A stretch of 64,000 nucleotides of DNA from Raillietiella orientalis (lineage: Eukaryota). How positions within the stretch are numbered: position 1 is the stretch's first letter; every line of letters starts with the position of its first letter. The notes below the pieces were generated by a model. That model saw only the letters and a list, made by a program, of their open reading frames with translations. It did no database searches and was not told where the DNA came from. The translations under genes were made by a program, and so were the position numbers. This document shows positions 1 to 64,000 of the stretch, piece by piece. The stretch spans positions 1 through 64,000 of the forward strand of contig JAYWIR010000075.1 in the NCBI GenBank assembly GCA_036172245.1, written 5' to 3'.

Positions 1-544
1 GTCATGTGGACCACCACGGAGCGGTCCATGGATACTGGCAATATCTTGCGGCCGTCTACGTTCAGCGGCGCATGGATTAGGCGGTGAGCCAAGGTGACAT
101 CTTTGCAGACCACCTCGACCCGCTGCCCGCCGCTGAGGACGAAGAGGCCGTCCAGATCCTTCTCTGTAACATTCGCGTCCTTCAACGCTTTGCTGAAGGC
201 GCGCGCTGTCCGGCCGTCGAACAAGTTGCCTACCTGGTAGACAAGCGATGGCTTGTACCCGGAGGCCTTGTATGCGGCCATCTCCGCCATGGCGTCTGCG
301 CTGGGCGCGGCCACCATGGCGCTCCATGTCCTCGGCGTGGCCGGGGATGATTCCGGGGGCGGCTGCCCCTGCTCCAGTAGGCTGTGGGGGCGAACTAGCC
401 TCCCCCACTCCCACCTCCATCGCGGTGTCCTCTGGCGTCGTGGCCATTGGACACCGACGATGTACACTAAACACCACACACAAGAAAGCGCTTTCTTACT
501 ACCCTTTGAGGAGTGAAGGAAAAACACGTCCTCCAACTGGCCGC
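1..544 (-). mobile_element. L1/Tx1-like LINE, family B, 5' end and ORF1 N-terminus (copy B3; continues out of the window)
   Basis: Reverse complement closely matches 48948-49500 (5' GCGGCCAGT..GGACGTGTTTTTCC; ORF1 MATTPEDTAMEVGVGEASSP). Confidence 0.9.
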
Positions 545-736
545 GGAGGTTGCTGGCTGCAACGAGGCTGCCAGATCCTCCGTGGCTCGCGCGAAGGCTA
601 CGTCATCGATGGTAGTGTCGATGACGGACGCCGCCGCCGGCTCGCTCCCCTCGCTGTTGACAGAGTCAACAGAGGGGTTGTCGTCGGTAGCGGCGAGTTC
701 TTTTCGCAGCTGTCGGGAATACGCTCCACGACAACG
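545..736 (-). mobile_element. LINE family A copy A3, ORF1 internal piece between insertions B3 and E1
   Basis: Encodes VVVERIPD..; homologous to 44565-44770. Continues at 6532 across a 9-bp TSD. Confidence 0.85.
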
Positions 737-849
737 GCCGCACGGACCTGTTCTGTGTTGCTCCTCGAGCGTGATTCCTTTCCGTCTTCTTGTGTGAAGT
801 GTGCTCGAGTGCGTCCACTGGAATTTTCACGGAGGCCCTGCAGCAAAAG

Positions 850-2763
850 ATGGATGTGGAGGCTGCTACTGGCAGTAGAGACTCTACTCCAGATGTCCGC
901 TCCGCCTCTGATTCTTGTGTCTCGCCACCGGCGAGAAGCTTCGCCGCCGTCGTCAAGGCGGCGGCAGCCAACGGAGCACCGCCCGACGAAGCGGTGCTGC
1001 AGGCATATGCGGCCCATGGCTACAAGCCTGCGCTCTGCTATCCGGTGAGTGCTGCGATCTCCGACGGGGTCGGAGAAAATCTATGGGATGAGCTTTTGCG
1101 CGTCGGGGACCGACAGGACGACCTCCTGGCCGTCATGCCGGTTAACGCGCTCGGACACTGGAAGGTGGACTGCGAAGAGGCATCCCTAGTCCAGAGCCTT
1201 CTCCGAACCCCGCTAAATATCTGCGGGAAGGTAGTCGTCCCGTCGGCCATGGACCAGTCGTTCGTGGTCCGATTGTCCGCCGTCCAGGACACGCCCGATC
1301 GCGTGCTCGTCGCTGCACTTAGTGCATTCGCCACGGTGCACGCGCTGTGGAGAGCAGACAATCCGATCAAAAGGATTGCATCTCTTTACAGCAGACTTTC
1401 CATGGCGCGTGTCACCATGGCGGATAGGAGGCAAATGCCTCCGCACTTTCAGGTGGGCGATGCGATCGTCCACCTTAAATTTGCCGGTCAGCGACCGGCC
1501 TGCGGCATTTGCGGTGCAGAGGGCCACCGTCCGTGGTCGTGCCCTTCACGCAACTGCCGCTATTTTAAACACCTCGGCCACTCCATCAAAAAGTGCGCCG
1601 AGCTGAAGAGAAAGCGGCAGGCGAAAAGCCGCCAACAATCTACCCCGTCCGCGCCGAAAGGATCCCCCGTTGTGCCACGGGAGAAATCGGGCGCGAAGGG
1701 TGGGGCATCTTCGAGTGGCGGTTTCGCGAAAAAGGGCGCGGTTGCTTCAGGGAAGCCACCATCCCAGACAGCCGCGCAGACGGTAAAGATGCCACGTCGC
1801 CCTGGGGGCAAATCGCTTCCTTCGAAGCAGCCTAAGAGTGCGGGCACGTACTCAATCAAGGCTGCTGAACCGTCCGCGTTCGCTTGCGCGTCCAGCGGAG
1901 CACACGGGAAACCGTGCGCGGTAACCCTCGGAGCTGCCTCTGAACGGCAGTCTCCTCTTACGGCGGTGGAGATCACGTCTTCCACGCCGAAGTCACGAGC
2001 AGCGAAGGCTGCAATAGCGTCTCGCGGGACGACGGCAATGACCGCCGTTTCGCCCGCATCGGCTAAGGAGCAGGTGCAGTGCGTAACGGGGACGGAGCCG
2101 TCTCCCGCCGCTAGCGCGAAACGTGAGCCGGCATCTTCGACCAAACAACTGAGGGAGGCGTCGGCCTCCCAGGAGGGCGTCCCCGACGCGGGCTGGAGTC
2201 GCGTCTCCAGGACGCCCACAAAGGGGAAGAAGAAGGTTGACCCTTCAATATTCCCCATCCTTAAGGTGGGTGGGAGGCAAAAGAGAAGCACGGCGAAGAA
2301 GGTGCGTACCCAGGTACGCACTACGGCTGCCTGCTCTGTCTCTGTCGCTTTGCGCGAGAGAGCGGCTGCGGAAGCCAAAGCTCCGGAAGCTGCGTTGGCG
2401 ACTGCGATGACCCCGGCGCGGGCAGGGCAATCCTCCATCTGCCGAAACAAAGAGAGACTGGCAAAACCTCAGTCTCGCGCCAGGCACTCAGACTCCGAGG
2501 TGGAGTCCGAGTGCAAACAAATGGAGCGCGCATCCCGGGGTAAGCTGGTAGCGCGCCGGGCTCAAGTGCGAAAGCACGAGCCTGTTGCCGGATGCGGTTC
2601 CGGTTCCTGCACGGAGACCGAGGCGATGATCCTCGTCTCCCAAAACTCAGCTGGGCGCGATGTGGCGGGGAACGGGAGCGATTCCGCTTCAGAATCCGCT
2701 CTCCTACCAGCTGACTTCTCGCCGGACGGTGCGAGGAGCACGCCGTCATGTCCACAGCAGTGA
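850..2763 (+). CDS. LINE ORF1 (gag-like; CCHC knuckle CGICGAEGHRPWSC plus a degenerate second knuckle; long Ala/Lys/Ser-rich tail)
   Basis: Open frame 790-2763, first ATG at 850; RSFAAVV motif shared with the other ORF1s; ends in TGATG overlapping ORF2. Confidence 0.85.
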   Translation: MDVEAATGSRDSTPDVRSASDSCVSPPARSFAAVVKAAAANGAPPDEAVLQAYAAHGYKPALCYPVSAAISDGVGENLWDELLRVGDRQDDLLAVMPVNALGHWKVDCEEASLVQSLLRTPLNICGKVVVPSAMDQSFVVRLSAVQDTPDRVLVAALSAFATVHALWRADNPIKRIASLYSRLSMARVTMADRRQMPPHFQVGDAIVHLKFAGQRPACGICGAEGHRPWSCPSRNCRYFKHLGHSIKKCAELKRKRQAKSRQQSTPSAPKGSPVVPREKSGAKGGASSSGGFAKKGAVASGKPPSQTAAQTVKMPRRPGGKSLPSKQPKSAGTYSIKAAEPSAFACASSGAHGKPCAVTLGAASERQSPLTAVEITSSTPKSRAAKAAIASRGTTAMTAVSPASAKEQVQCVTGTEPSPAASAKREPASSTKQLREASASQEGVPDAGWSRVSRTPTKGKKKVDPSIFPILKVGGRQKRSTAKKVRTQVRTTAACSVSVALRERAAAEAKAPEAALATAMTPARAGQSSICRNKERLAKPQSRARHSDSEVESECKQMERASRGKLVARRAQVRKHEPVAGCGSGSCTETEAMILVSQNSAGRDVAGNGSDSASESALLPADFSPDGARSTPSCPQQ

Positions 2764-5700
2764 TGCGTGGACTCGCGTCCGCTCGTCGCGTCAGCGTGGC
2801 CTGTTGGAATGTCAACGGGCTACGTGATGCTGACAAAAGGCGGACGGTAGCCAAAGCTTTGCGCGCGTTCGATCTGGTGCTGCTGCAGAACATACATAGC
2901 ATCTCGGAACGGCAGGCATCGGATCTGGAAGAGCGCGCGGGCGGAACGCTACACTGGCGGCAAGGCTCCACGCACACGTGCGGAGTCGCGTTCCTTGTCC
3001 GAAGCAGGGTGGCGGAGGCGGTGCGGAACGTTTGTTTTGACGAGGAAGGTCGTGTGGGCCAACTTGTCCTCAAGTGGTCCGAATCGATCGACCTGTTCGT
3101 TACGAACATCTACGCGCCGAGTGGCGGCCGGCATTACGCCCTGCGACTTGCATTCCTGGGTGGCCTGCGCAGCCGCTGGCTCGCTGATTCCGGCCCTAAC
3201 GTGGCGCACCTCCTTGCAGGAGACTTCAACGTCCACCTGCTAACAGAGGAGAGATGCCGCTTGAGGGAGAAGAAACTGGTGAGCGAGGTATGCGCGTCCG
3301 TGCGCGTGCAAAACTTGTTTGCTGGTGAGCCCGGGATGGAGAGATCGCCGGACCATGCGTTCCTCGATGAACACCTGCTCTCACGAGTAGGTCGGAGAGG
3401 GCGCCTGCTGTCCGCGATTTCGGATCATCCGAGACTAGATTTCGAGCTCCTTCCGCCTGGCAAAGGGCCTCCAATGAATGTCTGGAGGCTGCCGGCCGAC
3501 TGGCTTAGCAATTCGGAGGCAAGGGAGCATTTTCGCCAACATTTCCGGGGCTTCGCCATCCGTGAACTCGAGGACTGGGACCATCTGAAAAGATCGGTCC
3601 GCGAGTTCTGCTGCCGGTTCCTCTTGCACCTGCTACCCCGCGGCTTCAAGGAGGGTGTCGCGAACAGCAGATCCTATCTGCAGGCGCGTACCTTCTCCCG
3701 ATGTCCGGACGTCCGGCGTTTGGCGGAGTACAAGGCCAGGGCCGAGCGCCAGGTTTAGCAGTCTGGAGCGGCTTGTCTGCTGGATGACGCTGGCCAGGAA
3801 TGCTCGGCTGCAGCCGAAGTACACCGCGTAGTCAAGCGCTACTACTCCTCGTTGTACGCGGAGGAGCCCACGGAACGCAGTCTCTCCGAGCTGCTTCTTC
3901 CGACGGGTAACCCTGCTATCGACGAGGAGGAACGCGCCAGATTGGTTTGGCCCTTCACGGCGGAAGAAGTATCTTCCTCCATAGCGGGCCTGAAGAGGCG
4001 TAAGGCGCTTGGGGAGGATGGCCTGCCCGCGGAGTTCTTTCAGTGCTTCGCGGCGGAGCTCGTCCCCCTGGTGCTATGCCTTTCCTCGCTAATGCGTGAG
4101 ACGGGAGATGTTCCCGCTTCTTTCCGCTCAAAAAAGGTGCGGCTCCTGCCGGAAGGCGGTGATTTGCGCCACCTCAGCAACTGGCGTTTGATCACCTTTG
4201 TGAATTCGGACGTCAAGTTGTTCTCCAAGCTATGGGTCGCGCGGCTGGGGAGAATCGCTGAGTCCTTGGTAAGTCTGGAGCAGACGTATGCTGTTCCGGG
4301 CGGTCCATGGACGTGAATCTCTTCTTCGCGCGAACATGGTTCGAGTTGCAGCAGCGCGTGGCGCAGCAGAGCCAGGCAGCCTAAATCGCCGCTGCCAAAG
4401 GTAAGCGGCGGTGTTCAAGGCACGATGGAACGCCGGGAGCCTTAGCGGTCGCCGTCGATCTCTGCAAAGCGTTCGACAGCGTAAACCAGGACCTTCTTCT
4501 GGAGCTTCTGGGACGCCTAGGCCTCCCGACGCACCTCATTGCCTACTTGCGCTCCTGCTGGCGCCACGCTTTATGCTGTATCTCTTCCAGCGTGTGCCAC
4601 GTGTACGGCGTCCCCATACGGCGGAATATCAGGCAGGGAGACAGCTTAAGCCCCCTGCTCTTTAGCATCTTCTTTGAGTTGGTGCTGAGTGCGTACAGGC
4701 TGACGCTGGCCAACCTACCGAGCTCCTGCCCGGGAACACCGGCCGTAGCCGCCTATGCTGACGACCTTCTCCTGCTGCTGCCCATGTCCACCCCGGCGTC
4801 CAGCCTCGAGGACTTCTTCGAGCTCATTCGTCGGGGAGCGGGCCCGAGCGTCAAAAGGACGAAATCAACCGTTGTACCGGTTGGCTCTACGTGGGAGGGG
4901 CAGTCCGACTGGATCCGCCTGAAGATCCCCACGGGCAGTTGCTTGAAGTACCTCGGCGTTCCCTTGGGCGCCTTCTATCCAGCAAAAGCGTGGTCGGACT
5001 GCCTTCACAAGGCCGAGACTGCTCTGGGACCGTTCCAAGGCGGCAGGTTTCTCCTGTCGGAACGGGCCTTCGTGTGGAACATTTTCGTTGCCCCCCTCCT
5101 CCGTCCCCTCTTTTTTGTTTGTCCCCCTCCCTACTCGGCTAAGCGCCGGGCGCAACGCCTTTTGCGTAACGCCCTGTGGGGACCGGCGAGGTCCAGGATA
5201 CGCCTGAAGGACTTGGCGGCTCCTCGGCGGGATGCAGGATTGGGCATGCTGACGCTGGAGCGGATCGGACTGCTAGTGCAGTTCCGCATGCTGGCACTTT
5301 GTGCGCAGCTCTGGACTACTCCCTGGTGTGCTCCAGCGCGGCTTCTGTTGCGGCGCTGCACGGGTGGCGACGGACTGCGTTCGTTGCATCTGCGCACGGA
5401 ACGCGCCCAGAGAGGATTCGGCTTCCCTTTGAAGCAGCTCGCCACGCTTCTGGGAAAGCATGAGTGGATCTCCTGCCGGCCGACGAACTTCAACGCCTGG
5501 AGGCAGGAAGCCTTATCGTTCTGGGCAGCGCAACAGGATGTGTTCCATTTGGAACTCCGTTGCGTGAAACTTTCCCCATACCGTCAAATGGGGAAAGTGC
5601 TGGAAGACTTGGACCGGTGGACACGCCTAGCCGCTACGCCACTCGCCGAAGCACTGTGTGCACTGATGGTGCGAGATGACAGTGACCTGCCGGCGAGGTG

Positions 5701-6325
5701 GGAGATCACTTGCGAAATCGCAGGCGAAACCCGACTGCTGGGCGGCTGGCGGACTTGCGAAGTGGCAGACGCTGCGACACCTCGCCTTCGTGCCAAGGGA
5801 CTTCTCCAGTGGAGTGAGCTCCTCGGGGTGCCCACCGATGAACTTGTGGTCCCTTCTGCGTGTTTGGACGCGACTCACTTCCCCCTTCGGTGGAAACAGG
5901 ACGCTTTTCTGCTGGTGCATTGGGATTTGTACTGCAACCAGTAGGCGCACCTGATTTCCGGGGGAGTTGCTTCCCCGAACTGTGCTCAATGCGGAGCGAT
6001 GGAATCGCTTCCGCATTTTCTGTTTGAGTGCGGTGCCCTCCAGGAGCTGTGGCGGCAGCTGTCTTCAGCCCTCCTGCACCCTGAACACACAGCACTGGAT
6101 TGGATGCGCCGCTTCTACACGCGTGGCGGTCTTTCTCTTGGAGCGGTCGTCGCAAGCATCTGCTGCGTCCGCGCCATTGTCAGGGCCCGCCACGTATTGC
6201 AGATGCGAGCGGTCCCAACATCGGTCCCCGACACCGCAGCCTGCAACCTGCAAATGGCTGCCGGGTGGCCACATCTGGGAGCAGAAGTGAGGACGGAGAT
6301 CGGCGGCATTCACCGCCGGTTCTGA
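2763..6325 (+). pseudogene. LINE ORF2 (APE endonuclease, RT, Zn finger), disrupted
   Basis: WNVNGL, YAP, GDFN, SDH, QGDSLSP, YADD, YLG motifs; stops at about 3756 and 5942, frameshifts near 4300-4450. Confidence 0.92.
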
Positions 6326-6531
6326 GAATAGGAACGGTTAAACTGCATACCCCTGTCCCCGCCCTCCCTCCCAATTTATTTATTTATTGTCCCACCCCCT
6401 CCCGTTCCGAATTCTCAGTGTGCTCGGCCTGCGTTCCGGGAAATCTACTCCCCTTGTTCTGTTCCCCTTGCCTGGGAACACAGTTCTCAGTTGATATTAA
6501 GAATAAACGTCCCAGCGCAACCGGGTAATAA

Positions 6532-7730
6532 ACGACAACGCTGCATTCTTCAATTTGCTTGCTTGCCTGCTGTTTTTTCTGGCGGTAGGCGAGCTTTTTC
6601 TCCATGCTCCTCTCCTTCTTTGATTTTTTGGCTGTAGCCGCCTACCACCCAGGCTCCTGGCTAGTTCCCTCGACTTGTTCGGCGTTGTTCGCCGGGGTTT
6701 CGGGTGCGGCCTGGGCCTTGGGCGAGGCTGGCACAGCCTTCGCTGCAGCTTTCGCCGCCAGCCTTTTCTGCAGAAGCCGGGCGCGTTTTTTAAGGTTTCT
6801 CTTGGAAACCACCCGCACTGCTGCTTTTTGGCACACCTCCCTCGTGTGGCCCATTGTACCGTATACTTGGCACTGCCCATTGGGACACCTCTTTTTGAGG
6901 TGGCCCGACGTATTGCAGAAGCCACAGTATTTCGGCTTCCCCACATACCAGAGGTCGACGGTTTCGCCTTCGACCACCAGTTTGTGGGGAAGAGTGCAGC
7001 CCTCCCGAACATTCACGCGCGCAGCAGTGAGGCCGTGTTGCAGCCCCGTGTAGTCCTCGAAAGGACTTACTTTCGTCCACTGCGCGTGGACCGTTCCGAA
7101 CTGTTCCAAAGCGGCGCGAACCTGTTCTTTGCGCATTCGCGCGGTCACGCCTAACAGGTGGACCACCATGCTGCGGTCTGCCGTAGTGGGGAGGAGCCTG
7201 AGCGTCCCCATCACAACGGGGGTTTTAAGCAGTCGTTGGGCCAGCTCTGCATGTTTGCAGGTGACCTCAACGTACTGACACCCGCTGCGGATGGTCATAG
7301 CGCTGAGCTCCTCCTCTTTCACATAGAGAGCGCGCATGCCCTTCGAGAAGGCGCGTGCGCTCTCTAAAGAATATAAATTGCCTACCTTGTAGAACAATGA
7401 GGGGTTGTACCCCTCCTCTACATAGGCCGACAATTCCGCCGCGGCTGCAGGCGATGGCGCCGACACAACGGCGCTCCACGCCCGCGCTGCAGCGGGGACC
7501 GATTCTGTGGGGGCGGATGCCCCCACCTCCATCGCCTCTGGGGGCGACGTTGCCGCCGCCCTCTGGCTTTCGATCGCCTCTGGAGGCGGCGTTGCCACTG
7601 CCCCCTGGCCATCCCTGGTGGTCGCGTCAGGCATCGCTGCCTGATCTACCACCGAACCACACGACGCTTGTACTGGGGGAGACTTCCTGGCACGAGGAGC
7701 ACCGAGAAAACACGTCCACCCTGGAGCACG
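6532..7730 (-). mobile_element. LINE family A copy A3, 5' end and ORF1 (ATG at 7634)
   Basis: ORF 6642-7733 with CGFCNTSGHLKKRC knuckle; near-identical to 43417-44570; GGACGTG at 7717-7711. Confidence 0.92.
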
Positions 7731-8148
7731 CAAGGCGGCCGACTGTGTAGACCAGGAACTCCTCTTGGAGCTCCTGGAACGCCTCGGTCACCGGGTGCAC
7801 GTAGTGGTTTATTTGCGCGCTTGCTGGCCCCTCGCGCTGATCTCGATCTCTTTCAGCGGCTGCCACTTGTACTTCGTGCCGGTGCGGCGGAGCAGCAGGC
7901 CAGGCGACAGCTTAAGTCCGTTGCTTTTCAGCATCTTGTTCGAGTTGCTGCTGCGGGCGTACAGGCTGACGCTGTCCAACCTGACGAGCTCTTGTCCAGG
8001 AACGCCGTCCCTGACGGCCTATGCTGACGACCTGCTTCTCCTTTTACCCATGACCACCCCGGTGTCCAGTCTCGAGGATTTCTTCGAGCTGATTCGCCGG
8101 GGAGCGGGCTTGAGCGTAAACCGGAGCAAGAGCGTGGTCGTTCCTATT

Positions 8149-9128
8149 TTTTTAATAAAGGCCAGTAGCGACCCCCAAGAGGAGATCGCTACTATTGGCC
8201 TAGGACGATGGAAATCTTTGGGTTCTTGTATTTCTTCATTCTTTTATTTTTTTTTTTTTTTAAGAGTTTTTTTTTTTTTTGGTTCGCTAAGTACCTCAGA
8301 GCCGGTCGCGTGCCACGCGGCGCACGTGGCTCTTTTTTGAACATTAAACACACGCCCCCCCGCCCGCGGCAGCCCGCAGGGGTGTGTGTAATTCTTCAGG
8401 ATAGGGGGCACCCTGGGATGGAGGTCCGCCCTATGAATCCAGGAAGGGCTCGGAGTCCGTTCCTCTCACGCTTGGGGAGGGATCCCCCGGACGGGGGGGA
8501 TTGTACCTCCCACCCTGGTTGTCTCCGAAGGGGAACCCCGAAGGGAATCTCCTTCCTCATTCCCTCCGGAGGGACACCCCCCCTATGGGGAGGGGCTATC
8601 CTCTCCATTTCAACTTCATTTCAACTTCTCCGAAGGGAACCCGGAAAGGATCCGCCTGTAGGAATTTCTTCTCCCGAGGGAACCCGCAAGGGAACCGCTC
8701 CTGTTCACTCCTCTGAAGAGAACCCCGAAGGGACGCTTCCGAAACTCAGAAGGGGCTCTGCATCTTCCCGCAGGGAATCGCTCTCGCTTGCCTCCTTGTG
8801 CACTCTGTGAAGAGGCGATGACTCGGAGGGTCTCCCGGTGGGGGAGGGTTCGCTCTCCGTTGCACGACAGGAGGGAGAACTCCCCATTCCTTGATTCCTG
8901 GGAGGACCCGAAGGTCGACTCCCATTGTTCCGGCCTTCATCGGGGGCCTCCGGATCAAACCACCGCCGGTGCCACGCCCGAACGTCTCGGCCAACCAGCG
9001 CCATTGCAGGAGAAACTCGGAACTCGACGACGCAGTGGCGTCAGAGTTTCTACTGAAGTATTACGAACCCGCGACGCGTGGTGCCACACTCGGAAGCCTT
9101 AACCACAAGGCCTCCGACGCGGGCCTAT
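8149..9128 (-). mobile_element. About 980-bp tRNA-headed SINE-like retroposon
   Basis: 14-bp TSD TGGTCGTTCCTATT (8135-8148, 9129-9142); tRNA-like head 9120-9038 with D-arm GCCTT-GTGGTT-AAGGC and GGTTCG; short A tail; no recognisable ORF. Confidence 0.72.
8520..8780. repeat. Degenerate short repeats (CC)GAAGGGAACCC inside the SINE-like insert
   Basis: ctccgaaggggaaccccgaagggaa, ctccgaagggaacccggaaagg, ctcccgagggaacccgcaagggaac, gaaccccgaagggac. Confidence 0.7.
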
Positions 9129-10661
9129 TGGTCGTTCCTATTGGTGCGGCGTGGGAGGGGCTGTCCGACTGGATTCGCCTGGAGATCCCGACCGCTTCAT
9201 CCTTCCAATACTTGGGCGTTCCGCTGGGGAACGTGAGCCCAGTGCAAGTGTGGTCGGGCTGCCTTCGGATGTCTACGAGTGCTCTGAGGCCGTTCCACTA
9301 CGGCAGGTTTCTCCTTTTTGAGCAGGCCGCGGTATGGAACACCTTCGTTGCCTCCCTCTTGCGCCCCCTGCTTTTTCTTTGTACGCCCCCCTACTCAGCC
9401 AAGCTCCAGGCGCGAAGCCTGTTGAGGAACGCTCTTTGGGGCCTTCGAGGTCTAGAATTTGCCTCCAAGACTTGGCGGCTCCTCTTAGGGATGCTGGATT
9501 AGGCATCCTGACGCTGGAGAGAATCGAGTTGCAAGTGCAGCTTCGAATGTAGGCCTTGTGCGTCAAGCTTTGGTGCACTCTATGGTTTGCTCCCGCGCGC
9601 CTGCTTTTGCGACACTGCACCGGCAGCAATGAACTTCTGTCGCCCAGGCCTCACGCGGAGCGCGCCGCGAGTAGCTTCGTTTTCCCCTTGAAACTCCTCT
9701 ATCGGCCCTTGTTAGCCCAGGAATGGATCTCCTGCCGCCTAACAAACTTTGAAGCCTGGCGGCAGGAACCCTTGCATGCTTGGGCAAAGCAACAGGATGT
9801 TTAGCTTCTGGAGCTCCGTTGCGCTCACCTCTTTTCGTACTGCACGGTGGATGAGGTGTGCAACAGCCAGGAGAAGTGGACCCGCCTGGCCGTCGCGCCG
9901 CTCGCCGACGCACTGTCAGCCCTCAGGGCAAGAGATGACAGCCGCGAAACGGCGAGAAGGGAGGTGGCCTGCACCATTGCAGGAACAACACGACCTATTG
10001 GCGGCTGGAGGACTTGCGAGCTCGCAGATGCCGCCACGCCTCGCCACGTTCCGAAGGGACTCCTTCGGTGGAGCGAACACTTGAGTGTGCCCCTTGAAGA
10101 ACTTGTGGTTCCTCCCTCGTGTCTGAACACTTCTGTGTTCCCCCTTTCGTGGAAGCAGGACGTGATTATGCTGGTGCATTGGGGTTTTCACTCCAACCAG
10201 CGCACGAACCTTGTTTCCGGGGGAGTCGTCTCCCCGAACTCTAAGCGGTGCGGGGAAGTGGAAACGCTCCCGCACCTGCTCCTGGACTGCGATGTCCTCG
10301 AAGGACTGTGGCGGAGGCTGGCCTCAGCTCTCCAGAAACAGTGGGACACCTCGGGAGAATTGATGCACCGCTTCTCTACGCCAGGCGGTCTGTCGTTAGG
10401 TGCTGTCATCGCAACGGTCTGTTGCACCCGCGCCATCGAAAAGGCCCACCGAGAGTTCGAGAAGCTGGCCATCCTTCGTCAGCCCTCCGGAATAGCCAGC
10501 GCGAACACGTCGTCGGCTGCCGAATGGGCCCATCTTCAAGGGGGCGTTAGGAGAGAGATCGCCGGCATTCATCGCCGGTTCTGAAAGAAAGGAACGGCCG
10601 TACCAAAGACCCCTGTCCCCTACCCTCCATATCTTTATTTTTATTTTCTTTATTTTTATAT

Positions 10662-11585
10662 CCTCGCTGGTAGACGGAAGGAGCCTCTGGGGCTTTTATG
10701 ACTTGCATTCCGCCTTCCGGGGTGGTGCCTCCGCTAAGGAAGAACTTCCGGCCCCCAGGTCTCACTCACCTGCGGGGGCCTTCTCCGGCGGAGCCGGCCT
10801 TCGCACGGCCTTGCGTGAGGGGTTCTCACGCTCGGCCAGCGTAGCCGCGAGCTCCGCCGCCGCCTTCGCTAAGCCGGCGTCCTCGCCTTCGGCGAGCGCG
10901 ACGCGCGGCTCATCCTCTGTGCAAACAAAGGGTTCGCCTTCAGGAACCACTTGCGCGACGGAAACGGCGAGGGAGGCTCGTCGCCCCGGGTGGCAGCCTC
11001 GAGAACGGCGACGCGTTCCAGTGCCACCAAGCATTCGTCGATTTTTTCAGGACGCGGCTTTTTCTTTTTCTGCGCTCCGCTCGCGACTTTCTCCGCTTTG
11101 TTCTTTGCCTGTTTTGCAGGCTTCTCTTTTCTGGCCTTAACCAGCTGCCAACCCTCCTCGGCTTCCGCGTCTTCAGAAGTTTTCTCCTCCAACGACTGTG
11201 TGGGAGGAAGAGGAGATGGCGGCTGGGGCCTGCCATTTTCGCGTTTAGGTCTTTTGACCTTTTTTTCATGCTTTGTCTGCGCCTTTTTGGCTGCAGGAAG
11301 CACCGGGGTGGGGCGTTTTGTGGACACGCGCCGAACGTGTCCCTCACCTCGCACAAGTGGCACTCAATGTTCGGGCAACGTTTTCACAAGCGCCCTACTG
11401 CATTGCAGTAGCCACAGTAACGAAGTTTCCAGACATACCAGAAGTCGACCGATTCTATCGCGACCTCTACCTTGTGGGGTAGCCCACCAACCTCATTCAC
11501 AGTGACTCACGCCGCAGCCTGGCCACCGAAGAGGCTATTATGGCCTTCAAAGATGGTAGGCTTATCTCAGTACGACCTCTACGTT
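10662..11585 (-). mobile_element. Degraded ORF1 fragment of a family-B-like LINE
   Basis: GHVRRVSTKRPTP, EEGWQLV and AAELAATLAERENPSRKAVRRPA match 49750-50480. Confidence 0.85.
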
Positions 11586-11670
11586 TTCGAAGCTGTGGGT
11601 CGGGCGCCTAGGGAAAGTCGAGGAGTCCGTGGTAAGCCCTGAGCAGTCTTACGATCCGGAGGCAAATCTT
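11586..11670 (+). mobile_element. Short RT fragment of a C/E-like LINE
   Basis: Reads KLWVGRLGKVEESVVSPEQSY, compared with KLWVARLGRIAESVVSPEQTY at about 54730. Confidence 0.65.
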
Positions 11671-14025
11671 CCACATGCTCGGATGTCAATTTCCTTTTTC
11701 AGGAGTCCACATAGAACATCCAGGGCACTCCACACTTCACCATTGGAAAGTTTGGCTCTCCTGATGAGAATACTTCTCATGAAAAAAGCTACAATCACCC
11801 GTACGGTGGATTTGTAACGGGGTACTATATTTTCGCTTTGACAGAGTGCTCTCAGTATCTCCAGCGTCGACGTTTCCTCCGTACGCACCGCCATCTTGAT
11901 GATTCTCCAGTTCCTCGCGAGGGTTCGACAGCTGTAGATGTGTAGGCCATCTTCGATGTACCCACACCCTGGGCACTGGTCGTCGGCGGGATTGCCGGTC
12001 CAGTGTTGAAGCCTCGTGCCACAGAGGATGCCTCCGTGATAAGACATCAGGAAGCAGTCCTGAATGTCCGGTGGCAACGAGGATTTCCAGAGGACCGTTC
12101 CGATTGCCTGTGCGTCGACGACGGGTTTGCCTAACCAGGACTTCATTTTCTGCATCGCCTCGGACGGTGTTGTATCCTGGGAATTAAGAGGATTGTTGTT
12201 CAGGAGGTTCACCCTGAACCAGTGGGAGCCTTGATCCTGCCAAAGCTCACGGGTTCTGTGGGTTATCCTCCCCTCGAGCAGACGAGGAGAGGATACGTTG
12301 GCGAGGACTCGGCTGGCGTGTATAACCACGTTGTTCGCCAGTCTCTCGGAAGCTCCCATGGTAATCTTCCCGGTCTTCGTGATCCATGCTTCGTTGTCCC
12401 AAGAGACGCTGATGAACAGCGGAACACCTTGGTGAGTTCCTTGTTCCACATCTCCTTACTTCTGTGTACAACACGCAGTTTTAACGTCCATATAAGCTTC
12501 TAGATTCGGGACCACGTAAGGTTTACTTTGTCCCAGCCTCCCGTGGTGAGCGCCAGGGCGGACGTGAGGCCATCGGTTCCCTGTACCAGTCTTACGAAGG
12601 CGAGGTGGAACGCAAATGGCCACTCATCTCATTCACTGACGATGCGGACCAGATGTTTGAGGTCCTGGAGCTTCACGGTAGAGGCGACATCGCGCATGCC
12701 GGTACCTCCTTCCATCCGCGGGCAACATAGGAAATCCAGCTTAGTCTTCGGTTTTCCACCGCTCCAGACAACGTTCCGCTGGATGTCGGCCAGGTCTTTT
12801 GCCGTCCTCGGGGAAAACGGTAGAAATGACGCAGCGAAGAGAAACTTCGGCGCCATTACACCGTTCCAGAGGTTAGCCTTGTCCTTCTGCGAGAAGCATT
12901 TAGCACTATATTGGCTGTTTTCTTCATGTAGCTTTGCCAGGATGGCCGACCATTGCTGCGACTCCAGGGCCGCGGTATCGTCGCCGATGAGAACTCCCAA
13001 GTACTTAACACTGTTCTCAATCTGAAAGCCGCGTGAAGGACGGTGACGTCCGCTATTCCCACGGCGAGCAGATGGGACTTGTTTGGGTTCACTTTCAGTC
13101 CGAGGACGCACTCCATGGCTTGTACGACGTCCAGGAATGCCTCCTGGTCCCGCTCGTCAGACATGACGAAAAGCAGGTCGTCGAGGTAGGCCAGGTGCGT
13201 GATGTTCGTTTCTTCCTCTCCCAGGTTGATACCCTTGAGTCGGCTCCCATGTTGAACGAAGGCAATAACTGCCTCCATGTACAGCACGAAGAGCATCTGG
13301 CTCAGGGCATCTCCCTTTCGGACTCTTTGCATTTTGATGTTCGGCGACTATAGCCCGTTCACGGTGATCGAGAAGTTCGCCTCCTCCAGAATGTGAGCTA
13401 CGTGCTGCACGAATCTTCCTTGGAAGCCCAGCTTTTCCAGGATCTTCAGCAGCATGGTGTGGTCCACCGAGTCAAAGGCCTTTTCGATGTCGGTGAAGCC
13501 CAGAACCAAATCCTTGCCTAGGATACGACTGCATCCCAGGAGGGCCTGGGCGCACTTCAGGTTATCCCACATGCGTCTGCCTCGAACGGCACAAGTCCGT
13601 GGGGAAACCAACGACTTTAGCACTTTCTTCAGCAGATTCGCCCAGATCTTCGTCATCCATTTCGCATCGGAGTTGAGAACGGATATGGGCCTCCACTGAT
13701 TGACGTTGCGGAGGTCCCCGCCGCTCTTGGGGAGCAGTCTCATCCTGCTTCGGTGACAGTCGTTCTTCTCGGTAGATGCAATCTGGCAGCTGATGGAACG
13801 TGCGCGAGTAAGCAGGCAGGTGTCTCTGTTAGTGAACGACGGGACTCTATCGGGGCCCGATGCCACGTCCTTGTGCAATCCGTTGAACGCCGCTTTGACG
13901 TCGTCGACGGTGAAGTGTTCATCGAGTTCTTTTTGTTGGAGGCCAGGCGTTTGTTCACACAACGGAGAATCCACTCCTGGTCTCCCGGATCGAAGAAATC
14001 TTCGACACTGGAAGCCTGGGTACAT
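11670..14025 (-). mobile_element. Distantly related L1/Tx1-type LINE (family I), frameshifted ORF2 remnant
   Basis: LLPKSGGDLRNVNQWRPISVLNSDAK, DIEKAFDSV, RKGDALS, AYLDD, KYLG and CPGC..H..C across several frames. Confidence 0.88.
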
Positions 14026-14584
14026 CAATTACAATTTCATTACTAATTTCATTACTTCAAAAACGGAAATGCGAAGCAATCTAGAATTCATCATTTAAAA
14101 ACTAGAGCAGTACCGAAACTTTCTGGATATTGAAAAATACACAAACACTTGTAGTTGGGCTGAAATTATTGTTCTCCCAATATGGAATACAAAGGTGAAA
14201 AAACTGGCATAGTCACAACCAATATTTCATGTATTTCATCAAACATACAGCTTTGTTGTCTGATGCGAAACAAAGAAAAGAAAATGACGGAAATCATGTT
14301 CGATGTTTTCAGTGACAATGAGGGCCAAAGCAATTACTTGCTAACAACAAATCCTTCGCACGAGTGAAGAATTGAACTTATATCAAAGGTGTAATGAGTT
14401 TCAAAATTTCAGCATTTAATTGGTATAGTTCCTTAGCATTTGGAGTTCTGGAACAGTACTTCAATGACGAGCATCTAAATGAACAGTGTGGTTTCCATTT
14501 GAAGTGCAGCAATAGTTAACAACTGGGATCCCTGATGTGTCCCTTTATGGATCTTGCTTTCTTAACAAAGGTTAAATAAAGCAT

Positions 14585-15500
14585 TTACACTATAACTCTG
14601 TATTTGGGATCATCAGATATTATAGCTCCTTTCCAAATTTGCAATTCGGTGTTATTTACGATAACATACATATATTCTCCATTTGAAGAATGCATAACAC
14701 TAAGAAAGATATGGAATACACAGTCGAATTAACAGCATCAAATATAAATATCAAATATTTACCTGTTTATAGAAATGGGCAAATCTGATATGATTACATC
14801 AGTCATATGGCTTAGATCCCAGGAGCTCCAGAGACTAACTTTACCATTTGATAAACCACCTATAATCATGTTTATTGAGATTCCTTCAGGAAAAGCAGTG
14901 AAACCAACACATGCAATTTCTGCCTCACAGTGTGTTTCTTTAATTAATTTTCCATTAATAGAATGCAAAAACAATTGGGAACCTGATGTGCCACAATCAT
15001 TTAGAACTATATCTCCTAAAGTTTGAGAAATGGAGACATTGGTGTAAAATGAAGAGGGGCACATCAAATGGTAGACACAATTAAACCTACATAGCACATT
15101 TTTAGATGCTGTTGTACTAAGGAAACAATACTTATTGCTATCCCAAACTGCAAAGGTTCCATCCATGCTAATGCTAGCAGTAATATGAAAAGTAACACAA
15201 GCACTTATCTGAAGGATTGCTTTCTTGTGCCCAGTTAAAGTACGTCTCTTATGAAAAGACCATTTACTCTTGTAATGTATAGAAAAAACCTCTATGCATC
15301 CAGAGCTGTATCCAACCCAAAGTTGTGAGGAATCTATTGTTATATTGAAAGCACTTATGCTATCAGTCGGCCTTGTGAAAATGCTATCTGAGGATGTCAC
15401 TGACTGACTCATAATTCTAAGTGAATTGTTCAATTTTTCCCACTTAAGTAGTATTACACCATCAGAAAACCCGGAATTCCGTTTCAATGGTGTCTCTAAG
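14585..15500 (-). other. LYST: LYST C-terminal WD40 exons
   Basis: [44 protein letters not shown]. Confidence 0.9.
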
Positions 15501-18500
15501 AGTAAGACTAAATCATTGTCGATTTATATGCCTGCTTTTACACATACCTCCTCCATGTGAAATATGTAACAATGGCTGACATAAAAAAGGCAACACAATG
15601 ACTTCTGATGACAAAGTAATGAACAGCTGCCCTAGTGGAATTTGGAATTTCTCTCTATGAATCAAATGTGCACAGGGATACATTGGTGAACCAACATAAT
15701 GACCCCACTTTAAACCAATGACCGAAGGCAGGGGTGAAGAGGTCTGAAAGGTTGTAATGAACTTTTCCCCAGAAAATCCTGTTGCATTCCTACCATTGTG
15801 TTAAGGGTTCTGCTGCAGACTTTTAGCTTCCTTGGAGGATGTGGTGAATCAAACAGTTGCTTTGGAGTCTGTCCATATGTACTGATCATGGCTTTGGCTG
15901 CTTTATGCTTAATTGGATCTTTAATTGAGTTAACATCAAAACCCACATAAGTCTAATGGTATGCAACTGCAGTCTTATCTAAATACATTAAAAATTCACA
16001 TACAGCTGGATGGAATACATTAATGCTATCAACAGCAGCAGTGCCAGTTTGCTTGTAACCAAAAATCAAATCTATCCAATGATGCAGGTTTGTGCTAACT
16101 ATGTCAGCTTCAAGTGCTTGCCGATGTATCAGAATAAACAATCTAGGATCATTCTGACACCAAGAAGGTAACTCAACATCCATCACTTGTTTTCCAATTT
16201 GAGTTTTACCAAAATCCAAGCCTAAAGTGTATTTAAAACATACCACATAATTTTCTTGAAACCTACCTTCAGAATTTACCAGAAAATCGGGAAGATAAAA
16301 AAATTCTGGTATAAGCTCCTTTACATCTGTAACACTAGTTTTGCTAGACAATAGCCAACTTGCTTGGATACTATGAAAAGTTCGATCGGGCAAATCAAAG
16401 CTCTTATCTAAATTACCTATTTATTGAATTTCAATGGTCATCAACATACCCTGATATTCATAAAACAGGTTCGTAAATGGAGGAAGTCGAATAAGGTAAT
16501 ACAATACTATCCCAGGATTCGAGTACAAAGAACTATAATGGTAAGGCTGAATGTTGCTTTCTTCCTGGAGATTCTAAAAGTTGATTAATGGAGCAGGAAT
16601 CTACTTTTTTCTAATACAAATGCATTAAGACTTATACACTTTTTCAAATCTTTTACAGCTTTGAAAATCTGACAAAAAAATGCTGTTTCTTTCGATATTT
16701 GTTTTAAAAAAATTTACTGTGATGCTGTACTACTAACTAATATACACGTCAACTTAGAAGAAATCGGTGCATTTGAAGGCCATACTGTTTCATCATGAAT
16801 GTACATCATTCATCATAGTATCTCTTGAAGTTCTAAAAGAAGTTTGTAACCGAATTTTATTGCTAAATCCGAAGAATACATAAAACCACGTAACTGCCGC
16901 ATATCGCGGGTTTACTGTTTCTCAAGAACTGAATATACGGTGAAAGTATTTCTCCAGTTGATAAGAAACGAAAAGTTAAAAAACTGTTAAAAACAAAAAT
17001 TAGCACCTCATTACATACATAACATAGTGAATGCTTTGACCCTAACAGTCAAATCTATGGGCAAATAAGTCAACACTGTACTACAAAAAACCGTTTATTA
17101 CAGGAAAAACTTTTACCTCATGGTTTCGTATTCGATTTAGCTGTTTTCACTAACGCGCTTCTGTTTGTGCCTATAAAATGCTGTGCTAGATAGAGATCAC
17201 AACCATCACCAACACAAATATACTTTGAAAGATAAAGATCAAACTAGAATCTTGTAACATGTTACAAATATGTAAGTACTAAAGTGAAGACATCATACAC
17301 TTTTACTTTACATATATTATTATACATGAATACTCATGAATAATTCATATATATATAGGTTTAGATGCAGACAAAAAGTTGAAAAATTATAGGGTATTAA
17401 ATGCATAGGAGATAGTATTAGGGCAATCTGTATATCATAGTTATCGAAAATTCCGTGAAATAATTTTGCATTCTGGAAAATGAATACATTTCATTAATTT
17501 AATTCAGTTATGCTAAATACTGCCTCATACTTCATGTAACTGACTCTTGAAAAAATTGATGGAACTTTTGATTTTATAAATTCAGTTAAAACTTCTGAAT
17601 ATGAAATCTGTTCCCACATTGTATCTCTCTAGACTCAAATTCGAAGCATAAGTTTCTTTAAACTTGAGCTTTTTGAAAGATGATTCCCTGATGACTTTTG
17701 AGAAGAGTCTGATAATAGTTTAATAATACAAAATGTTTTCCTTAATTATCAATATGATTTATACACTTAGGTAAAAGAATATTCACAAGAAAACCATTGA
17801 ATGAACTAACTGAATAATGATTTTTGTAGTAGTCCTCCTTTTCTGCATCCTGCACACCCATAGGCTTCTTTAGATTTCTGGAAAAAAAAAATGATAAAAT
17901 TGCAAAGGTCCTAAATTTACTGAAATCAGGATTCATTATACAAATGCGAAAATCAATAAACGCTTATGAGATTTTCTAGTACACAAGAGAGCCTTTACAC
18001 TAGAATATTCTAATTTTCCCAAATTTAAGTTTAGATAAAATGCATTTCATATGAAGAAAACTAACAAATACTTAAAGAAAAACAGCAAGAAAATCCAAAT
18101 TCCTGTAGAAAAGGAAATAAGTGGAACTACGCATATGAATAAGTTTGTACTGCCAAAAAGAAATCATTCAATTACAATGAGCACATTTCATGTCATAACT
18201 GCAACTGAAATGATGAATTATTTTCCCTTGATTATTTTCATACACCAATATGAAATAGAAATAAAGTTAGCAGTGTTATTTCTGATGTAGTCAACATATC
18301 AAAAGATGCACTACAAAATTTAAAACACTTTTTAAATGTGTTCCTCAATTAGGTCAGCTATCAAAACTTTCTAGTAACTATTGCACAAGTTTTCTGTGCA
18401 ATTCAACAAGCAAGACTTGGTTCATGGTTTATTTAACACAGGTTAGTTAAGTTAACTCAAGCATTTGGTAATGAAGAAGTGATAAGTATATTCCTACTTA

Positions 18501-21500
18501 GTTCAAGAAGACTTTGAACCTACATTTGTATGTTTCATTGATTATATTGATACAAGGTAATAAGCGATATGTAACAACAGTAACTTTTCAAAGCATGCTT
18601 AAATATATTTCTTGAACACAGAAGAAAAATCGAATTTCCAAAGATACCAATCATTAAATATGCATATATAGCCAGGTACTTTCGTTTTCGCAATAAAATA
18701 CCTGAAAGAAGGCATTTCCAGCAAATTTAATTGTGGGTGATCGAACTGGGCCAAAATATGCGGAAAAACCGGATACTGCATAAGGTCATTAAAAGTGCGT
18801 CCTGAAAGTGTATTAAGATGCATTAAGTAATCAAAATTAGTCAGCATCCCATGTTGCCATTTGTGTGTCAGTTCTTCCAAATTAACCTCTTCAACTATGA
18901 CTTTTCGAACATTTAGTAAATGTGTGATAAAATCATCTCGATCCTTTGATAAACACAAAAGATATAATCTGAATATGAATACATTATTACCTTAGTTTTC
19001 GAAAAGACGATAAATATATTATAACCTGATTTGAGAAAAAGCTCTATTGCATTACTTTGCAAGCAGTAACATCGTCTTTGAAGTTCTCGTATGTTCTTCA
19101 ATTTCCATTTTGAAACGAACGTGCCAAAATATTCTTCAATTCTCTAAAGAACTTGGTAATAGAACTAATGAGAACATTAAATACCAAACATTTGAATTCT
19201 TGATTCTTTCTTTTCTCTTCAATGAAATACATCGATTTGCAGCCTACTAATAATTTTCCTAATTTTTCTTGGGATTGTGTGATAAATTTGCATGTATTTG
19301 AGTATGCAATTTTTTGACACTGCACAAGACATTCAGTTATAAAATATGGATCGAGTTCTTTTCCAAACAGATACTCAAAGGATAAATGAAAAGGAAAACT
19401 GCCTAAAAGTTCTGATGTCGCTGGAGTTCATGAAACGTATAAGATTTTACCCAACCTGATCGTGCACATCCTGAAAGAATGTATTTTTTAGGTATATTTA
19501 AAATACACCTCTCTAAACGTTTTCTAATCCTTGAGGGACCTTCTACAGAATCTAGCTGCCACGATCTAACAAGTGAATAATTATATTTCAAGTAACAAGA
19601 ATAACATTGTAAACTACATTTACATACCTTGGATACGTACTATATGAATACCATAAAGACTCTGCATGGACCATTTGTTGAATCAAGTTGAACCATTTTT
19701 TTCGATATTTTTCGTTCTCCATAAATTTCAATTTACTCTGTCTTAGATATTTCTGTTTCGAATCATTCTGATGTAGTACTGCAAGCTGCGATGATATCAT
19801 GGCTTGGTCATTTAGCTGCACTTGGAATTCTTGACACTCTTTAAAGTAACTAAAACATAATAACACGAGCAATCAATGATTTTTTAATTTCTTAAGCAAC
19901 CTTTTGATCAAGTGCTCGTGTTTCAAATGATTAATAAACGATAACTCCAACTGCTGTTTTTCTAAATTTTGTATTTTAGAACACATGGAATCTATTTCCG
20001 ATGCATTAAAGGAAAAAGGATGTTTTTCATGATTTTTCTTAGTTCCATTATACATGTATAACAGCAGCTGCTGTACTTCTGCAGAGAATAACTCATAAAA
20101 GCCAAAAATGAGTTGCCAAAGATACAGATGAAAAACAGGTGCAACCTAAAATGAACATTTCTATTATTTTGGATTTGATTTCTGTGTATTCTTACAGATT
20201 CCTTAGAGAGTACGGCATTAAAAGTTTCATTCTCAACCTTATGATGTAAAAAGCACACCAAAGATATTTTAATTCGAAGAAGTTGGGTTGGCGATATAAG
20301 GAAACAAATTACTTGTCCTATGCAGTTATAAAGACATTCTTGTAAATCCCACTTGGCTTCACAAGCAAACTTCGTCATTAGAGCCATAAAATCTAAAGTC
20401 CAGAAGTAAAAGCGTTCCATTTTCTGAATAATGTCAGGTACTCCATCTATAAACAACAAATCATTATTCCAAAAATATCTAAATAATTGCATACATCTGA
20501 AGATGATCGTATTGCATAATAGGGCTAGCATTTTGTTTAAAAAAAGAACACAAATTTCTTCGTTTATTTTGCAATTGGCTCCTCCTGTAAAAGAATTGAA
20601 AATAACCTGCAGTTTTACATCTCTGAAATCACCTTTTATCACTTTCCAATTTTCTAAAAAGTCCTGAAAAGACCATTTCAAGCAAAAACAACTGATCTCA
20701 ATCGGAAGATACGAAAAACAATAAGTTCGTTGTAAATTGGGTGTTGAATTAAGATGAGCTATGATGCATTCCAGTTTCTACGAAACAAATTACCCAAAGT
20801 GACAGTACTCAACACCTTAAAAGCCAAGTTTATATAGAAATCACAGAATGAATACAAATCAGCAAATGAGATTCTACCTGATAATCAAAAGCACATGTTA
20901 GCATTTTACTTAGAATCTGAAAAATCACTTTTAGTTTTTTTGCAAATAATTGATAAGTAGATAAATGATTTGTGATAATATGTTTGTCAATAAATGAAAT
21001 GAGATTGACAGTTTCACAAGCACGCTCTATGAGGCCAGATGACACCAATAACTGAATATAATTCTGATCCTGAACAAATTAAAAAGACATTTAAAAATAT
21101 ACGGACGATTTTACACATAACATACTTTTAAACACAATATTCTTATCCAAGATAGTAAATGAATAGCTAATTCAGGTCTTTCAATGCAACATGGTAACAG
21201 AGATATAAATAACACAATGCTTTCTCTCTGAAGAGTAGACATTTTCCAATGTTCAGGAAAATGAGGATATGTGTTAATGGAACATCGCATTGATGTGCAC
21301 AAAAAGACGCAACTTTCAATAATTTCAGGTGTTAAGGAGCAGGACGTCAACTGATTCGAAAGCAGATAGAATACTTTCATCTTGCTAAGGTAATGATTAA
21401 GTTGAGAGGAGGCTCTATGCATCATTGCACCAAACAGCTTGAATATTTTTGCTCATGAAACAAAGGAAATTAGTATTGTATTTCATTTCTACCTTGATAA

Positions 21501-24500
21501 CAGCAGCTCTAACACGGTGGTCATCAAATGAGGCCAATAACAACAATTTATCTATCCCAAGTGCTGTCTTTGATATCTCATCAATAAATACATCTGGGCA
21601 AATAAGCAACTGGGAACATATCAGCAAAAGTAAGTTTTCAACTATAATATTAAGTTGCTGTTTTCTTTTTTCAACACATGCCTAGAAGTAACTCGTAAGT
21701 GCATAAATTTTTAACTTTACTGTGCTAACCATAGTTGACTCATCACCTCTACAGATTGACACATTTTGTGGGTGGTTTATTTTTATGGTATTTTCTACTC
21801 CCCAAAGCCAAGAAATTATCTAGTTTTCTTTAATTTACTTTACTTACGGTTCAAGTGGTGCTGCTGTAACAATAAATAGTTATGATGTACCATATTTCTC
21901 GACACTATAAAAGAGTGTATAGTGGGATGTGCTAATAGTAAAATATCCGATATTAAAGACAATTCCTTTGGTGTATGCGAACTGCCAATAAGACACGTAA
22001 TCAATTCAATTAGTATCATAGTGGTGGATTCATCAAAATCACATGTCCTATCTTGATCATCTATTATGTAGATTTCCTACATTCAAAATCGATTTAAATC
22101 GATCTTTTTCTTTCATACTTACATGGACAATTTCAAGTAGTTGTGAAAGAATGTCTGGTTTCCTTACTTTCAGAGATTTCAAAGGATGAATTAGGCAATT
22201 TCTGCGAAAAATGCGAATTAAAATAAAAAGCAAAATGTACCACAAAGATACATGGTGGTATTTTTCCATATACAAATCCATTTTCCAGGCTTGTAAATTG
22301 CTAACTAAATTGATTCCAAAATAAACACAAAACAATTCGAAATGTTTAAAAAATTAAAATTACATAATTTGCAAAACAAAATTAAATGATGATTAAAAAA
22401 AATTACAAAGTTTCATATTAACGTAGCATTTTCTATTCCAAAGTTTCCACAAGCAAAGCAACATATCAATTCCTTTCGATGAAATCATACACATTTCTTC
22501 ATGCAGGATTAAGGATAATGTTGATTTTGTTATTTTTGTAATAACTGAACCATTAAAACAAAAATCAAGCAATACCTGAAATATTACAAGTTATGAAATT
22601 TAATCTTGTATTATCAAGTATGTTACCTGGAAAAGATGCACTCCACAATGAGTACAATTGTTTAATAAGTACAAAACATATTGGAGATAATTATTTTCAA
22701 TGCACTCTTGCATAAGTATTATACTGTTAGCAACGGCAGTAAACATCAGCTCTAGTGCCTTGGCTAGCACACATTCATCATGGGATTTTTCAGTTATCTT
22801 CAAGTGCACATTTCGAACCAGTTGAATATGAGATTTAATTTACCAGAGCAATAATGAAAAGAAATATCTGATTTCCCCCCAGTGAGTAAACCGTAGAATA
22901 AAAATTTGGATTCAGTTTAGTTTTAGCATTAGTATATGCCACTTGACTTATTACAGGAAATGCTTCCTTGTATGCACTTTCATAGTTGAACCGTTTTTTT
23001 GCAAAAATGGTTGATGTATGGGATTCAACATTAACTTCATGAATCAACCATTTACAGGATGATGGATTGAAACTCAAAATGACAGCATTCTAAAAAAAAC
23101 TCCAGAAAACATTTATGGAAAAAAGGATTGTTTCAAGCTTTCTAATTTACAATATGTTTTTAAATCGATTATCTGTTCTTTATTTCTCATTCACTGAATG
23201 GAAATGAAAGTAATGGTATTCCACAAAAAAAAAGGAATTTCGGTAATTTTCAATTTCGGCAATTGCAAGTGTATTCTTAAAACTTTCCGTTTCATGGAGA
23301 CTAAATATTTTACAAGATGAAGAGTCTGTATTGCGTTTTCTTGCATTAGGTTTGATTATTACAGCGTATATTTAGTATTACATCTATATGCACATCTCTG
23401 ACAACGGTAATTTGCATGAAAGCACTCATTTACTGATAAACTAGGGCCATACTTATTAAGAACATGATGAAATAGTGTCGATGTTTCTGAGTTGATTAAG
23501 ATATTCTGTTGTAATTCTCGAAATTCACACACTAAATTACTATAGCTCAATTATGGTTTAATACTGAATGCTAAAATCAATGTAGTGATGTGAAACAGGA
23601 GAAAATTAATCTAAAGCAGTCACGAAAAAACACAAAGCATCCATTTTTTGTTTGTATGAAATTCTCAAAATAAAACTTTGAATTTTCATTTCACGATTTT
23701 ATTTTGTAATAAATATTTTAGGATCTCAAGTTTGGTTGAGTTTCTATAAATTGGTTATAAGTGAAAATAAAAAACCAAAAACGAATACCTGCAACCTTTC
23801 CATATCTCTTTCTAGAGGAAAATGAAAAAGGTTTTCTTTCTGAAAGATCATTTGAACCCATTCCAACAGTGATGGTGAACGCAAAGCATTCCACAGATTA
23901 TCTGATCCTAAATGATATATGTAGGGAACTAATTTTTGTGTGGTTTTAGAAACTTGACTAAGAAAAAATCTTCCCAATTTCATAACTTTAATTTGATTGC
24001 AAACTCTTGAAGACATCTTCTGACCAATTAAAATTTGAAACCCTTTGCGAGATTTCAGTCTGGGAAATGCATATGTAAACTCTGTTTCTCTGCTGTGGTA
24101 ACCATCTAAAGTAAGAGTTACCTAAAAAAAATTAAACAAAAAGCTCTATCAGAACATGAATTTTAAGTCTGAATGGATTATTGTTATCAGCAGCGTTTCT
24201 GAAAATGTAGATCAATATGTGAACCACACACTTCTAATTTACAGATTCAGGTATCAAGTAGAGATTTGATCAATTTTATTTTCATTTCAATTCATGAAAA
24301 TAAATCAATGCTTTATACACAGGATGGTAGAAACTAATTATTATTTTAATTTGAATTTCCATGAATTAAGACGAAATTCCTAAAAATTTTTTCTAACTAA
24401 TAATAATATCATTTAAACTCAAACAATATCATGGCTTGCGATATCTGTAAGTTATAAATATAAGTTATAATCTTTTATATTCTTGTCAGTGAGATGCCTT

Positions 24501-27500
24501 GTATCATATAATAGGATACGTATTTTTTTTACCTTTAGAATAATTTTTTCAGCATTTGTTTGACATAAAGCAACTATAACTATGTGATGCCACAAAGCTC
24601 TTGAGTTCATAAAATTCGAAAACACCATTTTATCATTGGAAATTATTTGATTTCCGTTGGTGTTTGCTCTTAACCACACACAGAAATCAACTAAAACATT
24701 ACGAGAATTTTATTACTTTAGGAGTTCACATTCTTACCTTCATTAAACAACCAGATTTCAATATTCAACTCACCATCAGTAATGGAAAAAATATGCAATA
24801 ATTGAGAGCTTATACCTGGATCACCTAAAATTGAATACCACAAATACAATTCTCTGGGGGAAATTTCACAGAGTGCAAACAGGTTAAATAATACAGTGTT
24901 GCTTGATAAGCTGAATAAATCTGCATTAAGGAACTTACTGTAATGACCTCTGAATTGCTAATATCACACGATCATATGAGTACAAATGTTCATCAGTAAT
25001 GAGATTGTTACACTATTTCGTCAGATATTACACAAATTTCAATTTGTGAATACGAACTCAATCCAAAAAAATGTAATTTACGGAAAATAGGACATTCTTG
25101 AAAAAGAACAAAACCTAAAAGAAACAGCAGCAACCCAAAGAAATTGAAGCTTTGAATTCTAAGAGGGCAATCATAAACCCATACATGATCTCAAGGAAAT
25201 ATTATTTTTTAATACCACAACACAGGAATGGATTCAATTCAACATAACAATGAAACAATCTTACATGGAATGCATTCATTTTTACAAACATATTTATCAC
25301 ATCACATATATACAACTGTGCAATTTCACATTTTAAGGACAAATTTTCAATGATCTAATAACACAGAAAACGAATTCCAAAGATTGTGAGGTAGAAATTT
25401 TAGTGAGCTCATTAAATTTCCTAAGAGAGTGGATGAATTTCGAATCTAAGAGAGTGAAAAACAGAGTGCAATATTTATTCAAATCAAAATAATTTTCTTT
25501 TTAGACAAAAAGGAAGACTGCAACTGGAACTGCATGAGACCACAATAAGAAACACTTGAAACACATTTCTGGTAATGAAAAGCATACTTAGCATAGTTTG
25601 TATACAAATTCTGAAGATGGAGATAAATGCTAGATTATGAATGAGGAATTAGAAGTGAAAATAAACAAAATTAAGCCCTGAAAATTTGAAGGAGAATTTG
25701 ATAAAGCACTAATAATGGCAAGCTTAAAGCAATTTCAGCTCATTTGAAAATGAATTCAGGCACAGTTAAGTCAGCTAAATAAAAAATAAAAAATGCATAG
25801 TGCAAAAAATTCGAATAGAATCTTAAAGAATAATTACAAATAATAAACAAGCTTATTCAGGAAGGATTTAAGGACAATTAATGAAATATCATCAAAATGA
25901 ACTTTTCTATAAATAAAAAACAATTTTGCAAACGGGAAACTTCCTTACAATATAATTTTATATATTTCTTTCATTTATAACAATTCTTTGAATTTCCAAA
26001 CATCACAAAATTTTGACAACAGTTCACTCAAAATAAATGTTTATTAATTATTTACATTTATGTAGCTAAATCTTCATAATTTCCCTAAACTCAATTTTGA
26101 AATTAGGAAAATGATAAAGAACCGTTAACGCAAAATATATTTCACAACTAAAGAGAATACTAAAATAACTGGAATTGTACTTATTGCTACCCTACATTTG
26201 ATGAAGATAAAGATGAAGTTACTTACCAGAAAAAGAATCGTTTTGCTGTGCTTTTGGATTAAATTTACATTTGGAATCTATGTATTCGTAGCTAACCCAT
26301 AGAGACATCATAAAACCTTGTGAAAATGGAGACCATTTATCCACATCTAGGGATATTTGAAAAGCGGATTCTGAAAATCCTGGTGAAATAAGATTACTTC
26401 ATTTAGTGTGTTCTATCAATTGCATGAAGGAACCTTCAAAATTAGGAACTTTATCAAAATCTTCATGAAAACACTTTACAGATGAAGTCCACTGTAAATA
26501 TTTCATTGGTTCCTGAACACAGTGCTTTGAGATTTCTAGGAAATAATCCAGATATAGATTCTAAAACATAGGAATGAAATCATGCAGGCCTGAATTGATT
26601 AAAAAATACCAAATCATGAAACGAAGTTTTCAAAATCTTCAGAAGACAGCGTAATTGATTTTTTGATAACTGACTGGGTGCAAACAGCGTAATGAACTCG
26701 AAAAAATACCTTTTCAAGCCTAAAAGTATAATTACGTTAATATCATTCACGGATTGGTGCGAAAGTTGCTAATATAAACTAAATCATTACAACAAGTATG
26801 CATTCTTGCATCATAAATCCCAATATTAAACACACATGTTTCGCTACTTAAAGACTTTAAATTGTGGTAGCAGATGCTAGTGAAAACAATGCAATCAAAA
26901 CAGTCTTTACGATGCTCTTTTGACACTATAGATATCTAAATTCAACATTGTTCCATTCAATCCGACATGAAATCGAGAAATTTGAAATGAAATCTTCCTA
27001 CCAATGTAGGGCATTTTGCATTTTTGTTTCTTCTCCATCCCCTTTGCTAACATTCACAAATTTAACATCCTGATGTTCACTTAGTATTGAACTTTGCTGA
27101 ATTATCACTTATTGAAAATATTCCTAATTAAAACCTAAGGAGTTCAACTCAAGGGGCTTCTTTTCACAAACATTAGATACATGAACTTTAGAAAGAAGTA
27201 CTTACACAAACCTTAGAAGGTTAAAGTCTGCATAAGTACTTAGAAGGCTAAAGAATTCTCTATAGCTTATAAAACTGTCTCACTGAATCTGCAAATAGCA
27301 TAGCTTTCTTTTAATTGGAGAAATTTTCTGTTTATGAACGCTCTTTTTTGTGTGAAAGAAAAGATCTCTTCAACAAAAAGTCTCTGGAGGAACTTTTATT
27401 CAACTGTTATATGTAATCTTATGTTCAACAAGCAGTTCATAAATAGGCATATTTTTTAAATTAAAGTATAACTCAAGTGTATTTTTTTAAAAAAATGCCA

Positions 27501-30500
27501 CCATTTAATGGGTACAAAACAAACGGGATGTCAAATAGAGCAGCATATTTTGGGCAACTGATTCTACAGAAACATAAATTTCCATTACTCAATGACCAAA
27601 CTTTATGATTTTTTTTTTCCTTAAAGGTTTCTGTATTTCTCAAAGCACAAATGCGCATCAAATAGTATTCAAATGTCTAAAATGAACGTCTTAATAGTAT
27701 CTGGCAGTCTCAAGCTGTTAATGATACATGAAACATAATTTGCAAAATTGACCATCACATTCCGAAACCTCTAGTTTTACAAAATATAAATAAATACAAC
27801 TGCTCACAAGAAACACATCAGTAACTGAAAACAAGCAATGAATGGACTTAGCATTGGACTTAACATTAGGTCTACTACATTGAATACTTTCTGGTAAATT
27901 AAATGTTATTGGAAATTGTACCACATAAACATGCTTAATGCCTTTATAAATTTGGAATGCAGTTTAATGTACAGTGAGAAGAAATAACAAATCCAAACTT
28001 ACTTGAGGTAGACAAAGGATGTGCCAATATTGATTTGCAGCCATAAAAAAATATCTTTTGCAGACTTTTATTTTTCACATTCTTGAGAACAGGTGAGCTA
28101 CATAGCAACATAAATTTTTCACATTGGTCTTCTAATTTTTTCATGTTCATACTCTAATTGAAAATTGGACATAAATAGGATTCATACTAGGGAAACAAAA
28201 ATATGCAAAGTGCATGCTTGGAACAATCATTAAAGTACTTTGCATTAATTTTTTGGTTGATAAAATTTTTTAATAATGTTTAGATTTTAAATAGTAGACA
28301 TACTGGGTTAATATCCTATGCAATTCAGAATACATTACATTCATGGAATTAAGACTTAATTTATCTGCACAAATGAAAAACACAGAGCATGATGACAAAC
28401 TAAATGGGCTCCACTGTCTAAACAATGGATACTTCCTAGAAAGCAAATTACTAAAGCATTTATTAATTTGCTTAGTCTCATAACATTTCTAAAATGAAGA
28501 ATTCTATTTGAAATGTCAAATATTGGATCACATTTTGAAAAACCAGTTCATGAGACATTTTCATAATCTGACAGTAGTTTGCATACGTAAAGTATAAAAT
28601 CTATTTTCCTGATTTTCAACTGAAAACTTCTGAAAATGACGGTTTTGATATGACAGCACATAATAAATTTGCATATAATGCTTCTATTTTGATAATGTAA
28701 TATACACCACCATCCTCTATGCATCACAACAGCAATTAAGACTCGATAGGACTTAATTCAGAATAGATATATGTGATAAAGATTTTTGAATAATTTAATA
28801 ATTTTTAAAATGGCATTTTGAGGAAGACAAACATATAAGATGTTGCTTATGTTGTGAAACAAGTTTCTTATAAAAACTGGTTTTGTGATTTCAACTACAA
28901 AACAAATTATAATTTGATAATAATTTGTTAAATTCAGTATATTTTCATGACTAAAGTTCAAGGCTATAAAATGGAAACTCTTCATTGTGAAAAAAAAAAA
29001 AAAAAAAACATGTGATAAACACGCATCTGACATAAAATTTTTTTGATATATGTTTAATTCCAGTACAGCAAAAGTATTTCAACATATGTAATCCAAATTA
29101 TGCATTTACATAGTAAAAATTCTCATTTATGATGTTAACGAAACATACAGTAACGAAAAACTAATGTGCAAGAGTTAAATAATCATTCATGTTTAAATTC
29201 CTAAAGAGGGCAAAATGTATCAATGATCATAAAACCTAATGCCCACTTCATAAAAAAACTATGTAATCTGATGAAATCCGTCTAACAGAACTGCAATGCT
29301 AGTTAGAAACATGCTTTGTTAAAAATAATAGTTTTTACCTTTGTGCACACCACAAAACAAAGTTTGGACAAAAACACCACATAATATTTAAGCACAGAAG
29401 AAAACTGAGGATAAATTTTCAATCTTGCACTTGCACCAGTAATTTTAGGACTGTTTTCCACTTCAGAATCTGCTTCATATCCATCACAAAGACACAAATA
29501 TTCAGAGCTTTCCCAGTCAGAAAAATCACAGATCTCATCATAAAGAGTTCCAGCATTGTTGATCATCTCAAATCAGAGAAAAATGAAATAATAAATTTCA
29601 AAGGTTAATGAAAACAGTGAGCTGCATTATAAAACACTTACAGGATTATTGCTACATGTATTTCCATTCAAATGAATGGAACTGATATTCAATAATATAT
29701 CACATATTAAGCATATTTCATCATCACACATATCACAAGCAAGTAATGATCTGAATACAACAAAGGGCTTTGAAAAATCTGAAATAAACATAGCATGAAC
29801 TTTTGCTATTAATTTTTTTTTTTGCCTTCTAAATCCATCTTGAAACTCTGTTGAGACAAAAGTAGCAGTAATATGCACAATATATAATAAAATGATTTTA
29901 AAAGTGGTAGATCTTTTGTGAAACCTAAAATTCACATCATTCAGCTTCATTATTCATTCAATAGTGAGGATACTCATACCTGGAGATCTGAGGTTAACAA
30001 CTTCTTCAAGGGCTTTGATCAACCACCGACAATGCTGAATTATTGATGACTTTTTGAGTAGGTCATGTTCAACATGAAATAACAATATAACTTTAGCTTC
30101 AATTAACCAAAGAATATTCAACACATTCAAGTGTGAAAGAAGTTGAATATACTTTAAATTGGTAGTATTGAATTCCTTTGCATAAGCATATTCTTCAGAC
30201 CATTTCTTACAATGCTGTGTTGTACTTCTAAAACTATGCAAAGTGGTGATCCAGTCACTCAGTTTTGTTATGAATCCAGTTGTAATTTCTTTCAGGCATT
30301 CAGTGAAAAAAAAAAAGCAACTTTGAAAAAAATAGCAACCGAGGTTTCCCTTGAAGATATCACTTTCATTACGAGTACAAAAAACTGCACGACTTTCCCT
30401 GTTTGTTACCATCAGCATGATCTCAAAACATGACAACACTGAATTGGGTATCTGCTGAAAACTCATTAATTTTTTTAGTAGACTAAGGTGATCAGAAGTA

Positions 30501-32667
30501 ACAAAATGATGAGTAATAGGCTGCAATTTCATCAGACTAGATAAGCCTTTGAACAAATATGCGATTTTGCACAAACTCCAGATGTTCTCCAAATTGCTAT
30601 AAACACTCAAGTGATTTACTAAAGGAAGAATTACATGTAGATATAAAGCAATTTTTAAGAAGATGCTGCTTTCAGAACAAAGCTTACATGCATGACGAAT
30701 AAAAAATAATGAAGATTCGCCTAAATTAATACACATGTTAAATAAAAACTTGATTCCATTCCACTTCTGATGTGAAATTCTGTACAAATAATAATTAACT
30801 GCTTTATGAATTATGGATTTGAGGCTCAGCGTTCTTGCAGTTTTCAAATTTAATTCATTATGTACATTATCTTCTAGGATATAATGCATGTTTAAGTTGT
30901 GCTCTAGTTCCAATGCACATATTGAACAATCCACAGTTTTGGAATTGTAGGCACCCAAATTTGCAAAAATATTTTGTTCCAAAAATAGCAGACAAGTGGA
31001 CTTTAGTGGTGGTTTAGTGTGCAAGTACATAGCTTTAAATGCAACCTCTGGATGTAAACAGCAGCAAATTCCACATTGGGTGATTTCGGTTAACAAAAAT
31101 GATGCCTTAGGAATTTCCAAGCAAGCATAGACTTCAAGCAAAATTTCATTTAAAAATGCAACTATGCAAACATTATTAAACATATTTGGCTTTCCAGCTG
31201 TTTTTGATGATTTCAAGATCTCATGATGATGAGGATCATATCTATGATAGGAACACTTCCTATGGTTTCTTTTATCACAAGTGCAAAGATGAAGATAGAT
31301 GCATTTAAGAAACTTAAGGGAGGAAATACTTTTACAAAACACCTTAACAACCAAATAAAAAATATCTGTTTCTCCGATAAATGCCTGGTCAAACACTGAC
31401 CTAGGGTTTGCATCTTCAAAAACATCTTTATACAAATTGAAAGCAGCAATTACTTGAGTGACAGTAGAAACCTGCTTGCTGAATTTTTCCAAGAAAGTCC
31501 ATACAACTAAACAAATTGAGATTTTCACATCTATGTATTCCAAAGGTCCATCCACTAACATGAATGGCACAGTGATTACTGAATTCAGATTGTTCAACAT
31601 GTTTAACAATAACAATACCAGCTCTGGAAACAAGATGTGAAGTGTCTCATCACTCTGATCTAGGATACACAAAATGCAGTGATATATCAAGGATAAAAGG
31701 GGGATAAATAAAAATTGAAGTGCTTGGGTTTTTCTATGGATAAGCATAGTAGATAATTTAATAACAATAAAAATTAACTGAAAAAAATTTTCTTTATGTG
31801 AGATCTCAAAGTTTGCTTCTGACTCATAAACTTTCTTTACAACTGATAATAAAATGCAGTACAGCTCCAATTTATTTATGGCATTACATCCAACAATTTC
31901 AGTAACTTTCAAACACATGTAATCCAAAAAGTCATAACAGTCCTCATCTGATTCCAATTTGTTTTGTGCTTCTCTTGAGATTTCATGGAAAATGGCATAT
32001 CTGCTATCCATTTTTTCTGTGTTTTGTGTGTTTCCTGTTTCAGAAAAAAATGAATTACATGCCAGTTCATAGTCATATAGAACAATATTTTTGATGAACC
32101 ATGGGTGTATGTCCATTTCATGAACGAAATCTGTATTTTTCCAGATAAGAATGAATATTAACTGAAGACTTTTTTCAACACCATCAAGATTTAATAAGTT
32201 CTAAAATAATAAGCACAGATTAGTGTCAAATGCAAAGTTTCATCATATACAAATTCTGTATTTCATTCGACTCTCGAAAACCATGTTTTACTATGTTTGC
32301 ATTAAGTTTCTGAGGAGAATATGTATAATCAATTCAAAGGGCAGTATATAAATTATGTACATCAACAAACATTTTGTATGCAAACACAACATATAACAGA
32401 TTTTGTTTTCTTTAAAAGTTCAGATAGTGGAATATCTCACTTGGACATACAACTGTATATAAACTCACATGAACTGACCTCAAAATAAATATGCTTTAAA
32501 ATAATAAGAAACTTCCATCCTCTGTGTCTTATAAGATACTGAATCAAGTTTTCAGTAATGTTACTTTTCTGCTGATTTAGAATATTCGAAATATCTTCCG
32601 AAAAGGTTTTGATGATGTAGTTCGTCAAAAAATGCATACTTCTGTAATCACTACATACGTTACTCAT
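14585..32667 (-). CDS. LYST: Lysosomal trafficking regulator (Chediak-Higashi protein), multi-exon gene; span runs from ATG to stop including introns
   Basis: N-terminal [14 protein letters not shown]; about 2.2-kb exon with [12 protein letters not shown] and [32 protein letters not shown] and WD40 domains; last exon ..LQIWKG..RVIV then TAA at 14587-14585; GT-AG introns, many only about 40-60 nt. Full exon map not resolved. Confidence 0.92.
15710..19330 (-). other. LYST: LYST PH-BEACH domain exons
   Basis: [69 protein letters not shown]. Confidence 0.93.
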
Positions 32668-33379
32668 CAGACTGCATACACTAAACGTAAGCTTTCTTTC
32701 CTCTTATATAAAAGTGATTAAGAGATTTACTTGCATTATATTGGCACAAAAAACAAATCCTGTTTAGAATCTCACGGCGATTTTTCATTTCATGCACTCT
32801 GCATAAGCACCGAAATTCCTATGCCGACCACCAAAGATATGAGATAACGGCGTTTACATGAACAGTTTACGTGAAGTTTTCCTGAACTAGAACGTGGTGT
32901 GTTCCTAAGAAAAACATGGGCTTCTCGACTAAATGTTAACGAACATGCGTGCGAGGCTCTTGACAGGAAAAAAAAAAGAAAGTCTGGGTTCACCACACCT
33001 TCCTGGGAGTGCCTGGCACTTGACTTTTTCAGAACGAACGAGTAGAACTTCCGTGGTTTCAGAAGTACTGAAGCAGTCCGTTTATCTCGCAAGGAAAACC
33101 TTCTCAATGCCACAATCTGAGAGTTAATGTATCGAAACCTAACCGGTGGACGTTAGTTCTGGTTCCTTCTTCGTTCGAGCCTGTTATCTGGAGCACAGCA
33201 TGCATAGGGAACTGGAAACACACCGTACTCGGAAGTGGTGCTCGTACTAATAAGCGGAGAGTTCCTTTCCACACACGTTTTTGTGTTGCAATCACCACAA
33301 CGATTGCTTTTTTTTTTCTTTTTCTTTTTACAGCCTTTCTACAATTCCATTCCCCAGTATTTTCTCGTATTGATGCATC

Positions 33380-33560
33380 GCTTCCTTATGCAAGAAGCTT
33401 TCGCGAGGGAGAAAGCACTGCGCAGTCGCGGGCGTGGCGGGAAAAACTCTGTCGCAGCTCTCCGTTCCACGGGAAAGCTCCGACCACCGTAACTTTCACT
33501 TTTACGAAGCGCACTTCGCGGATTGCTTTCAAACGCAACGATCGGTTTTTATCGTTGCGA
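33380..33560. promoter_or_regulatory. Probable promoter region upstream of LYST (possibly bidirectional)
   Basis: Local CpG/GC-rich patch in AT-rich DNA about 0.8 kb upstream of the LYST ATG; GGGCGTGG GC-box-like and GGCGGGAAA E2F-like words. Confidence 0.35.
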
Positions 33561-34304
33561 TTTAGCTCTTTATTTCCATACGTGGGTGCATCAGACATCA
33601 TTCTTATTTATAAGGATTAGTTATAAAAAAAATTTTATGCACAACTCCTCTTCGTGATGGTTTCAGAAGTCATATTCCATAACAGAAACGGAAAAGCACG
33701 ACCCCCGTCATAGTGACCCAATAGTGTTAATATGAGGAGGAATTATTTCAGCCCTCTAAAAAAAAGTCTACTGGATAACTGAATTTTCGGGAAAAAAACG
33801 AAAACTGATTCACCACTACATTACATGAGATGTGGGAGAGCAGAATGTGAGAACGGAATTTTGTATGTATAAAAGGTCTTTCATCTCTAGATTGGGAGCT
33901 AATCAAACAACTTCACAATCTGAAATCAGATGCTTATTCGTAAAAGTTTTATGCCAGCCATAATCACGCCCCCGCAGGGATCTTTGGCTGCGATTCTGTC
34001 CGCAGAGCTCAAAGTCAGTCGTCTCAAAGTCTTTCAGTTCTGTTCGATAGGTTGAGCATTTACAGGAACGGAAAACGGTTTGATTGCTTGGGACTTATAG
34101 GTAAGGCTGCAATGTTTTGTCAAGTAAAGAACTTTTCAAAAGCAATCCTCCGCTAATTTCTGGTTATTTTTGGTTATTGACAGATGCGTCCACATCTGGC
34201 TCTGCATCCTTTACTCCAATGCAGCTCGTAGAATCTCGGTGATACTTACTCGATGATTAGGGGAGCGCAGGAAGTTTCCGGAAGAATTCCGTGTTGGTTG
34301 TTGT

Positions 34305-36664
34305 TTATTACCCGGTTGCGCCGGGACGTTTATTTATAATATCATCTGGGAACTGTGTCCCCAGGCAAGGGAAACAGAAGAAGGGGAGTAGATTTCCCGG
34401 AACGCAGGCCGAGCACACTGAGAGTTCGAAACGGGAGGGGGTGGGACAATAAATAAAAAAATTGGGTGGGAGGGCGGGGACAGGGGTATGCAGTTTAACC
34501 GTTCCTATTCTCAGAACCGGCGGTGAATGCCGCCGATCTCCGTCCTCACTTCTGCTCCCAGATGTGGCCACCCGGCAGCCATTGGCAGGTTGCAGGCTGC
34601 GGTGTCGGGGACCGATGTTGGGACCGCTCGCATCTGCAATACGTGGTGGGCCCTGACAATGGCGCGGACGCAGCAGATGCTTGCGACGACCGCTCCAAGA
34701 GAAAGACCGCCACGCGTGTAGAAGCGGCGCATCCAATCCAGTGCGGTGTGTTCAGGGTGCAGGAGCGCTGAAGACAGCTGCCGCCACAGCTCCTGGAGGG
34801 CACCGCACTCAAACAGAAAATGCGGAAGCGATTCCATCGCTCCGCATTGAGCACAGTTCGGGGAAGCAACTCCCCCGGAAATCAGGTGCGCCTACTGGTT
34901 GCAGTACAAATCCCAATGCACCAGCAGAAAAGCGTCCTGTTTCCTCCGAAGGGGAAACACAGTCGCGTCCAAGCACGCAGAAGGGACCACAAGTTCTTCG
35001 ATGGGCACCCCGAGGAGCTCGCTCAACCGGAAAAGTCCCTTGGCATGAAGGCGAGGCGTGGCAGCGTCTGCCAGCTCGCAAGTCCTCCAGCCGCCCAGAA
35101 GTCGGGTTTCGCCTGCGATTTCGCAAGCGACCTCCCAACTCGCCGGCAGGTCAGTGTCGTCTCGCACCATCAATGCAGACAGTGCTAGGGGCGTGGCGGC
35201 TAGGCGTGTCCACTGGTCCTGGTCTTCAAGCACCTCCCTCACTGGACAGTATGGGGAAAGTTTCACGCAACGGAGTTCCAAACGGGACACATCCTGTTGC
35301 GCTGCCCAGAACGATAAGGCTTCCTGCCTCCAGGCGTTGAAGTTCGTCGGCCGGCAGGAGATTCACTCATGCTTTCCCAGAAGCGTGGCGAGCTGCTTCA
35401 AAGGGAAGCCGAATCCTCTCTGGGCGCGTTCCGTGCGCAGATGCAACGAACATAGTCCGTCGCCACCCGTGCAGCGCCGCAGCAGCAGCCGCGCTGGAGC
35501 ACACCAGGGAGTAGTCCAGAGCTGCGCACAAAGTGCCAGCATGCGGAACTGCACTAGCAGTCCGATCCGCTCCAGCGTCAGCATGCCCAATCCTGCATCC
35601 CGCCGAGGAGCCGCCAAGTCCTTCAGGCGTATCCTGGACCTCGCCGGTCCCCACAGGGCGTTACGCAAAAGGCGTTGCGCCCGGCGCTTAGCCGAGTAGG
35701 GAGGGGGACAAACAAAAAAGAGGGGACGGAGGAGGGGGGCAACGAAAATGTTCCACACGAAGGCCCGTTTCGACAGGAGAAACCTGCCGCCTTGGAACGG
35801 TCCCAGAGCAGTCTCGGCCTTGTGAAGGCAGTCCGACCACGCTTATGCTGGACAGAAGGCGCCCAAGGGAACGCCGAGGTACTTTAAGCACCTGCCCGTG
35901 GGGATCCCCAGGCGGATCCAGTCGGACTGCCCTCCCACGTAGAGCCAACCGGTACAACGGTTGATTTCCTTCTGTTGACGCCCAGGCCCGCTCCCCGACG
36001 AATGAGCTCGAGGAAGTCTTCGAGCCTGGACGCCGGGATGGACATGGGCAGCAGCAGGAGAAGGTCGTCAGCATAGGCGGCCACGGCTGGAGTTCCCGGA
36101 CAGAAGCTCGGCAGGTTGGACAGCGTCAGCCTGTACGCCCTCAGCACCAACTCAAAGAAGATGCTGAAGAGCAGGGGGCTTAAGCTGTCTCCCTGCCTGA
36201 TATTCCGCCGTATGGGGACGCCGTACACGTGGCACACGCTGGAAGAGATACAGCATAACGCGTGGCGCCAGCAGGAGCGCAAGTAGGCGATGAGGTGCGT
36301 CGGGAGGCCTAGGCGTCCCAGAAGCTCCAGAAGGAGGTCCTGGTTTACGCTGTCGAACGCTTTGCAGAGATCGACGGCGACCGCTTAGGCTCCCGGCGTT
36401 CCATCGTGCCTTGAACTTCGCCGCTTACCTTTGGCAGCGGCGATTTAGGCTGCCTGGCTCTGCTGCGCCACGCGCTGCTGCAACTCGAACCATGTTCGCG
36501 CGAAGAAGAGATTCGCGTCCATGGACCGCCCCGGAACAGCATACTTATGCTCCGGATTTACCAAGGACTCCGCGATTCTCTCCAGCCGCGCGACCCATAG
36601 CTTCGAGAACAACTTGACGTCCGAATTCACCAAGGTGATCGGACGCCAGTTGCTGAGGTGGCGC
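34305..36664 (-). mobile_element. 5'-truncated LINE family E copy (E2)
   Basis: Highly similar to 4166-6531, sharing some lesions such as the LYCNQ-stop; 3' hairpin at 34311-34325. Confidence 0.95.
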
Positions 36665-36705
36665 CGTCGTCGAACGCATTCCCGATGTTGCCGAACGCTG
36701 CCAGA
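36665..36705 (+). mobile_element. 41-bp piece of family A ORF1 at the 5' junction of E2
   Basis: 40/41 identical to 44570-44610 (VVERxPDVAERCQ). Confidence 0.85.
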
Positions 36706-38194
36706 TGTGTAGGCGCATCGGTTTTCGTGGTAGGAAGATTTTCTGGTGGCAGTGTAAGTAAAGTGCTGCAGATTCAGTTTTGGTTTGGAAAATGGGATGT
36801 GAACCCGCTGAATGTGCGAATCCTGCAGTCGTGGCGCAGTCAGGCATCGAAGCGTACTACTAGTTGTGGACGGAAAATGTTTGAAGGTTAAAAGAAAGTA
36901 CGATTAGCACTGTGATGGGAGTGGCAAAGTAAGTACTTGAGTATGCGTTTCAGTTGTTGGGTAAATCGGGGAACCCTCGAGTATCCCACTTCTTGTTATT
37001 CGTGTAATTGACTTGGAATAAACGATGCACATGTGGGAATCCTTGATCAATCAGCTGGATTGCTGATCTGGTTAAGTTTAAATGGACACTCCCTTATCTG
37101 AAATGCTGCTTTCTTTCAGAGTCCGGAAAAGTAATGGAGTTTGGAATGAATAATTTTCAAAGTCAATGTTTAGTCTCATAGCACCAGTTGGTATGATGGA
37201 AATTCTAGACGGAAGAGTAAACGGATAGGAAAAGAAGAGATGACTCAGATAGAATGGTTATTTTAATTGCATCGTTCAGGACGACCTGGGCAGTTAAGCG
37301 TGTTTGGGTTGTGAGACTTTCGAACACTCATTAAAGTGCTGAGAATTCCCGTGTTTTCGTTGATCTGATGTGTTGGCAGAGCATGGCTTGCTGTGTACAG
37401 AGGGTGTGCAGTCCTTAGATGCATATTATGTGGACATGTTGTCTAATCTGCACTTACCTGAGTAGTGTAGTTCATGATTGTTCCTGATCCTTTGACAGAA
37501 GTAGAACTGCGTTTTTGCACTGGTCTCTGGAAAATGTCACATCACATCCTCAAAATGAAATGCCAGATGCTGTTGTCTTGAAGAGAGCATTCACCTGCAA
37601 AATGCTCCAGTATGAGAGAAGCTTGCAACAGTTAGAAGAAATGTGGGTGCTGTAGGCATTAGGTTTTGGTTTTGAACTTTTCATGTGGAAGTTTATTGAA
37701 CAGTTTTTGTGTTTGCTTTTATCAAAGTATGCAATTTATAATGTAAATTACTCAGTGTGGTAGATCACTTTTGATTGATAAGGAAGTGCACTGCATGCAG
37801 CATATTGTACCATGATGTCTGTTGGCTGAGGGTGACAAGAGGAAGGTGAGAATTGATGACTGGTTGCAGGAGTTCTTGCAGCAGAGGACTGCTGTATGAT
37901 GAATTATCTATAATATAGATAATTCTACGTGGTAATTTCCTGTCAGGATCAGAGGGGACGTGGGAATTGATGTATTGATTCGAGTATTTTGTTTGAAATC
38001 CCACAGCTTGGTATGTATGGAAAGTTCATAGGAGTTGGTATCCTTGCATGCACTTAATCTGCATTCTGTATTTAGTCTAATGATGCATAATAATGTTGTG
38101 GTTCACTCAAGCCCTGAAGGAGTATTGACAGAAAGATGTGATCGATTGCTCAATACTGGCTTTGCTTTTTCTAGCCTGAATATAAGAATTTAAG

Positions 38195-38425
38195 CGTAAG
38201 CCGAGACTGCAGGCGTACAGGGACAATCGCACGGCAGGTGCGCCAGAGTCTCCCTGTACGCTCTCAGCACCAATTCGACAGAGGCTCTGAAGAACAAGCG
38301 GCTCAGGCTGTGTCCCTGCCGTATGCCGCGTCGCACCAGTACGCCGTGTACGGTATGCCCGCTGAAAAAACGTTACTAACGCGCCACAGCAGCCGTCCAG
38401 CTGAGATCGGTTCGATCTCCCGGGC
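38195..38425 (-). mobile_element. Degraded RT fragment (X), outermost visible layer of the right cluster
   Basis: Reads GIRQGHSLSRL..ELVLRAYRETLAHLP..TPAVSAYA on the minus strand. Confidence 0.75.
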
Positions 38426-38430
38426 TCGTA

Positions 38431-41314
38431 CAGTGCAGACGTGTTTTCCCGTCTCTCCATGCCCGCGATCGAGCATCTTTGTGCCTGCGTTTTCGCCCGC
38501 ACTTTTGTGTTTCTGTGAAGTAGTTAAAGCAGCGTTGTGCAACATGGCCAATTCTCAGAATAGTGTGGAGGAGCAAGCCACTAAATCCACTTCCAATGGA
38601 CTGGAAGCGGCCGCATCCTCCGTGACGGTTTCCTCGCCTTCGGTGAGGAGCTACGCCGCCGTTACCTCCCAAAGACCAGGACCCTGCGATGCGGAGTTGC
38701 AGGCTTATGTGGCATCCGGCTACATGCCCGCACTCCGTTATAAGGTCAGTGGGCCCCTTAACGGGAGGACCGGGCGTGAGCTCAACGATGAGCTCGTCCG
38801 GATCGGCGTTCGGGAGGAGGAGCTCCTTGCCATCATGCCTGCGGGCAGGATGGAATACACAAAGATACGGTGCAAAAACGCGGCACTTGTGCAGCGTCTT
38901 CGTACTCCGTTGTCCATCGGTGGCAAGGAAGTCCTGCCTTCCGTGATGGACGACTCGTTTGTCGTCCAATTGTGCGACATCGAGCCGGAAATCTCCGACC
39001 GCGATGTCGCAAGCTGCTGGCGAAGTTCGCCACCGTGCACGCTCTGTGGAAGACACCAAATTCTCTAAGGGATTTCCCCTCTGTCTACATTGGACAAGCC
39101 TCCGCGCGGATCACCGTCGCGAACAGGCGTGTTGTGCCTGAGCAGCTGCAGGTGAACGGCACAGTCGTTCACCTGTGGTTCATAGGCCAGACTCGCGCGT
39201 GCGAGCAGTGCGGCAAGGAAGGGCCAAGAATTAAGGAATGTCCCACCCCGAAATGCCGCTACTGCAAAGAAACCGAGCACGAAATCAAAAAGTACCCGGT
39301 ACTTGCGAAAAAAAGGGCAGCAGCGGAACTTCGTCGAGTCCAAGAGACCGAAGCACGAAAAGCCGCTGCACCCAAGAAAAAACCCGGTTCGCGGAGACTT
39401 GGCAGAAGAGCCAAGCAATACGCGACTAGGAAGCAAGCATTCCTGCTCGTAACGCTCCGAAAGGGCGAGATCACGGCAGGGAAGCCAATTAAAAAAGGGC
39501 GCGAATGTGCGACGCTTGTCATCCCCGCCGTCGCTGCCGAACTCGGGAGCACCTCCGAGACGAGAGTCAGAAAATCTCTGGAAAAACCTAGACCAAAAGG
39601 TAGGCAAGCAGGAAGATCGCAACAGGGCGAGCACTTCCTGAGCCATTCCGTTGTTCCTCCAGAGTTCCCCAGAGCCCCAATGTAATTCAGGGCCCTCTGC
39701 GAAGGCTACAAACGCCGTAAAATGCAGCGGCGCATTGCGCAAGAGCACTCTGCAGGCAGTCGCCCCAACGCCGACTCGGAAGCAACTGAGCAATCTCTCG
39801 ACTGCCAAGAAGGTGAATCCGTTGCAGTCTTTCGAAGGCGTAACGAAAGCAACGCCCTAGAGGCTGCAATGGAAACCGCGGAGGTTTCCGCGACTTCTGA
39901 CACGGAAGCCTCCGAAAATCGTGAAGGCTAATGGAAGGTTGTGGAGAGGAGAAAAGAAAAATTTCCAAACAAAGGTTCGCAATCTCCATCCCTGAGTCCT
40001 TCCAAGGCAAAGAACAGTCGTGTGAATAGAAAAACACGCGCGGCGGGTCCCTCTGTCTTGCATAAAGCCAGCGCCGTCGACGCGTGCAAGTCCGCCTCCG
40101 TAACCGCCGAACAGACGCGATCAGGTGGAAGCAGACGCACGATGATCGCGCGAGCATCAGACTCCGTAAAGGAGTCCGATAACGCAGCTGAACGACGCGT
40201 TACTCGCGCCGGAGCCAGCGCCCGCAGGGCTGAAGCCCTCAGGCGTGGCACACTCGCGGTGGAACGGCTAGTGCTAACCCTCGAACCAACAGGTTCTGCA
40301 CCCGGGGAGGAGCACTCAATTACGCGCAGCACGGTGGAGGCCGGTGCCGACCGCACCCTCCAGCCCGTCGTGCTGCTTACTGCCCGCTCGCCGGGTGAGA
40401 CGAGCACCACGGCCTTGCTTTCCCAGCCGTGATGAGGCAATCGCGTCTTCTCGTCGTGTTGCCGTGGCGTGCTGGAACGTCAACGGTCTCCAACACGACG
40501 AGAAGAGGCGACTAGGGGCTAACGCTCTCAACGCCTTCGACTTGACGCTCCTGCAGGAGATTCACAGCATCTCCGACGAGCAGGCTGCGAGATCGAACGG
40601 CGCGCGGGCGGAAGGCTACATTATAGGTGCAGCGTCGCACGTACGTGTGGCGTCGCTTTCCTCGTACGAGGAACTTTGGTGGGAGCGGTGCGCAGAGTTA
40701 GCTTCGACACGGAAGGCCGAGTGGGACAGCTTGTACGCAAGTGGTTCGACTCGATCGACCTTGTCGTAACGAACGTGTACACGCCGAGCGGCGCTGGGCA
40801 ATGGGCAGAAAGGATTGAGTTCCTCGGTACCGTTCGGAGCCAGTGGCTCACTCGTTCTCACTCTACTGTGGCGTATCTCATTGCGCGGGACTTTAACGTC
40901 CATCTGCTGACCGAGAATAGCGCACACAAAAGGGAAAAGTTGCTAGCGGAAGAGATGTGCGCGTCCGTGCACGCGTGCCACTTGTTCGCTAACGACCCTG
41001 ATATGGCGACGTCGCCGGACCATGTTTTCCTTGATGAACACTTGCACTGTCGAGTGAGTCGGAGAGGTCCCATGCCGTGCGTGCTTTCCGAACATAGCAG
41101 GCTCGAGTTTGAGTTGCTCCTTCCAGGCAAGGGGCCTTCAAACTGTGTATGGAGGATGCCGGCAGACTGGCTTAGCCGCCCGCAGGCAACGGAGCATTTT
41201 CGCCAGTACCTCCGCGGGTTCGCCACAGGTGTACTCTCGGACTAAGACGATCTGGAAAGATCGGTCAGCGAGTTCTGCTGCCGCTTTCCCTTGCACCAGC
41301 TTCCGCGAGGCTTT
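38431..41314 (+). mobile_element. LINE family D, 5' end, ORF1 (ATG 38544, disrupted) and endonuclease part of ORF2
   Basis: AGACGTGTTTT at 38437; RSYAAV; CEQCGKEG; TGATG at 40430; WNVNGL; cut by B' at about 41315. Confidence 0.88.
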
Positions 41315-43416
41315 ATAGTTGTCACATGGGTACGCCCGGGGTGTTTATTTGTAAAAACTCTACATCCGCGGTACGAGGCCCCGTTCACGGTCATAGGCAC
41401 AGGACCTGCCGGGACGCCGGGACGCAGCCCGGCGTGGCACTCCACGGCAGCGAAAGGGGATGGCGGAAAAACAAAAAGAAAATTAAAAATAAACAAACAA
41501 AAAGAAGTTGGAGGGCAGGGAAGGGATCACTGCTCGCTGTGAGGAGGGCCCATCCGTTGAACGAAGCCCTCGAGGTCCATCCGTATATTCCCCAGTTGGG
41601 GCCATCCGACAGCTCTCTGCATGGAGCGTTGAGCATATGGGATGGCATCCCTCGCGTGTGGATCCACTCCTTTGTTGTTGGTGTCGCTCCAGGCAGCCAC
41701 GATGCCTCGGACGCAGCACAGGGCTGCGATGGCTGCGGCTGGCTGCAGTGCGTCCTTCACAAAGAGGGACCGGAGAACGTCTCTGGGGGTACTGCCCGTA
41801 GGGAGATCGAGGGTCGTCCCGAACCGTTCCCAAAGGAAACGGAGAGCAGCACAGTCCGCAATAAGGTGGAAGAACGATTCCCGCTCTCCGCACCTGGCAC
41901 ACTTAGGATCCACAGCTCCCCTTGTCCTGTGGAAGCGGCGTGCGTTGCAGGGTAAACCCCAATGCAACAGCAGCAACGCCGACTTTTGCCACTTAAGGGC
42001 CAGGATCCTGAATTCTCTTAAAACCGGGGGCTACTTCAGCTCATCCATCGGGATGGCAAGCAGCTCGCCCCATCTCTGCAATCCTCACAGCTATACGCTC
42101 GGGATCGTGGCGTCCGCCAGTTCTCCTGTAGTCCAGCCGCTCAGCAACTTCTCACGTCCCGCGATGCAGCAGGAGACCTGCCACAATGGCGTTTGGCTGC
42201 TGTGAAGTGCCCTCCTCAGGAAGGGCAGCGCAGTAGCTAGACAGGTCGTCTCTGCCCACTTGCTTCTAGCGGGACTCTCGAGAAGATTCCGCAGCGTGCA
42301 ACGGGCGTGGTAGCTGCATCGGAGACGATTCCACGACTCTTGGCTCCGCTGGTTCACAACAGCCCAGGTGCCGATATTCTCTTCCAGCCAGGCGGAGAAG
42401 TTGGCGGGGCTGCAAACCATTAAGCTCTTCTCCTTCGCCAGGGTTACCATGCGCCCGAGCAGTAGGAAGCATCCTCTGATCATCCGGCGTGGGTACAGAA
42501 GAAAAGACGCGAGTCCATCGCACCGAGACAAACGGATGGCAAGGAGTCGGGCCGGAACGTACTAAGGGATGCTCCACATCTTCGCTGCGATGGCGAGGGT
42601 TCGCCATCGCAGCTGAATCTCCAAGCGCTCCAGCGTCAGGAGGCTGAGACCGCCGTCCCGATGCGGAGCGCACAAATCCATGAAACGGACTCGGGGTCTC
42701 CCGTTGCCCCAAAGAGCGATACGGAGGAGGTCCTTTGTTCGCTTTTTTATCCTCTCTGTGGGGGGGGAAACAAAAAGCAGGGGGCGGAGGAGAGGAGCCG
42801 CGAACGTGTTCCAAACCGCGGCCCGTTCAGGCAGGAAAAGCCTGCCGCCTCGCAACGGGCCGATCGCCGTCTCTACTTTTTGAAGGCAGCCGGACCACGC
42901 TTCCGCAGGGGAGTAGTCCCCAAACGGCACACTAAGATACTTGAAGTACCTAACCGTGGGGATTTCCAAACGGACCCAGTCCTCCTGCCCTGCCCATGTC
43001 ACACCAACTGGCACCACCAACGACTTCGCCTCGTTCTCCTGTAGTCCGGCGTCAAGGCTAAGCAGGTCGAAGAAATCTCCGACCGCCTTCGCCGGGGTGG
43101 ACATAGGTAAAAGGAGCAGAAGATCGTCAGCATAGGCTGCTACGGCGGGCGTGCAGCGGCACAAGCTCGGCAAGGGGGCCAAAGTCACCCTATACGCTCT
43201 CAGCACAAACTCAAAGTAGGTGCCAAAGAGCAGGGGACTCAGGCTATCGCCCTGCCTTATGCCTCGCTGCAACGACACACAATACAACATTCGACTGCAG
43301 AAAGAGATGCAGATAATCGCGTTCCTCCAGCAAGGTAGGTGATCAAGGAGGGTGGGAAGCCCATGCGAATAAGGATCTCAAAGAGGAGTTTCTGGTCACC
43401 GCAGTCGAACGCCTTG
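41315..43416 (-). mobile_element. LINE family B-like copy B', 3' half of ORF2 and 3' UTR
   Basis: C-terminus very similar to 59577-60308; begins at the KAFDC motif where A1 is joined. Confidence 0.9.
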
Positions 43417-43440
43417 CGTGCGCCAGGGTGGACGTGTTTT
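43401..43440 (+). promoter_or_regulatory. Inr/DPE-like core promoter spanning the A1 junction (also 47538-47573, 7746-7711, 48932-48967, 560-525)
   Basis: GCA(+1)GTC with A at 43403 and GGACGTG starting at 43430, i.e. +28. Confidence 0.6.
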
Positions 43441-45443
43441 CTCGGTGCTCCTCGTGCCAGGAAATCTCCCCCAGTACAAGCGTCGTGTGGTTCGGTGGTA
43501 GATCAGGCGGCGATGCCTGACGCAACCACCAGGGATGGCCAGAGAACAGCGGCAACGCCGCCCCCAGAGGCGATGGAGGTGGGGGCATCCGCCCCCACAG
43601 AATCAATCCCCGCTGCAGCGCGGGCGTGGAGCGCCGTTGTGTCGGCGCCATCGCCTACAGCCGCGGCGGAATTGTCGGCCTATGTAGAGGAGGGCTACAA
43701 CCCCTCATTGTTCTACAAGGTAGGCAATCTATATTCTTTAGAGAGCGCGCGCGCCTTCTAAAAGGGCATGCACGCTCTCGATGTGAAAGAGGAGGAGCTC
43801 AGCGCTATGATCATTCGCAGCAGGGGTCAGTACGTTGAGGTCATCTGCAAACAAGCAGAGCTGGCCCAACGACTGCTTAAAACCCCCGTTGTGATGGGGA
43901 CCCGCAGGCTCCTCCCCACTACGGCGGACCGCAGCATTGTGGTCCACCTGTTAGGCGTAACCGCGCGAATGCGCAAAGAACAGGTTCGCGCCGCTCTGGA
44001 ACAGTTTGGAACCGTCCACGCGCAGTGGACGAAAGTTAGTCCTTTCGAGGACTACACGGAGCTGCAACACGGCCTCACGGCTGCGCGCGTGACCGTTCGG
44101 GAGGGCTGCACCCTACCCCACAAACTGGTGGTCGAAGGCGAAACCGTCGACCTCTGGTATGTGGGGAAGCCGAAATACTGCGGCTTCTGCAATACGTCGG
44201 GCCACCTCAAAAAGAGGTGCCCAACGTGCAGTGCCAAGTATGCGGCACAATGGGTCACACGAGGGAGGTGTGCCCAAAAGCAGCAGTGCGGGTGGTTTCC
44301 AAGAGAAACCTTAAAAAACGCGCCCGGCTGCTGCAGAAAAAGCTGGCGGCGGAAGCTGCCGCGAAGGCTGTGCCACCCGCGCCCAAGGCCCAGGCCGCAC
44401 CCGAGACTTCAGCGAACAACGCCGAACAAGTAGAGGGAACTAGCCAGGAGCCTGGGTGGTAGGTGGCTACGGCCAAAAAATCAAAGAAGTAGAGGAGATT
44501 GGAGAAAAAAATCGCCTACCAACAGAACAAGAAAGAGCAGGGTAGCACGATAATTAAAGAGTACAGCGTCGTCGTCGAACGCGTTCCCGATGTTGCCGAA
44601 CGCTGCCAGAAAGAACTCGCCCCTACCGACGACCTCCCCTCTGTTGACTTTGTCAACAGCGAGGGGAGCGAGCCGGCGGCGGCGTCCGTCATCGACACCA
44701 CCATCGATGACGTAGCCTTCGCGCGAGCTGCGGAGGAACTGGCAGCCTCGTTGCAGCCAGAACCCTCCAAGGCTGGCAAGAAGGCCGTAAGGCGTCCGGC
44801 CTCCCCTCAAGAGTCTCCCACTTCCGACTCCGAGGTAGAGACCGGAAGCGCAGCCTCCGTTTCCACGGCACCGCGCAAGAAGGCTGGACGTAATTCCACA
44901 AAGCAAAGGAGGTTCGTCTCCCCCGTCGAAGGGGAAGAGATGGCTTCCGCAAGCGAGGGTGCCATGAGCGTGGGAAACTATCAAGACCCGTCGCTCGAGA
45001 GACTCCCAAGCGCGGACACGGAAGGGATGCAAGGGGTGGAGGCCGATCAGTGCCTCAGGTGCCTGAGAAGGCCTACACCTTCATGGACATCCCGCCCGCC
45101 TCGCAAGAGACGGGCACCCCCACACCTTAATCTTCCCAGCAGTAATGCCGAAAATCTCCTTCTGCCGTCGTCTGCGCATCGCCGTTTGAAACGTGAACGG
45201 CATGACAGACGCCAGCAGGAGACGAGACATGGCCGCCCTTCTGGAGTCCTACGACCTTGCGCTGCTGCAGGAGATCCACGTGATCTCTGCAGAACAAGCG
45301 CAAGAGATCGAACGGATCTCCGAAGGGCGGCTGTGGTACAGGTGTGGGAGACCGAAAAGTTGCGGTGTCGCCTACCTACTTCGGCCAGCCGTCGAGGCTG
45401 CGGCTAGGGGCGTGCGGTTCGACGATTACGGTCGTGTCGGCCA
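43417..45443 (+). mobile_element. LINE family A copy A1, ORF1 (ATG 43513, disrupted) and start of ORF2
   Basis: GGACGTG at 43430; CCHC knuckle; TAATG at 45143; carries empty B and E target sites. Confidence 0.92.
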
Positions 45444-47553
45444 TTTACACCCGGATGTGCCGGGGCATTTATTTCTTTGAAATAAAAATACATGAAATGT
45501 CGCGTGGCGAACGCGAAGGTTCACCACTCCAAAACAGCTTGCTGGTTACCGGGTCAATGCCGGAAAGGTAAATTCCATGCGCGGGTATGGGAAATAAAGA
45601 AAAACTTAAAGAAACAAAAAGTTCAAATGTGGGTGGGGAACAAATGTGGTAGGGGTGGGAGGGCAAGGAAGGGATCACGGTGCGCGTGGACAGGTCCTCT
45701 AGATCCTGTTCAGGTTCCGCACAAGCTGAGTCCTTTCAGCGCCCAAGTGGCGCCACTTGCAGAGACTGCGCGCGAAAAGGCGAGTCCAGTGTAAGGCGTT
45801 GCCGGTTGGCTGACGCCTTCTTCTGGTGGCGTTACAACCCGCAACTATTCCTCTGATGCAGCAGAGGACTGCTACACTAGCTGGCGGGGACAAGGCGTCA
45901 CTACAGAAAAGGCGCCATAAAACGTCCTTTGGGACGCATCCGCGCAAGTCCAGGATAGCCGCGAGACGATCCCAGAAAAAGCGGACGGCTCTGCACTCAA
46001 GGAGAAGGTGCGAGAATGTTTCTTTTTCCCCACACCGGTCACAATTAGGATCCACAGCCCCCCGGGTGGTGTGGTGCAGGCGTGCTTTGAATGGTAATCC
46101 CCAGAGTACCACAATCAACGCCACATCCTGCCATTCCAAGGGGAGGGATGCACTGTTCCAGGACGCTGGGTGCCACTTCATCTTTTCCGGAGATAGTCCG
46201 AGTAGCTCGCCCCAGCGTCCAATTCCGTTGGGCGGGACACTCGGCGTCGCAGCGTCAGCTAGCTGCCGAGATATCCACGCCTTTATCGATTGTGTGCTGC
46301 CGCCTCTGGCGCAGGACACGGTCCATTTCCCCTGCTCGCTACTGTCCCTGGCATTCACAAGGAAGGGCAGCACTGGGGCGAGATGGGTTATCAAGGCCCA
46401 CAGAAGCTTGTCGTGGGACTGCACGATCTCCTGCAGCGTCCAGCGGGCGTGCCTTTTCATACACGTGTTCCTTGTGCCCTCCGGAACGTGGATCTTTCCC
46501 CAGGTGGAGACTCACTCGTGCAACCAGGCAGAGTAGTTCCCTGGGAGGCAGGAGATCCAGGCATTCTTCCGAACCGCAACGAAGATGCGTCGCAGCATAG
46601 AGCCACAGTGTGCTCTTCTGCAGATGCGCGCAGACAGAAACGACAAAGTCCGCCGGATCCTCAGGCTCGTTGGGCCAGGAGTCGTGCTGGGATGCACCAG
46701 GGCGTGTCTCACATTTCTGCCGCGAGGGCGAGAGTCCTAAACTGTAGTTGCACTCCCATGCGCTTCAGCGTAAGAACGCCAATTCCACCGTCCTCACGTG
46801 GAGCGCACAAGTCTTTGAGCATCACACGGGACCTCTTTTTGCCCCAAAGGACTGGCATCTGGAGGCCCGCTGCTCGTTTCCGAATAAAATAAGGGGCGGG
46901 CAAACAAAAAGTAGGGGACGGAGGAGGGAGGCCGCAAACGCGTTCCACACCGCGGCCCGTTTCTGCAAGTAGAACTTGCCTTCTTGGAACGGACCGATCG
47001 CCAACGCTGCCTTTTGGAGACGGTCGGACCAGGCTTCTGATGCGCAGAAGTCCCCCAAAGGAACGCCAAGGTAATTGAAGCACCTGCCCGTTGGGATCCC
47101 CAAGCGGATCCAGTCCAACCTCCAACCCATGCCGAACCGACAAAGACCATGGACGACTTCGCCCTGTTCACCTCCAGGCCCGTCCCGCGGCGCAGAAACT
47201 CGAAGTCCTCGAACGCACTCGCCGGGGTGGACTGGGGAAGCAGGAGCAGAAGATCGTCGGCATAGGCCGACACGGCAGGCGTGCCGGGACACGAGCTCGG
47301 CAGGGTTGCCAAAGTCTCCCTGTATGCTCTCAGCACCAACTCAAAGTAGATGTTGAAGAGCAGGGGGCTGAGGCTGCCACCCTGCCGGATGCCACGACGA
47401 ACCGGCACGCCGAACACGTGCCGGCCGCTGAAATTAATATTGATGAACGCGAAATGCCAGCAGGAGCGCAGGTAGGACTGGAGCACGGCCGGGAAACCCA
47501 TGCGTTCCAGGAGCTCCAAAAGGAGTTCCTGGTCGACGCAGTCGAAAGCTTTA
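45444..47553 (-). mobile_element. LINE family F, 3' half of ORF2 and 3' UTR
   Basis: QGGSLSP, YADD, CDRC..H...C; 3' hairpin at 45450-45464; begins at KAFDC where A2 is joined. Confidence 0.9.
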
Positions 47554-48947
47554 CGTCGGCTAGAGCGGACGTGTTTCCTCGGTGCTCCTCGTGCCGGGAA
47601 CCGTCCCTAGGTGTAGGCTTCGTGTGTGGTGGTGGTCGATCAGGCAGCAATGTTTGACACGACCACCAGTGCGTGTCAGGGGGCGGTAGCAACGTCGCCT
47701 CCTAAAGAAATGGAGTGCCAGGAGGCGGCGGCAACGTCGCCTTCAGTGGCGAAGGAGGTGGGGGAGTCCGCCCCCACAATACCGGTCCCCGCTGCAGCGC
47801 GGGCGTGGAGCGCCGTCGTGTCGGCGCCATCGCCTGCAGCCGCGGCGGAATTATCTGCCTATGTGGAAGAGGGGTATAACCCATCACTATTCTACAAGGT
47901 AGGAAATTTGTATTCTTCTGAGAGTGCGCGCGCCTTTTCGAAGGGGATGCGCGCTCTCGATGTTAAAGAGGAGGAGCTCTGCGCTATGACCATTCGTAGC
48001 GGGGGGCAGTACGTAGAGGTGATCTGCAAGCATGCAGATCTGGCCCAACGTCTGCTTAAAACCCCCGTGGTAATGGGGACACGCAGGCTCCTTCCCGTTA
48101 CGGCGGACCACAGTATGGTGGTCCACCTTTTAGGAGTTACCGCGCGGATGCGGAAAGAACAGTTACGCGCCGCGTTGGGAAAAGAAGGCACGGTCCATGC
48201 AGTATGGACCAAGCCTAGTCCTTTCGAGGACATTACCACAGTTCAGTGCGGCCTCACGGCTGCTTGTGTAACCGTTCAAGAGGGCTCTATCCTTCCCCAC
48301 AAACTGGTGGTCGGCGGAGAAAGCGTCGACCTCTGGTACGTGGGGAAGCCCAAATACTGTGGCTTCTGCAACACGTCGGGACACCTCAAAAGGAGGTGCC
48401 CCAACGTACAGTGCCTGGTATGTGGGACAATGGGCCACACGAGGGAAGTGTGTCCACAATCCGCTGTGCGCGTGGTTTCCGCAAGGAACCTAAAAAAACG
48501 CGCGCGGCTGCTACAGAAAAGGCTGGCGGCGAAGGCTGCCGCTCAAGCTGTGCCACCCACTCCCGTGGTCCAGGCCTCAGCCGACACCCTGGCAACGAAT
48601 GCCGAAAAGATCGACAAAAGCGGTCAGGTGTCGGAATGGCAAGAAGCCACAGCGAAAAAGAAAAAAAAGTCGAAGAAAGAACGACGAATTGAAAAAAAGC
48701 TCGCCTACCAAAATAAAAAACAGCAGGTTAGCGAGAATTTAAAAGAATGCAGCGTCGTCGTGGAACGCGTCCCCGCCGAACGCCGCAAGGTAGAAATCGC
48801 TGCTACCGACGAGCAACCCACTGTTGAAAATGTCAACAGCGTGGGGAGCGAACCGGCGGAAGCGTCCGTCATCGAGACCGTGATCGATGACGCCGCCTTC
48901 GAGCGTGCGGCGGAGAGCTGGCTGCATCGTTGCAGCCAGCCCCCTCC
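47554..48947 (+). mobile_element. LINE family A copy A2, left part (ORF1 from ATG 47650)
   Basis: Open ORF with two CCHC knuckles; resumes at about 60527. Confidence 0.92.
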
Positions 48948-51265
48948 GCGGCCAGTAGGAGGACGTGTTTTTCCTTCACTCCCCAAAGAGTAGTAGGACA
49001 GCGCTTTTTCTTCTGTGTGGTGTTTTGTGTACATCGTCGGTGTCCAATGGCCACGACGCCAGAGGACACCGCGATGGAGGTGGGAGTGGGGGAGGCTAGT
49101 TCTCCCCCACAGCCTACTGGAGCAGGGGCAGCCGCCCCGGAATCATCCCCGGCCACGCCGAGGACATGGAGCGCCATGGTGGCCGCGCCCAGCGCAGAAG
49201 CCATGGCGGAGATGGCCGCATACAAGGCCTCCGGGTACAAGCCGTCGCTTGTGTACCAGGTAGGCAACTTGTTCGACGGCCGGACAGCGCGCGCCTTCAG
49301 CAAAGCGTTGAAGGACGCGAATGTTACAGAGAAGGATCTGGACGGCCTCTCCGTCCTCAGCGGCGGGCAGCGGGTCGAGGTGGTCTGCAAAGATGTCACC
49401 TTGGCTCACCGCCTAATTCATGCGCCGCTGAACGTAGACGGCCGCAAGATCCTGCCAGTATCTATGGACCGCTCCGTGGTGGTCCACATGACTGGCATCA
49501 CCAGCCGCATGACGCGGTCAGCGGTTGGTGAGGAATTACGGAAGTACGGTGAGGTGCACGCACTGTGGCCGAAACCCTCCATTTTCGACGGCTTCGATAG
49601 CCTTTTTGGTGGGCAGGCTGCAGCGCGGGTCACCGTACGGGAGAATTGTGGGCTTCCCCACAGACTACAGGTGGCGCAAGAAAACGTCGACCTGTGGTAT
49701 GTAGGGAAGCCCCGGTATTGCGGGCATTGTGATACCGTGGGACACCTACGTAAAAGGTGTCCCAAAATACAATGCCATTTGTGCGGGGAGCGGGGCCACG
49801 TTCGGCGCGTGTGTCCCAAACGCCCCACCCCGGTTCCCCCTGCCGCGAAAAAAGCGCAGGGGACACGTGCTTCAAAGGTCTCTAGACCTAAAGTAGAAAA
49901 GGGCCAGCACAAGCTGCCAACACCTCAACCTCCGGCGCGTAAGCCGGAGGATAAACCTTCTGAAACGGTGGAAGGCGAAGAGGGATGGCAGCTTGTAGAG
50001 GCCCGAAAGCCGAGGAAACTCCCACCCGCGGAGAGCAAAGAGCGCAAGACGGCCGGTAAGCCGAAAAAACCCGGTCCGCGCTCGAAAACTTTGCGCGAGT
50101 GCACGGTGGCACTGGAACGAATCGTCGTTCCCGAGATTGCCACCCGGAGCGTCGATCCTCCCCTTGCCTTTTCCGCTGCGCCCGAGGCTCGCAACGGCGT
50201 ACCCTCTGTTTGCACAGAGGGTGAGCCGCGCGACATAGCGGCGGTCGAAGCCGCGCACGCCGCGTTCGCGCAGGCGGCGGAGGAGCTCGCAGTCACGCTG
50301 GCCGAGCGTGAGAACCCCTCGCGCAAGGCCGTGCGAAGGCCGGCTCCGGCGAGGAAGGCCCCCAAAGGTGAGTTAGACCTGGGGGCCGGAAGCACATCCT
50401 CCTCCTCGGAGGCACCCCCCAGAAAGTCGGGACGCAAGTCCCAGAAGCCCAGGAGGCGCCTCCCCTCCACCAGCGAGGAGGAGAAGACGGAAGCCGTCGC
50501 CAGCGTGGGAAATTCGGAGGAGGAATTCCCACGCTCGGAAGCCGTCGATGCGGCCACCCCCATGGAGGAGGGTGAACAGGGGATGAAGTCCCCCCTGCAG
50601 GCGCCGACCCTGAACAGCCCGCCCCCATGGAGGAGGGCGAACAGGTAGGCGCGACTCCACCTGCGGGTGATCCGGCCGACGCGCCGGCACCGATGGTGGA
50701 GGGGGACCAGGTGCCTTCAGCACCTGACCCCCCTGCTCCACCTAGCGTCCCGCCCCAGCAGGTGGCGGACGCCGCACTGCCATCTTCCCAGGAGTAACAC
50801 CTGGGCTCGCCAGTCGCCGTCGGATTCGCGCGGCCTGTTGGAATGTCAACGGGCTGCGCGACGACGGTCACAGGCGAGATACAGCCGACACCCTGCGGGA
50901 GTTCGACCTGGCCCTGTTGCAGGAGATCCACGTGATCACCGCGGCAGACGTCCAGGAGATCGAGACGATCGCGGGGGGTCGGCTGTACTGGCAATGCGGC
51001 ATCCGCAACACCTGCGGGGTCGCGTTCTTCGTGAAGCCGGCCATCGACGCTGCCGTGAAGGGCGTGCGCGTCGATGACGACGGTCGGGTCGGTCAGCTGA
51101 CTCTCGGCTGGTCGGACTCGATCGATCTGATCGTCACGAATGTGTACGCCCCAACCGGTCAAAAGGGATACAGCAACCGTACCAGGCTGCTTGAATCCTT
51201 GAAGCGCGACTGGCTGGCGAACACGAGCGTGCGGAAGGCTCACCTGATAGCGGGAGATTTCAATC
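48948..51265 (+). mobile_element. LINE family B full-length copy, left part (ORF1 ATG 49047; endonuclease up to GDFN)
   Basis: GGACGTG at 48961; CGHC..GH..C and CHLC..GH..C knuckles; resumes at 57173. Confidence 0.92.
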
Positions 51266-51342
51266 GAGTGCGGACGTGTTTTCTTCGCTCTCGTCTCCGT
51301 GCTTTCATCCGCTTCATCTTGGCGTCGTACATTTTGACGACG

Positions 51343-53266
51343 ATGTCGACCCAACTTGAAGCTACTGAAGTTGGAGGAACAGCATCCGGATCTGCAATCG
51401 CGGAACCGACGGCCGCCTCCACTTCGTCTTTCTCGCCAATGGAGAGGAGTTTTGCTGACGTTGCTGCCACAGCAGCCGTCAAAGGGAAACCACTCGACGA
51501 GTCGGAGGTGCGGGCATACGTAGCCCAAGGCTATAGACCTGCTCTCCGATATAAGGTGAGTGGTTTTCTTTCTGCGCGCGACGGGAATCAGTTCAACGAT
51601 GAACTGACGCGTGTTGGCGTGCGGGAGGAGGACCTTCTCGCCATTATGCCCGTAAAAGACATGGGCTATTTCAAGGTGCGTTGCAAAGACGCTGCACTTG
51701 TGCAACGTTTGCTGCGCACCCCGTTGTCGATCCGTGGCCAGAAGGTCTTCCCGGCCGCCATGGACGACTCATTTGTGGCGGAGATTTTCGACATCGAGTC
51801 GGAAATCTCCGATTTTGATATTCGGAACGCGTTGGCGAAATTCGCCACGGTCCATGCGCTGTGGAGGGTGCGTAGCAACCTCAAGGACTTCCCGTCCATA
51901 CACAGCGGAGTCGCTGGAGTCCGGCTTACAATGCCGGACCGCCGTCTGCTGCCCACCAAACTACAGGTGAATGACACGGTCGTTCACCTGTGGTTCGTGG
52001 GCAAAGTAAAAACGTGCGAGCAATGCGGGAAGGAGGGGCATTGTTTGGATAAATGCCCCTCTGGAAAATGCCGTTATTGCAAACTATCCGGGCACCAATT
52101 GAAAAATTGCCCGGATCTTTTGCGAAAAAAGGCAACCGCGGAGCTCCATTTTAAAAAACAAAGCGCGGATAAAAAGAAAAAATCTGCGAAAAACCTGGAG
52201 ACCCCACGGCAGAAATTCGGTAAAAACGCGAGGCGGAATGTCGCCCCAAAGCAGCAGGAAACCTCGCACGCGAAGCCCTGCGCACCCCCTCTCGCGGCAG
52301 GGGAGCCGCAAAAGAAAGGGTGCGGGGAATCCGGGGCAATGGTAAGTCCCCCTAGGCGCAATAGCTGTCCTTCCCCAGCACGCCCGGCTCTCTCGGAGTT
52401 CGAGCAACCGGCGGGGACGTCAATGGACAACGGCGGTAAGGACACTTCCAGTACCGTCAGATCCATTCCTTCACCTCCTGCAGTGGCTGAGAAGCCCAAA
52501 TCGGGTAAGAAGGGTTGTGCCGTGTCGACTTCGAAAGTCGGCAAAAAAAAAATCCGCGTCGCGATCCAACACCGCGAAAGCGGACAAAAATCTCACGCCG
52601 TCGCAGTCGGAGAGCAAGCTCTCGACTGGCGCGGATGCCATGCCAACGAAGGGATTAAAAGCCCTTCCGAAAGCAGCGTCCATGACGAGCGTGTCGGAGC
52701 CATCGAAAGGGCTCCCGTCCAAAGACGCGGATGGCTTCAAAGATGGCCATGGAGTACAATCTCCATTTACGGCGCCACGCGAAGTGAGGAACCGTAATGA
52801 AGTAAAGAAGACTTCAGCAAAGGTCCCTCGTGCAACTGCGCGTGAGCACGCTGAAAACGCGCGCGCCGGGAAAGCAGCCGTCACCAAAAGCGATGCCCTG
52901 GTGACGGAAAACGAAAACAGGACAGCTGTCAATCCAGCAGAACCTGTCACTGCTTCGCGGAAGGCCGAAATCCGATCGAACATGCGCCGGTCGGACTCCG
53001 AAATGGATGCCGTTCCGATCACCGAGACGAGGACAACTCGTTCGAAAGCGTGTGCGCGCCGATCAAAAGTAGGCAGCCAGGCAACGCTCGCCGCGAAGCA
53101 ACGCGAAGTCTCCACGAAACCCGACGGGGTTCAGCCTGGCGTGGAGGCATTACATGCATGCAGCACGACAGAGGACGGTGGCGACTGTCCCCTCCAGCCA
53201 GTCGTGCTGCTCGCAGTCTGCTCGCCGGATAAAGCGAGCAAAAAGCCGCCACCTTCCCAGCAGTAA
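51343..53266 (+). CDS. Family C ORF1 (two CCHC knuckles), with one +1 frameshift probably at the A10 run 52543-52552
   Basis: CEQCGKEGHCLDKC and CRYCKLSGHQLKNC; the downstream frame ends at the TAATG overlap. Confidence 0.82.
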
Positions 53267-56200
53267 TGCGGGGAATCGCGTCTTCTCGTCGTCTGTCCGT
53301 AACGTGTTGGAACGTGAACGGACTGCAGAACGACGAGAAGAGGAGATTAGTAGCCAACGCCCTGCGCCCCTTCGACCTCGCGCTCCTGCAGGAGATTCAC
53401 GTAATCTCCGACGAGCCGGCAGCCGAAATCGAGGAGCGCGCAGGCGGAACGCTACATTGGCGGTGCGGCGGCGCACACACGTGCGGCGTCGCGTTCCTCG
53501 TAAGAGGAAAAATGGCGGAAGCGGTGCGTAGTGTTCGTTTCGATGACAACGGACGGATAGGCCAGCTTGTCATCAAGTGGTCCGAGTCCATCGATCTCGT
53601 CGTTACGAACGTCTACGCGCCGAGTGGCTCTCGCTACCTCGAAGACAGAGTAGCTTTCTTTGGTGAGGTGCAGAGCCACTGGCTCAACAACTCCGGTTTC
53701 CAAGTGGCGCACCTCGTCGCTGGGGACTTCAACGTCCGCCTGCTCTCCGACGATTGGAGCCGCCCGAGGAAGCGCGCGCTGCCCATCGAGATGTGCGCGT
53801 CCGTGCACGCCGCCAACTTGATGGTCAGCGAACCTGGAATGGAAAGATCGCTCGATCACGTTTTCCTCGATGAAAACCTGCATTCGCGTGTGGGCAGGAG
53901 AGGAAGATTGTTGACTAGGCTTTCTGACCACCACAGGTTGGAGTTTGAGATCCTTCCGCCAGGCAGGGGGCCTCCGTTGCAAAACTGGAGGATGCAGGCG
54001 GATTGGCTTAGCCAACCGGAGGCTGCGGAGCATCTACGTGGATACCTCCGAGGCTTTGCCATTCAAGAACTTGCGGACTGGGACGATCTCAAAAGATCAG
54101 TCCGCGAGTTCTGCTGCCAATTCCCCTTGCACCGGCTTCCACGCGGTTTCGGAGAGGGCGTGGCCAACAGTAGAGACTTTCTGCAGGCCCGCACGTTTTC
54201 GAGACGCGCGGATGTCGGGCGTCTCGCAGAGTACAAGGCGAGGGCCGAGCGCCAGGTCTGGCAGTCCGGAGCAGCATGCCTGTTGGACGACAAAGGCCAG
54301 GAATGTTCGGCCCCAGCCGAAGTACGCCGCATTGTGAGACGCTACTACTCCTCGCTCTACGCGGATTCCCCGACGGAGGATATTCTTTCTGAGATACTCC
54401 TGTCTCAGGATGCTCGTGTTGTCGGCGAGGAGGACCGCGAACGTCTCGACGAGCCCTTCACGGCGGATGAATTTTCGTCCGCCATCGCTGGGCTGAAGAG
54501 ACGAAAGGCGCCAGGCGAGGATGGGCTCCCTGCAGAGTTTTATCAGTGCTTTGCAGTGGAGCTCATTCCTTTGATGCTGATACTCGCGACGCTGATGAGT
54601 GAATCCGGGAATGTCCCTGATTCCTTCCGCTCAGCGAAGGTGCGTCTCCTGCCGAAAGGCGGAGACTTGCGCCAACTTAACAACTGGCGTCCGATCACCT
54701 TGGTGAACTCGGACGTCAAGTTGTTTTCCAAGCTGTGGGTCGCGCGGCTAGGAAGAATCGCGGAATCTGTGGTGAGCCCGGAACAAACCTACGCGATTCC
54801 GGGACGATCCATGGAGGCGAACATCCTTTTCGCGCGTACATGGATGCAGCTGCAGGAAGTTGTGGCGCAGCAAAGCCAGGCTGCTGCGAAAGTCACTGCC
54901 GCAGGCAAAAAGAACAGGCGCCGACGGCAGGAGGGAACGCCAGGTGCCTTGGCGGTTGCGGTCGATCTCCACAAGGCGTTCGACTGCGTAAACCAGAAGC
55001 TGCTTTTGGAGCTTATGGAACGCCTTGGGTTCCCGGCGCAACTCCTGCTGTATTTGCGCGCGTGCTGGCGCCACGCGCTAACCTGCATCACTTTTAGCGG
55101 CTGCCGCGTGTATGGTATTCCCGTTCGTAGGGGCATCCGACAGGGCGACAGCTTAAGCCCGTTGCTCTTCAGCATCTTCTTTGAGTTGGTGCTAAGAGCA
55201 TACAGGCTGACGCTGTCTCACTTGCCAAGCTCCTGCCCGGGAACGCCTGCCGTGGCCGCCTACGCTGATGACCTGCTTCTTCTGCTCCCCATGTCCACCC
55301 CGGCGTCCAGTGTCGAGGATTTCTTCGACCTGATTCGTCGGGGAGCTGGCGTGAGCGTGAACAGAGAGAAGAGCGTGGTCGTTCCTGTGGGTACGTCGTG
55401 GGAGGGGCAGTCCGACTGGATCCGCCTGGGGATCCCCACGGGCGGGTACTTTAAGTACCTCGGCGTTCCGTTGGGCGCTTTCGGCGCAGCCGAAGCGTGG
55501 GCGGACTGTCTTCAGAAAGCAGAGTTGGCCATCAGCCCGTTCTTTAACGGCAAGTTTACCTTGCAGGAACGGGCGACTATTTGGAACACCTTTGTGGCCC
55601 CTCTCCTCCGTCCCCTGTTTTTTGTTTTGGACCCCCCCTATGCGGCAAAACAGCGGGCTAAGCGCCTGCTCAGGAACGCTCTCTGGGGTCCGGCGAGATC
55701 CAGGATCCGCCTTAAAGATTTGTCAGCTCCGCGTCGGGATGCTGGTTTGGGTATCCTGACAATGGAGCGAATCGGACTGCAGGTGCAGTTCCGACTGCTG
55801 GCACTGTGTGCCCAGCTATGGACATCCCCCCTGTGTGTGCCAGCTCGCATTCTCCTGCGGAGATGCGCCGGCAGCGGAGGATTTCTCTCGCTTTTGCCGG
55901 GCACTCAATACAGGAAGCGGGGTTTCGGATTTCCATTGCGGCAGTTGACCGCACTTCTGGAAGCACACTCTTGGATCTCCTGCCGCCCAATGAACTTTGA
56001 AGCTTGGCGGCAGGAGTCTGTTGAATCCTGGGCGGCGTTCCAAGGAATACGCCCTGAAGATCTTCGCCCCCTGCGCCAATTTTTTCCACGATCCTTGGAA
56101 GAAGTACTGCGGGACGAGGTGAAGTTTTCTACCCTGGCTGCCACGCCTCTTGCCGCAGCGCTGTCTGCCCTCAGAGCAAGAAACGACAGTTACCAACCGG

Positions 56201-56859
56201 CGAGGTGGGAGGTTTCCTGCACGATAGCGGGAAGAACCAAACTCCTTGGCACCTGGAAGACAAGTGAGTTGGCGGACGCCGCCACTCCTCGTGCTACTGC
56301 AAAGGGACTTCTCCGGTGGGCAGAAGAACTTGCTGTCACCCCCGAAGAACTTGTAGTCCCTCCACAGTGTATGGACAGTTCGCTGCTCCCCCTTGCTTGG
56401 AAACAAGCCGTGCTGCTTTTCGTTCACTGGGGTTTTCAGTGCAACGAGCGTTGGCATCGTGACTCCGGGGGACTTGCGTCTGCGAACTGCGTTCGGTGCG
56501 GATCGACGGAGTCGATTCCGCACCTACTTCTGGACTGCGGTGTCCTACAAGGACTGTGGCGTAGGCTGGCAACAGCACTATTGCATCCCGTGGACACCTC
56601 AAGAGACTTGCTGCGACGATTCTTCACGCCGAGCGGGCTTTCAGTAAGCGCAAGGATTGCAACCATCGGTTGCATACGCGCGATAGTTTCCGTCCGCCAG
56701 GCGTTGGTACTCAACGGACAGTACCAAGAGGTAATCAGCAAAGCATCCTTCTACATGGGAGCATCCGCTAGATGGCCTCATTTGACAGAGGAGACAAAGA
56801 GGAATCTCGCCGCAATACACCGCCGGTTTACACACCCTCATCAGCGGCCAACCCGGTGA
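53266..56859 (+). CDS. Family C ORF2, intact 1197-aa APE endonuclease / reverse transcriptase / Zn-finger protein
   Basis: WNVNGL, QE, YAP, GDFN, DH, SDH; KAPGEDG, WRPITL, DLHKAFD, QGDSLSP, YADD, YLG; CVRC..H...C. Confidence 0.96.
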   Translation: MRGIASSRRLSVTCWNVNGLQNDEKRRLVANALRPFDLALLQEIHVISDEPAAEIEERAGGTLHWRCGGAHTCGVAFLVRGKMAEAVRSVRFDDNGRIGQLVIKWSESIDLVVTNVYAPSGSRYLEDRVAFFGEVQSHWLNNSGFQVAHLVAGDFNVRLLSDDWSRPRKRALPIEMCASVHAANLMVSEPGMERSLDHVFLDENLHSRVGRRGRLLTRLSDHHRLEFEILPPGRGPPLQNWRMQADWLSQPEAAEHLRGYLRGFAIQELADWDDLKRSVREFCCQFPLHRLPRGFGEGVANSRDFLQARTFSRRADVGRLAEYKARAERQVWQSGAACLLDDKGQECSAPAEVRRIVRRYYSSLYADSPTEDILSEILLSQDARVVGEEDRERLDEPFTADEFSSAIAGLKRRKAPGEDGLPAEFYQCFAVELIPLMLILATLMSESGNVPDSFRSAKVRLLPKGGDLRQLNNWRPITLVNSDVKLFSKLWVARLGRIAESVVSPEQTYAIPGRSMEANILFARTWMQLQEVVAQQSQAAAKVTAAGKKNRRRRQEGTPGALAVAVDLHKAFDCVNQKLLLELMERLGFPAQLLLYLRACWRHALTCITFSGCRVYGIPVRRGIRQGDSLSPLLFSIFFELVLRAYRLTLSHLPSSCPGTPAVAAYADDLLLLLPMSTPASSVEDFFDLIRRGAGVSVNREKSVVVPVGTSWEGQSDWIRLGIPTGGYFKYLGVPLGAFGAAEAWADCLQKAELAISPFFNGKFTLQERATIWNTFVAPLLRPLFFVLDPPYAAKQRAKRLLRNALWGPARSRIRLKDLSAPRRDAGLGILTMERIGLQVQFRLLALCAQLWTSPLCVPARILLRRCAGSGGFLSLLPGTQYRKRGFGFPLRQLTALLEAHSWISCRPMNFEAWRQESVESWAAFQGIRPEDLRPLRQFFPRSLEEVLRDEVKFSTLAATPLAAALSALRARNDSYQPARWEVSCTIAGRTKLLGTWKTSELADAATPRATAKGLLRWAEELAVTPEELVVPPQCMDSSLLPLAWKQAVLLFVHWGFQCNERWHRDSGGLASANCVRCGSTESIPHLLLDCGVLQGLWRRLATALLHPVDTSRDLLRRFFTPSGLSVSARIATIGCIRAIVSVRQALVLNGQYQEVISKASFYMGASARWPHLTEETKRNLAAIHRRFTHPHQRPTR

Positions 56860-57142
56860 TCATTGCCCTACCCTCCATAAACTAAATTTGTATTTTCTTT
56901 TTACACCCGCGTCCCCATAGGCTCCGGAACATTTGAGGTGCTCATCGTTTAAATCCCCGTGAGTACGGAGCCTAGCCAAAAACCCTTTTCCCTTCCCTCC
57001 AGTTTTTGATTTTTGTTTGTTTCCCCTCATTCCCCCCACGCTGCGAGCGGTTTGTTTACCAGGCCTGCGTGGCGGTAATTTTTCTATGTTCTCTGTCGTT
57101 CTGTTGGTTGGGGACATTGTCCCTGACCAGTTTATTATTATT

Positions 57143-57170
57143 AATAAACGCCCCGGCGTGACCGGGTGAT
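57143..57170 (+). other. Conserved LINE 3'-terminal signal AATAAA-CG-C-CCCGG-N5-CCGGG-TG
   Basis: Found at seven element ends in the window (one degraded). Confidence 0.85.
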
Positions 57171-57172
57171 AA

Positions 57173-60100
57173 ATTTCAATCTCCGCCTGATAACAGGTGA
57201 GCCGGAAACACAGGTGAACGCGATGAACGAGTTGTGCGCCGCCATGCGTGTGCGCAACTTGTTCGCGGGTGAGAGGGGAATGGTCCGCAGCATCGACCAC
57301 GTCTTCCTCGACGCTGACCTGTGTTCACGGGTCGGCAAACGGGGGGGGGTTGCGTCAACGTTGTCGGACCATTCCCGGTTAATTTTCGAGATGCGGCCTC
57401 GCGACAAAGGACCGCCATCCAGAGACTGGCGTCTGCCGGGGGACTGGACGCGACTCTCAGGTGCGAAGGAACACCTTCGCGAATACCTGAGAGGCGTCAC
57501 GCTCCGGAATCTCCAAGACTGGGACCTTTTCAAGGAATCGGTCCGGGAGTTCTGCGAGCAGTTCCCCCTGGACCGCCTGCCCTCCGGATTCGGCGAGGGT
57601 CCTCGCAACCATCGGGCCTATTTACAGGCCCGAAGGTACGAGCGACCCCCTAATGTCCGTCGCCTGGCCGAGTACCGCGCCGGGGCCGAACGCCAAGCCT
57701 GGCAATCCGGGTCGGCCAGCTTGCTGGACGACCAGGGCCGGGAATGTTCGTCCCCGGCGTCGGTACGGCATCTCGTGCGGAGTTATTATTCCTCCCTTTA
57801 CGCCAGAGCGCCCCCGGATCAAGATGCCTCTCGGCTCTTGCTTCCGGATGGTGCCGCGGCAATAGGGGAGGAGGAGTCGTTAAGCCTCGATGAGCCTTTT
57901 ACCACCGGCGAAATTCTCGCCGGTATCAAAAGGCTCAAGAGGCGGTTAGCTCCAGGGGAAGACGGCTTGCCCGCGGAGTTCTATCAGAGCTTCGCGGAAG
58001 GGCTGGCGCCCCTGCTGCTTCAGCTGACAAGGCTGATCCGAGACGAAGGCGATGTTCCCGCCTCGTTTCGGTCAGCCAGAGTGAGGCTCCTTCCGAAAGG
58101 GGGAGACCTTAGGAATTTGAACAACTGGCGTCCGATCACGATTGTGAATACGGACGCCAAGTTGGTTGCCGGGCTATGGGCTTCGCGTCTGGGGCAGGTG
58201 GCAGAATCCATTATTAGCCCGGAGCAGACATATGCTGTTCCCGGGCGAAGTATGGATGCCAACCTCTTCTTCGCAAGCACATGGATGCACCTGCAGAGAA
58301 GAGAGAAGAAAGGGATAGGCAAAGTCGGCAACCCCACATTGGGGCCGCCAGCCGGGCTGGGAAGGGACTCCCGGGCGGGGAAGGGGGCCTTAGCGCTCGC
58401 AGTCGATCTCCATAAGGCGTTCGACTGTGTTGACCAGGGGCTTTTGTTGGAACTCCTGGGTCGCATGGGCTTCCCACCCTCCTTGATCAACTACCTGCGC
58501 TCCTGCTGGCGCCATGCGATAATTTCCGTCTCTTTCAGCGGTCAGAAGGTGCATGGCGTGCCGGTGCGGCGGGGCATCAGGCAGGGAGATAGCCTGAGTC
58601 CCCTGCTCTTCAGCACCTACTTTGAGTTGGTGCTGAGAGCCTACAGGGTGACTTTGGCCTCCTTGCCTAGCTCGTGTCCCGGCACGCCCGCCGTAGCAGC
58701 CTATGCCGACGACCTTCTCCTCCTGTTACCTATGTCCACCCCGGCGAAGGCGGTCGGAGACTTCTTCGATCTGCTCAGCCGTGGGACCGGACTGCAGGTC
58801 AACAGGGCGAAGTCGTCGGTGGTGCCAGTAGGTGCGGCGTGGGCAGGGCAGCAGGACTGGGTCCGTCTGGGGATCCCCACGGCGAGGTGCATCAAGTACC
58901 TTGGTGTGCCGTTGGGTGACTACTCCCCTGCGGAAGCGTGGTCCAGCTGTCTTCAAAAAGTCGATACGGCGATCGGCCCGTTCCTGGAAGGCAAGTTTCA
59001 CTTGCCGGAACGGGCCGCGGTTTGGAACGCCTTCGCGGCCCCCATCCTCCGCCCCTTGCTTTTTGTTTGCCCCGCCCCCAGACAATGCAAAAAGAGGACG
59101 AAGGACCTCCTCCGCATCGCCCTTTGGGGCAAGGGGAGGCCCCGAGTCCCTCTGCAGGACTTGTGCGCTCCGCGTCGGGACGGCGGCCTTGGCCTCCTGA
59201 CGCTGGCGCGCGTGGAAATCCAGCTGCGGTGGCGAACCCTCGCCATCGCAGCGAAGATGTGGAGCACCCCTTGGTGCGTTCCGGCCCGCCACCTCGCCAG
59301 GCGTGTGTCCCGATGCGAAGGACTCGCGTCGTTTCTTCTGTGCCCTGGCCGGAAGATCCGAAGATGCGGCCTTATGCTCGGACGCATAGCAACCTTGGCG
59401 AAGACGAACGGTTGGATGGTTTGTGGCCCCGCCAACTCCTCCGCCTGGTTAGAGGAGTCTGCTGGCACATGGGCTAAGCTGAACCGGAGGAGCGAAAACC
59501 ACATGAACTGCCTGCGAATCGGCCCATACGCCAACCGCACCCTGCGGGAAATACTGGAATTTCCTCGGAGTCGCAAGTGGGCGTTGACGACCCCCCTTCT
59601 ACGGCGATGCCCTACCTCCTGAGGGCGCTTCAGGATTGCCAGAAGCCGAGGTGGCAAGTCACCTGCCAGATCGCAGGCAGGAAGAAGATGTTAAGCGGCT
59701 GGACCACAGGAGAACTGGCGGACGCCACGACCCCGAGCGTCCAGCCGCGTGGACTAATGAGATGGGGCGAGCTGCTCGCCATCCCTACGGATGTGCTGAA
59801 GTGGCCCCCGGTATTAAAGGACTCCAGGATCCTGCCCCTTAAGTGGCAAGAGTCGGCGTTGCTTTTGTTGCACTGGGGTCTACCCTGCAACGCGCGCCGC
59901 TTCCACTGGACGAGGGGAGCTGTGGATCCTGCGTGTGCCAGGTGCGGGGAGCGGGAGTCGCTTCCCCACCTTATTGTGGATTGTGCTGCCCTCCGACCCC
60001 TTTGGGAACGGTTCGGGACGACCCTCGGGCTCCCTACGGGCAGCACCCCCAGAGACGTTCTTCGGCCCCTCTTCGTGAAGGACGCACTGCAGCCAGCCGC

Positions 60101-60526
60101 AGCCATCGCAGCCTTGTGCTGTGTCCGTGGCATCGTGGCTGCATGGAGCGACGCCAATAACGAAGGAGTGGGTCCACACGCGAGGGATGTCATCCCATAC
60201 GCCCAACGCTTCATGCGGAGAGCTGCCGGATGGCCCCAACTGGGGAATATGCAGACTGACCTCGAGGGCTTCGTTCGACGGATGGGCCCTCCTCACAGCG
60301 TTCAGTGATCCCTTCCCTGCCCTCCAACTTCTTTTTGTCTGTTTATGTTTTTTATTTTTATTTTTGTTTTATCCCCATCCCCCTTCGCTGCTGAGGAACG
60401 CTACGCTGGGCTGCGTCCCGGCGTCCCGGCAGGTCCAGTGCATATGGCCGTGAGCGGGGCCTTGTACCGCGGATGTAGAGTTGTTTTTTTAAAAAAATGA
60501 ACGCCCCGGGCGTACCCGGGTGTAAA
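57173..60526 (+). mobile_element. LINE family B, right part (ORF2 with one frameshift near 59590, stop 60308, 3' UTR)
   Basis: FN-LRLITGEP continues the GDFN split by C; terminal hairpin at 60505-60520. Confidence 0.93.
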
Positions 60527-62368
60527 CCTCCAAGGCTGGCAAAAAGGCAGTGAGGCGTCCGGCCTCCACCGAGGAGTCGGTAACTTCCGACCCCGAAGCG
60601 CAGGCCGGAAACCAAGTTTCCATCTCCGCGGCACCCCGCCGGAAGGCTGGAAGGAAGTCCAGCAAACCTTGGAAAGCCCCTCTCTAGGCCGAAGGCGTGG
60701 AGATGACTTCCGACTGCGAGGGTGCCATCAGCGTGGGAGAATCCCACGAATCGTCACCCGAGAGACCACCACGCACAGACACGGAGGAGATGGAGGGGGT
60801 TGAAGCCGGAAAGGTACCCAAGGTGCCTGAGGAGGCTGAAACCCTAATGGTCATCTCACCCGCCTCGGAAGAGGCGAGTTCCCCCACACCGTCATCTTCC
60901 CGGCAGTAATGCCGGGAATCTCCTCCCGCCGTCGTCTGCGTATCGCCGTTTGGAACGTGAACGGGATGATAGACGCCGGCAGGAGACAAGACATGGCCGC
61001 CATGCTAGGATCGTTCGACCTTGTGCTGCTGCAGGAGATCCATGTGATCTCTGCAGAACAAGCGCAGGAGATCGAACGCATCTACGGAGGGCGGCTGTGG
61101 TATCGGTGTGGAACATCGAGAAGTTGTGGTGTCGCCTACCTGCTTCGGCCCGCCATCGAGGCCGCCGCCCGTGGAGTTCGGTTCGACGATCACGGTCGTG
61201 TCGGCCAGCTGACTCTCAGCTGGTCCGACTCGATCGACCTGATCGTTACGAACGTTTACGCCCCGAGCGGAGCGGACCTGACGAACAGGAGGCCCAAGAA
61301 ATAATTTTTCCTTGCCCTCCATCGCGACTGGTTGACCGAGGCAGGCGTGCGGAATGCCCATCTGGTTGCAGGCTATTTTGAAGTTCGTCTGAAACCGGAT
61401 GGGCCGAATCACGAGCGTGACCTGGTCAACGAGGTGTGCGCGGTTGTACACACTTGTAATTTGTTGGCCAGTGTACCAGGGATGGAGGACAACATCGATC
61501 ACGTGTTCCTTGACGAGCACCTGTGCACTCGTGTGGGCAGGCGCTGCAAGTTGCCGTGCGAGTTTTCCGATCATCGACCAATCGTGATTGAAATCCATCC
61601 GCGCGACAGGGGCCCCCCCTCGTCAGCGTGGCGTTTGCCAGGGGACTGGCTAAAGCTCCCGGACGCGACGGAACATCTCCGCACGTTTATACGGAGCTTT
61701 AGGATGCAGACACTTCAGGATTGGGACCGCTTCAAACGGTGGGTCCAGGAGTTCTGCGACGAGTTCCCTCGGCACCGCCTACCTTCGGGATTTGGGGACG
61801 GGGTACTTAACGAACGAGCCTATCTACAGGCTCGCCGTTACACCAGGACCCCCGACATCCGCAGGCTGGCGGAATACAAAGCGGGAGCCGAAAGGCAAGC
61901 CTGGCAGTCAGGATCGGCCAGCTTGCTGGACGATCAGGGCCAGGAGCATTCGGCACCCGCTCAGATCCGCGGTCTGCTGCGGCGTTTTTACTCCTCCCTG
62001 TACGCAAAAACGCCTTCTGAGCGGGATTTCTCACGAATCTTGCTTCCGAAAGGCGCTCCTGAGATCGGGGAAGAGGAGAAAAAGTCCCTTGACGAGTCTT
62101 TCACGATGGGCGAGATCTTCTCGGCCATCGGAAAGCTCAAGAGGCGAAAGGCTCCAGGGGAGGACGGCCTGTCCGCGGAGTTTTATCATACTTTCGCGGC
62201 TGAGCTAACCCCCCTGGTACATCAACTCACCTTGCTGCTACGCGAGGCAGGTGACGTTCCCGCCTCGTTTCGTTCGGCAAAGGTGCGGCTTCTCCCTAAG
62301 GGAGGAGATCTGAGGAGCATGAACAACTGGCGTCCCATCACAATAGTGAATGCGGACGCCAAGTTGAT
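60527..62368 (+). mobile_element. LINE family A copy A2, right part (ORF1 end, ORF2 from 60909)
   Basis: cctccaaggctggc.. continues A ORF1 as in 44764-44800; cut by G after WRPITIVNADAKL. Confidence 0.9.
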
Positions 62369-64000
62369 AGTTGCCACCCGGTCACGCCGGGGCGTTTATT
62401 AAAAATTCTCTTTGATTCGTGGTACGAGGCCCCACTACGGCCAACTCAACTGGACCTGCCGGGTCGCCGGTACGCAGACCGGCGCGACTCTCCTCGGCAG
62501 CGGAAGGGGGTGGGGGAAAAAACAAAAAGAAAAATAAAACATAAAAACAAAAAGATTTAGGAGGATTGGGGAGGGATCACTGACCACTGGGAGGAGGGTC
62601 CATCCTTCGCAGGATGCCCTCGAGGTCCGTCCGTATAATTCCCAAGTGGGGCCATCTGGTCACAATCCGCAGGTAGCGGACTGCAAGTACGACTGCATCC
62701 CTGTCGTGGCTCGGTCTTCCGACGTTGCTCCAGCACGTCACAATCCCGCGTACGCAGCAAAGTGCAGCCAGGGTAGCGGCTGGACGCAGGGCATCATGCA
62801 CGAACAGAAGCCGAAAAACGTCTCTGGGCTGGCTGCCCTCCTGGATTCGTAGGGAGGCACGAAGACGTTCCCACAGGGGTCGGAGGGCAGCACAATCAAC
62901 AAGGAGGTGGGGGAGAGTTTCCCGTTCCCCACACCTGATGCAGGTAGGATCTACTCGACCCCTGGTCCAGTGGTGGCGGCGTGCGTTGCAGGGTAGACCC
63001 CAATGCAACAACAGAAGCGCCGACTCCTGCCACTTCAGGGGGAGGATCCTAGAACCAATTAATACCGGAACCACTTCAGGTCATCCGGCTGGATGCCGAG
63101 TAGCTCGCCCCATCTCTGAAGTCCTCTTGGCTGGACACTGGGGGTACTGGCGTCCGCCAGTTCACCCGTGGCCCAGCCGCTGATCAACTTCTCCTTGCCT
63201 GCGATGCGGCAGGAGACTTGCCACCTAGGCTTGCGGCTGCTGGAGAGCGCCCTCCTCAGGAAGGGCATCGCCGTAGCTAGGGGGGTTGTCTCTGCCCACG
63301 TGCTTCTCGCGGGACACTGGAGTATCTTCCGCAGAGTGCAGCGGGAATAGGCGCCGCGTCGCAGGCAGTTCCACATCTCTCCGTTCTTCTGGTTTATCTT
63401 CGCCCACGTGCCAGCTGTCTCCTGCAGGCATGCGGAGGAGTTGGCGGGGCTGCATACCATCCAGCCGTTTTCCTTAGCCAGAGTTGCCATGCGTCCCAGG
63501 AGAAGTCCGCATCTCTTGATCTTCCTGCCACGGCACAGAAGATAGGACGCGAGACCCTCCGTCCCGGATACACGGCTGGCAAGGAGTCGGGCCGGAACGC
63601 ACCAAGGGGTGCTCCATAACTTCGCTGCGATGGCGAGGGTTCGCCACCGCAGCTGAATCTCTACTCGCTCCATCGTCAAGAGGCCGAGACCGCCATCCCG
63701 ACGTGGAGCACACAAGTCCTTCACCGGGACTCGGGGCCTCCCTCTTCCCCAAAGGGCAATTCTCAGGAGGTCCTTTGTCCGTTTTTTCAACTCTCTGGGG
63801 ACGGGGCAAACAAAAAGCAGGGGGCGGAGGATAGGAGCCGCGAACGCGTTCCATACCGCGGCCCGTTCCGGAAGAAGAAACTTGTCTTCCAGAAACGGGC
63901 CGATCGCCGTTTCCACTTTTTGGAGGCAGCCGGACCACGCTTTTGCAGGGGAGTAGTCCCGCAACGGCACACCAAGGTACTTCAAGCACCTCGCCGAGGG
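62369..64000 (-). mobile_element. LINE family G (B-related), 3' part of ORF2 and 3' end; continues out of the window
   Basis: KYLG..CIRC..H...C, stop at 62577; AATAAA and hairpin at 62400-62377. Confidence 0.9.

Follow-up and report, generated by a model that had tools for sequence, protein, structure and literature searches.

A 5'-truncated LINE in host DNA of Raillietiella orientalis with an orphan 41-bp piece of its target element, possibly acquired from a read-through RNA

How could a 41-bp piece of one LINE come to lie in host DNA, without the rest of its element, at the 5' end of a truncated copy of another LINE? The question was raised by the window analyzed here, the whole stretch of 64,000 nucleotides from Raillietiella orientalis (GCA_036172245.1, contig JAYWIR010000075.1, positions 1 to 64,000, forward strand). 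Family E is present in it as a full-length copy, E1, inserted in ORF1 of an element of family A, and as a 5'-truncated copy, E2, which carries the orphan piece (Table 1). The original prediction offered two explanations: either E RNA includes upstream target sequence, to which the reverse transcriptase (RT) jumped, or E2 once lay in an A element that has since been deleted around it. The account preferred here, to which we give an about even chance, is that E2 and the A piece are together an off-target retro-copy of RNA from a truncated E inside an A1-type element.

Table 1. Positions of the E and A elements and their surroundings in the 64,000-nt window
Feature	Position	Strand	Remark
A3, ORF1 part downstream of the E site, cut off by the window edge	1..736	-	1-736 ~ 49492-48753, 91.5%
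E1 target-site duplication, 5' junction, ACGACAACG	728..736	+	antisense of A3 codons in SVVVER
E1, full-length family E LINE	737..6531	+	
E1 target-site duplication, 3' junction, ACGACAACG	6532..6540	+	
A3, 5' part as far as the E site	6532..7700	-	
G, 5'-truncated B-like element	10661-11556	-	
Host gene, LYST-like BEACH/WD40 protein, several exons	14795..32200	-	
E2 3' flank, E strand ACAACAACCAACACGGAATTCTTCC...	34275..34304	-	weak look-alike of the canonical target
E2, 5'-truncated family E copy	34305..36664	-	= E1 ~4163/4166-6531
E2 5' junction bases common to E and A homology (microhomology)	36661..36664		
Orphan A1-type ORF1 piece	36665..36705	+	40/41 vs A1 44570-44610; antisense to E2
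Unique non-LINE DNA, A piece to right-hand LINE nest	36706..38192		
Empty E site in A1, CGTCGTCGT	44567..44575	+	inside SVVVER codons
Empty E site in A2	48753..48761	+	

E1 consists of a 5' UTR, an ORF1 frame (775-2763), an APE endonuclease (2715-3758), and an RT (4385-5944); its ORF2 frame is interrupted and its 3' terminus, ...GGGTAATAA, has no poly(A). Profile matches were obtained to Exo_endo_phos (2.2e-13) and RVT_1 (2.1e-12), all nine matches of the endonuclease among solved chains were L1 endonucleases, and a sister ORF2 (53233-56856) was closest to human L1 ORF2p (4.6e-45, versus 6.9e-16 for R2). By these matches, family E is classed as an APE-type, L1-like non-LTR retrotransposon and not as a member of the R1 clade. 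Marks of target-primed reverse transcription were found in both copies, namely, the 9-bp duplication of E1 and the 5' truncation with junction microhomology of E2. A conserved motif is located near the 5' ends of full-length E1, C, P, A1, and A2, which suggests that transcripts of these elements begin with the first bases of the element itself; a truncated copy would then need a transcript from upstream, and that transcript will carry flanking sequence. The 5' end of E1 matched no ribozyme-like RNA family, the best match (E = 1) being far below threshold.

As predicted, E1 splits A3 in antisense orientation at the SVVVER codons, with the same duplication at both junctions and A3 on either side (6532-8098 aligns with A1 44575-43056, and 545-719 with A1 44768-44593). 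The 5' end of A3 abuts the RT of a LINE on the + strand. The 5' junction falls at one nucleotide of A ORF1 in both E copies of the window, in different A subtypes, and both E/A junctions are antisense to A, one in an A3-type and the other in an A1-type host; the canonical 3' junction was found in only one of the two copies. Two of the three full A sites, those of A1 and A2, lack E. As the A piece of E2 is A1-type and the host of E1 is A3, the two junctions arose independently. The SVVVER site is held constant by selection on the peptide, while the synonymous bases differ among A1, A2, and A3. With two junctions at one nucleotide (n = 2, a single window), family E seems to be specific for the SVVVER codons in ORF1 of A, in line with the earlier suggestion of a further site-specific family. 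The E endonuclease would nick the sense strand of A ORF1 within these codons, after ...GTYGTCGT, and the other strand would be nicked 9 nt away, giving canonical copies that are antisense in A and flanked by a 9-bp duplication.

Window positions 36664-34297, with E2, are 95.3% identical to window positions 4166-6539, with the matching part of E1, over 2375 bp; E2 lacks E positions 1 to ~4162 and retains ORF2 as several broken frames. E2 had been described as truncated inside the RT; the truncation is real, and the copy starts rather at ORF2 residue ~480, where the RT domain has its N-terminal edge. Its 3' end, first placed at ~34297, is at 34305, where the exact E terminus (TAATAA) is followed directly by non-A DNA. 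The A sequence next to the 5' junction was recovered as predicted, with a single mismatch in 41 bp and no comparable match in any of 100 shuffles, and the A homology possibly reaches 36661 (45 nt, 2 mismatches), overlapping the E homology by 2 to 4 nt. A1 is the sole other match of the piece in the window at up to three mismatches, and the GATGTTGCCGAACGCTGCCAGA part, which marks it as A1-type, is absent or diverged in A2 and A3. The piece also starts where it was said to start, at the A1 counterpart of the E1 duplication and thus at the same nucleotide as the E1/A3 junction. Read in the sense of the RNA, it is a leader upstream of E2 that ends at the canonical junction position.

Both flanks of E2 are unique, non-LINE DNA, and a sensitive blastn search of them against the whole window found no LINE. 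The description of the surroundings as host DNA held, but not their supposed richness in AT, as the GC content of the flanks is 40-43% and not ~30%. That the flanks might be decayed A was rejected, since local alignments of 1.2 kb from each side to A1, A2, and A3 scored inside the shuffle range in 6/6 comparisons under standard scoring and in 6/6 under transition-tolerant scoring. Nothing was found by Pfam at E < 0.01 in 16 flank ORFs, and no RNA family matched above threshold in 36600-38300 (E = 3.7). E2 sits ~2.1 kb upstream of the large 5' exon of the LYST-like gene, the mapped exons of which all lie left of E2; a word search with the 748-aa exon of this gene gave no long homologues. A metagenome scan with the 17-mer of the E 3' terminus returned 43 loci, all of them chance matches of 17-25 nt without further E homology.

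The 3' flank of E2 had been reported to resemble that of E1. The likeness is real but weak: in an anchored alignment, a comparison picked post hoc whose outcome depends on the A reference copy, the score against the E1/A3 flank was equalled by 127 of 43,040 host 30-mers (top 0.3%; p about 0.003), that against the A2 flank by 862 (p about 0.02), and that against the A1 flank by 5317 (p about 0.12). The putative duplication copies at E2, GGTTGTTGT and CGCCGTCGT, disagree at four of their nine positions. Around the unit formed by E2 and the A piece, the last bases of the upstream flank and the first of the 3' flank have only ACA in common, compared to 9 bp at E1.

The presence of an A piece in the E2 copy in host DNA suggests that the template RNA held upstream flank, and the exact E terminus followed by non-A DNA points to fresh priming at this place and not to a DNA breakpoint. 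The A piece itself, with its canonical antisense start and 2-4 nt of microhomology, looks like the trace of a 5'-truncated target-primed insertion into A. Since the E2/A junction is shaped like that of an ordinary truncated insertion at the top-strand nick, the truncation more likely pre-existed in a donor. In the preferred account, a truncated E (start at ~4163-4166) would earlier have entered an A1-type element at the canonical site. Transcription begun upstream, in antisense A, would have crossed this copy, which lacked a promoter, as far as the 3' end of E, and the E reverse transcriptase would have taken the resulting read-through RNA as template in trans. Priming would have occurred at an off-target host nick at 34304|34305, the first ~25 nt of which are loosely target-like. 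The E part would have been copied, followed by the 41-45 nt A leader, and the cDNA joined to the host at 36705|36706; alternatively, the leader may be limited by reverse transcription having stopped ~41-45 nt into antisense A. In this account, the orphan piece would be a 5' transduction.

Several points count against this account. LINE proteins generally mobilize other, non-coding copies poorly in trans, and the account needs a truncated non-coding copy to have been moved in this way. A donor copy of this kind was not seen in the window. The weak and reference-dependent likeness of the flank and the lack of a clear bracketing duplication weigh in the same direction. Rearrangement is plausible at the locus, because fragment ends nearby (an RT fragment, X, at 38193) and elsewhere in the window (K/F at ~11690) may just as well reflect deletions of DNA.

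Such edges bear directly on the first alternative, in which E2 is a canonical truncated insertion into a local A copy that was later lost from both sides, either by deletions or by a deletion that followed unequal recombination with a second E copy inserted off target. The canonical 5' junction of E2 speaks for it, and the abrupt nest edges make deletions at the borders plausible. One breakpoint would, however, have to coincide exactly with the 3' terminus of E, and the 3' flank does not resemble A1, yet the 5' piece matches A1 at 40/41. The disagreement between the duplication copies and the lack of more A homology in either flank add to this, and the form by recombination would require two insertions and two deletions. 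We regard the loss of an A host, as originally proposed, as unlikely.

The other explanation first offered, a jump by the RT, is to be separated into two parts. The presence of A sequence on the template is supported in spirit by the preferred account; the jump is unneeded and less likely. In its full form, full-length E RNA would regularly have an ~41-nt A leader, to which the RT jumped from E ~4166 during an off-target insertion. Target-derived leaders have been described for R1 (PMC2718515) and for some R2 RNAs (PMC3774820), and the microhomology GCG/GCGCC at the junction could have steered a jump. Against this, the jump would have to land by chance within 0-3 nt of the boundary between leader and E; E, C, P, and A share their 5'-terminal motif despite different targets, which suggests a transcript start at the first bases of each element; and the E1 5' end gave no ribozyme-like signal. 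Taken together, a jump seems improbable.

Lower still, we would place the possibility of a larger inserted unit (34305-37342), in which E2 and the A leader are followed by 637 bp from a second RNA, the RT having switched templates on reaching the 5' end of the first one, and which has an imperfect ~21-bp direct repeat as brackets. The repeat copies AGAATTCCGTGTTGGTTGTTG (34283-34303) and AGAATTCCCGTGTTTTCGTTG (37343-37363) align with a score reached by none of 124 host control segments, but 19 of 600 random host queries scored the same against that segment. The copies are ~4 edits apart in 21, too many for the age of the insertion, and the 637 bp have no RNA family, Pfam domain, or other match in the window. 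An assembly artefact that joined two distinct E copies within the repeat is highly improbable, for although the E repeat exceeds 2 kb and a single low-cover DNA run (0.08 of words; 75 short contigs, mostly of diverged LINE relatives) bridged none of the junctions 34304/34305, 36664/36665, and 36705/36706 and showed no empty allele, a repeat-made join would continue into A and not halt at 41 bp before 1.49 kb of unique DNA.

Similar junctions occur elsewhere in the window. The truncated element G is followed by an ~120-bp antisense RT piece, K (11569-~11690), and then by an unrelated LINE; K ends against F at ~11690. The G/K junction lies at the KL|FS site, the place where A2 is split (at 62369) by another B-like copy. 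Judged from the sequence, this is the same pattern as that of E2 and its A piece. On the right-hand side of the unique DNA next to E2, the RT fragment X ends within YADD at 38193. Three copies may be candidate off-target founders: E2 with 41-45 bp of A, G with ~120 bp of K, and P with ~238 bp of X.

A broader and more speculative proposal, which we hold only tentatively, is that the LINE families here land only in each other, and that new nests in host DNA start from rare off-target retro-copies, typically of read-through RNAs from dead truncated nest copies, and bring with them part of the former target. If true, E2, with its intact KAFD-coding stretch, would amount to a landing pad recently set up next to a host gene, and the orphan pieces would record, in datable form, the spread of the guild through the genome. 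Family E adds a fixed site in ORF1 of its host rather than in ORF2. E2 offers a rare view of an apparently site-specific element that missed its target, and bears on the transcription of such elements, the mobilization of dead nest copies, and the seeding of nests near host genes.

The mechanism of the preferred account is already known from R1 and from the 5' transductions made by SVA and also by L1. For SVA and SINEU-2, 5' transduction is documented as cited in PMC4494074. As in L1, SVA, and SINEU-2, a transcript started upstream would have taken flanking DNA to a new locus; compared to what is described for those elements, the flank transduced with E2 would come from the very target for which E is specific, and the donor was apparently a truncated copy. 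In R2, a ribozyme cuts the RNA upstream in the 28S sequence (Eickbush et al. 2013, PMC3774820), leaving up to 36 nt of target at the RNA 5' end, which are proposed there to guide formation of the 5' junction. R2 as described shares with the RNA proposed for E2 a 5' end made of target sequence, whereas it cuts with a restriction-like endonuclease and is transcribed together with rRNA; E has an APE endonuclease and a 5' end without a ribozyme signal.

For the choice of target, the Tx1 group of LINEs is comparable, with Tx1L in Tx1D, Tx1-Mar in Mariner-N4_AMi, and Tx1-8_Crp and Tx1-4_AMi targeting LTR elements (PMC4494074). Like E, these elements are described as APE-type and L1-related, and, as E appears to be, bound to one preferred site within another mobile element. 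In contrast to them, E targets the coding sequence of a sister LINE in antisense, its likeness to L1 being drawn from solved structures only.

By analogy, the closest known parallel to E2 would be the R1 copies outside 28S. According to PMC2718515, full-length melanogaster-type R1 copies outside 28S keep a 7-28 bp piece of upstream 28S and often sit where some bases coincide with those of the 28S target, and the leaders are explained by flanking target sequence in the template RNA. As portrayed there, R1 is, as E appears to be, a site-specific APE-type LINE whose occasional off-target copies have an intact 3' junction and a short upstream piece of target, and differs in that its target is rDNA, compared to ORF1 of another LINE for E. 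The off-target copies of R1 are full length and their leader is read as a regular feature of the transcript, whereas E2 lacks its 5' part and has the canonical junction of a truncated insertion, so that its leader, unlike that of R1, more likely came from read-through of a dead donor.

E1, a full-length family E LINE with an ORF1 frame at 775-2763, Exo_endo_phos and RVT_1 domains, and a 3' end of ...GGGTAATAA without a poly(A) tail, splits the minus-strand family A copy A3. As the original prediction stated, it was found antisense at the codons of the A ORF1 peptide SVVVER with a target duplication, ACGACAACG, at both junctions and A3 sequence on both sides; in the self-comparison of the window, 6532-8098 matched A1 44575-43056 at 84.6%, and 545-719 matched A1 44768-44593. 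Read in antisense, the nine duplicated bases give codons within SVVVER, a peptide that A1, A2, and A3 encode alike with differing synonymous bases. Coordinates are listed in the table.

Features of the window that bear on the family E insertions
Feature	Position	Strand	Remarks
E1, full-length LINE	737-6531	+	self-comparison of window
9-base duplication around E1	728-736 and 6532-6540		both junctions of E1
E2, 5'-truncated	34305-36664	minus	95.3% to E1 4166-6539
E site in A1	44567-44575		empty
E site in A2	48753-48761		empty
G, B-like (72.7%), 5'-truncated	10661-11556	minus	
K, RT piece, ~120 bp	11569 to ~11690	+	antisense to G; 78.9% to 54723-54793
X, ~238-bp antisense RT fragment	38193-38431	minus	ahead of P
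P, full-length	starts ~38431	+	5' end aligned to that of C
C, intact 1208-aa ORF2	51266-57162		sense within endonuclease region of B
Shared 5' motif	737-760 (E1); 38431-38450 (P); 43416-43450 (A1); 47553-47590 (A2); 51266-51285 (C)		
Imperfect 21-bp direct repeat	34283-34303 and 37343-37363		AGAATTCCGTGTTGGTTGTTG and AGAATTCCCGTGTTTTCGTTG
LYST-like BEACH/WD40 protein gene	14795-32200	minus	multi-exon host gene between two LINE nests

The second family E copy, E2, starts at ORF2 residue ~480, measured with an intact sister ORF2 as ruler. Beyond its 5' end, 36665-36705 equalled A1 44570-44610 at all but one base, and, with up to 3 mismatches allowed, the 41-mer occurred nowhere else in the window or in 100 shuffles (0/100), which bears out the predicted orphan piece of A at the position used by E1. 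On the E strand, the junction reads ...GCGTTCGACGACGGCG joined to CCACCTCAG; the A part stops at the counterpart of the end of the duplication upstream of E1, and 2-4 bases (36661-36664) are compatible with both A and E. The piece is of the A1 type, its distal half being absent or diverged in A2 and A3, so the E1/A3 and E2/A junctions are not copies of one event. Judged from sequence, they are two independent E insertions at the same nucleotide and in the same antisense orientation, and they support a specific target site for E, though only in this window. Insertions of the LINE guild were not all antisense, since C lies in sense orientation in B, bracketed by the 9-bp duplication ATTTCAATC (51257-51265 and 57163-57171).

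On its 3' side, E2 ends in the exact E terminus, TAATAA (34310-34305), followed by ACAACAACCAACACGGAATTCTTCC..., compared with ACGACAACGCTGCATTCTTC directly after E1. The predicted likeness of these flanks held in part. In a junction-anchored alignment, the match of the E2 3' flank to the E1/A3 flank was equalled or beaten by 127 of 43,040 host 30-mers, and the same test gave 862 for A2 and 5317 for A1; the likeness to the canonical target is thus real but modest, and is poorest to A1, the subtype from which the 41 bp came. The nine plus-strand bases on each side of E2 (GGTTGTTGT vs CGCCGTCGT) differ at 4/9 positions and are therefore not one duplication. Sensitive blastn against the window found no LINE in the flanks 32500-34296 and 36706-38194, and local alignments of 1.2 kb on each side with the corresponding stretches of A1, A2, and A3 scored within the shuffle range, under standard and transition-forgiving scoring alike. 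Decayed A was ruled out by these comparisons, and the flanks are host DNA. No Pfam domain was matched by any of 16 flank ORFs (E < 0.01).

In this eukaryotic window, APE-type LINEs form two GC-rich nests (1-14020 and 38193-64000) on either side of AT-rich DNA that contains the LYST-like gene, with BEACH (1e-44) and WD40-type matches in its exons. Among 1.84 billion representatives, the top-ranking relatives of the gene product are 3600-3800 residues long and have BEACH near residue 3100-3300; 8 of them could be aligned collinearly with the window, from 31350 (their residue ~420-840) to 14795. E2 is separated by ~2.1 kb from the large 5' exon (29954-32200), on its upstream side. The left nest starts ~740 bp beyond the last coding exon.

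Canonical position, orientation, and microhomology mark the E2 5' junction as an ordinary 5'-truncated insertion into A, and use of the exact element terminus marks the 3' junction as fresh priming in non-A DNA. One target-primed event is unable to give both, and two successive events are the simplest reconciliation. A truncated E, a copy without its own promoter, would have inserted into an A1-type element; a transcript starting upstream in the antisense A and ending at the E 3' end would then have been reverse transcribed at an off-target nick in host DNA, with synthesis or the RNA stopping 41-45 nt into the A leader. We give an even chance to this origin of the orphan, in which a truncated donor supplied it by 5' transduction to an off-target site. 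Its weak point is that no duplication surrounds the E2 and A unit, the host flank upstream of the unit (...CCTACACA) having only ACA in common with the 3' flank.

Comparable junctions occurred elsewhere in the window. In the left nest, the order is G, K, and the unrelated minus-strand LINE F. K starts at the KL|FS codons, within about one base of the position at which another B-like element interrupts A2 (62369), so that the G/K junction resembles a canonical one, and G a second truncated element of this kind with a short orphan of its target. X breaks off at 38193, within the YADD codons (...SAYA), where it borders unique DNA, and meets the P 5' end on its other side; it may be a leader that P transduced at its 5' end, or a remnant after deletion of the 3' half of X. 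The 5'-truncated end of F meets host DNA at the nest border, ~14020, without a target-derived piece. The RT of F (11650-14020) is only ~30% identical to other families, and K truncates this LINE on the 3' side. Among LINE 5' ends facing non-target DNA in the window (F, G, E2, and P), 3/4 carry an orphan LINE piece. These pieces could be deletion products instead, and loss of an A host around E2, now bordered by host DNA, through DNA rearrangement is an unlikely explanation of its orphan.

A regular A leader on E RNA, followed by an RT jump, would also place A sequence at this junction and is decidedly improbable. The motif ~GGAC[G/C]TGTT[T/C]T lies within the first ~7-25 bases of full-length E1, P, A1, A2, and C despite their different targets, and this conservation suggests that transcription of intact elements begins with their first nucleotides and that outside transcription is confined to dead copies, a point in favour of the two-event reading. 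The motif may serve all members of the guild as an initiator or a 5' processing signal. Joint insertion of E2, the A piece, and 637 bp of unique DNA as a larger chimeric unit, which the direct repeat would enclose, is very unlikely and a minor variant only; the repeat score was reached by 0/124 control host segments, but also by 19/600 random queries, and the copies are ~4 edits apart. Misassembly at E2 is highly unlikely. One DNA run, with 8% of the words, gave contigs that neither bridged the junctions nor showed a joint, which counts neither for nor against any of these readings. All 43/43 metagenome matches to the E terminus were chance.

A limited literature search, from which absence from print is not claimed, returned no description of an L1-like LINE targeting the ORF1 of a sister LINE. 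According to PMC2718515, every full-length melanogaster-type R1 copy that lies outside rDNA bears 7-28 bp of 28S from upstream, up to the canonical position; many of the off-target sites have bases in common with 28S, and 5'-truncated junctions are accounted for by microhomology. PMC3774820 places the cut of R2 RNAs within 28S, at up to 36 nt upstream. PMC4494074 lists Tx1-group LINEs with other transposons as targets, reports that SINEU-2 copies have been transcribed from their 5' flanks, and cites 5'-transducing SVA. The mechanism proposed for E2 varies known behaviour and bears chiefly on the seeding of such LINE nests.

What the first reader, a model, noticed from the sequence alone, without database searches (positions are those of the whole stretch)
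38195..64000. Russian-doll LINE nest about eight layers deep, next to an insertion-free gene
Seen order: X(-) > D(+) > B'(-) > A1(+) > F(-) > A2(+) > B(+) > C(+), with G(-) also inside A2. B and A2 resume after their inserts, and the inner copies are the least decayed. The left cluster repeats the pattern (H > A3 > B3 and E1, plus the SINE in H). The 18-kb LYST gene, including kb-sized introns, has none of these elements. Inference: these families use each other as their habitat, and the alternating orientation could produce antisense or double-stranded RNA as in a piRNA cluster. The outer layers are inferred from one junction only.
Basis: partly seen in the sequence, partly recalled or inferred. 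Interest (0 to 1): 0.72.

Follow-up and report, generated by a model that had tools for sequence, protein, structure and literature searches.

The report
LINE families that target each other
Eight related jumping genes sit inside one another here because each family lands, genome-wide, on its own fixed spot inside a sister family's coding sequence, so such piles build themselves by rule rather than by chance.

Summary
The eight-layer order is real, but it is not a clean Russian doll. Only C-in-B and B-in-A2 close inside the window. To the right G closes, but its host switches family across it. A2's 3' end, F's 5' end, A1, B' and D do not return in 60 kb: the nest seems cut by a deletion. The cause of the nest is target specificity. 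Genome-wide, each L1/Tx1-like family lands at its own site in a sister LINE: C 84 of 86, A 99 of 100 listed, G 15 of 15, D 12 of 12, B group 78 of 100 listed (tandem copies included). Seven of the window's eight junctions follow these rules; F does not. The rules fix orientation and include a closed loop (C into B, B into A, A into C). Hosts differ among copies, so these are mostly separate insertions. The LINE-free BEACH gene is expected by chance (P=0.81). No RNA data test the piRNA idea. This scan noted the same system, and the split-promoter idea, on other DNA of this genome. No paper I found describes it. A new variant of target-specific LINEs.

The parts
38195..38425 (-). X: short host fragment. 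Broken by D at the EN 'EIER' codons (ORF2 aa ~56), then jumps by deletion to RT aa ~600-660
   Evidence: 88-89% to family M; junction
38426..41318 (+). D: 5' half (AGACGTG box at 38437, ORF1, EN to aa ~292)
41319..43404 (-). B': 3' part of a B-group LINE, inserted antisense at the 'GFG' codons of D (junction slightly decayed), cut at KAFD by A1
43405..45443 (+). A1: 5' end, ORF1 and EN to aa ~101, inserted antisense at KAFD of B'; host CA at 43402-43403, 27 nt before the GGACGTG box
45444..47541 (-). F: 3' part, inserted antisense at 'GRVGQ' of A1. This is an off-rule site (1 of 42 F-type ends)
47542..48947 (+). A2, first piece (5' end and ORF1), inserted antisense at KAFD of F
48948..51264 (+). 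B, 5' piece (ORF1 and EN to GDFN), inserted sense in A ORF1; CCTCC duplication
51265..57172 (+). C: full-length element; ORF1 from 51343, open ORF2 53266-56859 (1197 aa, APE endonuclease + RT); 3' AATAAA, hairpin, 3 A; 8-bp duplication at GDFN of B
57173..60526 (+). B, 3' piece (rest of ORF2 and 3' hairpin end)
60527..62370 (+). A2 resumed (ORF1 end, ORF2 aa 1-486)
62371..64000 (-). G, 3' part, inserted antisense at 'DAKL'. It runs on to contig position 66755 with a private internal deletion at ~65215
1..10650 (.). Left cluster, same rules: host (7730-10650, +) holds A3 (-) at KAFD; A3 holds B3 and E1 (733-6532, +); a SINE-like repeat (about 8154-9128) sits in the host
14759..32200 (-).
34297..36710 (-). 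E2: internally deleted E copy in non-LINE DNA, carrying 45 nt of A-ORF1 target sequence at its 5' end
   Evidence: (95.6% to 44566-44610)

Best explanation
A species-specific radiation of L1/Tx1-like LINEs in which each family inserts, by target-primed reverse transcription, at its own short site and strand inside the coding sequence of sister LINEs. Each new copy brings fresh sites for other families and duplicates its own site, so nests and head-to-tail tandems grow from within, in a repeatable order (A>B>C recurs), youngest inside. Deletions between same-family copies then fuse halves of different nests, as across G. SHOWN: sites, strands, recurrence, diverse hosts, near-full occupancy of C's site, non-closure. 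INFERRED: that the endonuclease reads the site (about 65%); that a CA in the target serves as initiator for the element's DPE-like box, so transcripts start in target DNA and give exact 5' junctions (about 45%); that one deletion joined two G copies (about 55%).
For: Hand tallies of pattern listings, controls 0: C 62 at GDFN + 22 tandem of 86; A 90 at the KAFD-homologous site + 9 tandem of 100 listed, 152 total; G 15 of 15; D 12 of 12; B group 63 at GFG + 15 at the A-ORF1 site of 100 listed, 116 total, with 15 of 17 GTAAA/GTATA-tailed ends at the A-ORF1 site; F 30 of 42 at one other site. 33 A flanks fall in 15-20 host clusters. C and host distances are not significantly correlated (rho 0.19, p=0.13, n=29). 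66 of 67 exact matches to the B site plus upstream context hold C, while most of the 26 empty sites held carry synonymous variants. At least 9 of 100 A insertions are in C-type hosts (read by eye), closing the loop C>B>A>C. EN catalytic motifs are conserved and the fold matches L1-EN. Two EN loops sort with target type in the B group, 4 vs 8 copies. CA lies 27 nt before the box in 7 of 19 families, 0.36 against at most 0.18 elsewhere.
Against: F's junction here is off-rule (1 of 42). 22 of 100 B-group ends lie elsewhere. In the first 30 ends on contig C1 only 14 have these LINE ORFs within 600 nt, so not every family targets LINEs. The endonucleases are 41-43 aa between two catalytic aspartates (45 of 45) against 54-76 in 12 of 13 database homologues. 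They thus lack most of the stretch with the hairpin loop that shapes L1/Tx1L nicking (PMC1950540), and B and B2 share that stretch yet differ in target. The co-divergence test used only 340 nt of host, so some copying of whole nests is not excluded. The CA idea arose from five of the seven families that show it, and C, D and G do not fit. No read bridges the G deletion.
Confidence: 0.85

Rival explanations
1. A few founder nests were copied as blocks (segmental duplication, or a composite B::C RNA moved in trans), so identical junctions are descent and not targeting.
For: The C-B junction with 4.5 kb of flank recurs at 90-92% on five contigs; most C hosts form one cluster; A>B>C recurs on C29 and C91.
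Against: A, G and B-group ends sit at the homologous codon of many different host families. C sits in B subfamilies with different targets. The nearest neighbour by insert and by host mostly disagree.
Confidence: 0.08
2. Random or chromatin-guided insertion into gene-poor islands (Zepp-like or centromeric), retained by selection, possibly as a piRNA source.
For: Nests are dense, GC-rich and often lie near contig ends, as Zepp clusters do (PMC3446292, PMC8226300).
Against: Regional preference cannot give base-exact, strand-fixed sites in 84 of 86 or 99 of 100 cases. It may act on top of them.
Confidence: 0.04
3. The site is chosen by RNA: a target-derived 5' leader pairs with the target and guides or licenses insertion, while the shortened endonuclease is fairly unselective.
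For: Short EN loop region in all families. Close sisters B and B2 have unrelated targets. E2 carries 45 nt of target into non-LINE DNA. A few A leaders differ from their nearest intact hosts. R1 precedent for target-derived leaders (PMC2718515).
Against: 3' ends carry only 2-5 A and no target copy, so first-strand priming has no evident pairing. Most leaders match the host. EN loops co-vary with target. Off-target 3' junctions keep the first 5-7 target bases, as a nuclease preference would.
Confidence: 0.2
4. The switch across G is an assembly misjoin, and the true nest closes.
For: The G internal junction is seen once among 40 scored matches; repeats are prone to misjoins.
Against: The junction is a non-homologous ORF1-to-ORF2 join, not a collapse of alike sequence. 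Similar deletions occur in X, E2 and at contig position ~77920.
Confidence: 0.15

Closest known systems
Target-specific Tx1-clade LINEs (Tx1 in piggyBac-type Tx1D; Tx1-Mar in Mariner-N4_AMi; Tx1-8_Crp and Tx1-4_AMi in LTR elements; Keno, Kibi, Koshi), PMC4494074, passages read
   Same: APE endonuclease + RT, CCHC ORF1, target duplications, fixed targets in other repeats, each family with its own target.
   Different: Here the targets are coding motifs of sister LINEs, on fixed strands, for about a dozen family-site pairs in one genome, with a closed loop. The EN loop region is about 17 aa shorter. Best full-length database relatives are only about 26-37% identical.
Zepp / ZeppL L1 elements of green algae, PMC3446292 and PMC8226300, passages read
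   Same: GC-rich nested LINE clusters that grow by insertion into existing copies; often at contig ends.
   Different: Zepp is described as targeting its own copies, giving mostly 5'-truncated arrays, one cluster per chromosome. Here many families cross-target at base-exact sites and many copies are full-length. A centromere link is untested.
R1/R2 site-specific elements, PMC2718515, passages read
   Same: Exact junctions, tandem arrays at the duplicated site, off-target copies that carry upstream target sequence.
   Different: Their target is 28S rDNA, not another LINE.
Inr+DPE promoters of Drosophila LINEs (jockey, Doc, F, G, I), PMC1636488 and PMC4748587, passages read
   Same: Box A/G-G-A/T-C-G-T-G about 28 nt from the start.
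   Different: Here the predicted start lies in target DNA outside the element. No transcript data.

Membership tests
L1/Tx1-group non-LTR retrotransposon | ORF2 with APE endonuclease and RT; zf-RVT near the C-terminus | tested here: met
   PF03372 and PF00078 in C; PF13966 in F; L1 ORF2p best in PDB
L1/Tx1-group non-LTR retrotransposon | Separate ORF1 with RNA-binding and CCHC domains | tested here: met
   Atlas hits zf-CCHC / RBD_ZCCHC3 at 0.95 for B ORF1; no Pfam hit at 0.001
L1/Tx1-group non-LTR retrotransposon | Target-site duplication, A-rich 3' end | tested here: met
   5-, 8- and 15-bp duplications; only 2-5 A after a hairpin
Tx1 clade proper | RT phylogeny groups with named Tx1 elements | not testable with these tools
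   No Repbase set held. Named near hits are unclassified turtle, fish, pseudoscorpion and algal proteins; calling the turtle one Tx1-like is recalled
Target-specific LINE family (criterion in PMC4494074) | More than 20% of flanks are one sequence type | tested here: met
   A, B, B2, C, D, F, G: 63-100%
Target-specific APE LINEs (L1, Tx1L, R1) | Full-length bB6-bB5 hairpin-loop region in EN | tested here: inconclusive
   Region about 17 aa shorter by motif spacing; the model is low-confidence next to it
Zepp / ZeppL | Self-targeting, mostly 5'-truncated arrays | tested here: not met
   Cross-family targets dominate; hundreds of intact 5' ends (414, control 5)
Zepp / ZeppL | One cluster per chromosome, at the centromere | not testable with these tools
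   491 contigs, no ChIP data
piRNA cluster | Source of dense 24-31 nt RNAs | not testable with these tools
   No RNA run listed
Inr+DPE core promoter | DPE consensus with initiator A 27 nt upstream | tested here: inconclusive
   Box matches consensus; CA in place in 7 of 19 families; start sites not mapped

The most novel reading that the evidence does not exclude
A self-contained ecosystem of LINEs in which the target both receives the element and completes its promoter. Transcripts start in the host LINE, and the target-derived 5' leader, rather than the shortened endonuclease alone, helps select the site. Targets could then change quickly between sister families, and hosts escape by synonymous changes, in a closed C>B>A>C loop.
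Probability: 0.2. Interest if true: 0.88.

Novelty: new variant of a known kind. Interest (0 to 1): 0.68.

Why it matters
It shows how repeat islands can build themselves by fixed rules without harming genes. It also offers about a dozen closely related endonucleases (50-85% identical) with different natural targets in one genome. That makes a long-open question, how APE endonucleases of LINEs gain and switch sequence specificity, directly testable by domain and leader swaps. The near-full occupancy of C's site and the spared synonymous variants suggest an arms race among transposons.

Tried and rejected
Perfect Russian-doll closure: rejected. Gene avoidance as a signal: not significant. A family of internally deleted G copies: not seen, 1 of 40 scored among 1299 candidates. 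Hairpins between the duplication and the 5' spacer: five leaders fold no better than shuffles, z -0.9 to +1.3, so dropped. An HDV-like ribozyme at the 5' end: considered by eye, order of stems does not fit; Rfam gives 0 matches in the window. Composite B::C moved by C's enzyme: no B-group 3' end of 100 listed lies at C's site. Sequencing runs: one DNA holder, no RNA holder listed. Its contigs laid on contig 64001-74000 show no joint at the G deletion and a loose end there: no verdict. Metagenome scan for the 3' motif: 30 hits, none with LINE similarity. Homologue search with the WD40 exon: none. Flanks of ends outside LINE ORFs: 45 of 122 frames scanned, 1 Pfam hit (RRM), so those targets stay unidentified. 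Single-sequence EN model unusable. Literature: 8 searches answered found no description of cross-family LINE targeting; the library lacks most subscription papers and Repbase. The original Zepp paper was not held. No supplements were read; those of PMC4494074 list Tx1 targets and may bear on novelty.

Full report
What is there. The window is contig C75:1-64000 of a 210-Mb eukaryotic assembly. Two GC-rich blocks (about 60%) flank an AT-rich BEACH/WD40 gene. The blocks are related non-LTR retrotransposons. The innermost, C (51265-57172), is intact, with a 1197-aa APE-endonuclease/RT ORF2 whose best solved relative is human L1 ORF2p. All families share a 5' box (A/G)GACGTG and a 3' end made of AATAAA, a CCCGG/CCGGG hairpin and 2-5 A. 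The 3' motif occurs 2413 times in the genome, control 0. Apart from three environmental fragments at 58-69%, database relatives are about 26-37% identical, so this is a lineage-specific radiation.

The observation. C closes in B and B closes in A2, each with a target duplication. Identity to the nearest held relative rises inward (Spearman 0.90, n=8; sample enriched for inner families). I extended the contig by 60 kb. G closes with a 15-bp duplication, but it lacks about 1.5 kb, its internal junction is seen only here among 40 scored matches, and its host is A-type on the left and B-type on the right. What follows is the right half of a different nest. None of four other expected termini was found. 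One deletion from inside one G to inside another G at the same kind of site would explain both facts; this is inference, and a misjoin is not excluded. An F-type 5' part at 74830-76455 could belong to the window's F, with its middle lost. The gene has no LINE match, but 0.21 ends are expected in that length.

Why it nests. I listed the flanks of family-specific ends genome-wide and tallied them by eye. C: 62 at the GDFN codons of B-group endonucleases (sense), 22 head-to-tail at the duplicated site, 2 elsewhere, of 86. A: 90 antisense at the KAFD-homologous RT codons, 9 tandem, 1 other, of 100 listed out of 152. G: 15 of 15 antisense at DAKL. D: 12 of 12 antisense at the EIER word, 11 with the host codons beyond it. 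B group: 63 antisense at GFG, 15 at a site in A ORF1, 22 elsewhere, of 100 listed out of 116; the A-ORF1 site belongs to the GTAAA-tailed subfamily, 15 of 17. F: 30 of 42 at one site, and the window's F junction is unique. So seven of the eight junctions follow family rules. More family-site pairs appear among 147 held 3' ends. The rules set orientation and contain a loop: C into B, B into A, and A into C-type hosts in at least 9 of 100.

Separate events or copied blocks? 33 non-tandem A flanks fall into 15-20 host clusters. G and B-group ends also sit in many host types. For 29 C junctions, insert and host distances are not significantly correlated (rho 0.19, p=0.13; only 340 nt of host). 66 of 67 exact copies of the B site with its upstream context hold C. 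Most of 26 empty homologous sites held carry synonymous variants, a few do not. Against over-generalising: of the first 30 ends on contig C1, 14 have these LINE ORFs nearby; the other flanks are mostly GC-rich and unidentified.

Mechanism. Target-primed reverse transcription at a family-specific nick is the default reading (established for this group). Catalytic motifs are conserved in 22 stop-free endonuclease domains, the model matches L1-EN, and two N-terminal loops sort with target type in the B group (linkage could also do this). One oddity: the spacing between two catalytic aspartates is 41-43 aa in 45 of 45 hits, against 54-76 in 12 of 13 homologues. The missing stretch includes the hairpin loop that shapes L1 and Tx1L nicking (PMC1950540, passages). 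The 5' box matches the DPE of Drosophila LINEs (PMC1636488, PMC4748587, passages). A host-supplied CA lies 27 nt upstream in 7 of 19 families (binomial p about 2e-4, but five of the seven prompted the idea). E2 (34297-36710) carries 45 nt of its usual target into non-LINE DNA, as off-site R1 copies do (PMC2718515, passages). Transcripts that start in the target are therefore plausible but unshown.

Comparison and novelty. It works like target-specific Tx1 LINEs and meets the 20% criterion of PMC4494074 (passages). Clade membership could not be tested. It resembles Zepp clusters (PMC3446292, PMC8226300, passages) but fails the self-targeting, truncated-array feature. Eight literature searches (listings only, apart from the papers named) found no cross-family LINE targeting network; coverage is partial. 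Earlier notes of this scan describe the same system and the split-promoter idea on other pieces of this genome. I reached both before reading them. They pointed me to Zepp papers, to PMC2718515 and to the reading of E2 as an off-target copy. The genome-wide counts, the occupancy, the loop and the non-closure are tested here.

Verdict. The nest is real and rule-built; the perfect doll, the gene contrast and the piRNA role are not supported. New variant of a known kind, interest 0.68.

Noticed in passing
window 36661-36705: 45 nt of A-ORF1 target sequence (95.6% to 44566-44610) at the 5' end of an internally deleted E copy lying in non-LINE DNA; suggests a transcript that began in the old host.
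   Followed up: partly
window about 8154-9128: About 1-kb non-coding repeat with a 13-bp duplication inside a LINE RT; 85-93% copies at C75:106786-107861 and weaker matches beside several LINE ends on C1.
   Followed up: partly
window 11649-14028 (-): A more distant LINE (RT by Pfam, different motifs) abuts the 3' end of the BEACH gene.
   Followed up: no
C75:65215 (L001 about 1215): G's deletion joins ORF1 to ORF2 aa ~322 and removes the endonuclease; seen once among 40 scored matches.
   Followed up: partly
L029, L031, L044 and C75:106342: A group of 3' ends shares a target word (CCAG.G.CGCACC) that is not in these LINE ORFs; the target repeat is unidentified.
   Followed up: partly
C1:1-45000, C3:1-10000, C9:1-20000, C29:5001-60000, C1:8010000-8076000: Dense nests at several contig starts and one internal block; candidates for centromeric or other heterochromatic islands.
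   Followed up: no
all endonuclease domains held: About 17 aa shorter than L1-EN between the GDFN and xDH motifs.
   Followed up: partly
window 14000-33000 against LINE blocks: Host gene DNA is about 30% GC and CpG-poor, while the LINEs are about 60% GC with no CpG loss.
   Followed up: no

Follow-up and report, generated by a model that had tools for sequence, protein, structure and literature searches.

Three 5′ ends of a LINE family adjoin the same reverse transcriptase codons of other LINEs in Raillietiella orientalis

In a 64-kb window of Raillietiella orientalis DNA (positions 1 to 64,000 of contig JAYWIR010000075.1, the whole stretch that was analyzed), every 5′ end of a LINE family that we call A adjoins the antisense of the codons K-A-F-D-C in the reverse transcriptase (RT) of another LINE, and does so at the identical base. 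The three ends lie at 43417 (+, copy A1), 47554 (+, A2) and 7730 (-, A3), so that the same nucleotide and the same orientation recur in three of three cases and in three RT lineages within this one window, and such a coincidence of base and orientation across three elements of about 6 kb is beyond chance. Targeted insertion is the most economical reading of the three joints. We propose, with a probability of roughly 0.6, that A is an autonomous APE-type LINE that integrates sequence-specifically, in antisense, between the VDLH and the KAFD codons of other LINEs. The window holds no A 3′ end, no TSD of A and no upstream host half that ends at VDLH, so what it shows directly is a joining at this site, with insertion as the proposed cause.

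In each A copy, the joint falls after CCTTG/CTTTA; downstream of it stands CGTG(C/T)(G/T)CCAGGGT or CGTCGGCTAGAGC, followed by GGACGTGTTT, and the three junction strings given by the original prediction are all present at their coordinates. The first 13 nt of A are its own and align with the stretch of equal length just before GGACGTG in element B, and a TSD fixes the 5′ end of B. Since the GGACGTGTTTTC motif lies 13 nt inside the A end, just as it does in B, the A ends are true full-length element ends. A reading of the first 20 nt of A as diverged host sequence was rejected, as they align with B's own 5′ end. Identity steps up across the joint: A1 and A3 are 68.3% identical in 400 nt of flank versus 95.5% in the first 400 nt and 93.4% over about 1150 nt within A, A1 and A2 72.8% versus 80-81%, and A2 and A3 73.2% versus 80-82%, the step being modest for the pairs with A2 (about 73% versus 80-82%). 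Microhomology was seen neither at the three A/KAFD joints of the window nor at a joint on a contig from sequencing run X1 (0 shared letters).

The copies are much longer than the span originally allotted to A. A1 (43417 to about 45445, +) comprises the full-length 5′ end, the 5′ UTR, a frameshifted ORF1 and ORF2 to about aa 112, where its right end is cut by the 3′ tail of another LINE, F; it lacks the insertion of B and thus presents an empty B site at 44763-44772. A2 is split into a first part (47554..48947, +), with the 5′ end, the 5′ UTR and an ORF1 open from 47650 until the B insertion, and a second part (60527 to about 62362, +), with the end of ORF1 and with ORF2 from aa 1 to about 498, including the APE endonuclease and one stop; this second part is cut by the 3′ tail of a further LINE, B″. 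The first part of A3 (6532..7730, -) extends from the 5′ end to about position 1159 of A, where D interrupts it, and the second (545..736, -) runs up to the B insertion site. After its 5′ UTR, A has an ORF1 that bears two CCHC knuckles and an ORF2 that encodes an endonuclease of APE type; ORF2 of A2 matches Exo_endo_phos at 30.3 bits (cut-off 24.5) and A ORF2 aligns to that of C at aa 8-498, the RT core of A lying beyond the window.

Several other elements were mapped. Full-length B (48948..60526, +) sits in ORF1 of A2 with the TSD CCTCC (48943-48947 and 60527-60531) and contains C; the "B" of the original family map is the 3′ part of this element, so the map was partly wrong, while the KAFD site that it gave as empty is empty. 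A second B copy (544 to 1, -) follows A3 at the same A position as B in A2. Full-length C (51266..57172, +; TSD ATTTCAATC) lies within the endonuclease region of B and has an intact ORF2 of 1208 aa. Full-length D (737..6531, +) is antisense in ORF1 of A3, with the TSD ACGACAACG at 728-736 and 6532-6540. A young D copy (34297..36705, -) is 95% identical to D but lacks its initial 3.4 kb; joined to this copy is a 45-nt A fragment (36661-36705), whose end coincides with the A position taken by D in A3. B″ (62363..64000, -) is a B-related LINE, entered from its 3′ end, in ORF2 of A2, and leaves the window before its KAFD site. Element 3′ ends carry a hairpin and short A-rich, TAAA-like tails without poly(A). 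The 3′-end motif has 11 matches in the window, seven of which are element ends (B, B′, B″, C, D, young D and F), and none of these belongs to A, as originally noted.

Host B′ (41311..43416, -) is a B-related LINE that runs from its own 3′ end (hairpin motif at 41346-41323) to the KAFDC codons at 43402-43416 and the start of A1. Host F (45443..47553, -), inserted within ORF2 of A1, is a LINE that runs from its own 3′ end (motif at 45470-45448) to the KAFDC codons at 47539-47553 and the start of A2. Host H (7731..10650, +) has a C/D-related RT, from the codons K-A-A-D-C (7731-7745) toward the 3′ region, and is rearranged from about 8223 to 9056. The 3′ ends of B′ and F are complete and still carry the hairpin motif of the family, as expected for ordinary older insertions that were split afterwards. 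The nearest relatives of the hosts are unoccupied elements (B′ to B 83.2%, F to B 79.0%, H to C 78.4%), and host-versus-host RT identity is 68.3-73.5%. As each host is closest to an intact element, and an intact B or C cannot descend from a broken composite, the three joinings must be separate. The identity step and the grouping of the hosts agree on independent joinings, which upholds the original prediction of three different RT families without segmental duplication.

A scan of the whole window with CAGTCGAACGCCTT, allowing up to 3 substitutions, gave 17 matches, of which 8 are real RT KAFD sites. Three of these eight are occupied by A (in B′, F and H), and the other five are intact, in B (58414-58427), C (54973-54986), D (4466-4479), the young D copy (36350-36363) and J (13469-13482), so that targeting by A is non-saturating. 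The scan thereby recovered, both intact, the empty sites that had been predicted in C and B. Element J is divergent. The word for VDLH stands next to KAFD only at four intact sites (B, C, D and the young D copy), and orphan upstream RT halves that end at VDLH were not found in the window. The cut point sits between two 9-nt blocks, GTCGATCTC and GCGTTCGAC, that are invariant across B, C and D. The stretch around KAFD is conserved, as had been claimed, but is not the most conserved part of ORF2, which has two 15-nt runs elsewhere. RNA structure in the 120 nt on each side of KAFD in B, C and D was no better than in shuffles (z +0.63 to -1.48), and the idea of an RT stall at KAFD was rejected, RNA folding there being not unusual. 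The full-length 5′ end of a C-like element (about 38431) also lies within an antisense RT, some 50 nt off the A site.

We propose that A would integrate by target-primed reverse transcription at the boundary of V-D-L-H and K-A-F-D in RT motif A, antisense to the host gene. The A endonuclease would prime cDNA synthesis through a nick in the sense strand of the host, placed a few bases away from the joint, and the host antisense strand would be cut after ...GAACGCCTTG. Full-length A 5′ ends would then come after ...GTCGAANGCNTT(G/A), and at the far side the A 3′ end would be followed by a TSD of 5-9 bp and by TGGAGATCGAC..., the antisense of VDLH. Each insertion would break the host RT three codons past the catalytic aspartate. 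For A, the host site would be a repeated and harmless landing place, and A may be a hyperparasite that inactivates its competitors.

Data from outside the window were also searched. Sequencing run X1 provides an independent contig set that holds 0.10 of the words of the window, the uncovered parts being uninformative. Among the joints listed for X1, one contig has the 5′ region of A (47567) next to a KAFD site of B type (58414), with the two on opposite strands, and possibly stems from one of the three loci in the window; others give the empty forms of B in A (48947 joined to 60542) and of C in B (51256 joined to 57173, with 9 shared letters). A 29-nt pattern from the 5′ UTR of A matched 0 stretches in metagenome_contigs and 0 in viral_contigs, and a protein-guided scan of public DNA with an ORF1 alignment matched 67 stretches, 0 of them confirmed. 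The protein search with A ORF1 returned one hit at E ≤ 0.001 (P0001, 42% identity) among 8000 candidates scored, that with C ORF2 100 hits at 21-30% identity, and that with the 748-aa host ORF no hits. No Rfam family reached its gathering score anywhere in the window, and a search in Rfam for a 5′ ribozyme at the A 5′ end gave no sign of one, only a sub-threshold snoRNA match (27.3 versus 47 bits).

The joints have the head-to-head layout of twin priming, with the host in antisense from its intact 3′ end and then A from its first base, and they could have arisen as chimeras of two cDNAs in a single event. In such twin priming with different RNAs, the host would be copied by target-primed reverse transcription from its 3′ end and the A RNA from the other DNA end, and the chain of host, A, host and A, which has no level closed in the window, agrees with this. 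We nevertheless consider it unlikely, because the host cDNA would have to halt at one base in three different families, at joints without microhomology and in KAFD surroundings that fold like shuffles in B, C and D and leave a stall unsupported; an origin from a single RNA is impossible, with A1 and A3 93-95% alike and their hosts 68%. We give somewhat less credence to the VDLH-KAFD DNA being a recurrent break or nick site, fragile or cut by the enzyme of another element, at which A was captured with no specific nuclease of its own. The C-like 5′ end near 38431 hints at a region prone to joining, but the exact base holds only A, in three of three cases, and the 5′ ends of B, C, the C-like element and D lie elsewhere. 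Capture at DNA breaks usually results in truncated, untidy joints, whereas the A joints are full-length and base-exact.

The gap in identity between flank and element, merely 7-9 points in the pairs with A2, would also suit one ancient composite of an RT fragment and A that was duplicated, its A parts being homogenized by gene conversion or its junction spread by ectopic recombination. This strikes us as quite improbable, since the hosts group with different intact and active-looking families, B′ and F each have a 3′ end of their own, at outer sites that differ, and conversion could account for the 27-point step between A1 and A3 only if its tracts stopped at the identical base in both. An assembly artifact, with repeats wrongly connected across a short conserved word, would be favored by so dense a nest of related repeats, but it is hardly credible for a joint that is seen three times with differing flanks and at a conserved word of just 14-16 nt, and X1 independently has the opposite-strand joint of A and KAFD as well as the empty forms of B in A and C in B.

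Insertion also recurs inside A. Three nested insertions are closed by a TSD (C in B, B in A2 and D in A3), besides open nests, and in the right-hand nest six levels are opened (K, the C-like element, B′, A1, F and A2) with none closed within the window, which fits nesting but would result from serial chimeras as well. Full-length 5′ ends number seven in the window and come from at least four families. B occupies one position of A in both A2 and A3, with the B side 97.0% and the A side 80.1% alike, a TSD, and A1 as the empty site; this position lies within A ORF1, between GCAGCCAGNNCCCTCC and AAGGCTGG. D recurs at one position in ORF1 of A, around ACGACGACG. A and B relate in both directions: RTs of B type serve as hosts of A, and A in turn is invaded by B. 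We tentatively suggest, as a possibility that we would not put above the level of conjecture, that these LINE families form a web of mutual sequence-specific parasitism, in which A enters the RT catalytic-motif codons of B-, C- and D-type elements, B and D each enter one site in A ORF1, and each would use and break the others as a safe harbor, building GC-rich LINE nests in an otherwise AT-rich genome.

If A does target the RT motif, selection on its competitors would keep the target constant, their activity would renew it, and every hit would destroy it. This would offer a direct and testable case of competition between retrotransposons, a mechanism for the growth of LINE nests, and an endonuclease of APE type whose recognition site is long and defined. 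Should B and D likewise prove site-specific for A, the targeting in the window is reciprocal, and the portions of the literature searched contain no description of such reciprocity.

Known targets of site-specific LINEs are rRNA, snRNA and tRNA genes, microsatellites, telomeres and a few transposons, and the coding sequence of an RT catalytic motif would differ from them. Tx1L inserts into Tx1D. Like Tx1L/Tx2L of Xenopus (Tx1 clade), A would be an APE-type LINE with a defined target inside another mobile element; unlike theirs, its target would be the RT catalytic-motif coding sequence common to diverged LINE families, entered in antisense, and the likeness drawn here is one of behavior. The introduction of PMC4640811 lists transposons as targets of some sequence-specific non-LTR elements. 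R1, TRAS and SART (R1 clade, APE-type) have base-exact junctions, as A does, probably because their endonuclease cleaves a single sequence on both strands, as the abstract of the R1Bm study describes for that enzyme (PMC1919474); their targets are multicopy host genes or telomeric repeats, whereas that of A would be other retrotransposons. Clusters of nested copies are described for Zepp in the excerpt consulted (PMC3446292), and in Zepp/ZeppL of green algae, as here, LINE clusters grow by insertion into existing LINE copies. Zepp arrays, according to that excerpt, consist mostly of 5′-truncated 3′ ends of one family with poly(A), whereas here several families have full-length 5′ ends and no poly(A), and a fixed base in a protein motif is hit. 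The inversions of L1, with inverted 5′ and direct 3′ segments head-to-head, resemble the layout here, which twin priming reportedly produces (Ostertag and Kazazian, in 2001), but they need both segments from one RNA, and here A1 and A3 are 93-95% identical against 68% for their hosts. In U6-L1 template-switch chimeras, two transcripts are joined at the full-length end of one, as here; there, the two parts run collinearly in the sense direction, unlike the present joints, whose parts lie on opposite strands with the host part ending at its own 3′ terminus. Judged by these likenesses, A would be a variant of known phenomena, namely site-specific LINEs, the transposon-targeting Tx1L and the nests of Zepp.

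The three 5′ ends of LINE family A (A1 at 43417 and A2 at 47554 on the plus strand, A3 at 7730 on the minus strand) follow the antisense of reverse transcriptase (RT) codons of three host LINEs, B′, F and H, respectively, and the three strings quoted in the original prediction were found at their window positions. In A orientation, each joint reads antisense D-C-F-A-K, then, past CCTTG (CTTTA in copy 2), 13 nt of A and GGACGTGTTT. Read along the host gene, the target is GTC GAT CTC CA/C AAG GCG TTC GAC TG, where the cut (slash) is placed to within about 1 nt, and each of the three joints has next to it a base that fits the third position of the host His codon. The cut point is three codons past the catalytic Asp of RT motif A and falls between two 9-nt blocks that are both invariant in B, C and D. 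This stretch, described earlier as highly conserved, is conserved but is not the most conserved part of ORF2, as two longer 15-nt runs occur elsewhere. A occupies three of the window's eight RT KAFD sites, and the other five are intact.

On sequence comparison, the three joints are independent. Identity between A1 and A3 is 95.5% in the initial 400 nt of A and 93.4% over about 1150 nt, but just 68.3% over 400 nt of flank; pairs with A2 show a smaller step (73% flank versus 80-82% inside A). The nearest relative of each host RT is an unoccupied full-length element (B′-B 83.2%, F-B 79.0%, H-C 78.4%), while hosts are 68.3-73.5% identical to one another. Since an intact B or C cannot descend from a split RT, each hit must have come after the host lineages had diverged as active families. 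B′ and F also retain complete 3′ ends of their own, which lie at separate outer sites, that of B′ in a C-like element and that of F in A1. The possibility that the A ends are diverged host sequence was ruled out by alignment to the 5′ end of B, which is fixed by its target-site duplication (TSD); A and B align over their opening 13 nt, indicating that the A ends are true full-length ends.

The evidence comes almost wholly from the 64-kb window itself, where two GC-rich LINE nests (1-~14000 and ~34300-64000, 58-62% GC) are separated by AT-rich host DNA (14000-34000, 29-38% GC). The latter carries a WD40-like fragment (14759-15523, minus) and an open frame of 748 aa (29954-32200, minus) that matched no Pfam family and has no detectable database relative. 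The LINEs encode an ORF1 with CCHC knuckles and an ORF2 with an APE-type endonuclease, RT and a C-terminal Cys/His motif. Their 5′ ends have GGACGTGTTTTC 6-13 nt from base one, and seven of nine matches to this motif are element 5′ ends. At their 3′ ends, a conserved hairpin, AAACGCCCCGGCGTGACCGGGTG, leads into a short TAAA-like tail, and poly(A) is absent; common to all families is CCCGG, 5 nt, CCGGG, preceded by AATAAAC. Seven of the 11 matches to the 3′-end motif in the window are element ends (6505-6531, 57146-57172, 60499-60526, 62397-62363, 45470-45443, 41346-41311 and 34331-34297). The shared hairpin without poly(A) suggests strict recognition of the 3′ end by the RT. The nearest database relatives of C ORF2 are just 21-30% identical among the matches listed, and A ORF1 has one match with E ≤ 0.001 among 8000 scored candidates, at 42% identity; the organism is sparsely sampled. 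LINE J (11650-13935, minus) is far more divergent, with about 30% protein identity to C; its KAFD site is intact and differs in sequence, and its 3′ end interrupts a short plus-strand RT fragment (11557-11652).

Three nested insertions are complete within the window, and a TSD bounds each of them: full-length C (51266-57172, ATTTCAATC) in the B endonuclease region, full-length B (48948-60526, CCTCC) in A2 ORF1, and full-length D (737-6531, ACGACAACG) antisense in A3 ORF1. A2 continues from 60527 to about 62362 with the end of ORF1 and ORF2 aa 1 to about 498. Accordingly, the "B" previously listed with an empty KAFD site, which is indeed intact, proves to be the 3′ portion of the A2-invading element. 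Contigs of the independent sequencing run X1 also carry empty forms (joints 48947/60542 and 51256/57173), the second with nine shared letters, agreeing with the TSD of C. Of the right-hand nest (K, C-like, B′, A1, F, A2), the window contains the opening halves alone; under nesting, the closing ones would lie beyond base 64000. C is innermost in its nest, its ORF2 (53233-56859) is open over 1208 aa with endonuclease and RT, and a 3755-nt X1 contig matches it at 99%; C may be active.

In A3, another B copy (minus strand, 544 to 1) begins at the A position (545/544) that B also occupies in A2 (48947/48948), and the two copies are 97.0% alike on the B sides and 80.1% on the A sides. A1 (43417 to about 45445), a close relative of A3, is unbroken at this site and shows it empty (44763-44772). 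B, too, may be site-specific for A. A young 5′-deleted D copy (34297 to about 36660, minus) is without the first 3.4 kb of D; GCGC microhomology marks its junction with a 45-nt A tag (36661-36705, 95.6% to A1) ending within about 2 nt of the D position in A3. The surrounding DNA is not A, implying that the parent D sat at the same A site in another A copy, and the arrangement resembles transduction of a 5′ flank combined with an internal jump or deletion. Thus A, B and D, the younger families, each look specific for a site within another LINE, on small numbers (3, 2 and 2). C and the C-like element, unlike these, are at two different sites, and the 3′ ends of B′, B″ (a B-related LINE), F and H are at four. 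The full-length 5′ end of the C-like element (about 38431, in 38148-38436) has the orientation seen for A, at a different site.

Two cDNAs joined head-to-head in a single event would produce the same layout as targeting, but it would require host cDNA to terminate at an identical base in each of three families, one RNA cannot supply both halves, microhomology is absent from the joint and RNA structure either side of the site is unremarkable (z +0.63 to -1.48). A break-prone site used by an unspecific A is weakly suggested by the C-like 5′ end, which falls some 50 nt off the KAFD position within a further antisense RT fragment, yet the exact base is occupied by A only. Duplication with gene conversion is contradicted by the host relationships, which, along with the 68.3% flanks against 93.4-95.5% within A, bear out the earlier rejection of segmental duplication. 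Mis-assembly is contradicted by the three different contexts of the joint and by an X1 contig linking 47567 to 58414 on opposite strands, which may stem from any of these three loci or from a fourth. At 26 of 34 positions, the flank of B′ agrees with B.

The joints are most economically read as insertion of A by sequence-specific target-primed reverse transcription, antisense to the host RT gene, with both nicks presumably within a few bases of the VDLH/KAFD boundary; the TSDs of B, C and D (5-9 bp) give the expected scale for A. The observed fixed-base joints are confirmed and strengthened, and the targeted insertion originally predicted is partly supported. On the 3′ side, all seven element 3′ ends in the window belong to other families, confirming that none is from A, and no RT upstream half ending at VDLH was found there. 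From this small sample of 5′ joints, we put the probability of targeted insertion by A at VDLH/KAFD at about 0.6. No description of a LINE with such a target was found in the full-text, mostly non-subscription literature that was searched. Known systems (site-specific LINEs, transposon-targeting Tx1L and Zepp nests) between them share with A the APE-type enzyme, base-exact joints and element-in-element habit. A differs from them in its probable target, the codons of the RT catalytic motif in other LINE families, entered in antisense orientation, and possibly in the reciprocity of targeting.

Follow-up and report, generated by a model that had tools for sequence, protein, structure and literature searches.

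The window (the whole stretch of 64,000 nucleotides that was analysed) holds a GC-rich nest of LINEs adjoining an AT-rich, LYST-like gene. This gene was 60-63% identical to animal LYST fragments, and the host is therefore an animal; no match was found when the 720-aa host exon was compared with longer proteins. The members of the nest are L1/Tx1-like LINEs with APE and RT, and their eight 5′ ends fall into five related families (A to E) that are target-specific, with fixed insertion sites inside the coding sequences of one another. The ORF1 proteins of the five families share only about 30-60% identity. Because the ORF1 proteins of A and B are closer to each other (about 42% identical) than to that of C (about 31%), A and B were regarded as sister families. 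The elements lie at the following positions.

43416..45447, plus strand: A1 (5′ UTR, ORF1, and ORF2 aa 1-101; empty B site at 44768)
47553..48947, plus strand: first part of A2 (5′ UTR and ORF1); after B, A2 continues at about 60524-62369
48948..60526, plus strand: B, in the pieces 48948-51264 and 57173 to about 60523/60526
51265-57172: C, full length, splitting B
41328..43415, minus strand: X, 3′ half of a B-like LINE (ORF2 aa 570-1192), target of A1
45448..47552, minus strand: X′, 3′ half of a B-like LINE, target of A2

Pfam domains Exo_endo_phos and RVT_1 were detected, the endonuclease being of the APE type, together with a weak match to zf-RVT (E 0.021). The best solved relative was human L1 ORF2p (E 4e-45), with R2 at 7e-16; the L1 endonuclease was matched, and those of TRAS1 and R1 were absent among the matches at E up to 0.001. 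A homologue search with ORF2 returned relatives about 25% identical, mostly unnamed or plant L1-like. On these sequence grounds, the families were provisionally classed as L1/Tx1-like, target-specific LINEs with a putative placement in the Tx1 clade.

Every A copy (3 of 3) interrupts the RT motif DLH/KAFD in antisense, where its His codon meets its Lys codon, and every B copy (2 of 2) sits at the end of the ORF1 of A. The 5′ junctions were the same in all three independent A insertions and in both independent B insertions. A1 and A3 were 93% identical in the element vs 67% in the targets, and B and B3 97% vs 77%; since the similarity between element copies far exceeds that between the flanking targets, the A and B insertions were independent and site-specific. 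By the same figures, descent of the junctions of X with A and of A with B from a single ancestral composite, through segmental duplication or trans-mobilisation, was rejected. Also rejected was the reading of the first 17 nt of B as diverged target, the intact target being found beyond the B 3′ end. This end has the form AAC G-hairpin-TGT(AAA) without poly(A), and the TSD of B is 5-8 bp with a CCTCC core; for A, the window showed no TSD. The 3′ junctions of E (2 of 2) adjoin ACRACAAC. E is full length, and C is intact, with an ORF2 of 1197 aa. With regard to orientation, A, D, and E run in antisense within the LINE that they interrupt, and B in A and C in B in sense. The antisense elements get no ride on the sense transcript of the interrupted LINE and hence need a promoter of their own.

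The 5′ ends of the elements and their flanks contain the following features, where Inr and DPE denote resemblance to insect LINE promoter motifs and +1 is the predicted start.

48932..48937, plus strand: Inr-like GCAGCC in the target of B (end of A2 ORF1), predicted +1 A at 48934
48948..48960, plus strand: 13-nt leader of B, the first element-specific bases when set against the empty A1 site (44768)
48961..48968, plus strand: DPE-like box of B, GGACGTGT
524..560, minus strand: target GCAGCC of B3 (A at 558), leader, and box (531-524)
43401..43406, plus strand: Inr-like GCAGTC in the target of A1 (antisense of the Asp-Cys codons of RT KAFDCV), A at 43403
43417..43437, plus strand: 13-nt leader of A1 (43417-43429), then box GGACGTGT (43430-43437)
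47538..47574, plus strand: target GCAGTC of A2 (A at 47540), 14 nt of target in total, 13-nt leader from 47554, and box (47567-47574)
7710..7746, minus strand: target ACAGTC of A3 (A at 7744), leader, and box (7717-7710)
51265..51279, plus strand: 5′ end of C with a 6-7-nt leader and box (51272-51279); predicted +1 (51245) is T
737..751, plus strand: 5′ end of E with a 7-nt leader and GGACCTGT (744-751); predicted +1 (717) is G
38404..38444, plus strand: 5′ end of D with about 27-33 nt of apparently its own sequence, then AGACGTGT (38437-38444); boundary approximate

The 13-nt leader of A was defined by alignment to uninterrupted targets (at about 54972, 58414, 36365, and 4464), and the element boundary is precise to about 1 nt. 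Just before the leader, A1 and A3 have G and A2 has A, and the empty sites vary between G and A at this position too; this variation was read as an antisense view of the His codon CAC/CAT. Alignment to the empty sites confirmed the original observation that the element begins 13 nt before GGACGTGT in A1, A2, A3, B, and B3, and assigned the flanking 14 nt to the target and not to the element, as had been claimed.

All 5′ ends of A to E open with an RGACGTGT box followed by a T-rich and CTCC stretch. The box is the only long block invariant across the five families, otherwise leaving three isolated C/T/C columns and scattered single columns, and the remaining 5′ UTR is unalignable between families. 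An extended LINE DPE consensus, A/G-G-A/T-C-G-T-G/T-C/T (RGWCGTKY, extended from RGWYV), has been published from insect LINEs (PMC1636488), and the resemblance noted at the outset was borne out, in that seven of the eight element starts (GGACGTGT or AGACGTGT) match it at 8 of 8 positions and GGACCTGT of E at 7 of 8. GGACGTG was seen 12 times in the window vs 5.6 expected (6 of the 12 at element starts), and RGACSTGTTYT with at most 1 mismatch 15 times vs 7.0 expected (8 of the 15 at element starts), a count reached in 0 of 100 shuffles. Between A1 and A2, 2 of the 34 positions formed by the box and the following 26 nt are different, as against 5 of 13 in the leader, whose length is unchanged; being variable in bases and constant in length, the leader behaves as a spacer would. 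DPEs have been reported in the target-specific LINEs TRAS1 and SART1 and also in L1Tc (PMC4748587), and no documentation of a DPE for an L1/Tx1-like group was found in the literature searched on LINE DPE promoters. A literature search with the box motif string gave primer-like matches only, and a metagenome scan with the A-family 5′ block gave 0 matches.

Counted from the first G of the box (43430 in A1, 47567 in A2, 48961 in B, and, on the minus strand, 7717 in A3 and 531 in B3), the A of a target-derived CAG lies 27 nt upstream in all five A and B copies, at exactly the coordinates originally given. The hexamers around this A (GCAGTC in A1 and A2, ACAGTC in A3, and GCAGCC in B and B3) score 5/6, 5/6, 5/6, 4/6, and 4/6 against the Inr consensus TCAKTY, GCAGCC having 4/6. 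An A in CAG context at -27 was thus found in 5 of the 8 starts, in families A and B only, and the expected position carries T in C and G in both E and D, in agreement with the earlier statement that C and E lack an A there and that D has only a degenerate TCGGTT one base off. In A2, the 45 nt upstream contain no CA other than the one at -27; the flank of B contains further CAs, which place the box at +24 and +36. Across the GC-rich portion of the window, CA has a frequency of 0.062 at any one position and CAG 0.021, and two matches among 4 to 5 families have a nominal P of 0.02-0.03 (CA) or 0.003-0.004 (CAG), uncorrected for post-hoc choices. The original tally of five out of five is correct as a count but not in its weight, the copies representing two target types only, mutually non-independent and from sister families.

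The distance from the box to the element boundary was 13 nt in A and B and 6-7 nt in C and E. With the box less than 27 nt inside the boundary in four of the five families, DPE-type spacing would make the start fall in the flank. A self-contained LINE internal promoter, in which the start is the first base of the element, is not the arrangement found in A, B, C, and E; D may have it. D appears to carry the whole Inr-to-box interval itself, with the classical self-contained spacing, and holds TCGGTT one base off its predicted +1; its boundary is fixed only to about 10 nt or worse. An Inr inside the leader (CCAGT or ACAGT) was considered and rejected as inconsistent across families. Since the intact C and the full-length E have the box with no A at the predicted +1, a target-supplied Inr is no general requirement.

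A reading without function, in which the box is a relic of common 5′ UTR descent and the CAG at -27 is due to chance, seems improbable. The CAG amounts effectively to one or two independent observations, and the nominal chance of CA per site is 6%, but common descent fits poorly with a box that stays invariant while the other 5′ UTR sequence is unalignable between families and that, within A, is far better conserved than the adjoining leader.

A different account takes the box as functional and gives the CAG no promoter meaning. The 20-nt targets of A and B have 9-11 positions in common, including GCAG at the same offset (at least 10 of 20 positions were shared in 1.8% of trials with random pairs), and the CAG sits 5-8 nt from the inferred bottom-strand (first-strand) nick of B. 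Since A and B are sisters with similar targets, the CAG may equally be an endonuclease recognition sequence. Under this account, transcription would start at or just inside the first base of the element from a conventional internal promoter, or the 5′ UTR would serve some other function; the box, at +7 to +14, would be a transcription-factor site or an RNA/cDNA signal for element proteins, and the +28 spacing would be incidental to the A/B endonuclease target. The lack of an A at -27 in C, E, and D is expected on these terms, as is the length of the conserved block of A, which at 34 nt exceeds a DPE and so may serve another role; the F element, moreover, is reported to have an additional copy of the motif closer to its start (PMC1636488). 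Against it, the distance from box to start would vary with the family (7 vs 13-14 nt), whereas a core element that works by its position would be expected at a constant distance, and the 8-of-8 match to the LINE DPE consensus is left as a coincidence. In addition, by analogy with R2, an RNA starting exactly at the boundary would be less expected to give the seamless and identical junctions that all 5 of the independent insertions show. This account is less likely than not, though only slightly less probable than the reading preferred below.

The uniform junctions fit an RNA that retains target sequence, and such RNA could also arise by co-transcription and processing, in which long RNAs from far upstream (from the interrupted LINE or beyond) are cleaved near the 5′ junction, as in R2 by an HDV-like ribozyme, with the box contributing to the processing signal. 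B and C, lying in sense inside A and B, could be read through from the outer element, but the antisense A, D, and E could not be carried on the sense transcript of the LINE that they interrupt. No Rfam family reached its gathering score at any point in the window; in 43300-51600, a cut-off relaxed to E 10 brought up neither a known ribozyme nor any other credible family, although a ribozyme of a new type may be present. The 5′ regions of five sequences folded no better than shuffled sequence (z -0.07 to -1.68), and folding of a three-sequence alignment of these regions gave little covariation. Processing of this kind is accordingly given little credence.

The reading preferred here is a split promoter, in which the target supplies the Inr and the element the DPE; it is plausible, with a probability put at about 0.4 from the sequence evidence. 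The box would be a downstream core-promoter element of the DPE type, directing RNA polymerase II to start about 27 nt upstream, in the flanking target, where for A and B the conserved target presents CA(G) at the exact start position. The 5′ end of an A or B transcript would then carry 14 nt of target. When such an RNA is reverse transcribed by target priming at another copy of the target, the cDNA would include the complement of these 14 nt; by annealing to target DNA upstream, this complement could serve as primer for the second strand, and the seamless, identical 5′ junctions observed would result.

If the split promoter is real, a Pol II core promoter is divided between a mobile element and its insertion site, and expression is coupled to correct targeting. 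A target-matching RNA leader of the kind used by R2 for precise 5′ joining would be made by initiation and not by ribozyme cleavage, and DPE-type LINE promoters would extend to an L1/Tx1-like group. The promoter question aside, LINEs whose specific targets are conserved coding motifs for the RT, the endonuclease, and the ORF1 protein of other LINEs constitute transposon-on-transposon parasitism; no description of LINEs targeting conserved coding motifs of other LINEs was found in the literature searched on target-specific non-LTR elements. As a speculative extension, judged unlikely on balance, the families might form a guild of LINEs that insert mutually into their most conserved coding motifs and have shed the initiator half while keeping the DPE, with the start site provided by the invariant target, so that on-target copies alone would be transcribed and the target-matching leader would guide the next integration. 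D (self-contained), A and B (13-nt leader), and C and E (6-7-nt leader) would then be stages of outsourcing.

The insect LINEs with Inr plus DPE promoters (Drosophila jockey, Doc, F, G, and I; Bombyx TRAS1 and SART1) likewise have RGWCGTKY at the extreme 5′ end in the available texts (PMC1636488, PMC4748587), and the predicted spacing from the Inr-like CA to the box in A and B is likewise exactly +28. TRAS1 and SART1 (PMC4748587) are, like A to E, target-specific. In the insect elements, however, the start is the element's own first base and the whole core promoter travels in the RNA, whereas in A, B, C, and E the box lies 6-13 nt from the boundary, which would leave the Inr half to the target; the insect LINEs are Jockey/I/R1-like, whereas A to E are L1/Tx1-like with predicted start sites.

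For R2, target sequence is kept at the RNA 5′ end and has been proposed to anneal at the next target, prime the second strand, and give uniform junctions, the same self-reinforcing logic as suggested for the A/B leader (PMC3774820, available text). R2 is co-transcribed by Pol I, processed by a ribozyme, and has a restriction-like endonuclease; in contrast, A to E are of the APE type, no ribozyme was found, and the 5′ end would depend on where Pol II initiates. HeT-A, described as 'promoting in tandem' in the text available (PMC1636488), also draws promoter activity from upstream sequence, but its whole promoter is in the 3′ end of the upstream element, whereas in the A/B core promoter the target would contribute the Inr and the element the DPE. 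Flank-dependent transcription akin to the present proposal is described for SINEU/Tx1 retroposons, and for SINEU co-transcription with the target can strengthen target-specific integration (PMC4494074, in part); the SINEU promoter is in flanking DNA, in contrast to one divided between target and element.

The Tx1-clade and other target-specific LINEs share with A to E an L1-like ORF2 with APE and RT and an ORF1 CCHC knuckle, as well as precise recurrent insertion into repeated sequence, short TSDs, and a structured 3′ end without long poly(A). Those elements hit RNA genes, microsatellites, and DNA transposons, whereas the targets here are conserved coding parts of other LINEs, namely RT DLH/KAFD (antisense), APE GDFN, and the end of ORF1.

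The window comprises two GC-rich blocks (1-14000 and 34000-64000, about 55-62% GC) and, between them, an AT-rich block (about 29-38% GC) holding a host gene. One exon of this gene was 60-63% identical to partial animal LYST proteins, with chelicerates at the top (search limited to proteins <2000 aa), and since it resembles LYST of many animals, the host is an animal. A search for homologues of the 748-codon open exon (29954-32200) detected none. The contrast between host gene and LINEs (roughly 60% GC) was extreme. Segments unassigned to a family lay between mapped LINE pieces at 36664-38150, 8223-9056 and 11682-12500, and the interval 36001-38000 had intermediate GC (0.48) with strong GC skew (0.18).

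The GC-rich blocks are non-LTR retrotransposons encoding ORF1, which in B bears a CCHC knuckle, and an ORF2 that combines an APE endonuclease domain with an RT domain. Among solved structures, human L1 ORF2p was closest to ORF2 (E 4e-45), with R2 at 7e-16; the nearest database relatives were only about 25% identical, several carried zf-RVT, and on these grounds of homology the elements are called L1/Tx1-like. A metagenome scan found no relatives. The ORF1 proteins of the five families (A to E) were about 30-60% identical; those of A and B were about 42% identical to each other and about 31% to C, and by sequence A and B are sister families. The nest was mapped by self-comparison, tblastn and junction alignments, as follows.

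Features of the window (coordinates, strand where assigned, description)
14000-34300, minus strand: BEACH/WD40 (LYST-like) multi-exon host gene in the AT-rich block, about 30% GC
43416-45447: A1
47553-48947, continuing about 60524-62369: A2
7730 down to 6541, continuing 736 down to 545, minus strand: A3, interrupted by E
737-6531: E, full length, splitting A3's ORF1 in antisense; TSD ACGACAACG (728-736, 6532-6540)
48948-51264 and 57173 to about 60523: B, interrupted by C
51265-57172: C, full length, intact; ORF1 and 1197-aa ORF2 (53266-56859)
544 down to 1: B3
about 38404 to 41313: D
41314-41328 (D, about aa 295), 45447-45448 (A1, about aa 101) and 62369-62375 (A2, about aa 487): B-like 3' ends in ORF2

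The five A/B copies of the original prediction are therefore three A and two B copies. C, present once in the window, was inserted within the codons for GDFN (GGAGATTTCAAT) in the endonuclease domain of B, with a TSD ATTTCAAT of 8-9 bp at 51257-51265 and 57173-57181. Another copy of E, truncated at its 5' end (34297-36664, 95% identical), stops beside a similar ACAACAACC and a similar next flank (34292-34300), which suggests that E is site-specific too. All 3' ends had a common AATAAACG, a GC hairpin (e.g. CCCCGGGCGTACCCGGG) and a short tail varying by subfamily (TGTAAA, TGATAA, TAATAA or ...CAACTATA); poly(A) was absent from these ends (60495-60526, 57143-57172, 6503-6531, 41314-41345, 45448-45480 and 62367-62400). 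Three B-like copies (X, X' and X'') have their antisense 3' ends inside ORF2 of D, A1 and A2, at positions differing from B's canonical site in A ORF1, and each visible copy of this set then holds an A insertion.

Every A copy interrupted an RT gene of B-, C- or E-like type in antisense orientation, precisely at the boundary between the His codon and the Lys codon of DLH|KAFDCV. The recipient LINEs represent at least three different families; family A is a LINE whose target is the most conserved part of the RT-coding sequence in other LINEs. Three such sites were occupied (43416, 47553 and 7730) and four uninterrupted (54972, 58414, 36365 and 4464). Two E-type RT copies with GCTGTC in place of GCAGTC were both unoccupied. 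Every B copy occupied the end of ORF1 in an A element, the empty site being retained in A1. A1 and A3 were 93.3% identical over 1155 nt, against 67.0% for the adjoining 380 nt of target, and their targets belong to different families, X being nearest to B (83.7%) and A3's target to C and E (77-78%); B and B3 were 97.1% identical over 543 nt, against 76.8% for the adjoining A sequences. Because the elements are far more alike than their targets, the copies cannot stem from one composite that was duplicated or trans-mobilised, and the identities indicate that A and B insertions are independent and site-specific. The junctions were seamless and identical in 3/3 A and 2/2 B insertions. B's first 17 nt (48948-48964) matched the target downstream of the insertion site (44769-44785) at 9 positions, with seven of the mismatches being transitions; a long TSD was rejected since intact target sequence follows B's 3' end. 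The likeness may reflect either coincidence or target sequence captured long ago.

A DPE-like box, RGAC(G/C)TGTTYT, was present at all eight element starts; the window held 15 matches (7.0 expected), eight of them at these starts. A/G-G-A/T-C-G-T-G/T-C/T is the consensus that PMC1636488 gives for Doc, F, G, I and jockey at about +29 to +36, and seven of the eight starts matched it at all 8 positions; PMC4748587 places the DPE at +28 to +32 and adds SART1, TRAS1 and L1Tc. In a five-family alignment of 5' ends, no block other than the box was invariant, and outside it invariance was limited to three separate C/T/C columns and a few dispersed single ones. A1 and A2 differed at 2/34 positions in the box and next 26 nt and at 5/13 in the leader preceding it, whose length was kept, a pattern that would be expected of a spacer beside a functional element.

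The original prediction was that the target supplies an Inr and the element a DPE at +28 in 5 of 5 A/B insertions. Its spacing observation is real: 13 nt separate element start and GGACGTGT in all five copies, and 27 nt before the first G lies the A of a host-derived CAG (GCAGTC, GCAGTC and ACAGTC in A; GCAGCC twice in B); this A falls within the target, 14 nt short of the element boundary. An A is missing there from C, E and D (T, G and G), as the original prediction also states; D carries a degenerate TCGGTT one base off. The arithmetic of "5 of 5" is thus right, but because the target is conserved among the copies within a family, only two target types, those of sister families, are represented. 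At the per-site frequencies in GC-rich window sequence (CA 0.062, CAG 0.021), two matches among 4-5 families have a nominal P of 0.02-0.03 (CA) or 0.003-0.004 (CAG) before post-hoc correction. Further CAs in B's flank would place the box at +24 and +36.

The main rival explanation, only slightly less probable than the split promoter, is that the CAG is a target-recognition sequence and the box works otherwise. In the 20 nt that precede the junction, the targets of the sisters A and B agree at 9-11 positions, including GCAG at the same offset; among random 20-mer pairs from the window, 1.8% agreed at 10 or more positions. From B's TSD of 5-8 bp, the nick of the first strand is placed 5-8 nt downstream of the predicted +1 A, so GCAG could be an inherited endonuclease recognition sequence common to the two families. 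C is intact and E full length, yet neither has the A.

If the box acts as a DPE, transcription would start 27 nt upstream of it. Since boundaries lie only 13 nt before the box in A and B and 6-7 nt before it in C and E, this start would fall in the flanking target in four of the five families, a reasonable inference from the spacing. A, D and E each run antisense to the interrupted element and so cannot use its sense transcript. Processing of element RNA by a 5' ribozyme found no support: no Rfam family reached gathering score in the window, ribozyme matches at E up to 10 were absent from 43300-51600, folding of the 5' regions, taken from the predicted +1, gave stabilities no greater than those of shuffled sequences (z -0.07 to -1.68), and a three-sequence consensus fold had little covariation; a novel ribozyme may nevertheless lie at the 5' ends.

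As a hypothesis, the split Inr/DPE promoter is coherent and testable, and we tentatively assign it a probability of about 0.4. The setting of the spacing observation, LINE families targeting one another's conserved coding motifs, is striking. D has about 27-33 nt of apparently own sequence before the box (boundary from decaying RT homology, +/- about 10 nt or more); if that boundary holds, its self-contained spacing would be the classical layout. For R2, uniform junctions correlate with RNAs keeping upstream 28S sequence, and this sequence has been proposed to pair with the target so as to prime second-strand synthesis (PMC3774820). Kojima also notes that target-specific integration can be strengthened when an element is co-transcribed with target sequence (PMC4494074). 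The predicted self-reinforcing target choice is thus an already established concept, and the new part, if true, would be the division of a Pol II core promoter between target and element.

Follow-up and report, generated by a model that had tools for sequence, protein, structure and literature searches.

The window analysed here is a single 64-kb stretch of DNA, whose left-hand 14 kb and right-hand 30 kb are GC-rich and filled by nests of three LINE families (A, B and C), and whose AT-rich gene region, from 14 to 33 kb, is without LINE matches. At this scale, the insertions discussed below amount to two events for family B and three for family A; scans of metagenomes for further copies gave no match, and a single run among the public reads (contigs X1) holds any of the region, with just 23% of its words. 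A, B and C are sibling families of non-LTR retrotransposons with an APE-type endonuclease, and comparison with solved structures places them in the L1 group. In ORF2 of the full-length copy C1, Pfam detects an endonuclease (PF03372, 2.8e-12) N-terminal to a reverse transcriptase (RT; PF00078, 3.3e-21), and the same APE and RVT_1 pair is found in B1 and C2. The closest solved structure is the human LINE-1 ORF2p (E 4.6e-45), R2 proteins scoring 6.9e-16 at best; L1 endonuclease chains match at E 6e-5 to 5e-4, and the R1Bm and TRAS1 endonucleases give no match at E<=0.01 among solved structures. The nearest database proteins, only 21-30% identical and for the most part unnamed, carry a zf-RVT domain, for which B1 scores 17.7 bits (PF13966, under the 27.5 cut-off), making the stretch after its RT a candidate C-terminal zinc region. 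As for ORF1, a zf-CCHC match in B1 reaches 19.5 bits, under the 20.8 cut-off, and direct inspection of the A2 sequence shows two CX2CX4HX4C strings.

The families also have a common anatomy. Seven full-length 5' termini lie in the window, and the terminal motif GGACGTGTTT (in C2, the variant GGACCTGTTC) is common to the families, while B and C end in the same 3' hairpin, AATAAAC-GCCCCGG-CGTGA-CCGGG-TGnnAAA, with no poly(A). Target-site duplications define B1 (CCTCC), C2 (CGACAACG) and C1 ((A)TTTCAATC, 8-9 bp), with matching empty sites in the X1 contigs, and no nick-site motif is common to the four duplications compared.

The left-hand nest starts, cut by the window edge, with the 5' end of a B element (B2, 1-544, minus strand), comprising the 5'UTR and the start of an ORF1 that matches that of B1 at 98% and 89% in tblastn. 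B2 lies in sense orientation in ORF1 of the A copy A3, after the CCTCC at 549-545. A distal piece of that ORF1 (545-736, minus) separates B2 from C2 (737-6532, plus), a full-length C LINE inserted antisense in A3 ORF1 between 8-bp duplications at 729-736 and 6533-6540, and with an intact RT site at 4454-4477. The proximal ORF1 and the 5' terminus of A3 follow (6533-7729, minus), adjoining at 7729/7730 (+/-1) the RT of its host, D (7730-10659, plus), which is the 3' portion of a C-like LINE, beginning with RT motif A and reaching the 3' end, and carries a poly(A)-tailed insert of roughly 980 bp at about 8147-9128.

On the right-hand side, C3 (34304-36664, minus) is a 5'-truncated copy with 95% identity to C2; it occupies yet another site, the third for the family, and its RT site is intact at 36352-36375. 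Next comes C4 (38430-41314, plus, 5' end approximate), a C-like 5' part with ORF1 and APE, interrupted by B' (41315-43415, minus), a B-like 3' portion that begins with RT motif A and ends with the 3' hairpin. B' is the host of A1 (43416-45443, plus), which has its 5' terminus, an ORF1 with an empty B site (CCTCC at 44764-44768) and the APE start of ORF2, being cut at 45443 by a second B-like portion of the same extent, B'' (45444-47553, minus). B'' is inserted in A1 and is, in turn, the host of A2, whose first part (47554-48947, plus) spans the 5' terminus and ORF1 as far as the insertion of B1. The left part of B1 (48948-51256, plus) has a 99-nt 5'UTR, an open ORF1 (49047-50648, 533 aa) and the APE start of ORF2. 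Within the APE lies C1 (51257-57172, plus), a full-length C LINE with both ORFs open (ORF1 at 51343-52797; ORF2, with APE and RT, at 53266-56859) and an intact RT site (54961-54984). The right part of B1 (57173-60526, plus) contains the remainder of the APE, the RT with an intact A-target site (58402-58425), the candidate zinc region and the 3' hairpin, ending in ...GGGTGTAAA at 60526, without poly(A). The 11.6-kb B interval of the initial annotation is not a single element; the insertion in A2 stands, but with C1 (5,916 bp) nested inside, B1 proper is reduced to 48948-51256 plus 57173-60526 (5,663 bp), and an X1 contig joining 51256 to 57173 represents a B without C1. A2 then resumes (60527-62368, plus) with CCTCC, the ORF1 tail and ORF2 from the APE to the early RT, where it is cut by G (62369-64000, minus), a B-like 3' portion antisense in the A2 RT that leaves the window.

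B1 and B2 start at the identical base, after CCTCC in ORF1 of two A copies, as had been annotated: the A2/B1 junction is at 48947/48948 (plus; ...TTGCAGCCAGCCCCCTCC/GCGGCCAGTAGGAGGACGTG) and the A3/B2 junction at 545/544 (minus; ...TTGCAGCCAGCAACCTCC/GCGGCCAGTTGGAGGACGTG), and both strings are present. Of the three A copies, A1 still has the empty site, where GCAGCCAGAACCCTCCAAGGCTGGCAA runs uninterrupted at 44753-44779, the sole intact copy in the window (0 expected, 100 shuffles). The resumption of A2 at 60527 duplicates CCTCC (60527-60531) as a 5-bp target-site duplication, the A2 sequence 3' of B1 (60524-61207) aligns colinearly, at 79.6%, with A1 44761-45443, and an X1 contig joins 48947 to 60542 via AAGGCTAGC, representing a B-free A copy in which CCTCC occurs once; for B2, the 5' junction alone is visible in the window. 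These junctions record two insertions of a young B subfamily, both in sense orientation and both at a single base of the A ORF1 tail. The caveat that the specificity might be subfamily-level or leaky holds as well, since the fixed site is limited to this one subfamily and its two events, and the older B-like copies B', B'' and G lie elsewhere (the ends of B' and G being at 41315-41319 and 62369-62375). B'' has a 3' end (GTGTAAA) that matches that of B1, yet its site differs, and the specificity of B would therefore be either leaky or recent.

Family A, for its part, begins in 3/3 copies (+/-1 nt) at one base of the RT, antisense, in three different hosts. The target lies where the RT motif A residues VDLH/KAFD are encoded, at GTCGATCTCCAY^AAGGCGTTCGAC, and the A 5' termini (CGTGCGCCAGGGTGGACGTGTTTTCTCGG...) adjoin ...GTCGAACGCCTT at 43415/43416, 47553/47554 and 7730/7729. 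Duplications define the 5' termini of B and C, to which those of A are homologous; the A copies show the 5' junction alone, neither an A 3' end nor an A duplication being found in the window. The outer hosts do differ: A1 is inside a B-like RT (B' 41328-43415, minus, is 82.4% identical to B1 60517-58414), A2 is in another one (B'', minus) and A3 is in the C-like RT of D (plus). An additional A-5'-end/RT junction is provided by an X1 contig that joins 43416 to 58414 on opposite strands. Four of the RT sites in the window are intact and three occupied, with seven right and four left half-sites, which matches the prediction of the nesting. Among the unoccupied ones, those of B1 and C1 are perfect A-target sites, and that of C2 and C3 (CTCTGCAAAGCG vs CTCCAYAAGGCG) has three mismatches and a change from His to Cys. 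The alignments thus describe three separate integrations of family A at one position (+/-1 nt), antisense, into sibling LINEs of two families, and the target is a conserved RT motif common to B-like and C-like families rather than B specifically. Both halves of the reciprocal targeting originally proposed for two LINE families are in this way supported, the A half now extending to all three copies.

The sequences on either side of these junctions bear on how many times they were formed. Across the B junction, B1 (48948-49492) and B2 are identical at 527/543 positions (97.1%), whereas the A parts of A2 and A3 agree at 154/190 (81.1%; Fisher p 1.1e-11) and differ at two of the last seven bases before the junction. 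Over the 192 bp that adjoin the junction, A3 resembles A1 (169/186, 90.9%) rather than A2, and a tree places it as the sister of the B-free A1 with 98/100 support. On the A side, the comparison of D/A3 with B'/A1 gives 262/369 (71.0%) in the host part and 1082/1155 (93.7%) in the A part (p 1.9e-27), the best change point being 8 nt from the junction, which is inside the 2-lnL interval (365-386). The comparisons involving A2 show a weak step (76.2% vs 82.5%, p 0.01; 75.7% vs 82.4%, p 0.005), with change points off the junction. A 100/100 branch of the host tree separates the pair B' and B1 from the pair D and C1, although A1 and A3 are sisters. The identity step, the A3/A1 sisterhood and the RT hosts of different families together argue for independent insertions, and B1 and B2 are best read as two separate events at one site.

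Could such coincidences arise with no real sequence specificity, simply because LINEs accumulate in LINE-rich DNA, by regional preference or by purging elsewhere, and meet at the same base by chance or at weak hot spots, for instance a preferred nick motif? Nearly all insertions with a readable host do sit in another LINE, the AT-rich genes are free of LINE matches, and the C copies, B', B'' and G occupy varied sites with varied 5-9-bp duplications. However, those same copies (C1, C2 and C3 at three different sites; B', B'' and G at three others) are the internal control: as non-specific C copies exist in the same nest, coincidence is not the default, and chance is a poor explanation for the same base and the same orientation in 2/2 copies of the B subfamily and 3/3 of A. 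With two orientations and some 44 kb of LINE DNA available, a chance repeat at the homologous base would have, for each pair, a probability of at most ~1e-4, the triple coincidence of A being far less probable again, which makes an absence of specificity unlikely. The window does contain independent copies that share one nucleotide of a repeated target, in a small sample (A 3/3, B1/B2 2/2).

It is also quite unlikely that B entered one A once and then spread by gene conversion or ectopic recombination, or that an A flank was overwritten from an A1-like donor up to the end of homology. Conversion is plausible among the many paralogous copies of the nest, a tract against an empty-site donor would end where the insertion begins and look like an abrupt change in identity, and B2 is visible at its 5' junction alone. 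Nevertheless, across all 1.2-1.6 kb of A 5' sequence A3 is unlike A2 and like A1, and its RT host is another one, so conversion would have to replace the complete A copy together with its flank, while a tract importing B would have to end no more than about 5 bp from the junction, given the two differences in the last seven bases. Neither version accounts for the site shared by the three A copies, whose hosts come from two families.

Inheritance of the junctions from an ancestral A::B chimera (plus one RT::A chimera), copied by segmental duplication or composite retrotransposition, is very unlikely. It finds some support in a single blastn alignment (91.5%) of 1-736 with 49492-48753 that spans the junction, in the antisense RT flank of A, which reaches the 3' end of the host itself (~2 kb) in 3/3 cases, and in the change point of the B junction, whose maximum-likelihood position is 77 nt inside B, with the junction (192) barely within the 2-lnL interval (187-282). 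This displacement is attributable to the more variable 5'UTR of B, where B1 and B2 differ by 7 substitutions and a 2-nt indel in 99 nt, the 446 nt of ORF1 having 9 substitutions and 1 indel. Against a single co-inherited A-B lineage stand a divergence of 19% on the A side vs 3% on the B side, the intact single-CCTCC site of A1, the sister of A3, and the 94% identity of A1 and A3 inside hosts that are 71% identical and from different families; the homology that links the A 5' terminus with the B and C termini delimited by duplications is also at odds with it. The divergence step, the empty A1 and the different host families largely refute an inherited chimera. An assembly artefact, with collapsed or mis-joined repeats and unreal junctions, is highly improbable, since, even though the region is built of 70-97% similar repeats and backed by one public run with 23% of its words, each junction type is present two or three times, with sequences on both sides that clearly differ, the duplications and the colinear resumption are exact, and independent X1 contigs reproduce the empty A site, the B without C1 and the A-5'-end/RT junction. 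Mutual site-specific targeting between A and the B subfamily within the LINE nest is the probable reading.

Site-specific LINEs are known from other contexts. The targets listed for LINEs include “transposons”, the APE-type specific groups named in that account being the Tx1 and R1 clades (PMC4640811), and Tx1L of Xenopus targets the piggyBac-type element Tx1D, the Tx1 clade also comprising Keno, Kibi and Koshi (PMC4494074, PMC6719617). As far as these descriptions go, A and B resemble Tx1L and its clade in being L1-group APE-type LINEs that use one sequence of a multicopy target, which for Tx1L is likewise a transposon. Unlike Tx1L, A and B target protein-coding motifs in sibling LINEs, namely RT motif A and the tail of ORF1, and the targeting runs both ways between families. 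Like R1/R2 in the rDNA and TRAS/SART in telomere repeats, A and B occupy a highly conserved position of a multicopy sequence and would thereby spare host genes, although those elements target host genes or repeats and not other mobile elements, and, unlike for R2, the best structural-sequence match is L1 ORF2p. In green algae, the Zepp and ZeppL arrays are described as mostly 3' ends of 5'-truncated copies of one self-nesting family (PMC8226300, PMC3446292). Compared with that description, the nest analysed here has seven full-length 5' termini and insertions between families A, B and C, with none into the same family seen in the window, and two of its families use a base-precise site.

Two mechanisms could provide such precision. 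The APE endonuclease of each family may itself be sequence-specific, as in Tx1L, TRAS1 and R1Bm, the specificity of the latter having been described (PMC1919474). Alternatively, the read-through 3' flank of the template RNA might pair with the nicked target, in which case the specificity would be set by the location of the master copy, and this would explain its subfamily level. With either of them, the net effect would be that new copies land in other LINEs and not in the adjacent AT-rich host genes, hence the nesting order C4 > B' > A1 > B'' > A2 > {B1 > C1, G}. A more speculative and rather doubtful extension is a closed “hyperparasitic” network, in which A homes antisense into RT motif A of its relatives, the B subfamily homes in sense into A ORF1, and the variant site of C2 and C3 is an escape in a transposon arms race. 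If so, A would knock out its competitors at the VDLH/KAFD codons and use them as a safe harbour, the site change in C2 and C3 would represent target-site escape, with an arms race at base-pair precision, and the B subfamily could ride the promoter of A from within its ORF1. The ORF1 frame of A2 stops 54 nt before the ATG of B1.

The junctions between families B and A, which together with C are three sibling LINE families delimited by self-comparison of the window and by reading of the junctions, bore out on re-reading every string and coordinate of the initial annotation, where B had been proposed to insert at one fixed site in ORF1 of A. The B copy B1 starts at 48948 and ends at 60526 on the forward strand, and is preceded by CCTCC (48943-48947) in ORF1 of A2; a second CCTCC (60527-60531) stands where A2 resumes, and from there on A2 is colinear with A1 (60524-61207 versus 44761-45443, 79.6% identity by self-comparison). 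The 11.6-kb interval thus delimited, annotated as B, does contain B, although as B1 proper (5,663 bp) plus a nested C1 (5,916 bp) and not as one element. The second copy, B2, starts at 544 on the reverse strand after the CCTCC of A3 (549-545), and A1, which lacks B, presents the empty site as a single unoccupied copy at 44753-44779. In addition, among the joins listed for contigs of the one public sequencing run found to contain part of the window (23% of its words; no RNA run was among those listed), one connects 48947 to 60542 with AAGGCTAGC between them; this contig represents A without B, having CCTCC just once.

The two sides of the B junctions (two events, in one window) have diverged to very different degrees: the B sides are identical at 527 of 543 positions (97.1%) and the A sides at 154 of 190 (81.1%; Fisher p 1.1e-11). 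Gene conversion could be the source of a shared junction, but only if its tracts had stopped no more than ~5 bp away from it, or if a whole A copy had been replaced along with its host flank. Comparing A3 with A2, two of the seven bases before the junction already differ, and their hosts are RT genes that the tree assigns to different families. Counting against independent insertion, a single change point fits best 77 nt inside B, which leaves the junction barely within the 2-lnL interval (187-282). This displacement arises because the 99-nt 5'UTR of B has seven substitutions and a 2-nt indel, versus nine and one indel in 446 nt of ORF1; even this 5'UTR is far more similar between the B copies (seven substitutions in 97 aligned bases) than is the flank between the A copies (36 in 190). 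Under inheritance from a single chimera, or from a composite A::B unit, the two sides should have diverged equally and B should be present in the lineage of A1, neither of which is seen. As had been noticed, A3 is nearer to A1, which is free of B, than it is to A2, both by the junction (169/186 versus 154/190) and over 1.1 kb (94.3% versus 82.4%), and the tree unites A1 and A3 as sisters (support 98/100). A template switch adding the 5' part of A to a B cDNA is ruled out for B1, beyond which A2 resumes with a duplication.

The other half of the proposed reciprocity, that of A entering the RT genes of other LINEs, held in all three A copies (three events, in one window), and their hosts belong to two families. 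A1, A2 and A3 begin with the same terminus (CGTGCGCCAGGGTGGACGTGTTTTCTCGG...) directly after ...GTCGAACGCCTT, at 43415/43416, 47553/47554 and 7730/7729, respectively (all ±1 nt). In the sense of the RT, the target reads GTCGATCTCCAY^AAGGCGTTCGAC and encodes A-V-D-L-H/K-A-F-D, i.e., the motif-A block. When the junction of A3 with its C-like host D is compared to that of A1 with its B-like host B', 262 of 369 positions are identical on the host side (71.0%) and 1082 of 1155 on the A side (93.7%; p 1.9e-27), and the best change point is only 8 nt away from the junction, which itself falls inside the 2-lnL interval (365-386). When a tree is built from the 415 bp of host adjoining the site, B' is placed with B1 and D with C1, separated by a 100/100 branch; A copies that are nearly identical have thus entered the RT genes of two different families at one position. 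Comparisons with the older A2 give weak steps (p 0.01 and 0.005) and change points off the junction. Among the joins listed for the public run, one contig links 43416 on one strand with 58414 on the other, which is a junction of the same kind. A suspected fourth case, the 5' end of C4 by an antisense RT fragment (38148-38425), lies off the motif-A site.

Intact A-target sites are found in B1 (58402-58425) and C1 (54961-54984), both perfect, and in C2 (4454-4477) and C3 (36352-36375), each with 3 mismatches in 24. The sites of C2 and C3 read GATCTCTGCAAAGCG (Leu-Cys-Lys) versus GATCTCCAYAAGGCG (Leu-His-Lys), with the mismatches exactly at the insertion point. Both variant sites are unoccupied and, with RT sites classed as CTCCAYAAGG-type versus CTCTGCAAAG-type, the variant may represent a target-site escape or simply chance. 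The half-sites counted in the window (seven right, four left) fit the nesting, in a window devoid of any A 3' junction; past the 3' end of A, the host RT would be expected to continue from ...TGGAGATCGAC, with a short duplication. Within the window, none of the three A copies extends as far as the motif A of its own RT, each being cut before that point.

Read from the outside inwards, the right-hand nest is C4 (+) > B' (-) > A1 (+) > B'' (-) > A2 (+) > {B1 (+) > C1 (+); G (-)}, where B'' and G are also B-like, and the left-hand one D (+) > A3 (-) > {C2 (+); B2 (-)}. The innermost and youngest element, C1 (51257-57172), is full-length, is flanked by an 8-9-bp duplication, has both ORFs open (ORF1 of 484 aa; ORF2 of 1197 aa with APE and RT) and is possibly still active; among the joins listed, the public run has a contig without C1 at its B1 site. 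The RT of D also hosts an insert of ~980 bp (8147-9128), whose minus-strand end consists of a hairpin, AATAAA and a poly(A) run. With an 11-12-bp direct repeat (GGTCGTTCCTA) on either side, it is a poly(A)-tailed retroelement, different in kind from the hairpin-tailed A/B/C group.

Integration in these nests was repeated, independent and base-precise, with duplications typical of target-primed reverse transcription. Same-site insertion is not the default there, since C1, C2 and C3 occupy three different sites with different duplications and B', B'' and G three further ones, in line with the earlier caveat that specificity could be subfamily-level or leaky. Comparison of the duplications flanking B1, C1, C2 and the ~980-bp insert revealed no nick-site motif in common. 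Site choice might rely on pairing between the nicked target and a 3' flank transcribed by read-through, which occurs in R1-type elements. It might also rely on a sequence-specific APE endonuclease, as described for the Tx1 and R1 clades (PMC4640811). B lies in sense orientation in ORF1 of A, and the frame of A2 stops at 48991-48993, 54 nt before the ATG of B1 (49047), so co-transcription of B from A is possible.

As for their identity, several ORFs of the GC-rich blocks have Exo_endo_phos (APE) and RVT_1 domains (Pfam). The nearest database proteins share 21-30% identity and an APE + RT + zf-RVT architecture, and the solved structure nearest to the intact ORF2 of C1 is that of human LINE-1 ORF2p (E 4.6e-45; R2 proteins, 6.9e-16 or weaker), so that these comparisons assign A, B and C to the L1 group (Tx1 or L1 proper). 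Between families, protein identity is ~57% for ORF2 and 33-44% for ORF1 (tblastn within the window). In the three families, each of the seven full-length 5' termini has, at a distance of 7-15 nt from its first base, the motif GGACGTGTTT (GGACCTGTTC in C2; 744, 43430, 47567, 48961 and 51272 on the forward strand; 7717 and 531 on the reverse one), a putative common terminal signal that may resemble arthropod downstream promoter elements. The 3' end of B and C reads ...AATAAAC-GCCCCGG-CGTGA-CCGGG-TGnnAAA, without poly(A); its 5-bp hairpin stem is conserved but invariant (0/5 pairs compensatory), which makes covariation uninformative. A word-indexed protein search with ORF1 of A gave no match, and a full HMMER scan gave 244 at E<=1e-3, including four at E<=1e-30 (43-69% identical). 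The B-type junction tail is absent from these four, and one of them, P0066, continues without a break through its counterpart of the B site. Metagenome scans with the 5' termini of B and A yielded 0 and 0 matches.

Site-specific LINEs are valued as models of target selection by endonuclease and RNA, and as chassis for programmable insertion, and to our knowledge nearly all of them target simple repeats or genes that the host has in many copies. Scans of the window (Rfam, tRNA, tandem repeats) found no rDNA, snRNA, tRNA or telomeric repeat as a possible "real" target. LINEs targeting other transposons are already in print, for Tx1L into Tx1D (PMC4494074, PMC6719617), and Zepp nests into its own copies (PMC8226300, PMC3446292). 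Tx1L shares the feature of a transposon as target, whereas here the targets are coding sequences of sibling LINEs (RT motif A and the ORF1 tail) and the targeting appears reciprocal; neither a LINE homing into the RT gene or motif of another LINE nor a reciprocal LINE pair was found in the full-text literature searched, outside which lie most subscription journals and Repbase Reports. If true, A would be a LINE homing into the most conserved RT coding motif of other LINEs, unlike nearly all known targets, and with a second family homing back, transposons would serve as each other's niche. This would explain mechanistically how repeat islands that are nested and spare genes could arise, and would add two short target sequences, new and well defined, with a putative cognate L1-group endonuclease for each.

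The window comprises two GC-rich blocks (1-14,000 and ~34,300-64,000; ~58-62% GC), which are almost wholly LINE sequence (most of both is tiled by tblastn with window-derived ORFs), and a 30%-GC stretch between them (14-33 kb). The contrast between nests of 58-62% GC and ~30% GC in the adjoining host gene region makes the elements compositionally very unlike their host. The AT-rich stretch contains a minus-strand BEACH and WD40 gene, with BEACH exons at 15953-16420 (1e-44) and 18599-18991 (6e-20) and WD40-type propeller matches at 14759-15523, and a 748-aa exon (29954-32200) that had no match in the protein database and only weak eukaryote leads in an Atlas search. The 1.5 kb (36665-38147) that separate C3 from the LINE fragment following it, with ~40% GC and strong GC skew, match no LINE ORF, so C3 was probably inserted into non-LINE DNA. 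The edge of the left block is abrupt, GC falling from 0.55 to 0.34 in 200 bp at ~14000, and the distant LINE RT located there (13051-13935, minus strand), with just 30% protein identity to C1, has no interruption at motif A and extends up to the start of the AT-rich host DNA.

Follow-up and report, generated by a model that had tools for sequence, protein, structure and literature searches.

The ORF1 stop codon and the ORF2 start codon overlap in several of the LINE copies at this locus, within sequence that can fold into a hairpin, which raises the question of how ORF2 is translated from such a junction. In the review sections available, LINE ORF2 translation is still called open (PMC11485995, PMC3894237). 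A first-pass annotation had proposed that the hairpin at the overlap is a conserved RNA element that sets ORF2 output; RNA structure with some bearing on ORF2 translation is the likeliest reading of the junctions collected here, but the hairpin named in that proposal is the least conserved of three.

Elements, junctions and representatives

The window (the whole stretch analysed, the first 64 kb of contig C75 in a 210-Mb genome) holds nested GC-rich LINE fragments that surround an AT-rich island. The copy designated A2 (60524..62375, plus strand), recognized by self-alignment and a Pfam endonuclease match, is a 5'-truncated, dead fragment of an L1/Tx1-like LINE comprising the ORF1 tail, the junction, and the start of ORF2, with an ORF2 stop at 61302 (plus strand) and an inverted element that cuts the copy from about 62375. 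The C copy has an intact ORF2 of 1197 codons (53266..56859, plus strand) in which Pfam identifies an N-terminal APE endonuclease (PF03372) and a reverse transcriptase (PF00078), the arrangement of an APE-type non-LTR element. The nearest database proteins to this ORF2, the best among 8000 candidates scored, are 22–29% identical and many of them carry PF13966; no close relative of the element was found among these candidates, the best identity being 28–29%. The label L1/Tx1-like is provisional and is based on the domain order and on features characteristic of the clade. No Rfam family matched the 64-kb window at the gathering score.

Several other features of the window and of related copies were recorded. 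Elements lack a poly(A) tail and end with AATAAA and ~25 nt of GC-rich sequence that is complementary to itself (57143-57175, plus strand; 62400, minus strand; 60500, plus strand). A U-rich tract lies 40–100 nt before the first ORF1 ATG in L284, L285, L286, and L079, ending with CAG in F1, and could be a 5'-leader acceptor. Two B copies (window position 51265; L284, minus strand, 3246) share their last nucleotide, which lies 469 nt past the start position, directly behind the GDFN codons. The near-identical foreign sequence that follows runs into a C element, a pattern that either site-specific insertion or duplication of a B-C unit would explain. The AT-rich island contains a host ORF of 748 aa (29954-32200, minus strand) with no Pfam match; its Atlas look-alikes (0.92–0.93), mostly animal clusters, include an arthropod hypothetical cluster and WDFY4-like armadillo proteins, which is a weak lead.

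Junctions were collected genome-wide with a WNVNG pattern that represents the first endonuclease strand (1524 matches, compared with 2 for a reversed control). A protein filter was passed by 219 distinct junctions, while 42 more matches (filter failures or matches near locus ends) were kept apart; the sample is enriched for the A2, B1, and E1 families, each of which was directly searched. From the 219, 31 ingroup and 8 outgroup representatives were picked by hand, 15 of the 31 backed by at least three copies and the remainder by one or two. Signed positions count from the start position, defined as the opening base of the codon that lies 14 codons ahead of the motif's W and reads ATG when an ATG is present. 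The B1 copies are 97–99% identical to the B copy in the window and this lineage therefore spread recently.

The stop/start hairpin is variable

The A2 hairpin at the overlap (HP2; 60897..60918, plus strand, with the ORF1 stop TAA at 60907-60909 and the ORF2 ATG at 60909-60911) is strong, a 22-nt structure of -16.3 kcal/mol with a z of -5.4 that none of 200 shuffles equalled, and its perfect form is the commonest state in the family (12/26 copies). All six junction strings listed by the first-pass annotation are present where it placed them, among them that of the C copy (HP2 at 53254..53275, plus strand; TAA at 53264-53266, ATG at 53266) and that of the D copy (40386..40434, plus strand; TGA at 40430-40432, ATG at 40432), which has one base missing just past the ATG. 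The GNRA tetraloop ascribed to the B copy was misread, as HP2 there (50787..50805, plus strand; TAA at 50795-50797) has 6 bp and a loop of 7 nt, and AUG is absent, ACA replacing ATG at 50797-50799 and in 34/35 of the B1 copies. The E stem exists as described (junction at 2748..2772, plus strand; HP2 at 2750-2772 in a bulged register, TGA at 2761-2763, ATG at 2763), but one A-U pair of the window copy is G-U in the commonest string of the family (19/30 copies). A second in-frame ATG lies at 2748, and the ORF1 stop of the E1 and E2 lineages is flanked by two in-frame ATGs five codons apart (2748 and 2763 in the window). In the A1 copy (45094..45147, plus strand), the loop TAA had been taken for the ORF1 stop, whereas the first stop is the TAA at 45128-45130, 15 nt before the TAATG (second TAA at 45143, ATG at 45145).

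Amongst the 31 representatives, 59% of 279 cells pair when HP2 is counted in the A2 register. A GNRA loop closed by two pairs occurs in 10/31 and holds the first ORF1 stop in 8/31. The changes previously interpreted as compensatory are register shifts, with the A, B, and E stems pairing in three registers, and the 12 double-change cells exceed shuffles (1/500) but not slid registers (4–15 cells; 11, 12, and 15 at three of the six slides). HP2 reaches significance in 1/31 representatives when residues in the ORF2 frame are fixed to either side, and in 8/31 when its upstream half is resampled under the ORF1 frame; it is likely that GC-rich codons explain much of HP2. Six F representatives (F1-F6) have neither a stop-start overlap nor a TTCCC tract, possessing an A/C-rich spacer that folds at -1.6 to -5.2 kcal/mol. 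The best reading of HP2 is that it is an accessory in some lineages, the middle and dispensable one of three hairpins.

The position and form of the stop vary as well. Most representatives have their first ORF1 stop at -2, E2 at -8, F1-F5 at -11, and A1 and F6 at -17, and a stop lies no more than 17 nt before the start position in at least 30/31, the decayed copies D2 and H3 also having an earlier stop. The UAAUG overlap occurs in A2, C, G1, and H, UGAUG in D1 and E1, and neither in B, K, and F1-F6; UAAUG is not kept across the clade, 14/31 representatives lacking AUG. A purine lying three bases ahead of the TTC codon, in Kozak-like fashion, does not hold in the F lineages, and pairing of the loop with downstream sequence as a pseudoknot is possible by inspection in A2 and B, though it is not common to the lineages.

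Flanking hairpins are better conserved

Two further hairpins, HP1 within the ORF1 tail and HP3 within the start of ORF2, flank the junction and are better conserved than HP2. HP1 (plus strand; A2, 60858..60879; B, 50745..50772; C, 53219..53240; E, 2716..2737; A1, 45094-45115; D, 40386-40405) has one broken pair in the A2 window copy and 9 bp in the representative L003. Its core is CCGCC/GGCGG-like, with 6–12 nt between the core arms, and in 31/31 representatives the end of its 3' arm falls between -28 and -32. The distance from HP1 to the start position is thus kept at 28–32 nt although the ORF1 stop shifts from -2 to -17, and the 5' arm occupies all three phases of ORF1; few indels could be the cause of the fixed position. 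MAFFT failed to align HP1 across lineages, and it was counted through motif-anchored arms and in the F group alone. By the former, 142/155 core cells pair, a count matched by none of 5000 arm shuffles; in the ungapped F-group alignment, 86% of 110 cells pair and double changes occur in 4/10 pairs, counts well above slid controls and only moderately above shuffles (11–70 of 500). The 31 representatives are mutually related and hand-picked, and covariation amongst them rests on few independent events. HP1 exceeds synonymous resampling in 17/31 representatives and is the clear peak of the last 200 nt of ORF1 (20/31 compared with at most 8/31 elsewhere in these 200 nt), ranking 6 to 21 among 77–102 windows in a scan of the whole ORF1.

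HP3 (plus strand; A2, 60923..60985; B, 50818..50865, -32.7 kcal/mol; C, 53287-53334; E, 2784..2831, -29.8 kcal/mol) overlies the codons for WNVNG, the first strand of the endonuclease, and is a portion of a longer irregular stem that starts nearer to the start position. Counted in a register taken from the B1 fold, a choice that favours HP3, 376/496 cells pair compared with 283 ± 8 under a synonymous null. The 16 double-change cells (0/500 shuffles) come largely from one lineage, and the RNAalifold consensus, in the A2 register, is weak (-0.7 kcal/mol). HP3 is the peak of the first 160 nt of ORF2 (21/31 compared with at most 13 elsewhere in these 160 nt) and ranks 11/147, 22/146, and 2/65 among windows of whole ORF2s. 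By eye, its energies in AUG-less lineages are apparently no stronger than in lineages with AUG.

The window cassettes fold with z of -3.6 to -5.1, and all the cassettes folded as three hairpins have z of -3.6 to -5.8; the F1 cassette folds without the middle hairpin. In the outgroup families, a stop, a short C-rich spacer, and an ATG are accompanied by an unrelated 8-bp hairpin that begins about 22 nt past the ATG and, in copy-by-copy folds (8 copies), by an unrelated hairpin about 35–55 nt before it that an alignment fold did not recover. The C-rich box of the outgroup junctions L180, L189, L190, L089, L094, L095, L096, and L090 lies directly before the ATG, near the place of the ingroup TTCCC. 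Equally strong hairpins, beyond the synonymous expectation, are present at +1413 and +1893 of ORF2 in C and D; the whole-ORF scan also found a hairpin at -1301 of ORF1 that recurs in D, B, and F1, and z averaged over the windows lies below zero throughout (-0.3 to -0.8). Because shared structure occurs at several places along the RNA, the position of a hairpin alone proves no role in translation. Further hairpins at +285 and +189 of ORF2 recur at equal offsets across lineages (C, D, B, and F1 copies).

A few junctions depart from this organization. In L097 (minus strand, 3292) and L166 (plus strand, 1503), homology breaks within or right after HP1, and the upstream part of L097 resembles the 3' end of another element joined in the HP1 loop. 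L184 and L186 belong to a family that has HP1 and lacks the usual stop, with ORF2 broken shortly past WNVNG in both, and are possibly non-autonomous.

Loss of AUG and selection on ORF2

The codon at the start position is ATG in 17/31 representatives and ACA, ACC, ACG, TTG, TCG, AAT, or AAG in 14/31, and at the level of copies it is ATG in 92 and ACA in 69 of 192 in-register junctions. An ORF2 without an AUG occurs in some other LINEs. The first in-frame Met of the B copies is 64–168 codons past the W of the WN motif, beyond the Asn and Glu that we take to be catalytic in APE domains. Across codons -13 to +49, 15 nonsynonymous and 36 synonymous changes separate the five lineage states of B, while private changes in the AUG-less groups number 130 nonsynonymous and 80 synonymous (Fisher p = 3.5e-5), a control that is imperfect as its omega is 0.56–0.68, not 1. 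The endonuclease of the AUG-less B lineages is under purifying selection, which suggests that the ORF2 region is translated without that AUG. The dN/dS in the ORF2 frame is 1.11 just upstream of the start position and 0.47 just downstream. None of the four AUG-less copies fetched at length has an unbroken ORF2, and the breaks are at differing places.

Near-cognate codons are also found at codons -19, -15, -5, and -3 in some B lineages, and one of these could serve as the actual B start. How many times AUG was lost is uncertain because H3, which has ATG, groups among B6 and B7 in a 240-nt tree that is weak at depth. At the start position, ATG has changed to AAG in four separate lineages (L220, L237, L074, L148, L155, and L277), and ACG or GTG occurs with the stop overlap retained in L282, L164, and L166.

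Candidate routes to ORF2 translation

We give about an even chance to the reading, drawn from sequence, that ORF2 is made by termination-reinitiation in which AUG is optional, within a cassette of three hairpins. We infer all of the translation steps, whereas the structures, their conservation, the loss of AUG, and the selection on the endonuclease come from the sequences themselves. A ribosome ending ORF1 would melt HP1 and HP2 and then stop, after which HP1, with its core ending 28–32 nt before the start position, could refold behind it. With HP3 ahead and HP1 behind, the post-termination ribosome may be kept near the stop and may begin ORF2 on or close to the ancestral start position whatever the codon there, presumably tolerating AUG, the near-cognate ACG, TTG, and AAG, and ACA, ACC, TCG, and AAT, which are two bases off. 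Reinitiation tolerant of non-AUG codons remains because frameshifting, splicing, and a TURBS (termination upstream ribosome-binding site) lack required features. The TURBS was rejected: a stop lies close to the start (-2 to -17) in 31/31 representatives, but UGGGA is found between -70 and -5 in 0/31, no complement to the ES7 loop of the host 18S rRNA is conserved (mean duplex z of -0.43), the HP1 core ends 28–32 nt before the start position, and AUG is present in only 17/31. The best 6-mer complement to 18S, common to 10/31, is the HP1 arm itself.

Reinitiation might instead be AUG-independent and also independent of structure, as proposed for human L1, with the hairpins of a generally folded RNA serving packaging, reverse transcription, or stability, which we consider possible if rather unlikely. 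The equal hairpins at shared places (+1413 and +1893 in C and D, -1301 in D, B, and F1) and a mean window z below zero throughout would be expected of such an RNA, but HP1 and HP3 form local peaks near the junction and the outgroup start is also flanked by unrelated hairpins. It is improbable that ORF2 is initiated internally and independently of ORF1 translation, from a small IRES or from an internal promoter whose ORF2 mRNA has a non-AUG start aided by HP3 in the manner of the Sindbis downstream hairpin. The constant distance from HP1 to the start while the ORF1 stop moves would suit internal initiation, and dicistrovirus IRESs, according to the source sections available, begin without AUG (PMC3894237); against it, the ORF1 stop lies no farther than 17 nt from the start position in at least 30/31, the cassette is small, and inspection revealed no conserved pseudoknot.

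The remaining explanations are more remote. That the pyrimidine tract and AG before the stop form a splice or trans-splice acceptor joining an upstream start to ORF2, the alternative raised by the first-pass annotation, is very improbable: an AG at -7, -6, or -4, often as a tandem pair, is present in all 23 non-F representatives and in F7 and F8, but F2-F6, three of them AUG-less, lack AG throughout the 18 nt preceding the start position, and none of 197 ingroup genomic junctions has a spliced appearance; nine are broken no more than 75 nt from the start, and the closest candidate has an antisense ORF2 upstream. We find it hardly credible that a -1 ribosomal frameshift produces an ORF1-ORF2 fusion for which a start codon is unneeded. 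The ORF2 frame is -1, and it stays open over some codons ahead of the ORF1 stop, where F-P-A/G recurs, but a slippery heptamer is missing from the overlap in 29/31 (the two matches are at least 176 nt upstream, in single decayed copies), the overlap is only 3 codons in F1, and the ORF2-frame dN/dS of 1.11 upstream indicates that selection starts only past the start position. Equally hard to credit is that all three hairpins are by-products of GC-rich codons, those for Pro and Gly pairing mutually; the significance of HP2 in just 1/31 with ORF2-frame residues fixed agrees with this, while HP1 and HP3 stand above synonymous nulls and the 5' arm of HP1 shifts reading phase.

A broader claim built on AUG-optional reinitiation is doubtful, namely that a compact arrangement of hairpin, linker, stop/start site, and second hairpin, with no rRNA complement, would be sufficient for post-termination ribosomes to start ORF2 at codons that differ from AUG by two bases (ACA, TCG, or AAT), would have evolved two times, in separate LINE clades of the same genome and out of unrelated sequence, and would have permitted repeated natural loss of AUG. 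If true, it would constitute a new class of reinitiation element and a natural allelic series for LINE ORF2 translation.

Comparison with known systems

SART1, the telomeric LINE of Bombyx mori, couples its ORFs through UAAUG with RNA structure downstream and not upstream, as described in the source sections available (PMC5972666, PMC10275272, PMC3894237). The first-pass annotation was right to name it as a neighbour, as the present elements are likewise bicistronic APE-type LINEs with an overlapping UAAUG or UGAUG in many lineages and structure 3' of the stop, in the form of HP3. They differ in their added upstream hairpin, the loss of AUG in several lineages, a stop up to 17 nt from the start, and their L1/Tx1-like affinity. 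A search of titles and opening lines of abstracts, in which subscription journals are poorly covered, returned no report of a LINE whose ORF1/ORF2 junction has an upstream hairpin.

The caliciviruses and influenza B restart through a TURBS with UGGGA and a 12–23-nt linker (PMC11921876, PMC10275272), and non-AUG restart is known in both (PMC10275272, PMC11921876, PMC2699510), as far as the accessible portions of these papers describe. The LINE junctions resemble a TURBS in having a stem upstream of the stop/start and a linker of little sequence conservation, and are unlike it in their lack of UGGGA and of a conserved ES7 complement, their linker of about 28–31 nt, and their often non-AUG start. 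In Sindbis virus, initiation at CUG requires a stable hairpin located 27 nt past the start, according to the accessible part of the report (PMC5850377); HP3 is similarly a stable coding-region hairpin 20–30 nt past the start, though in Sindbis the start is reached by scanning on a capped subgenomic RNA and is not that of a second cistron.

Human L1 translates ORF2 independently of AUG across a 63-nt spacer and tolerates engineered loss of the AUG; it has a natural AUG, and the review sections available mention no cassette of flanking hairpins (PMC11485995, PMC5972666, PMC2881922). As in human L1, ORF2 is apparently made without AUG after translation of ORF1, but the loss of AUG here is natural and fixed in lineages. 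Where SART1 needs UAAUG and downstream structure and L1 tolerates the loss of AUG, the present clade provides natural variants in one genome, with the start codon in eight states, the stop at four distances, HP2 present or absent, and the flanking hairpins retained.
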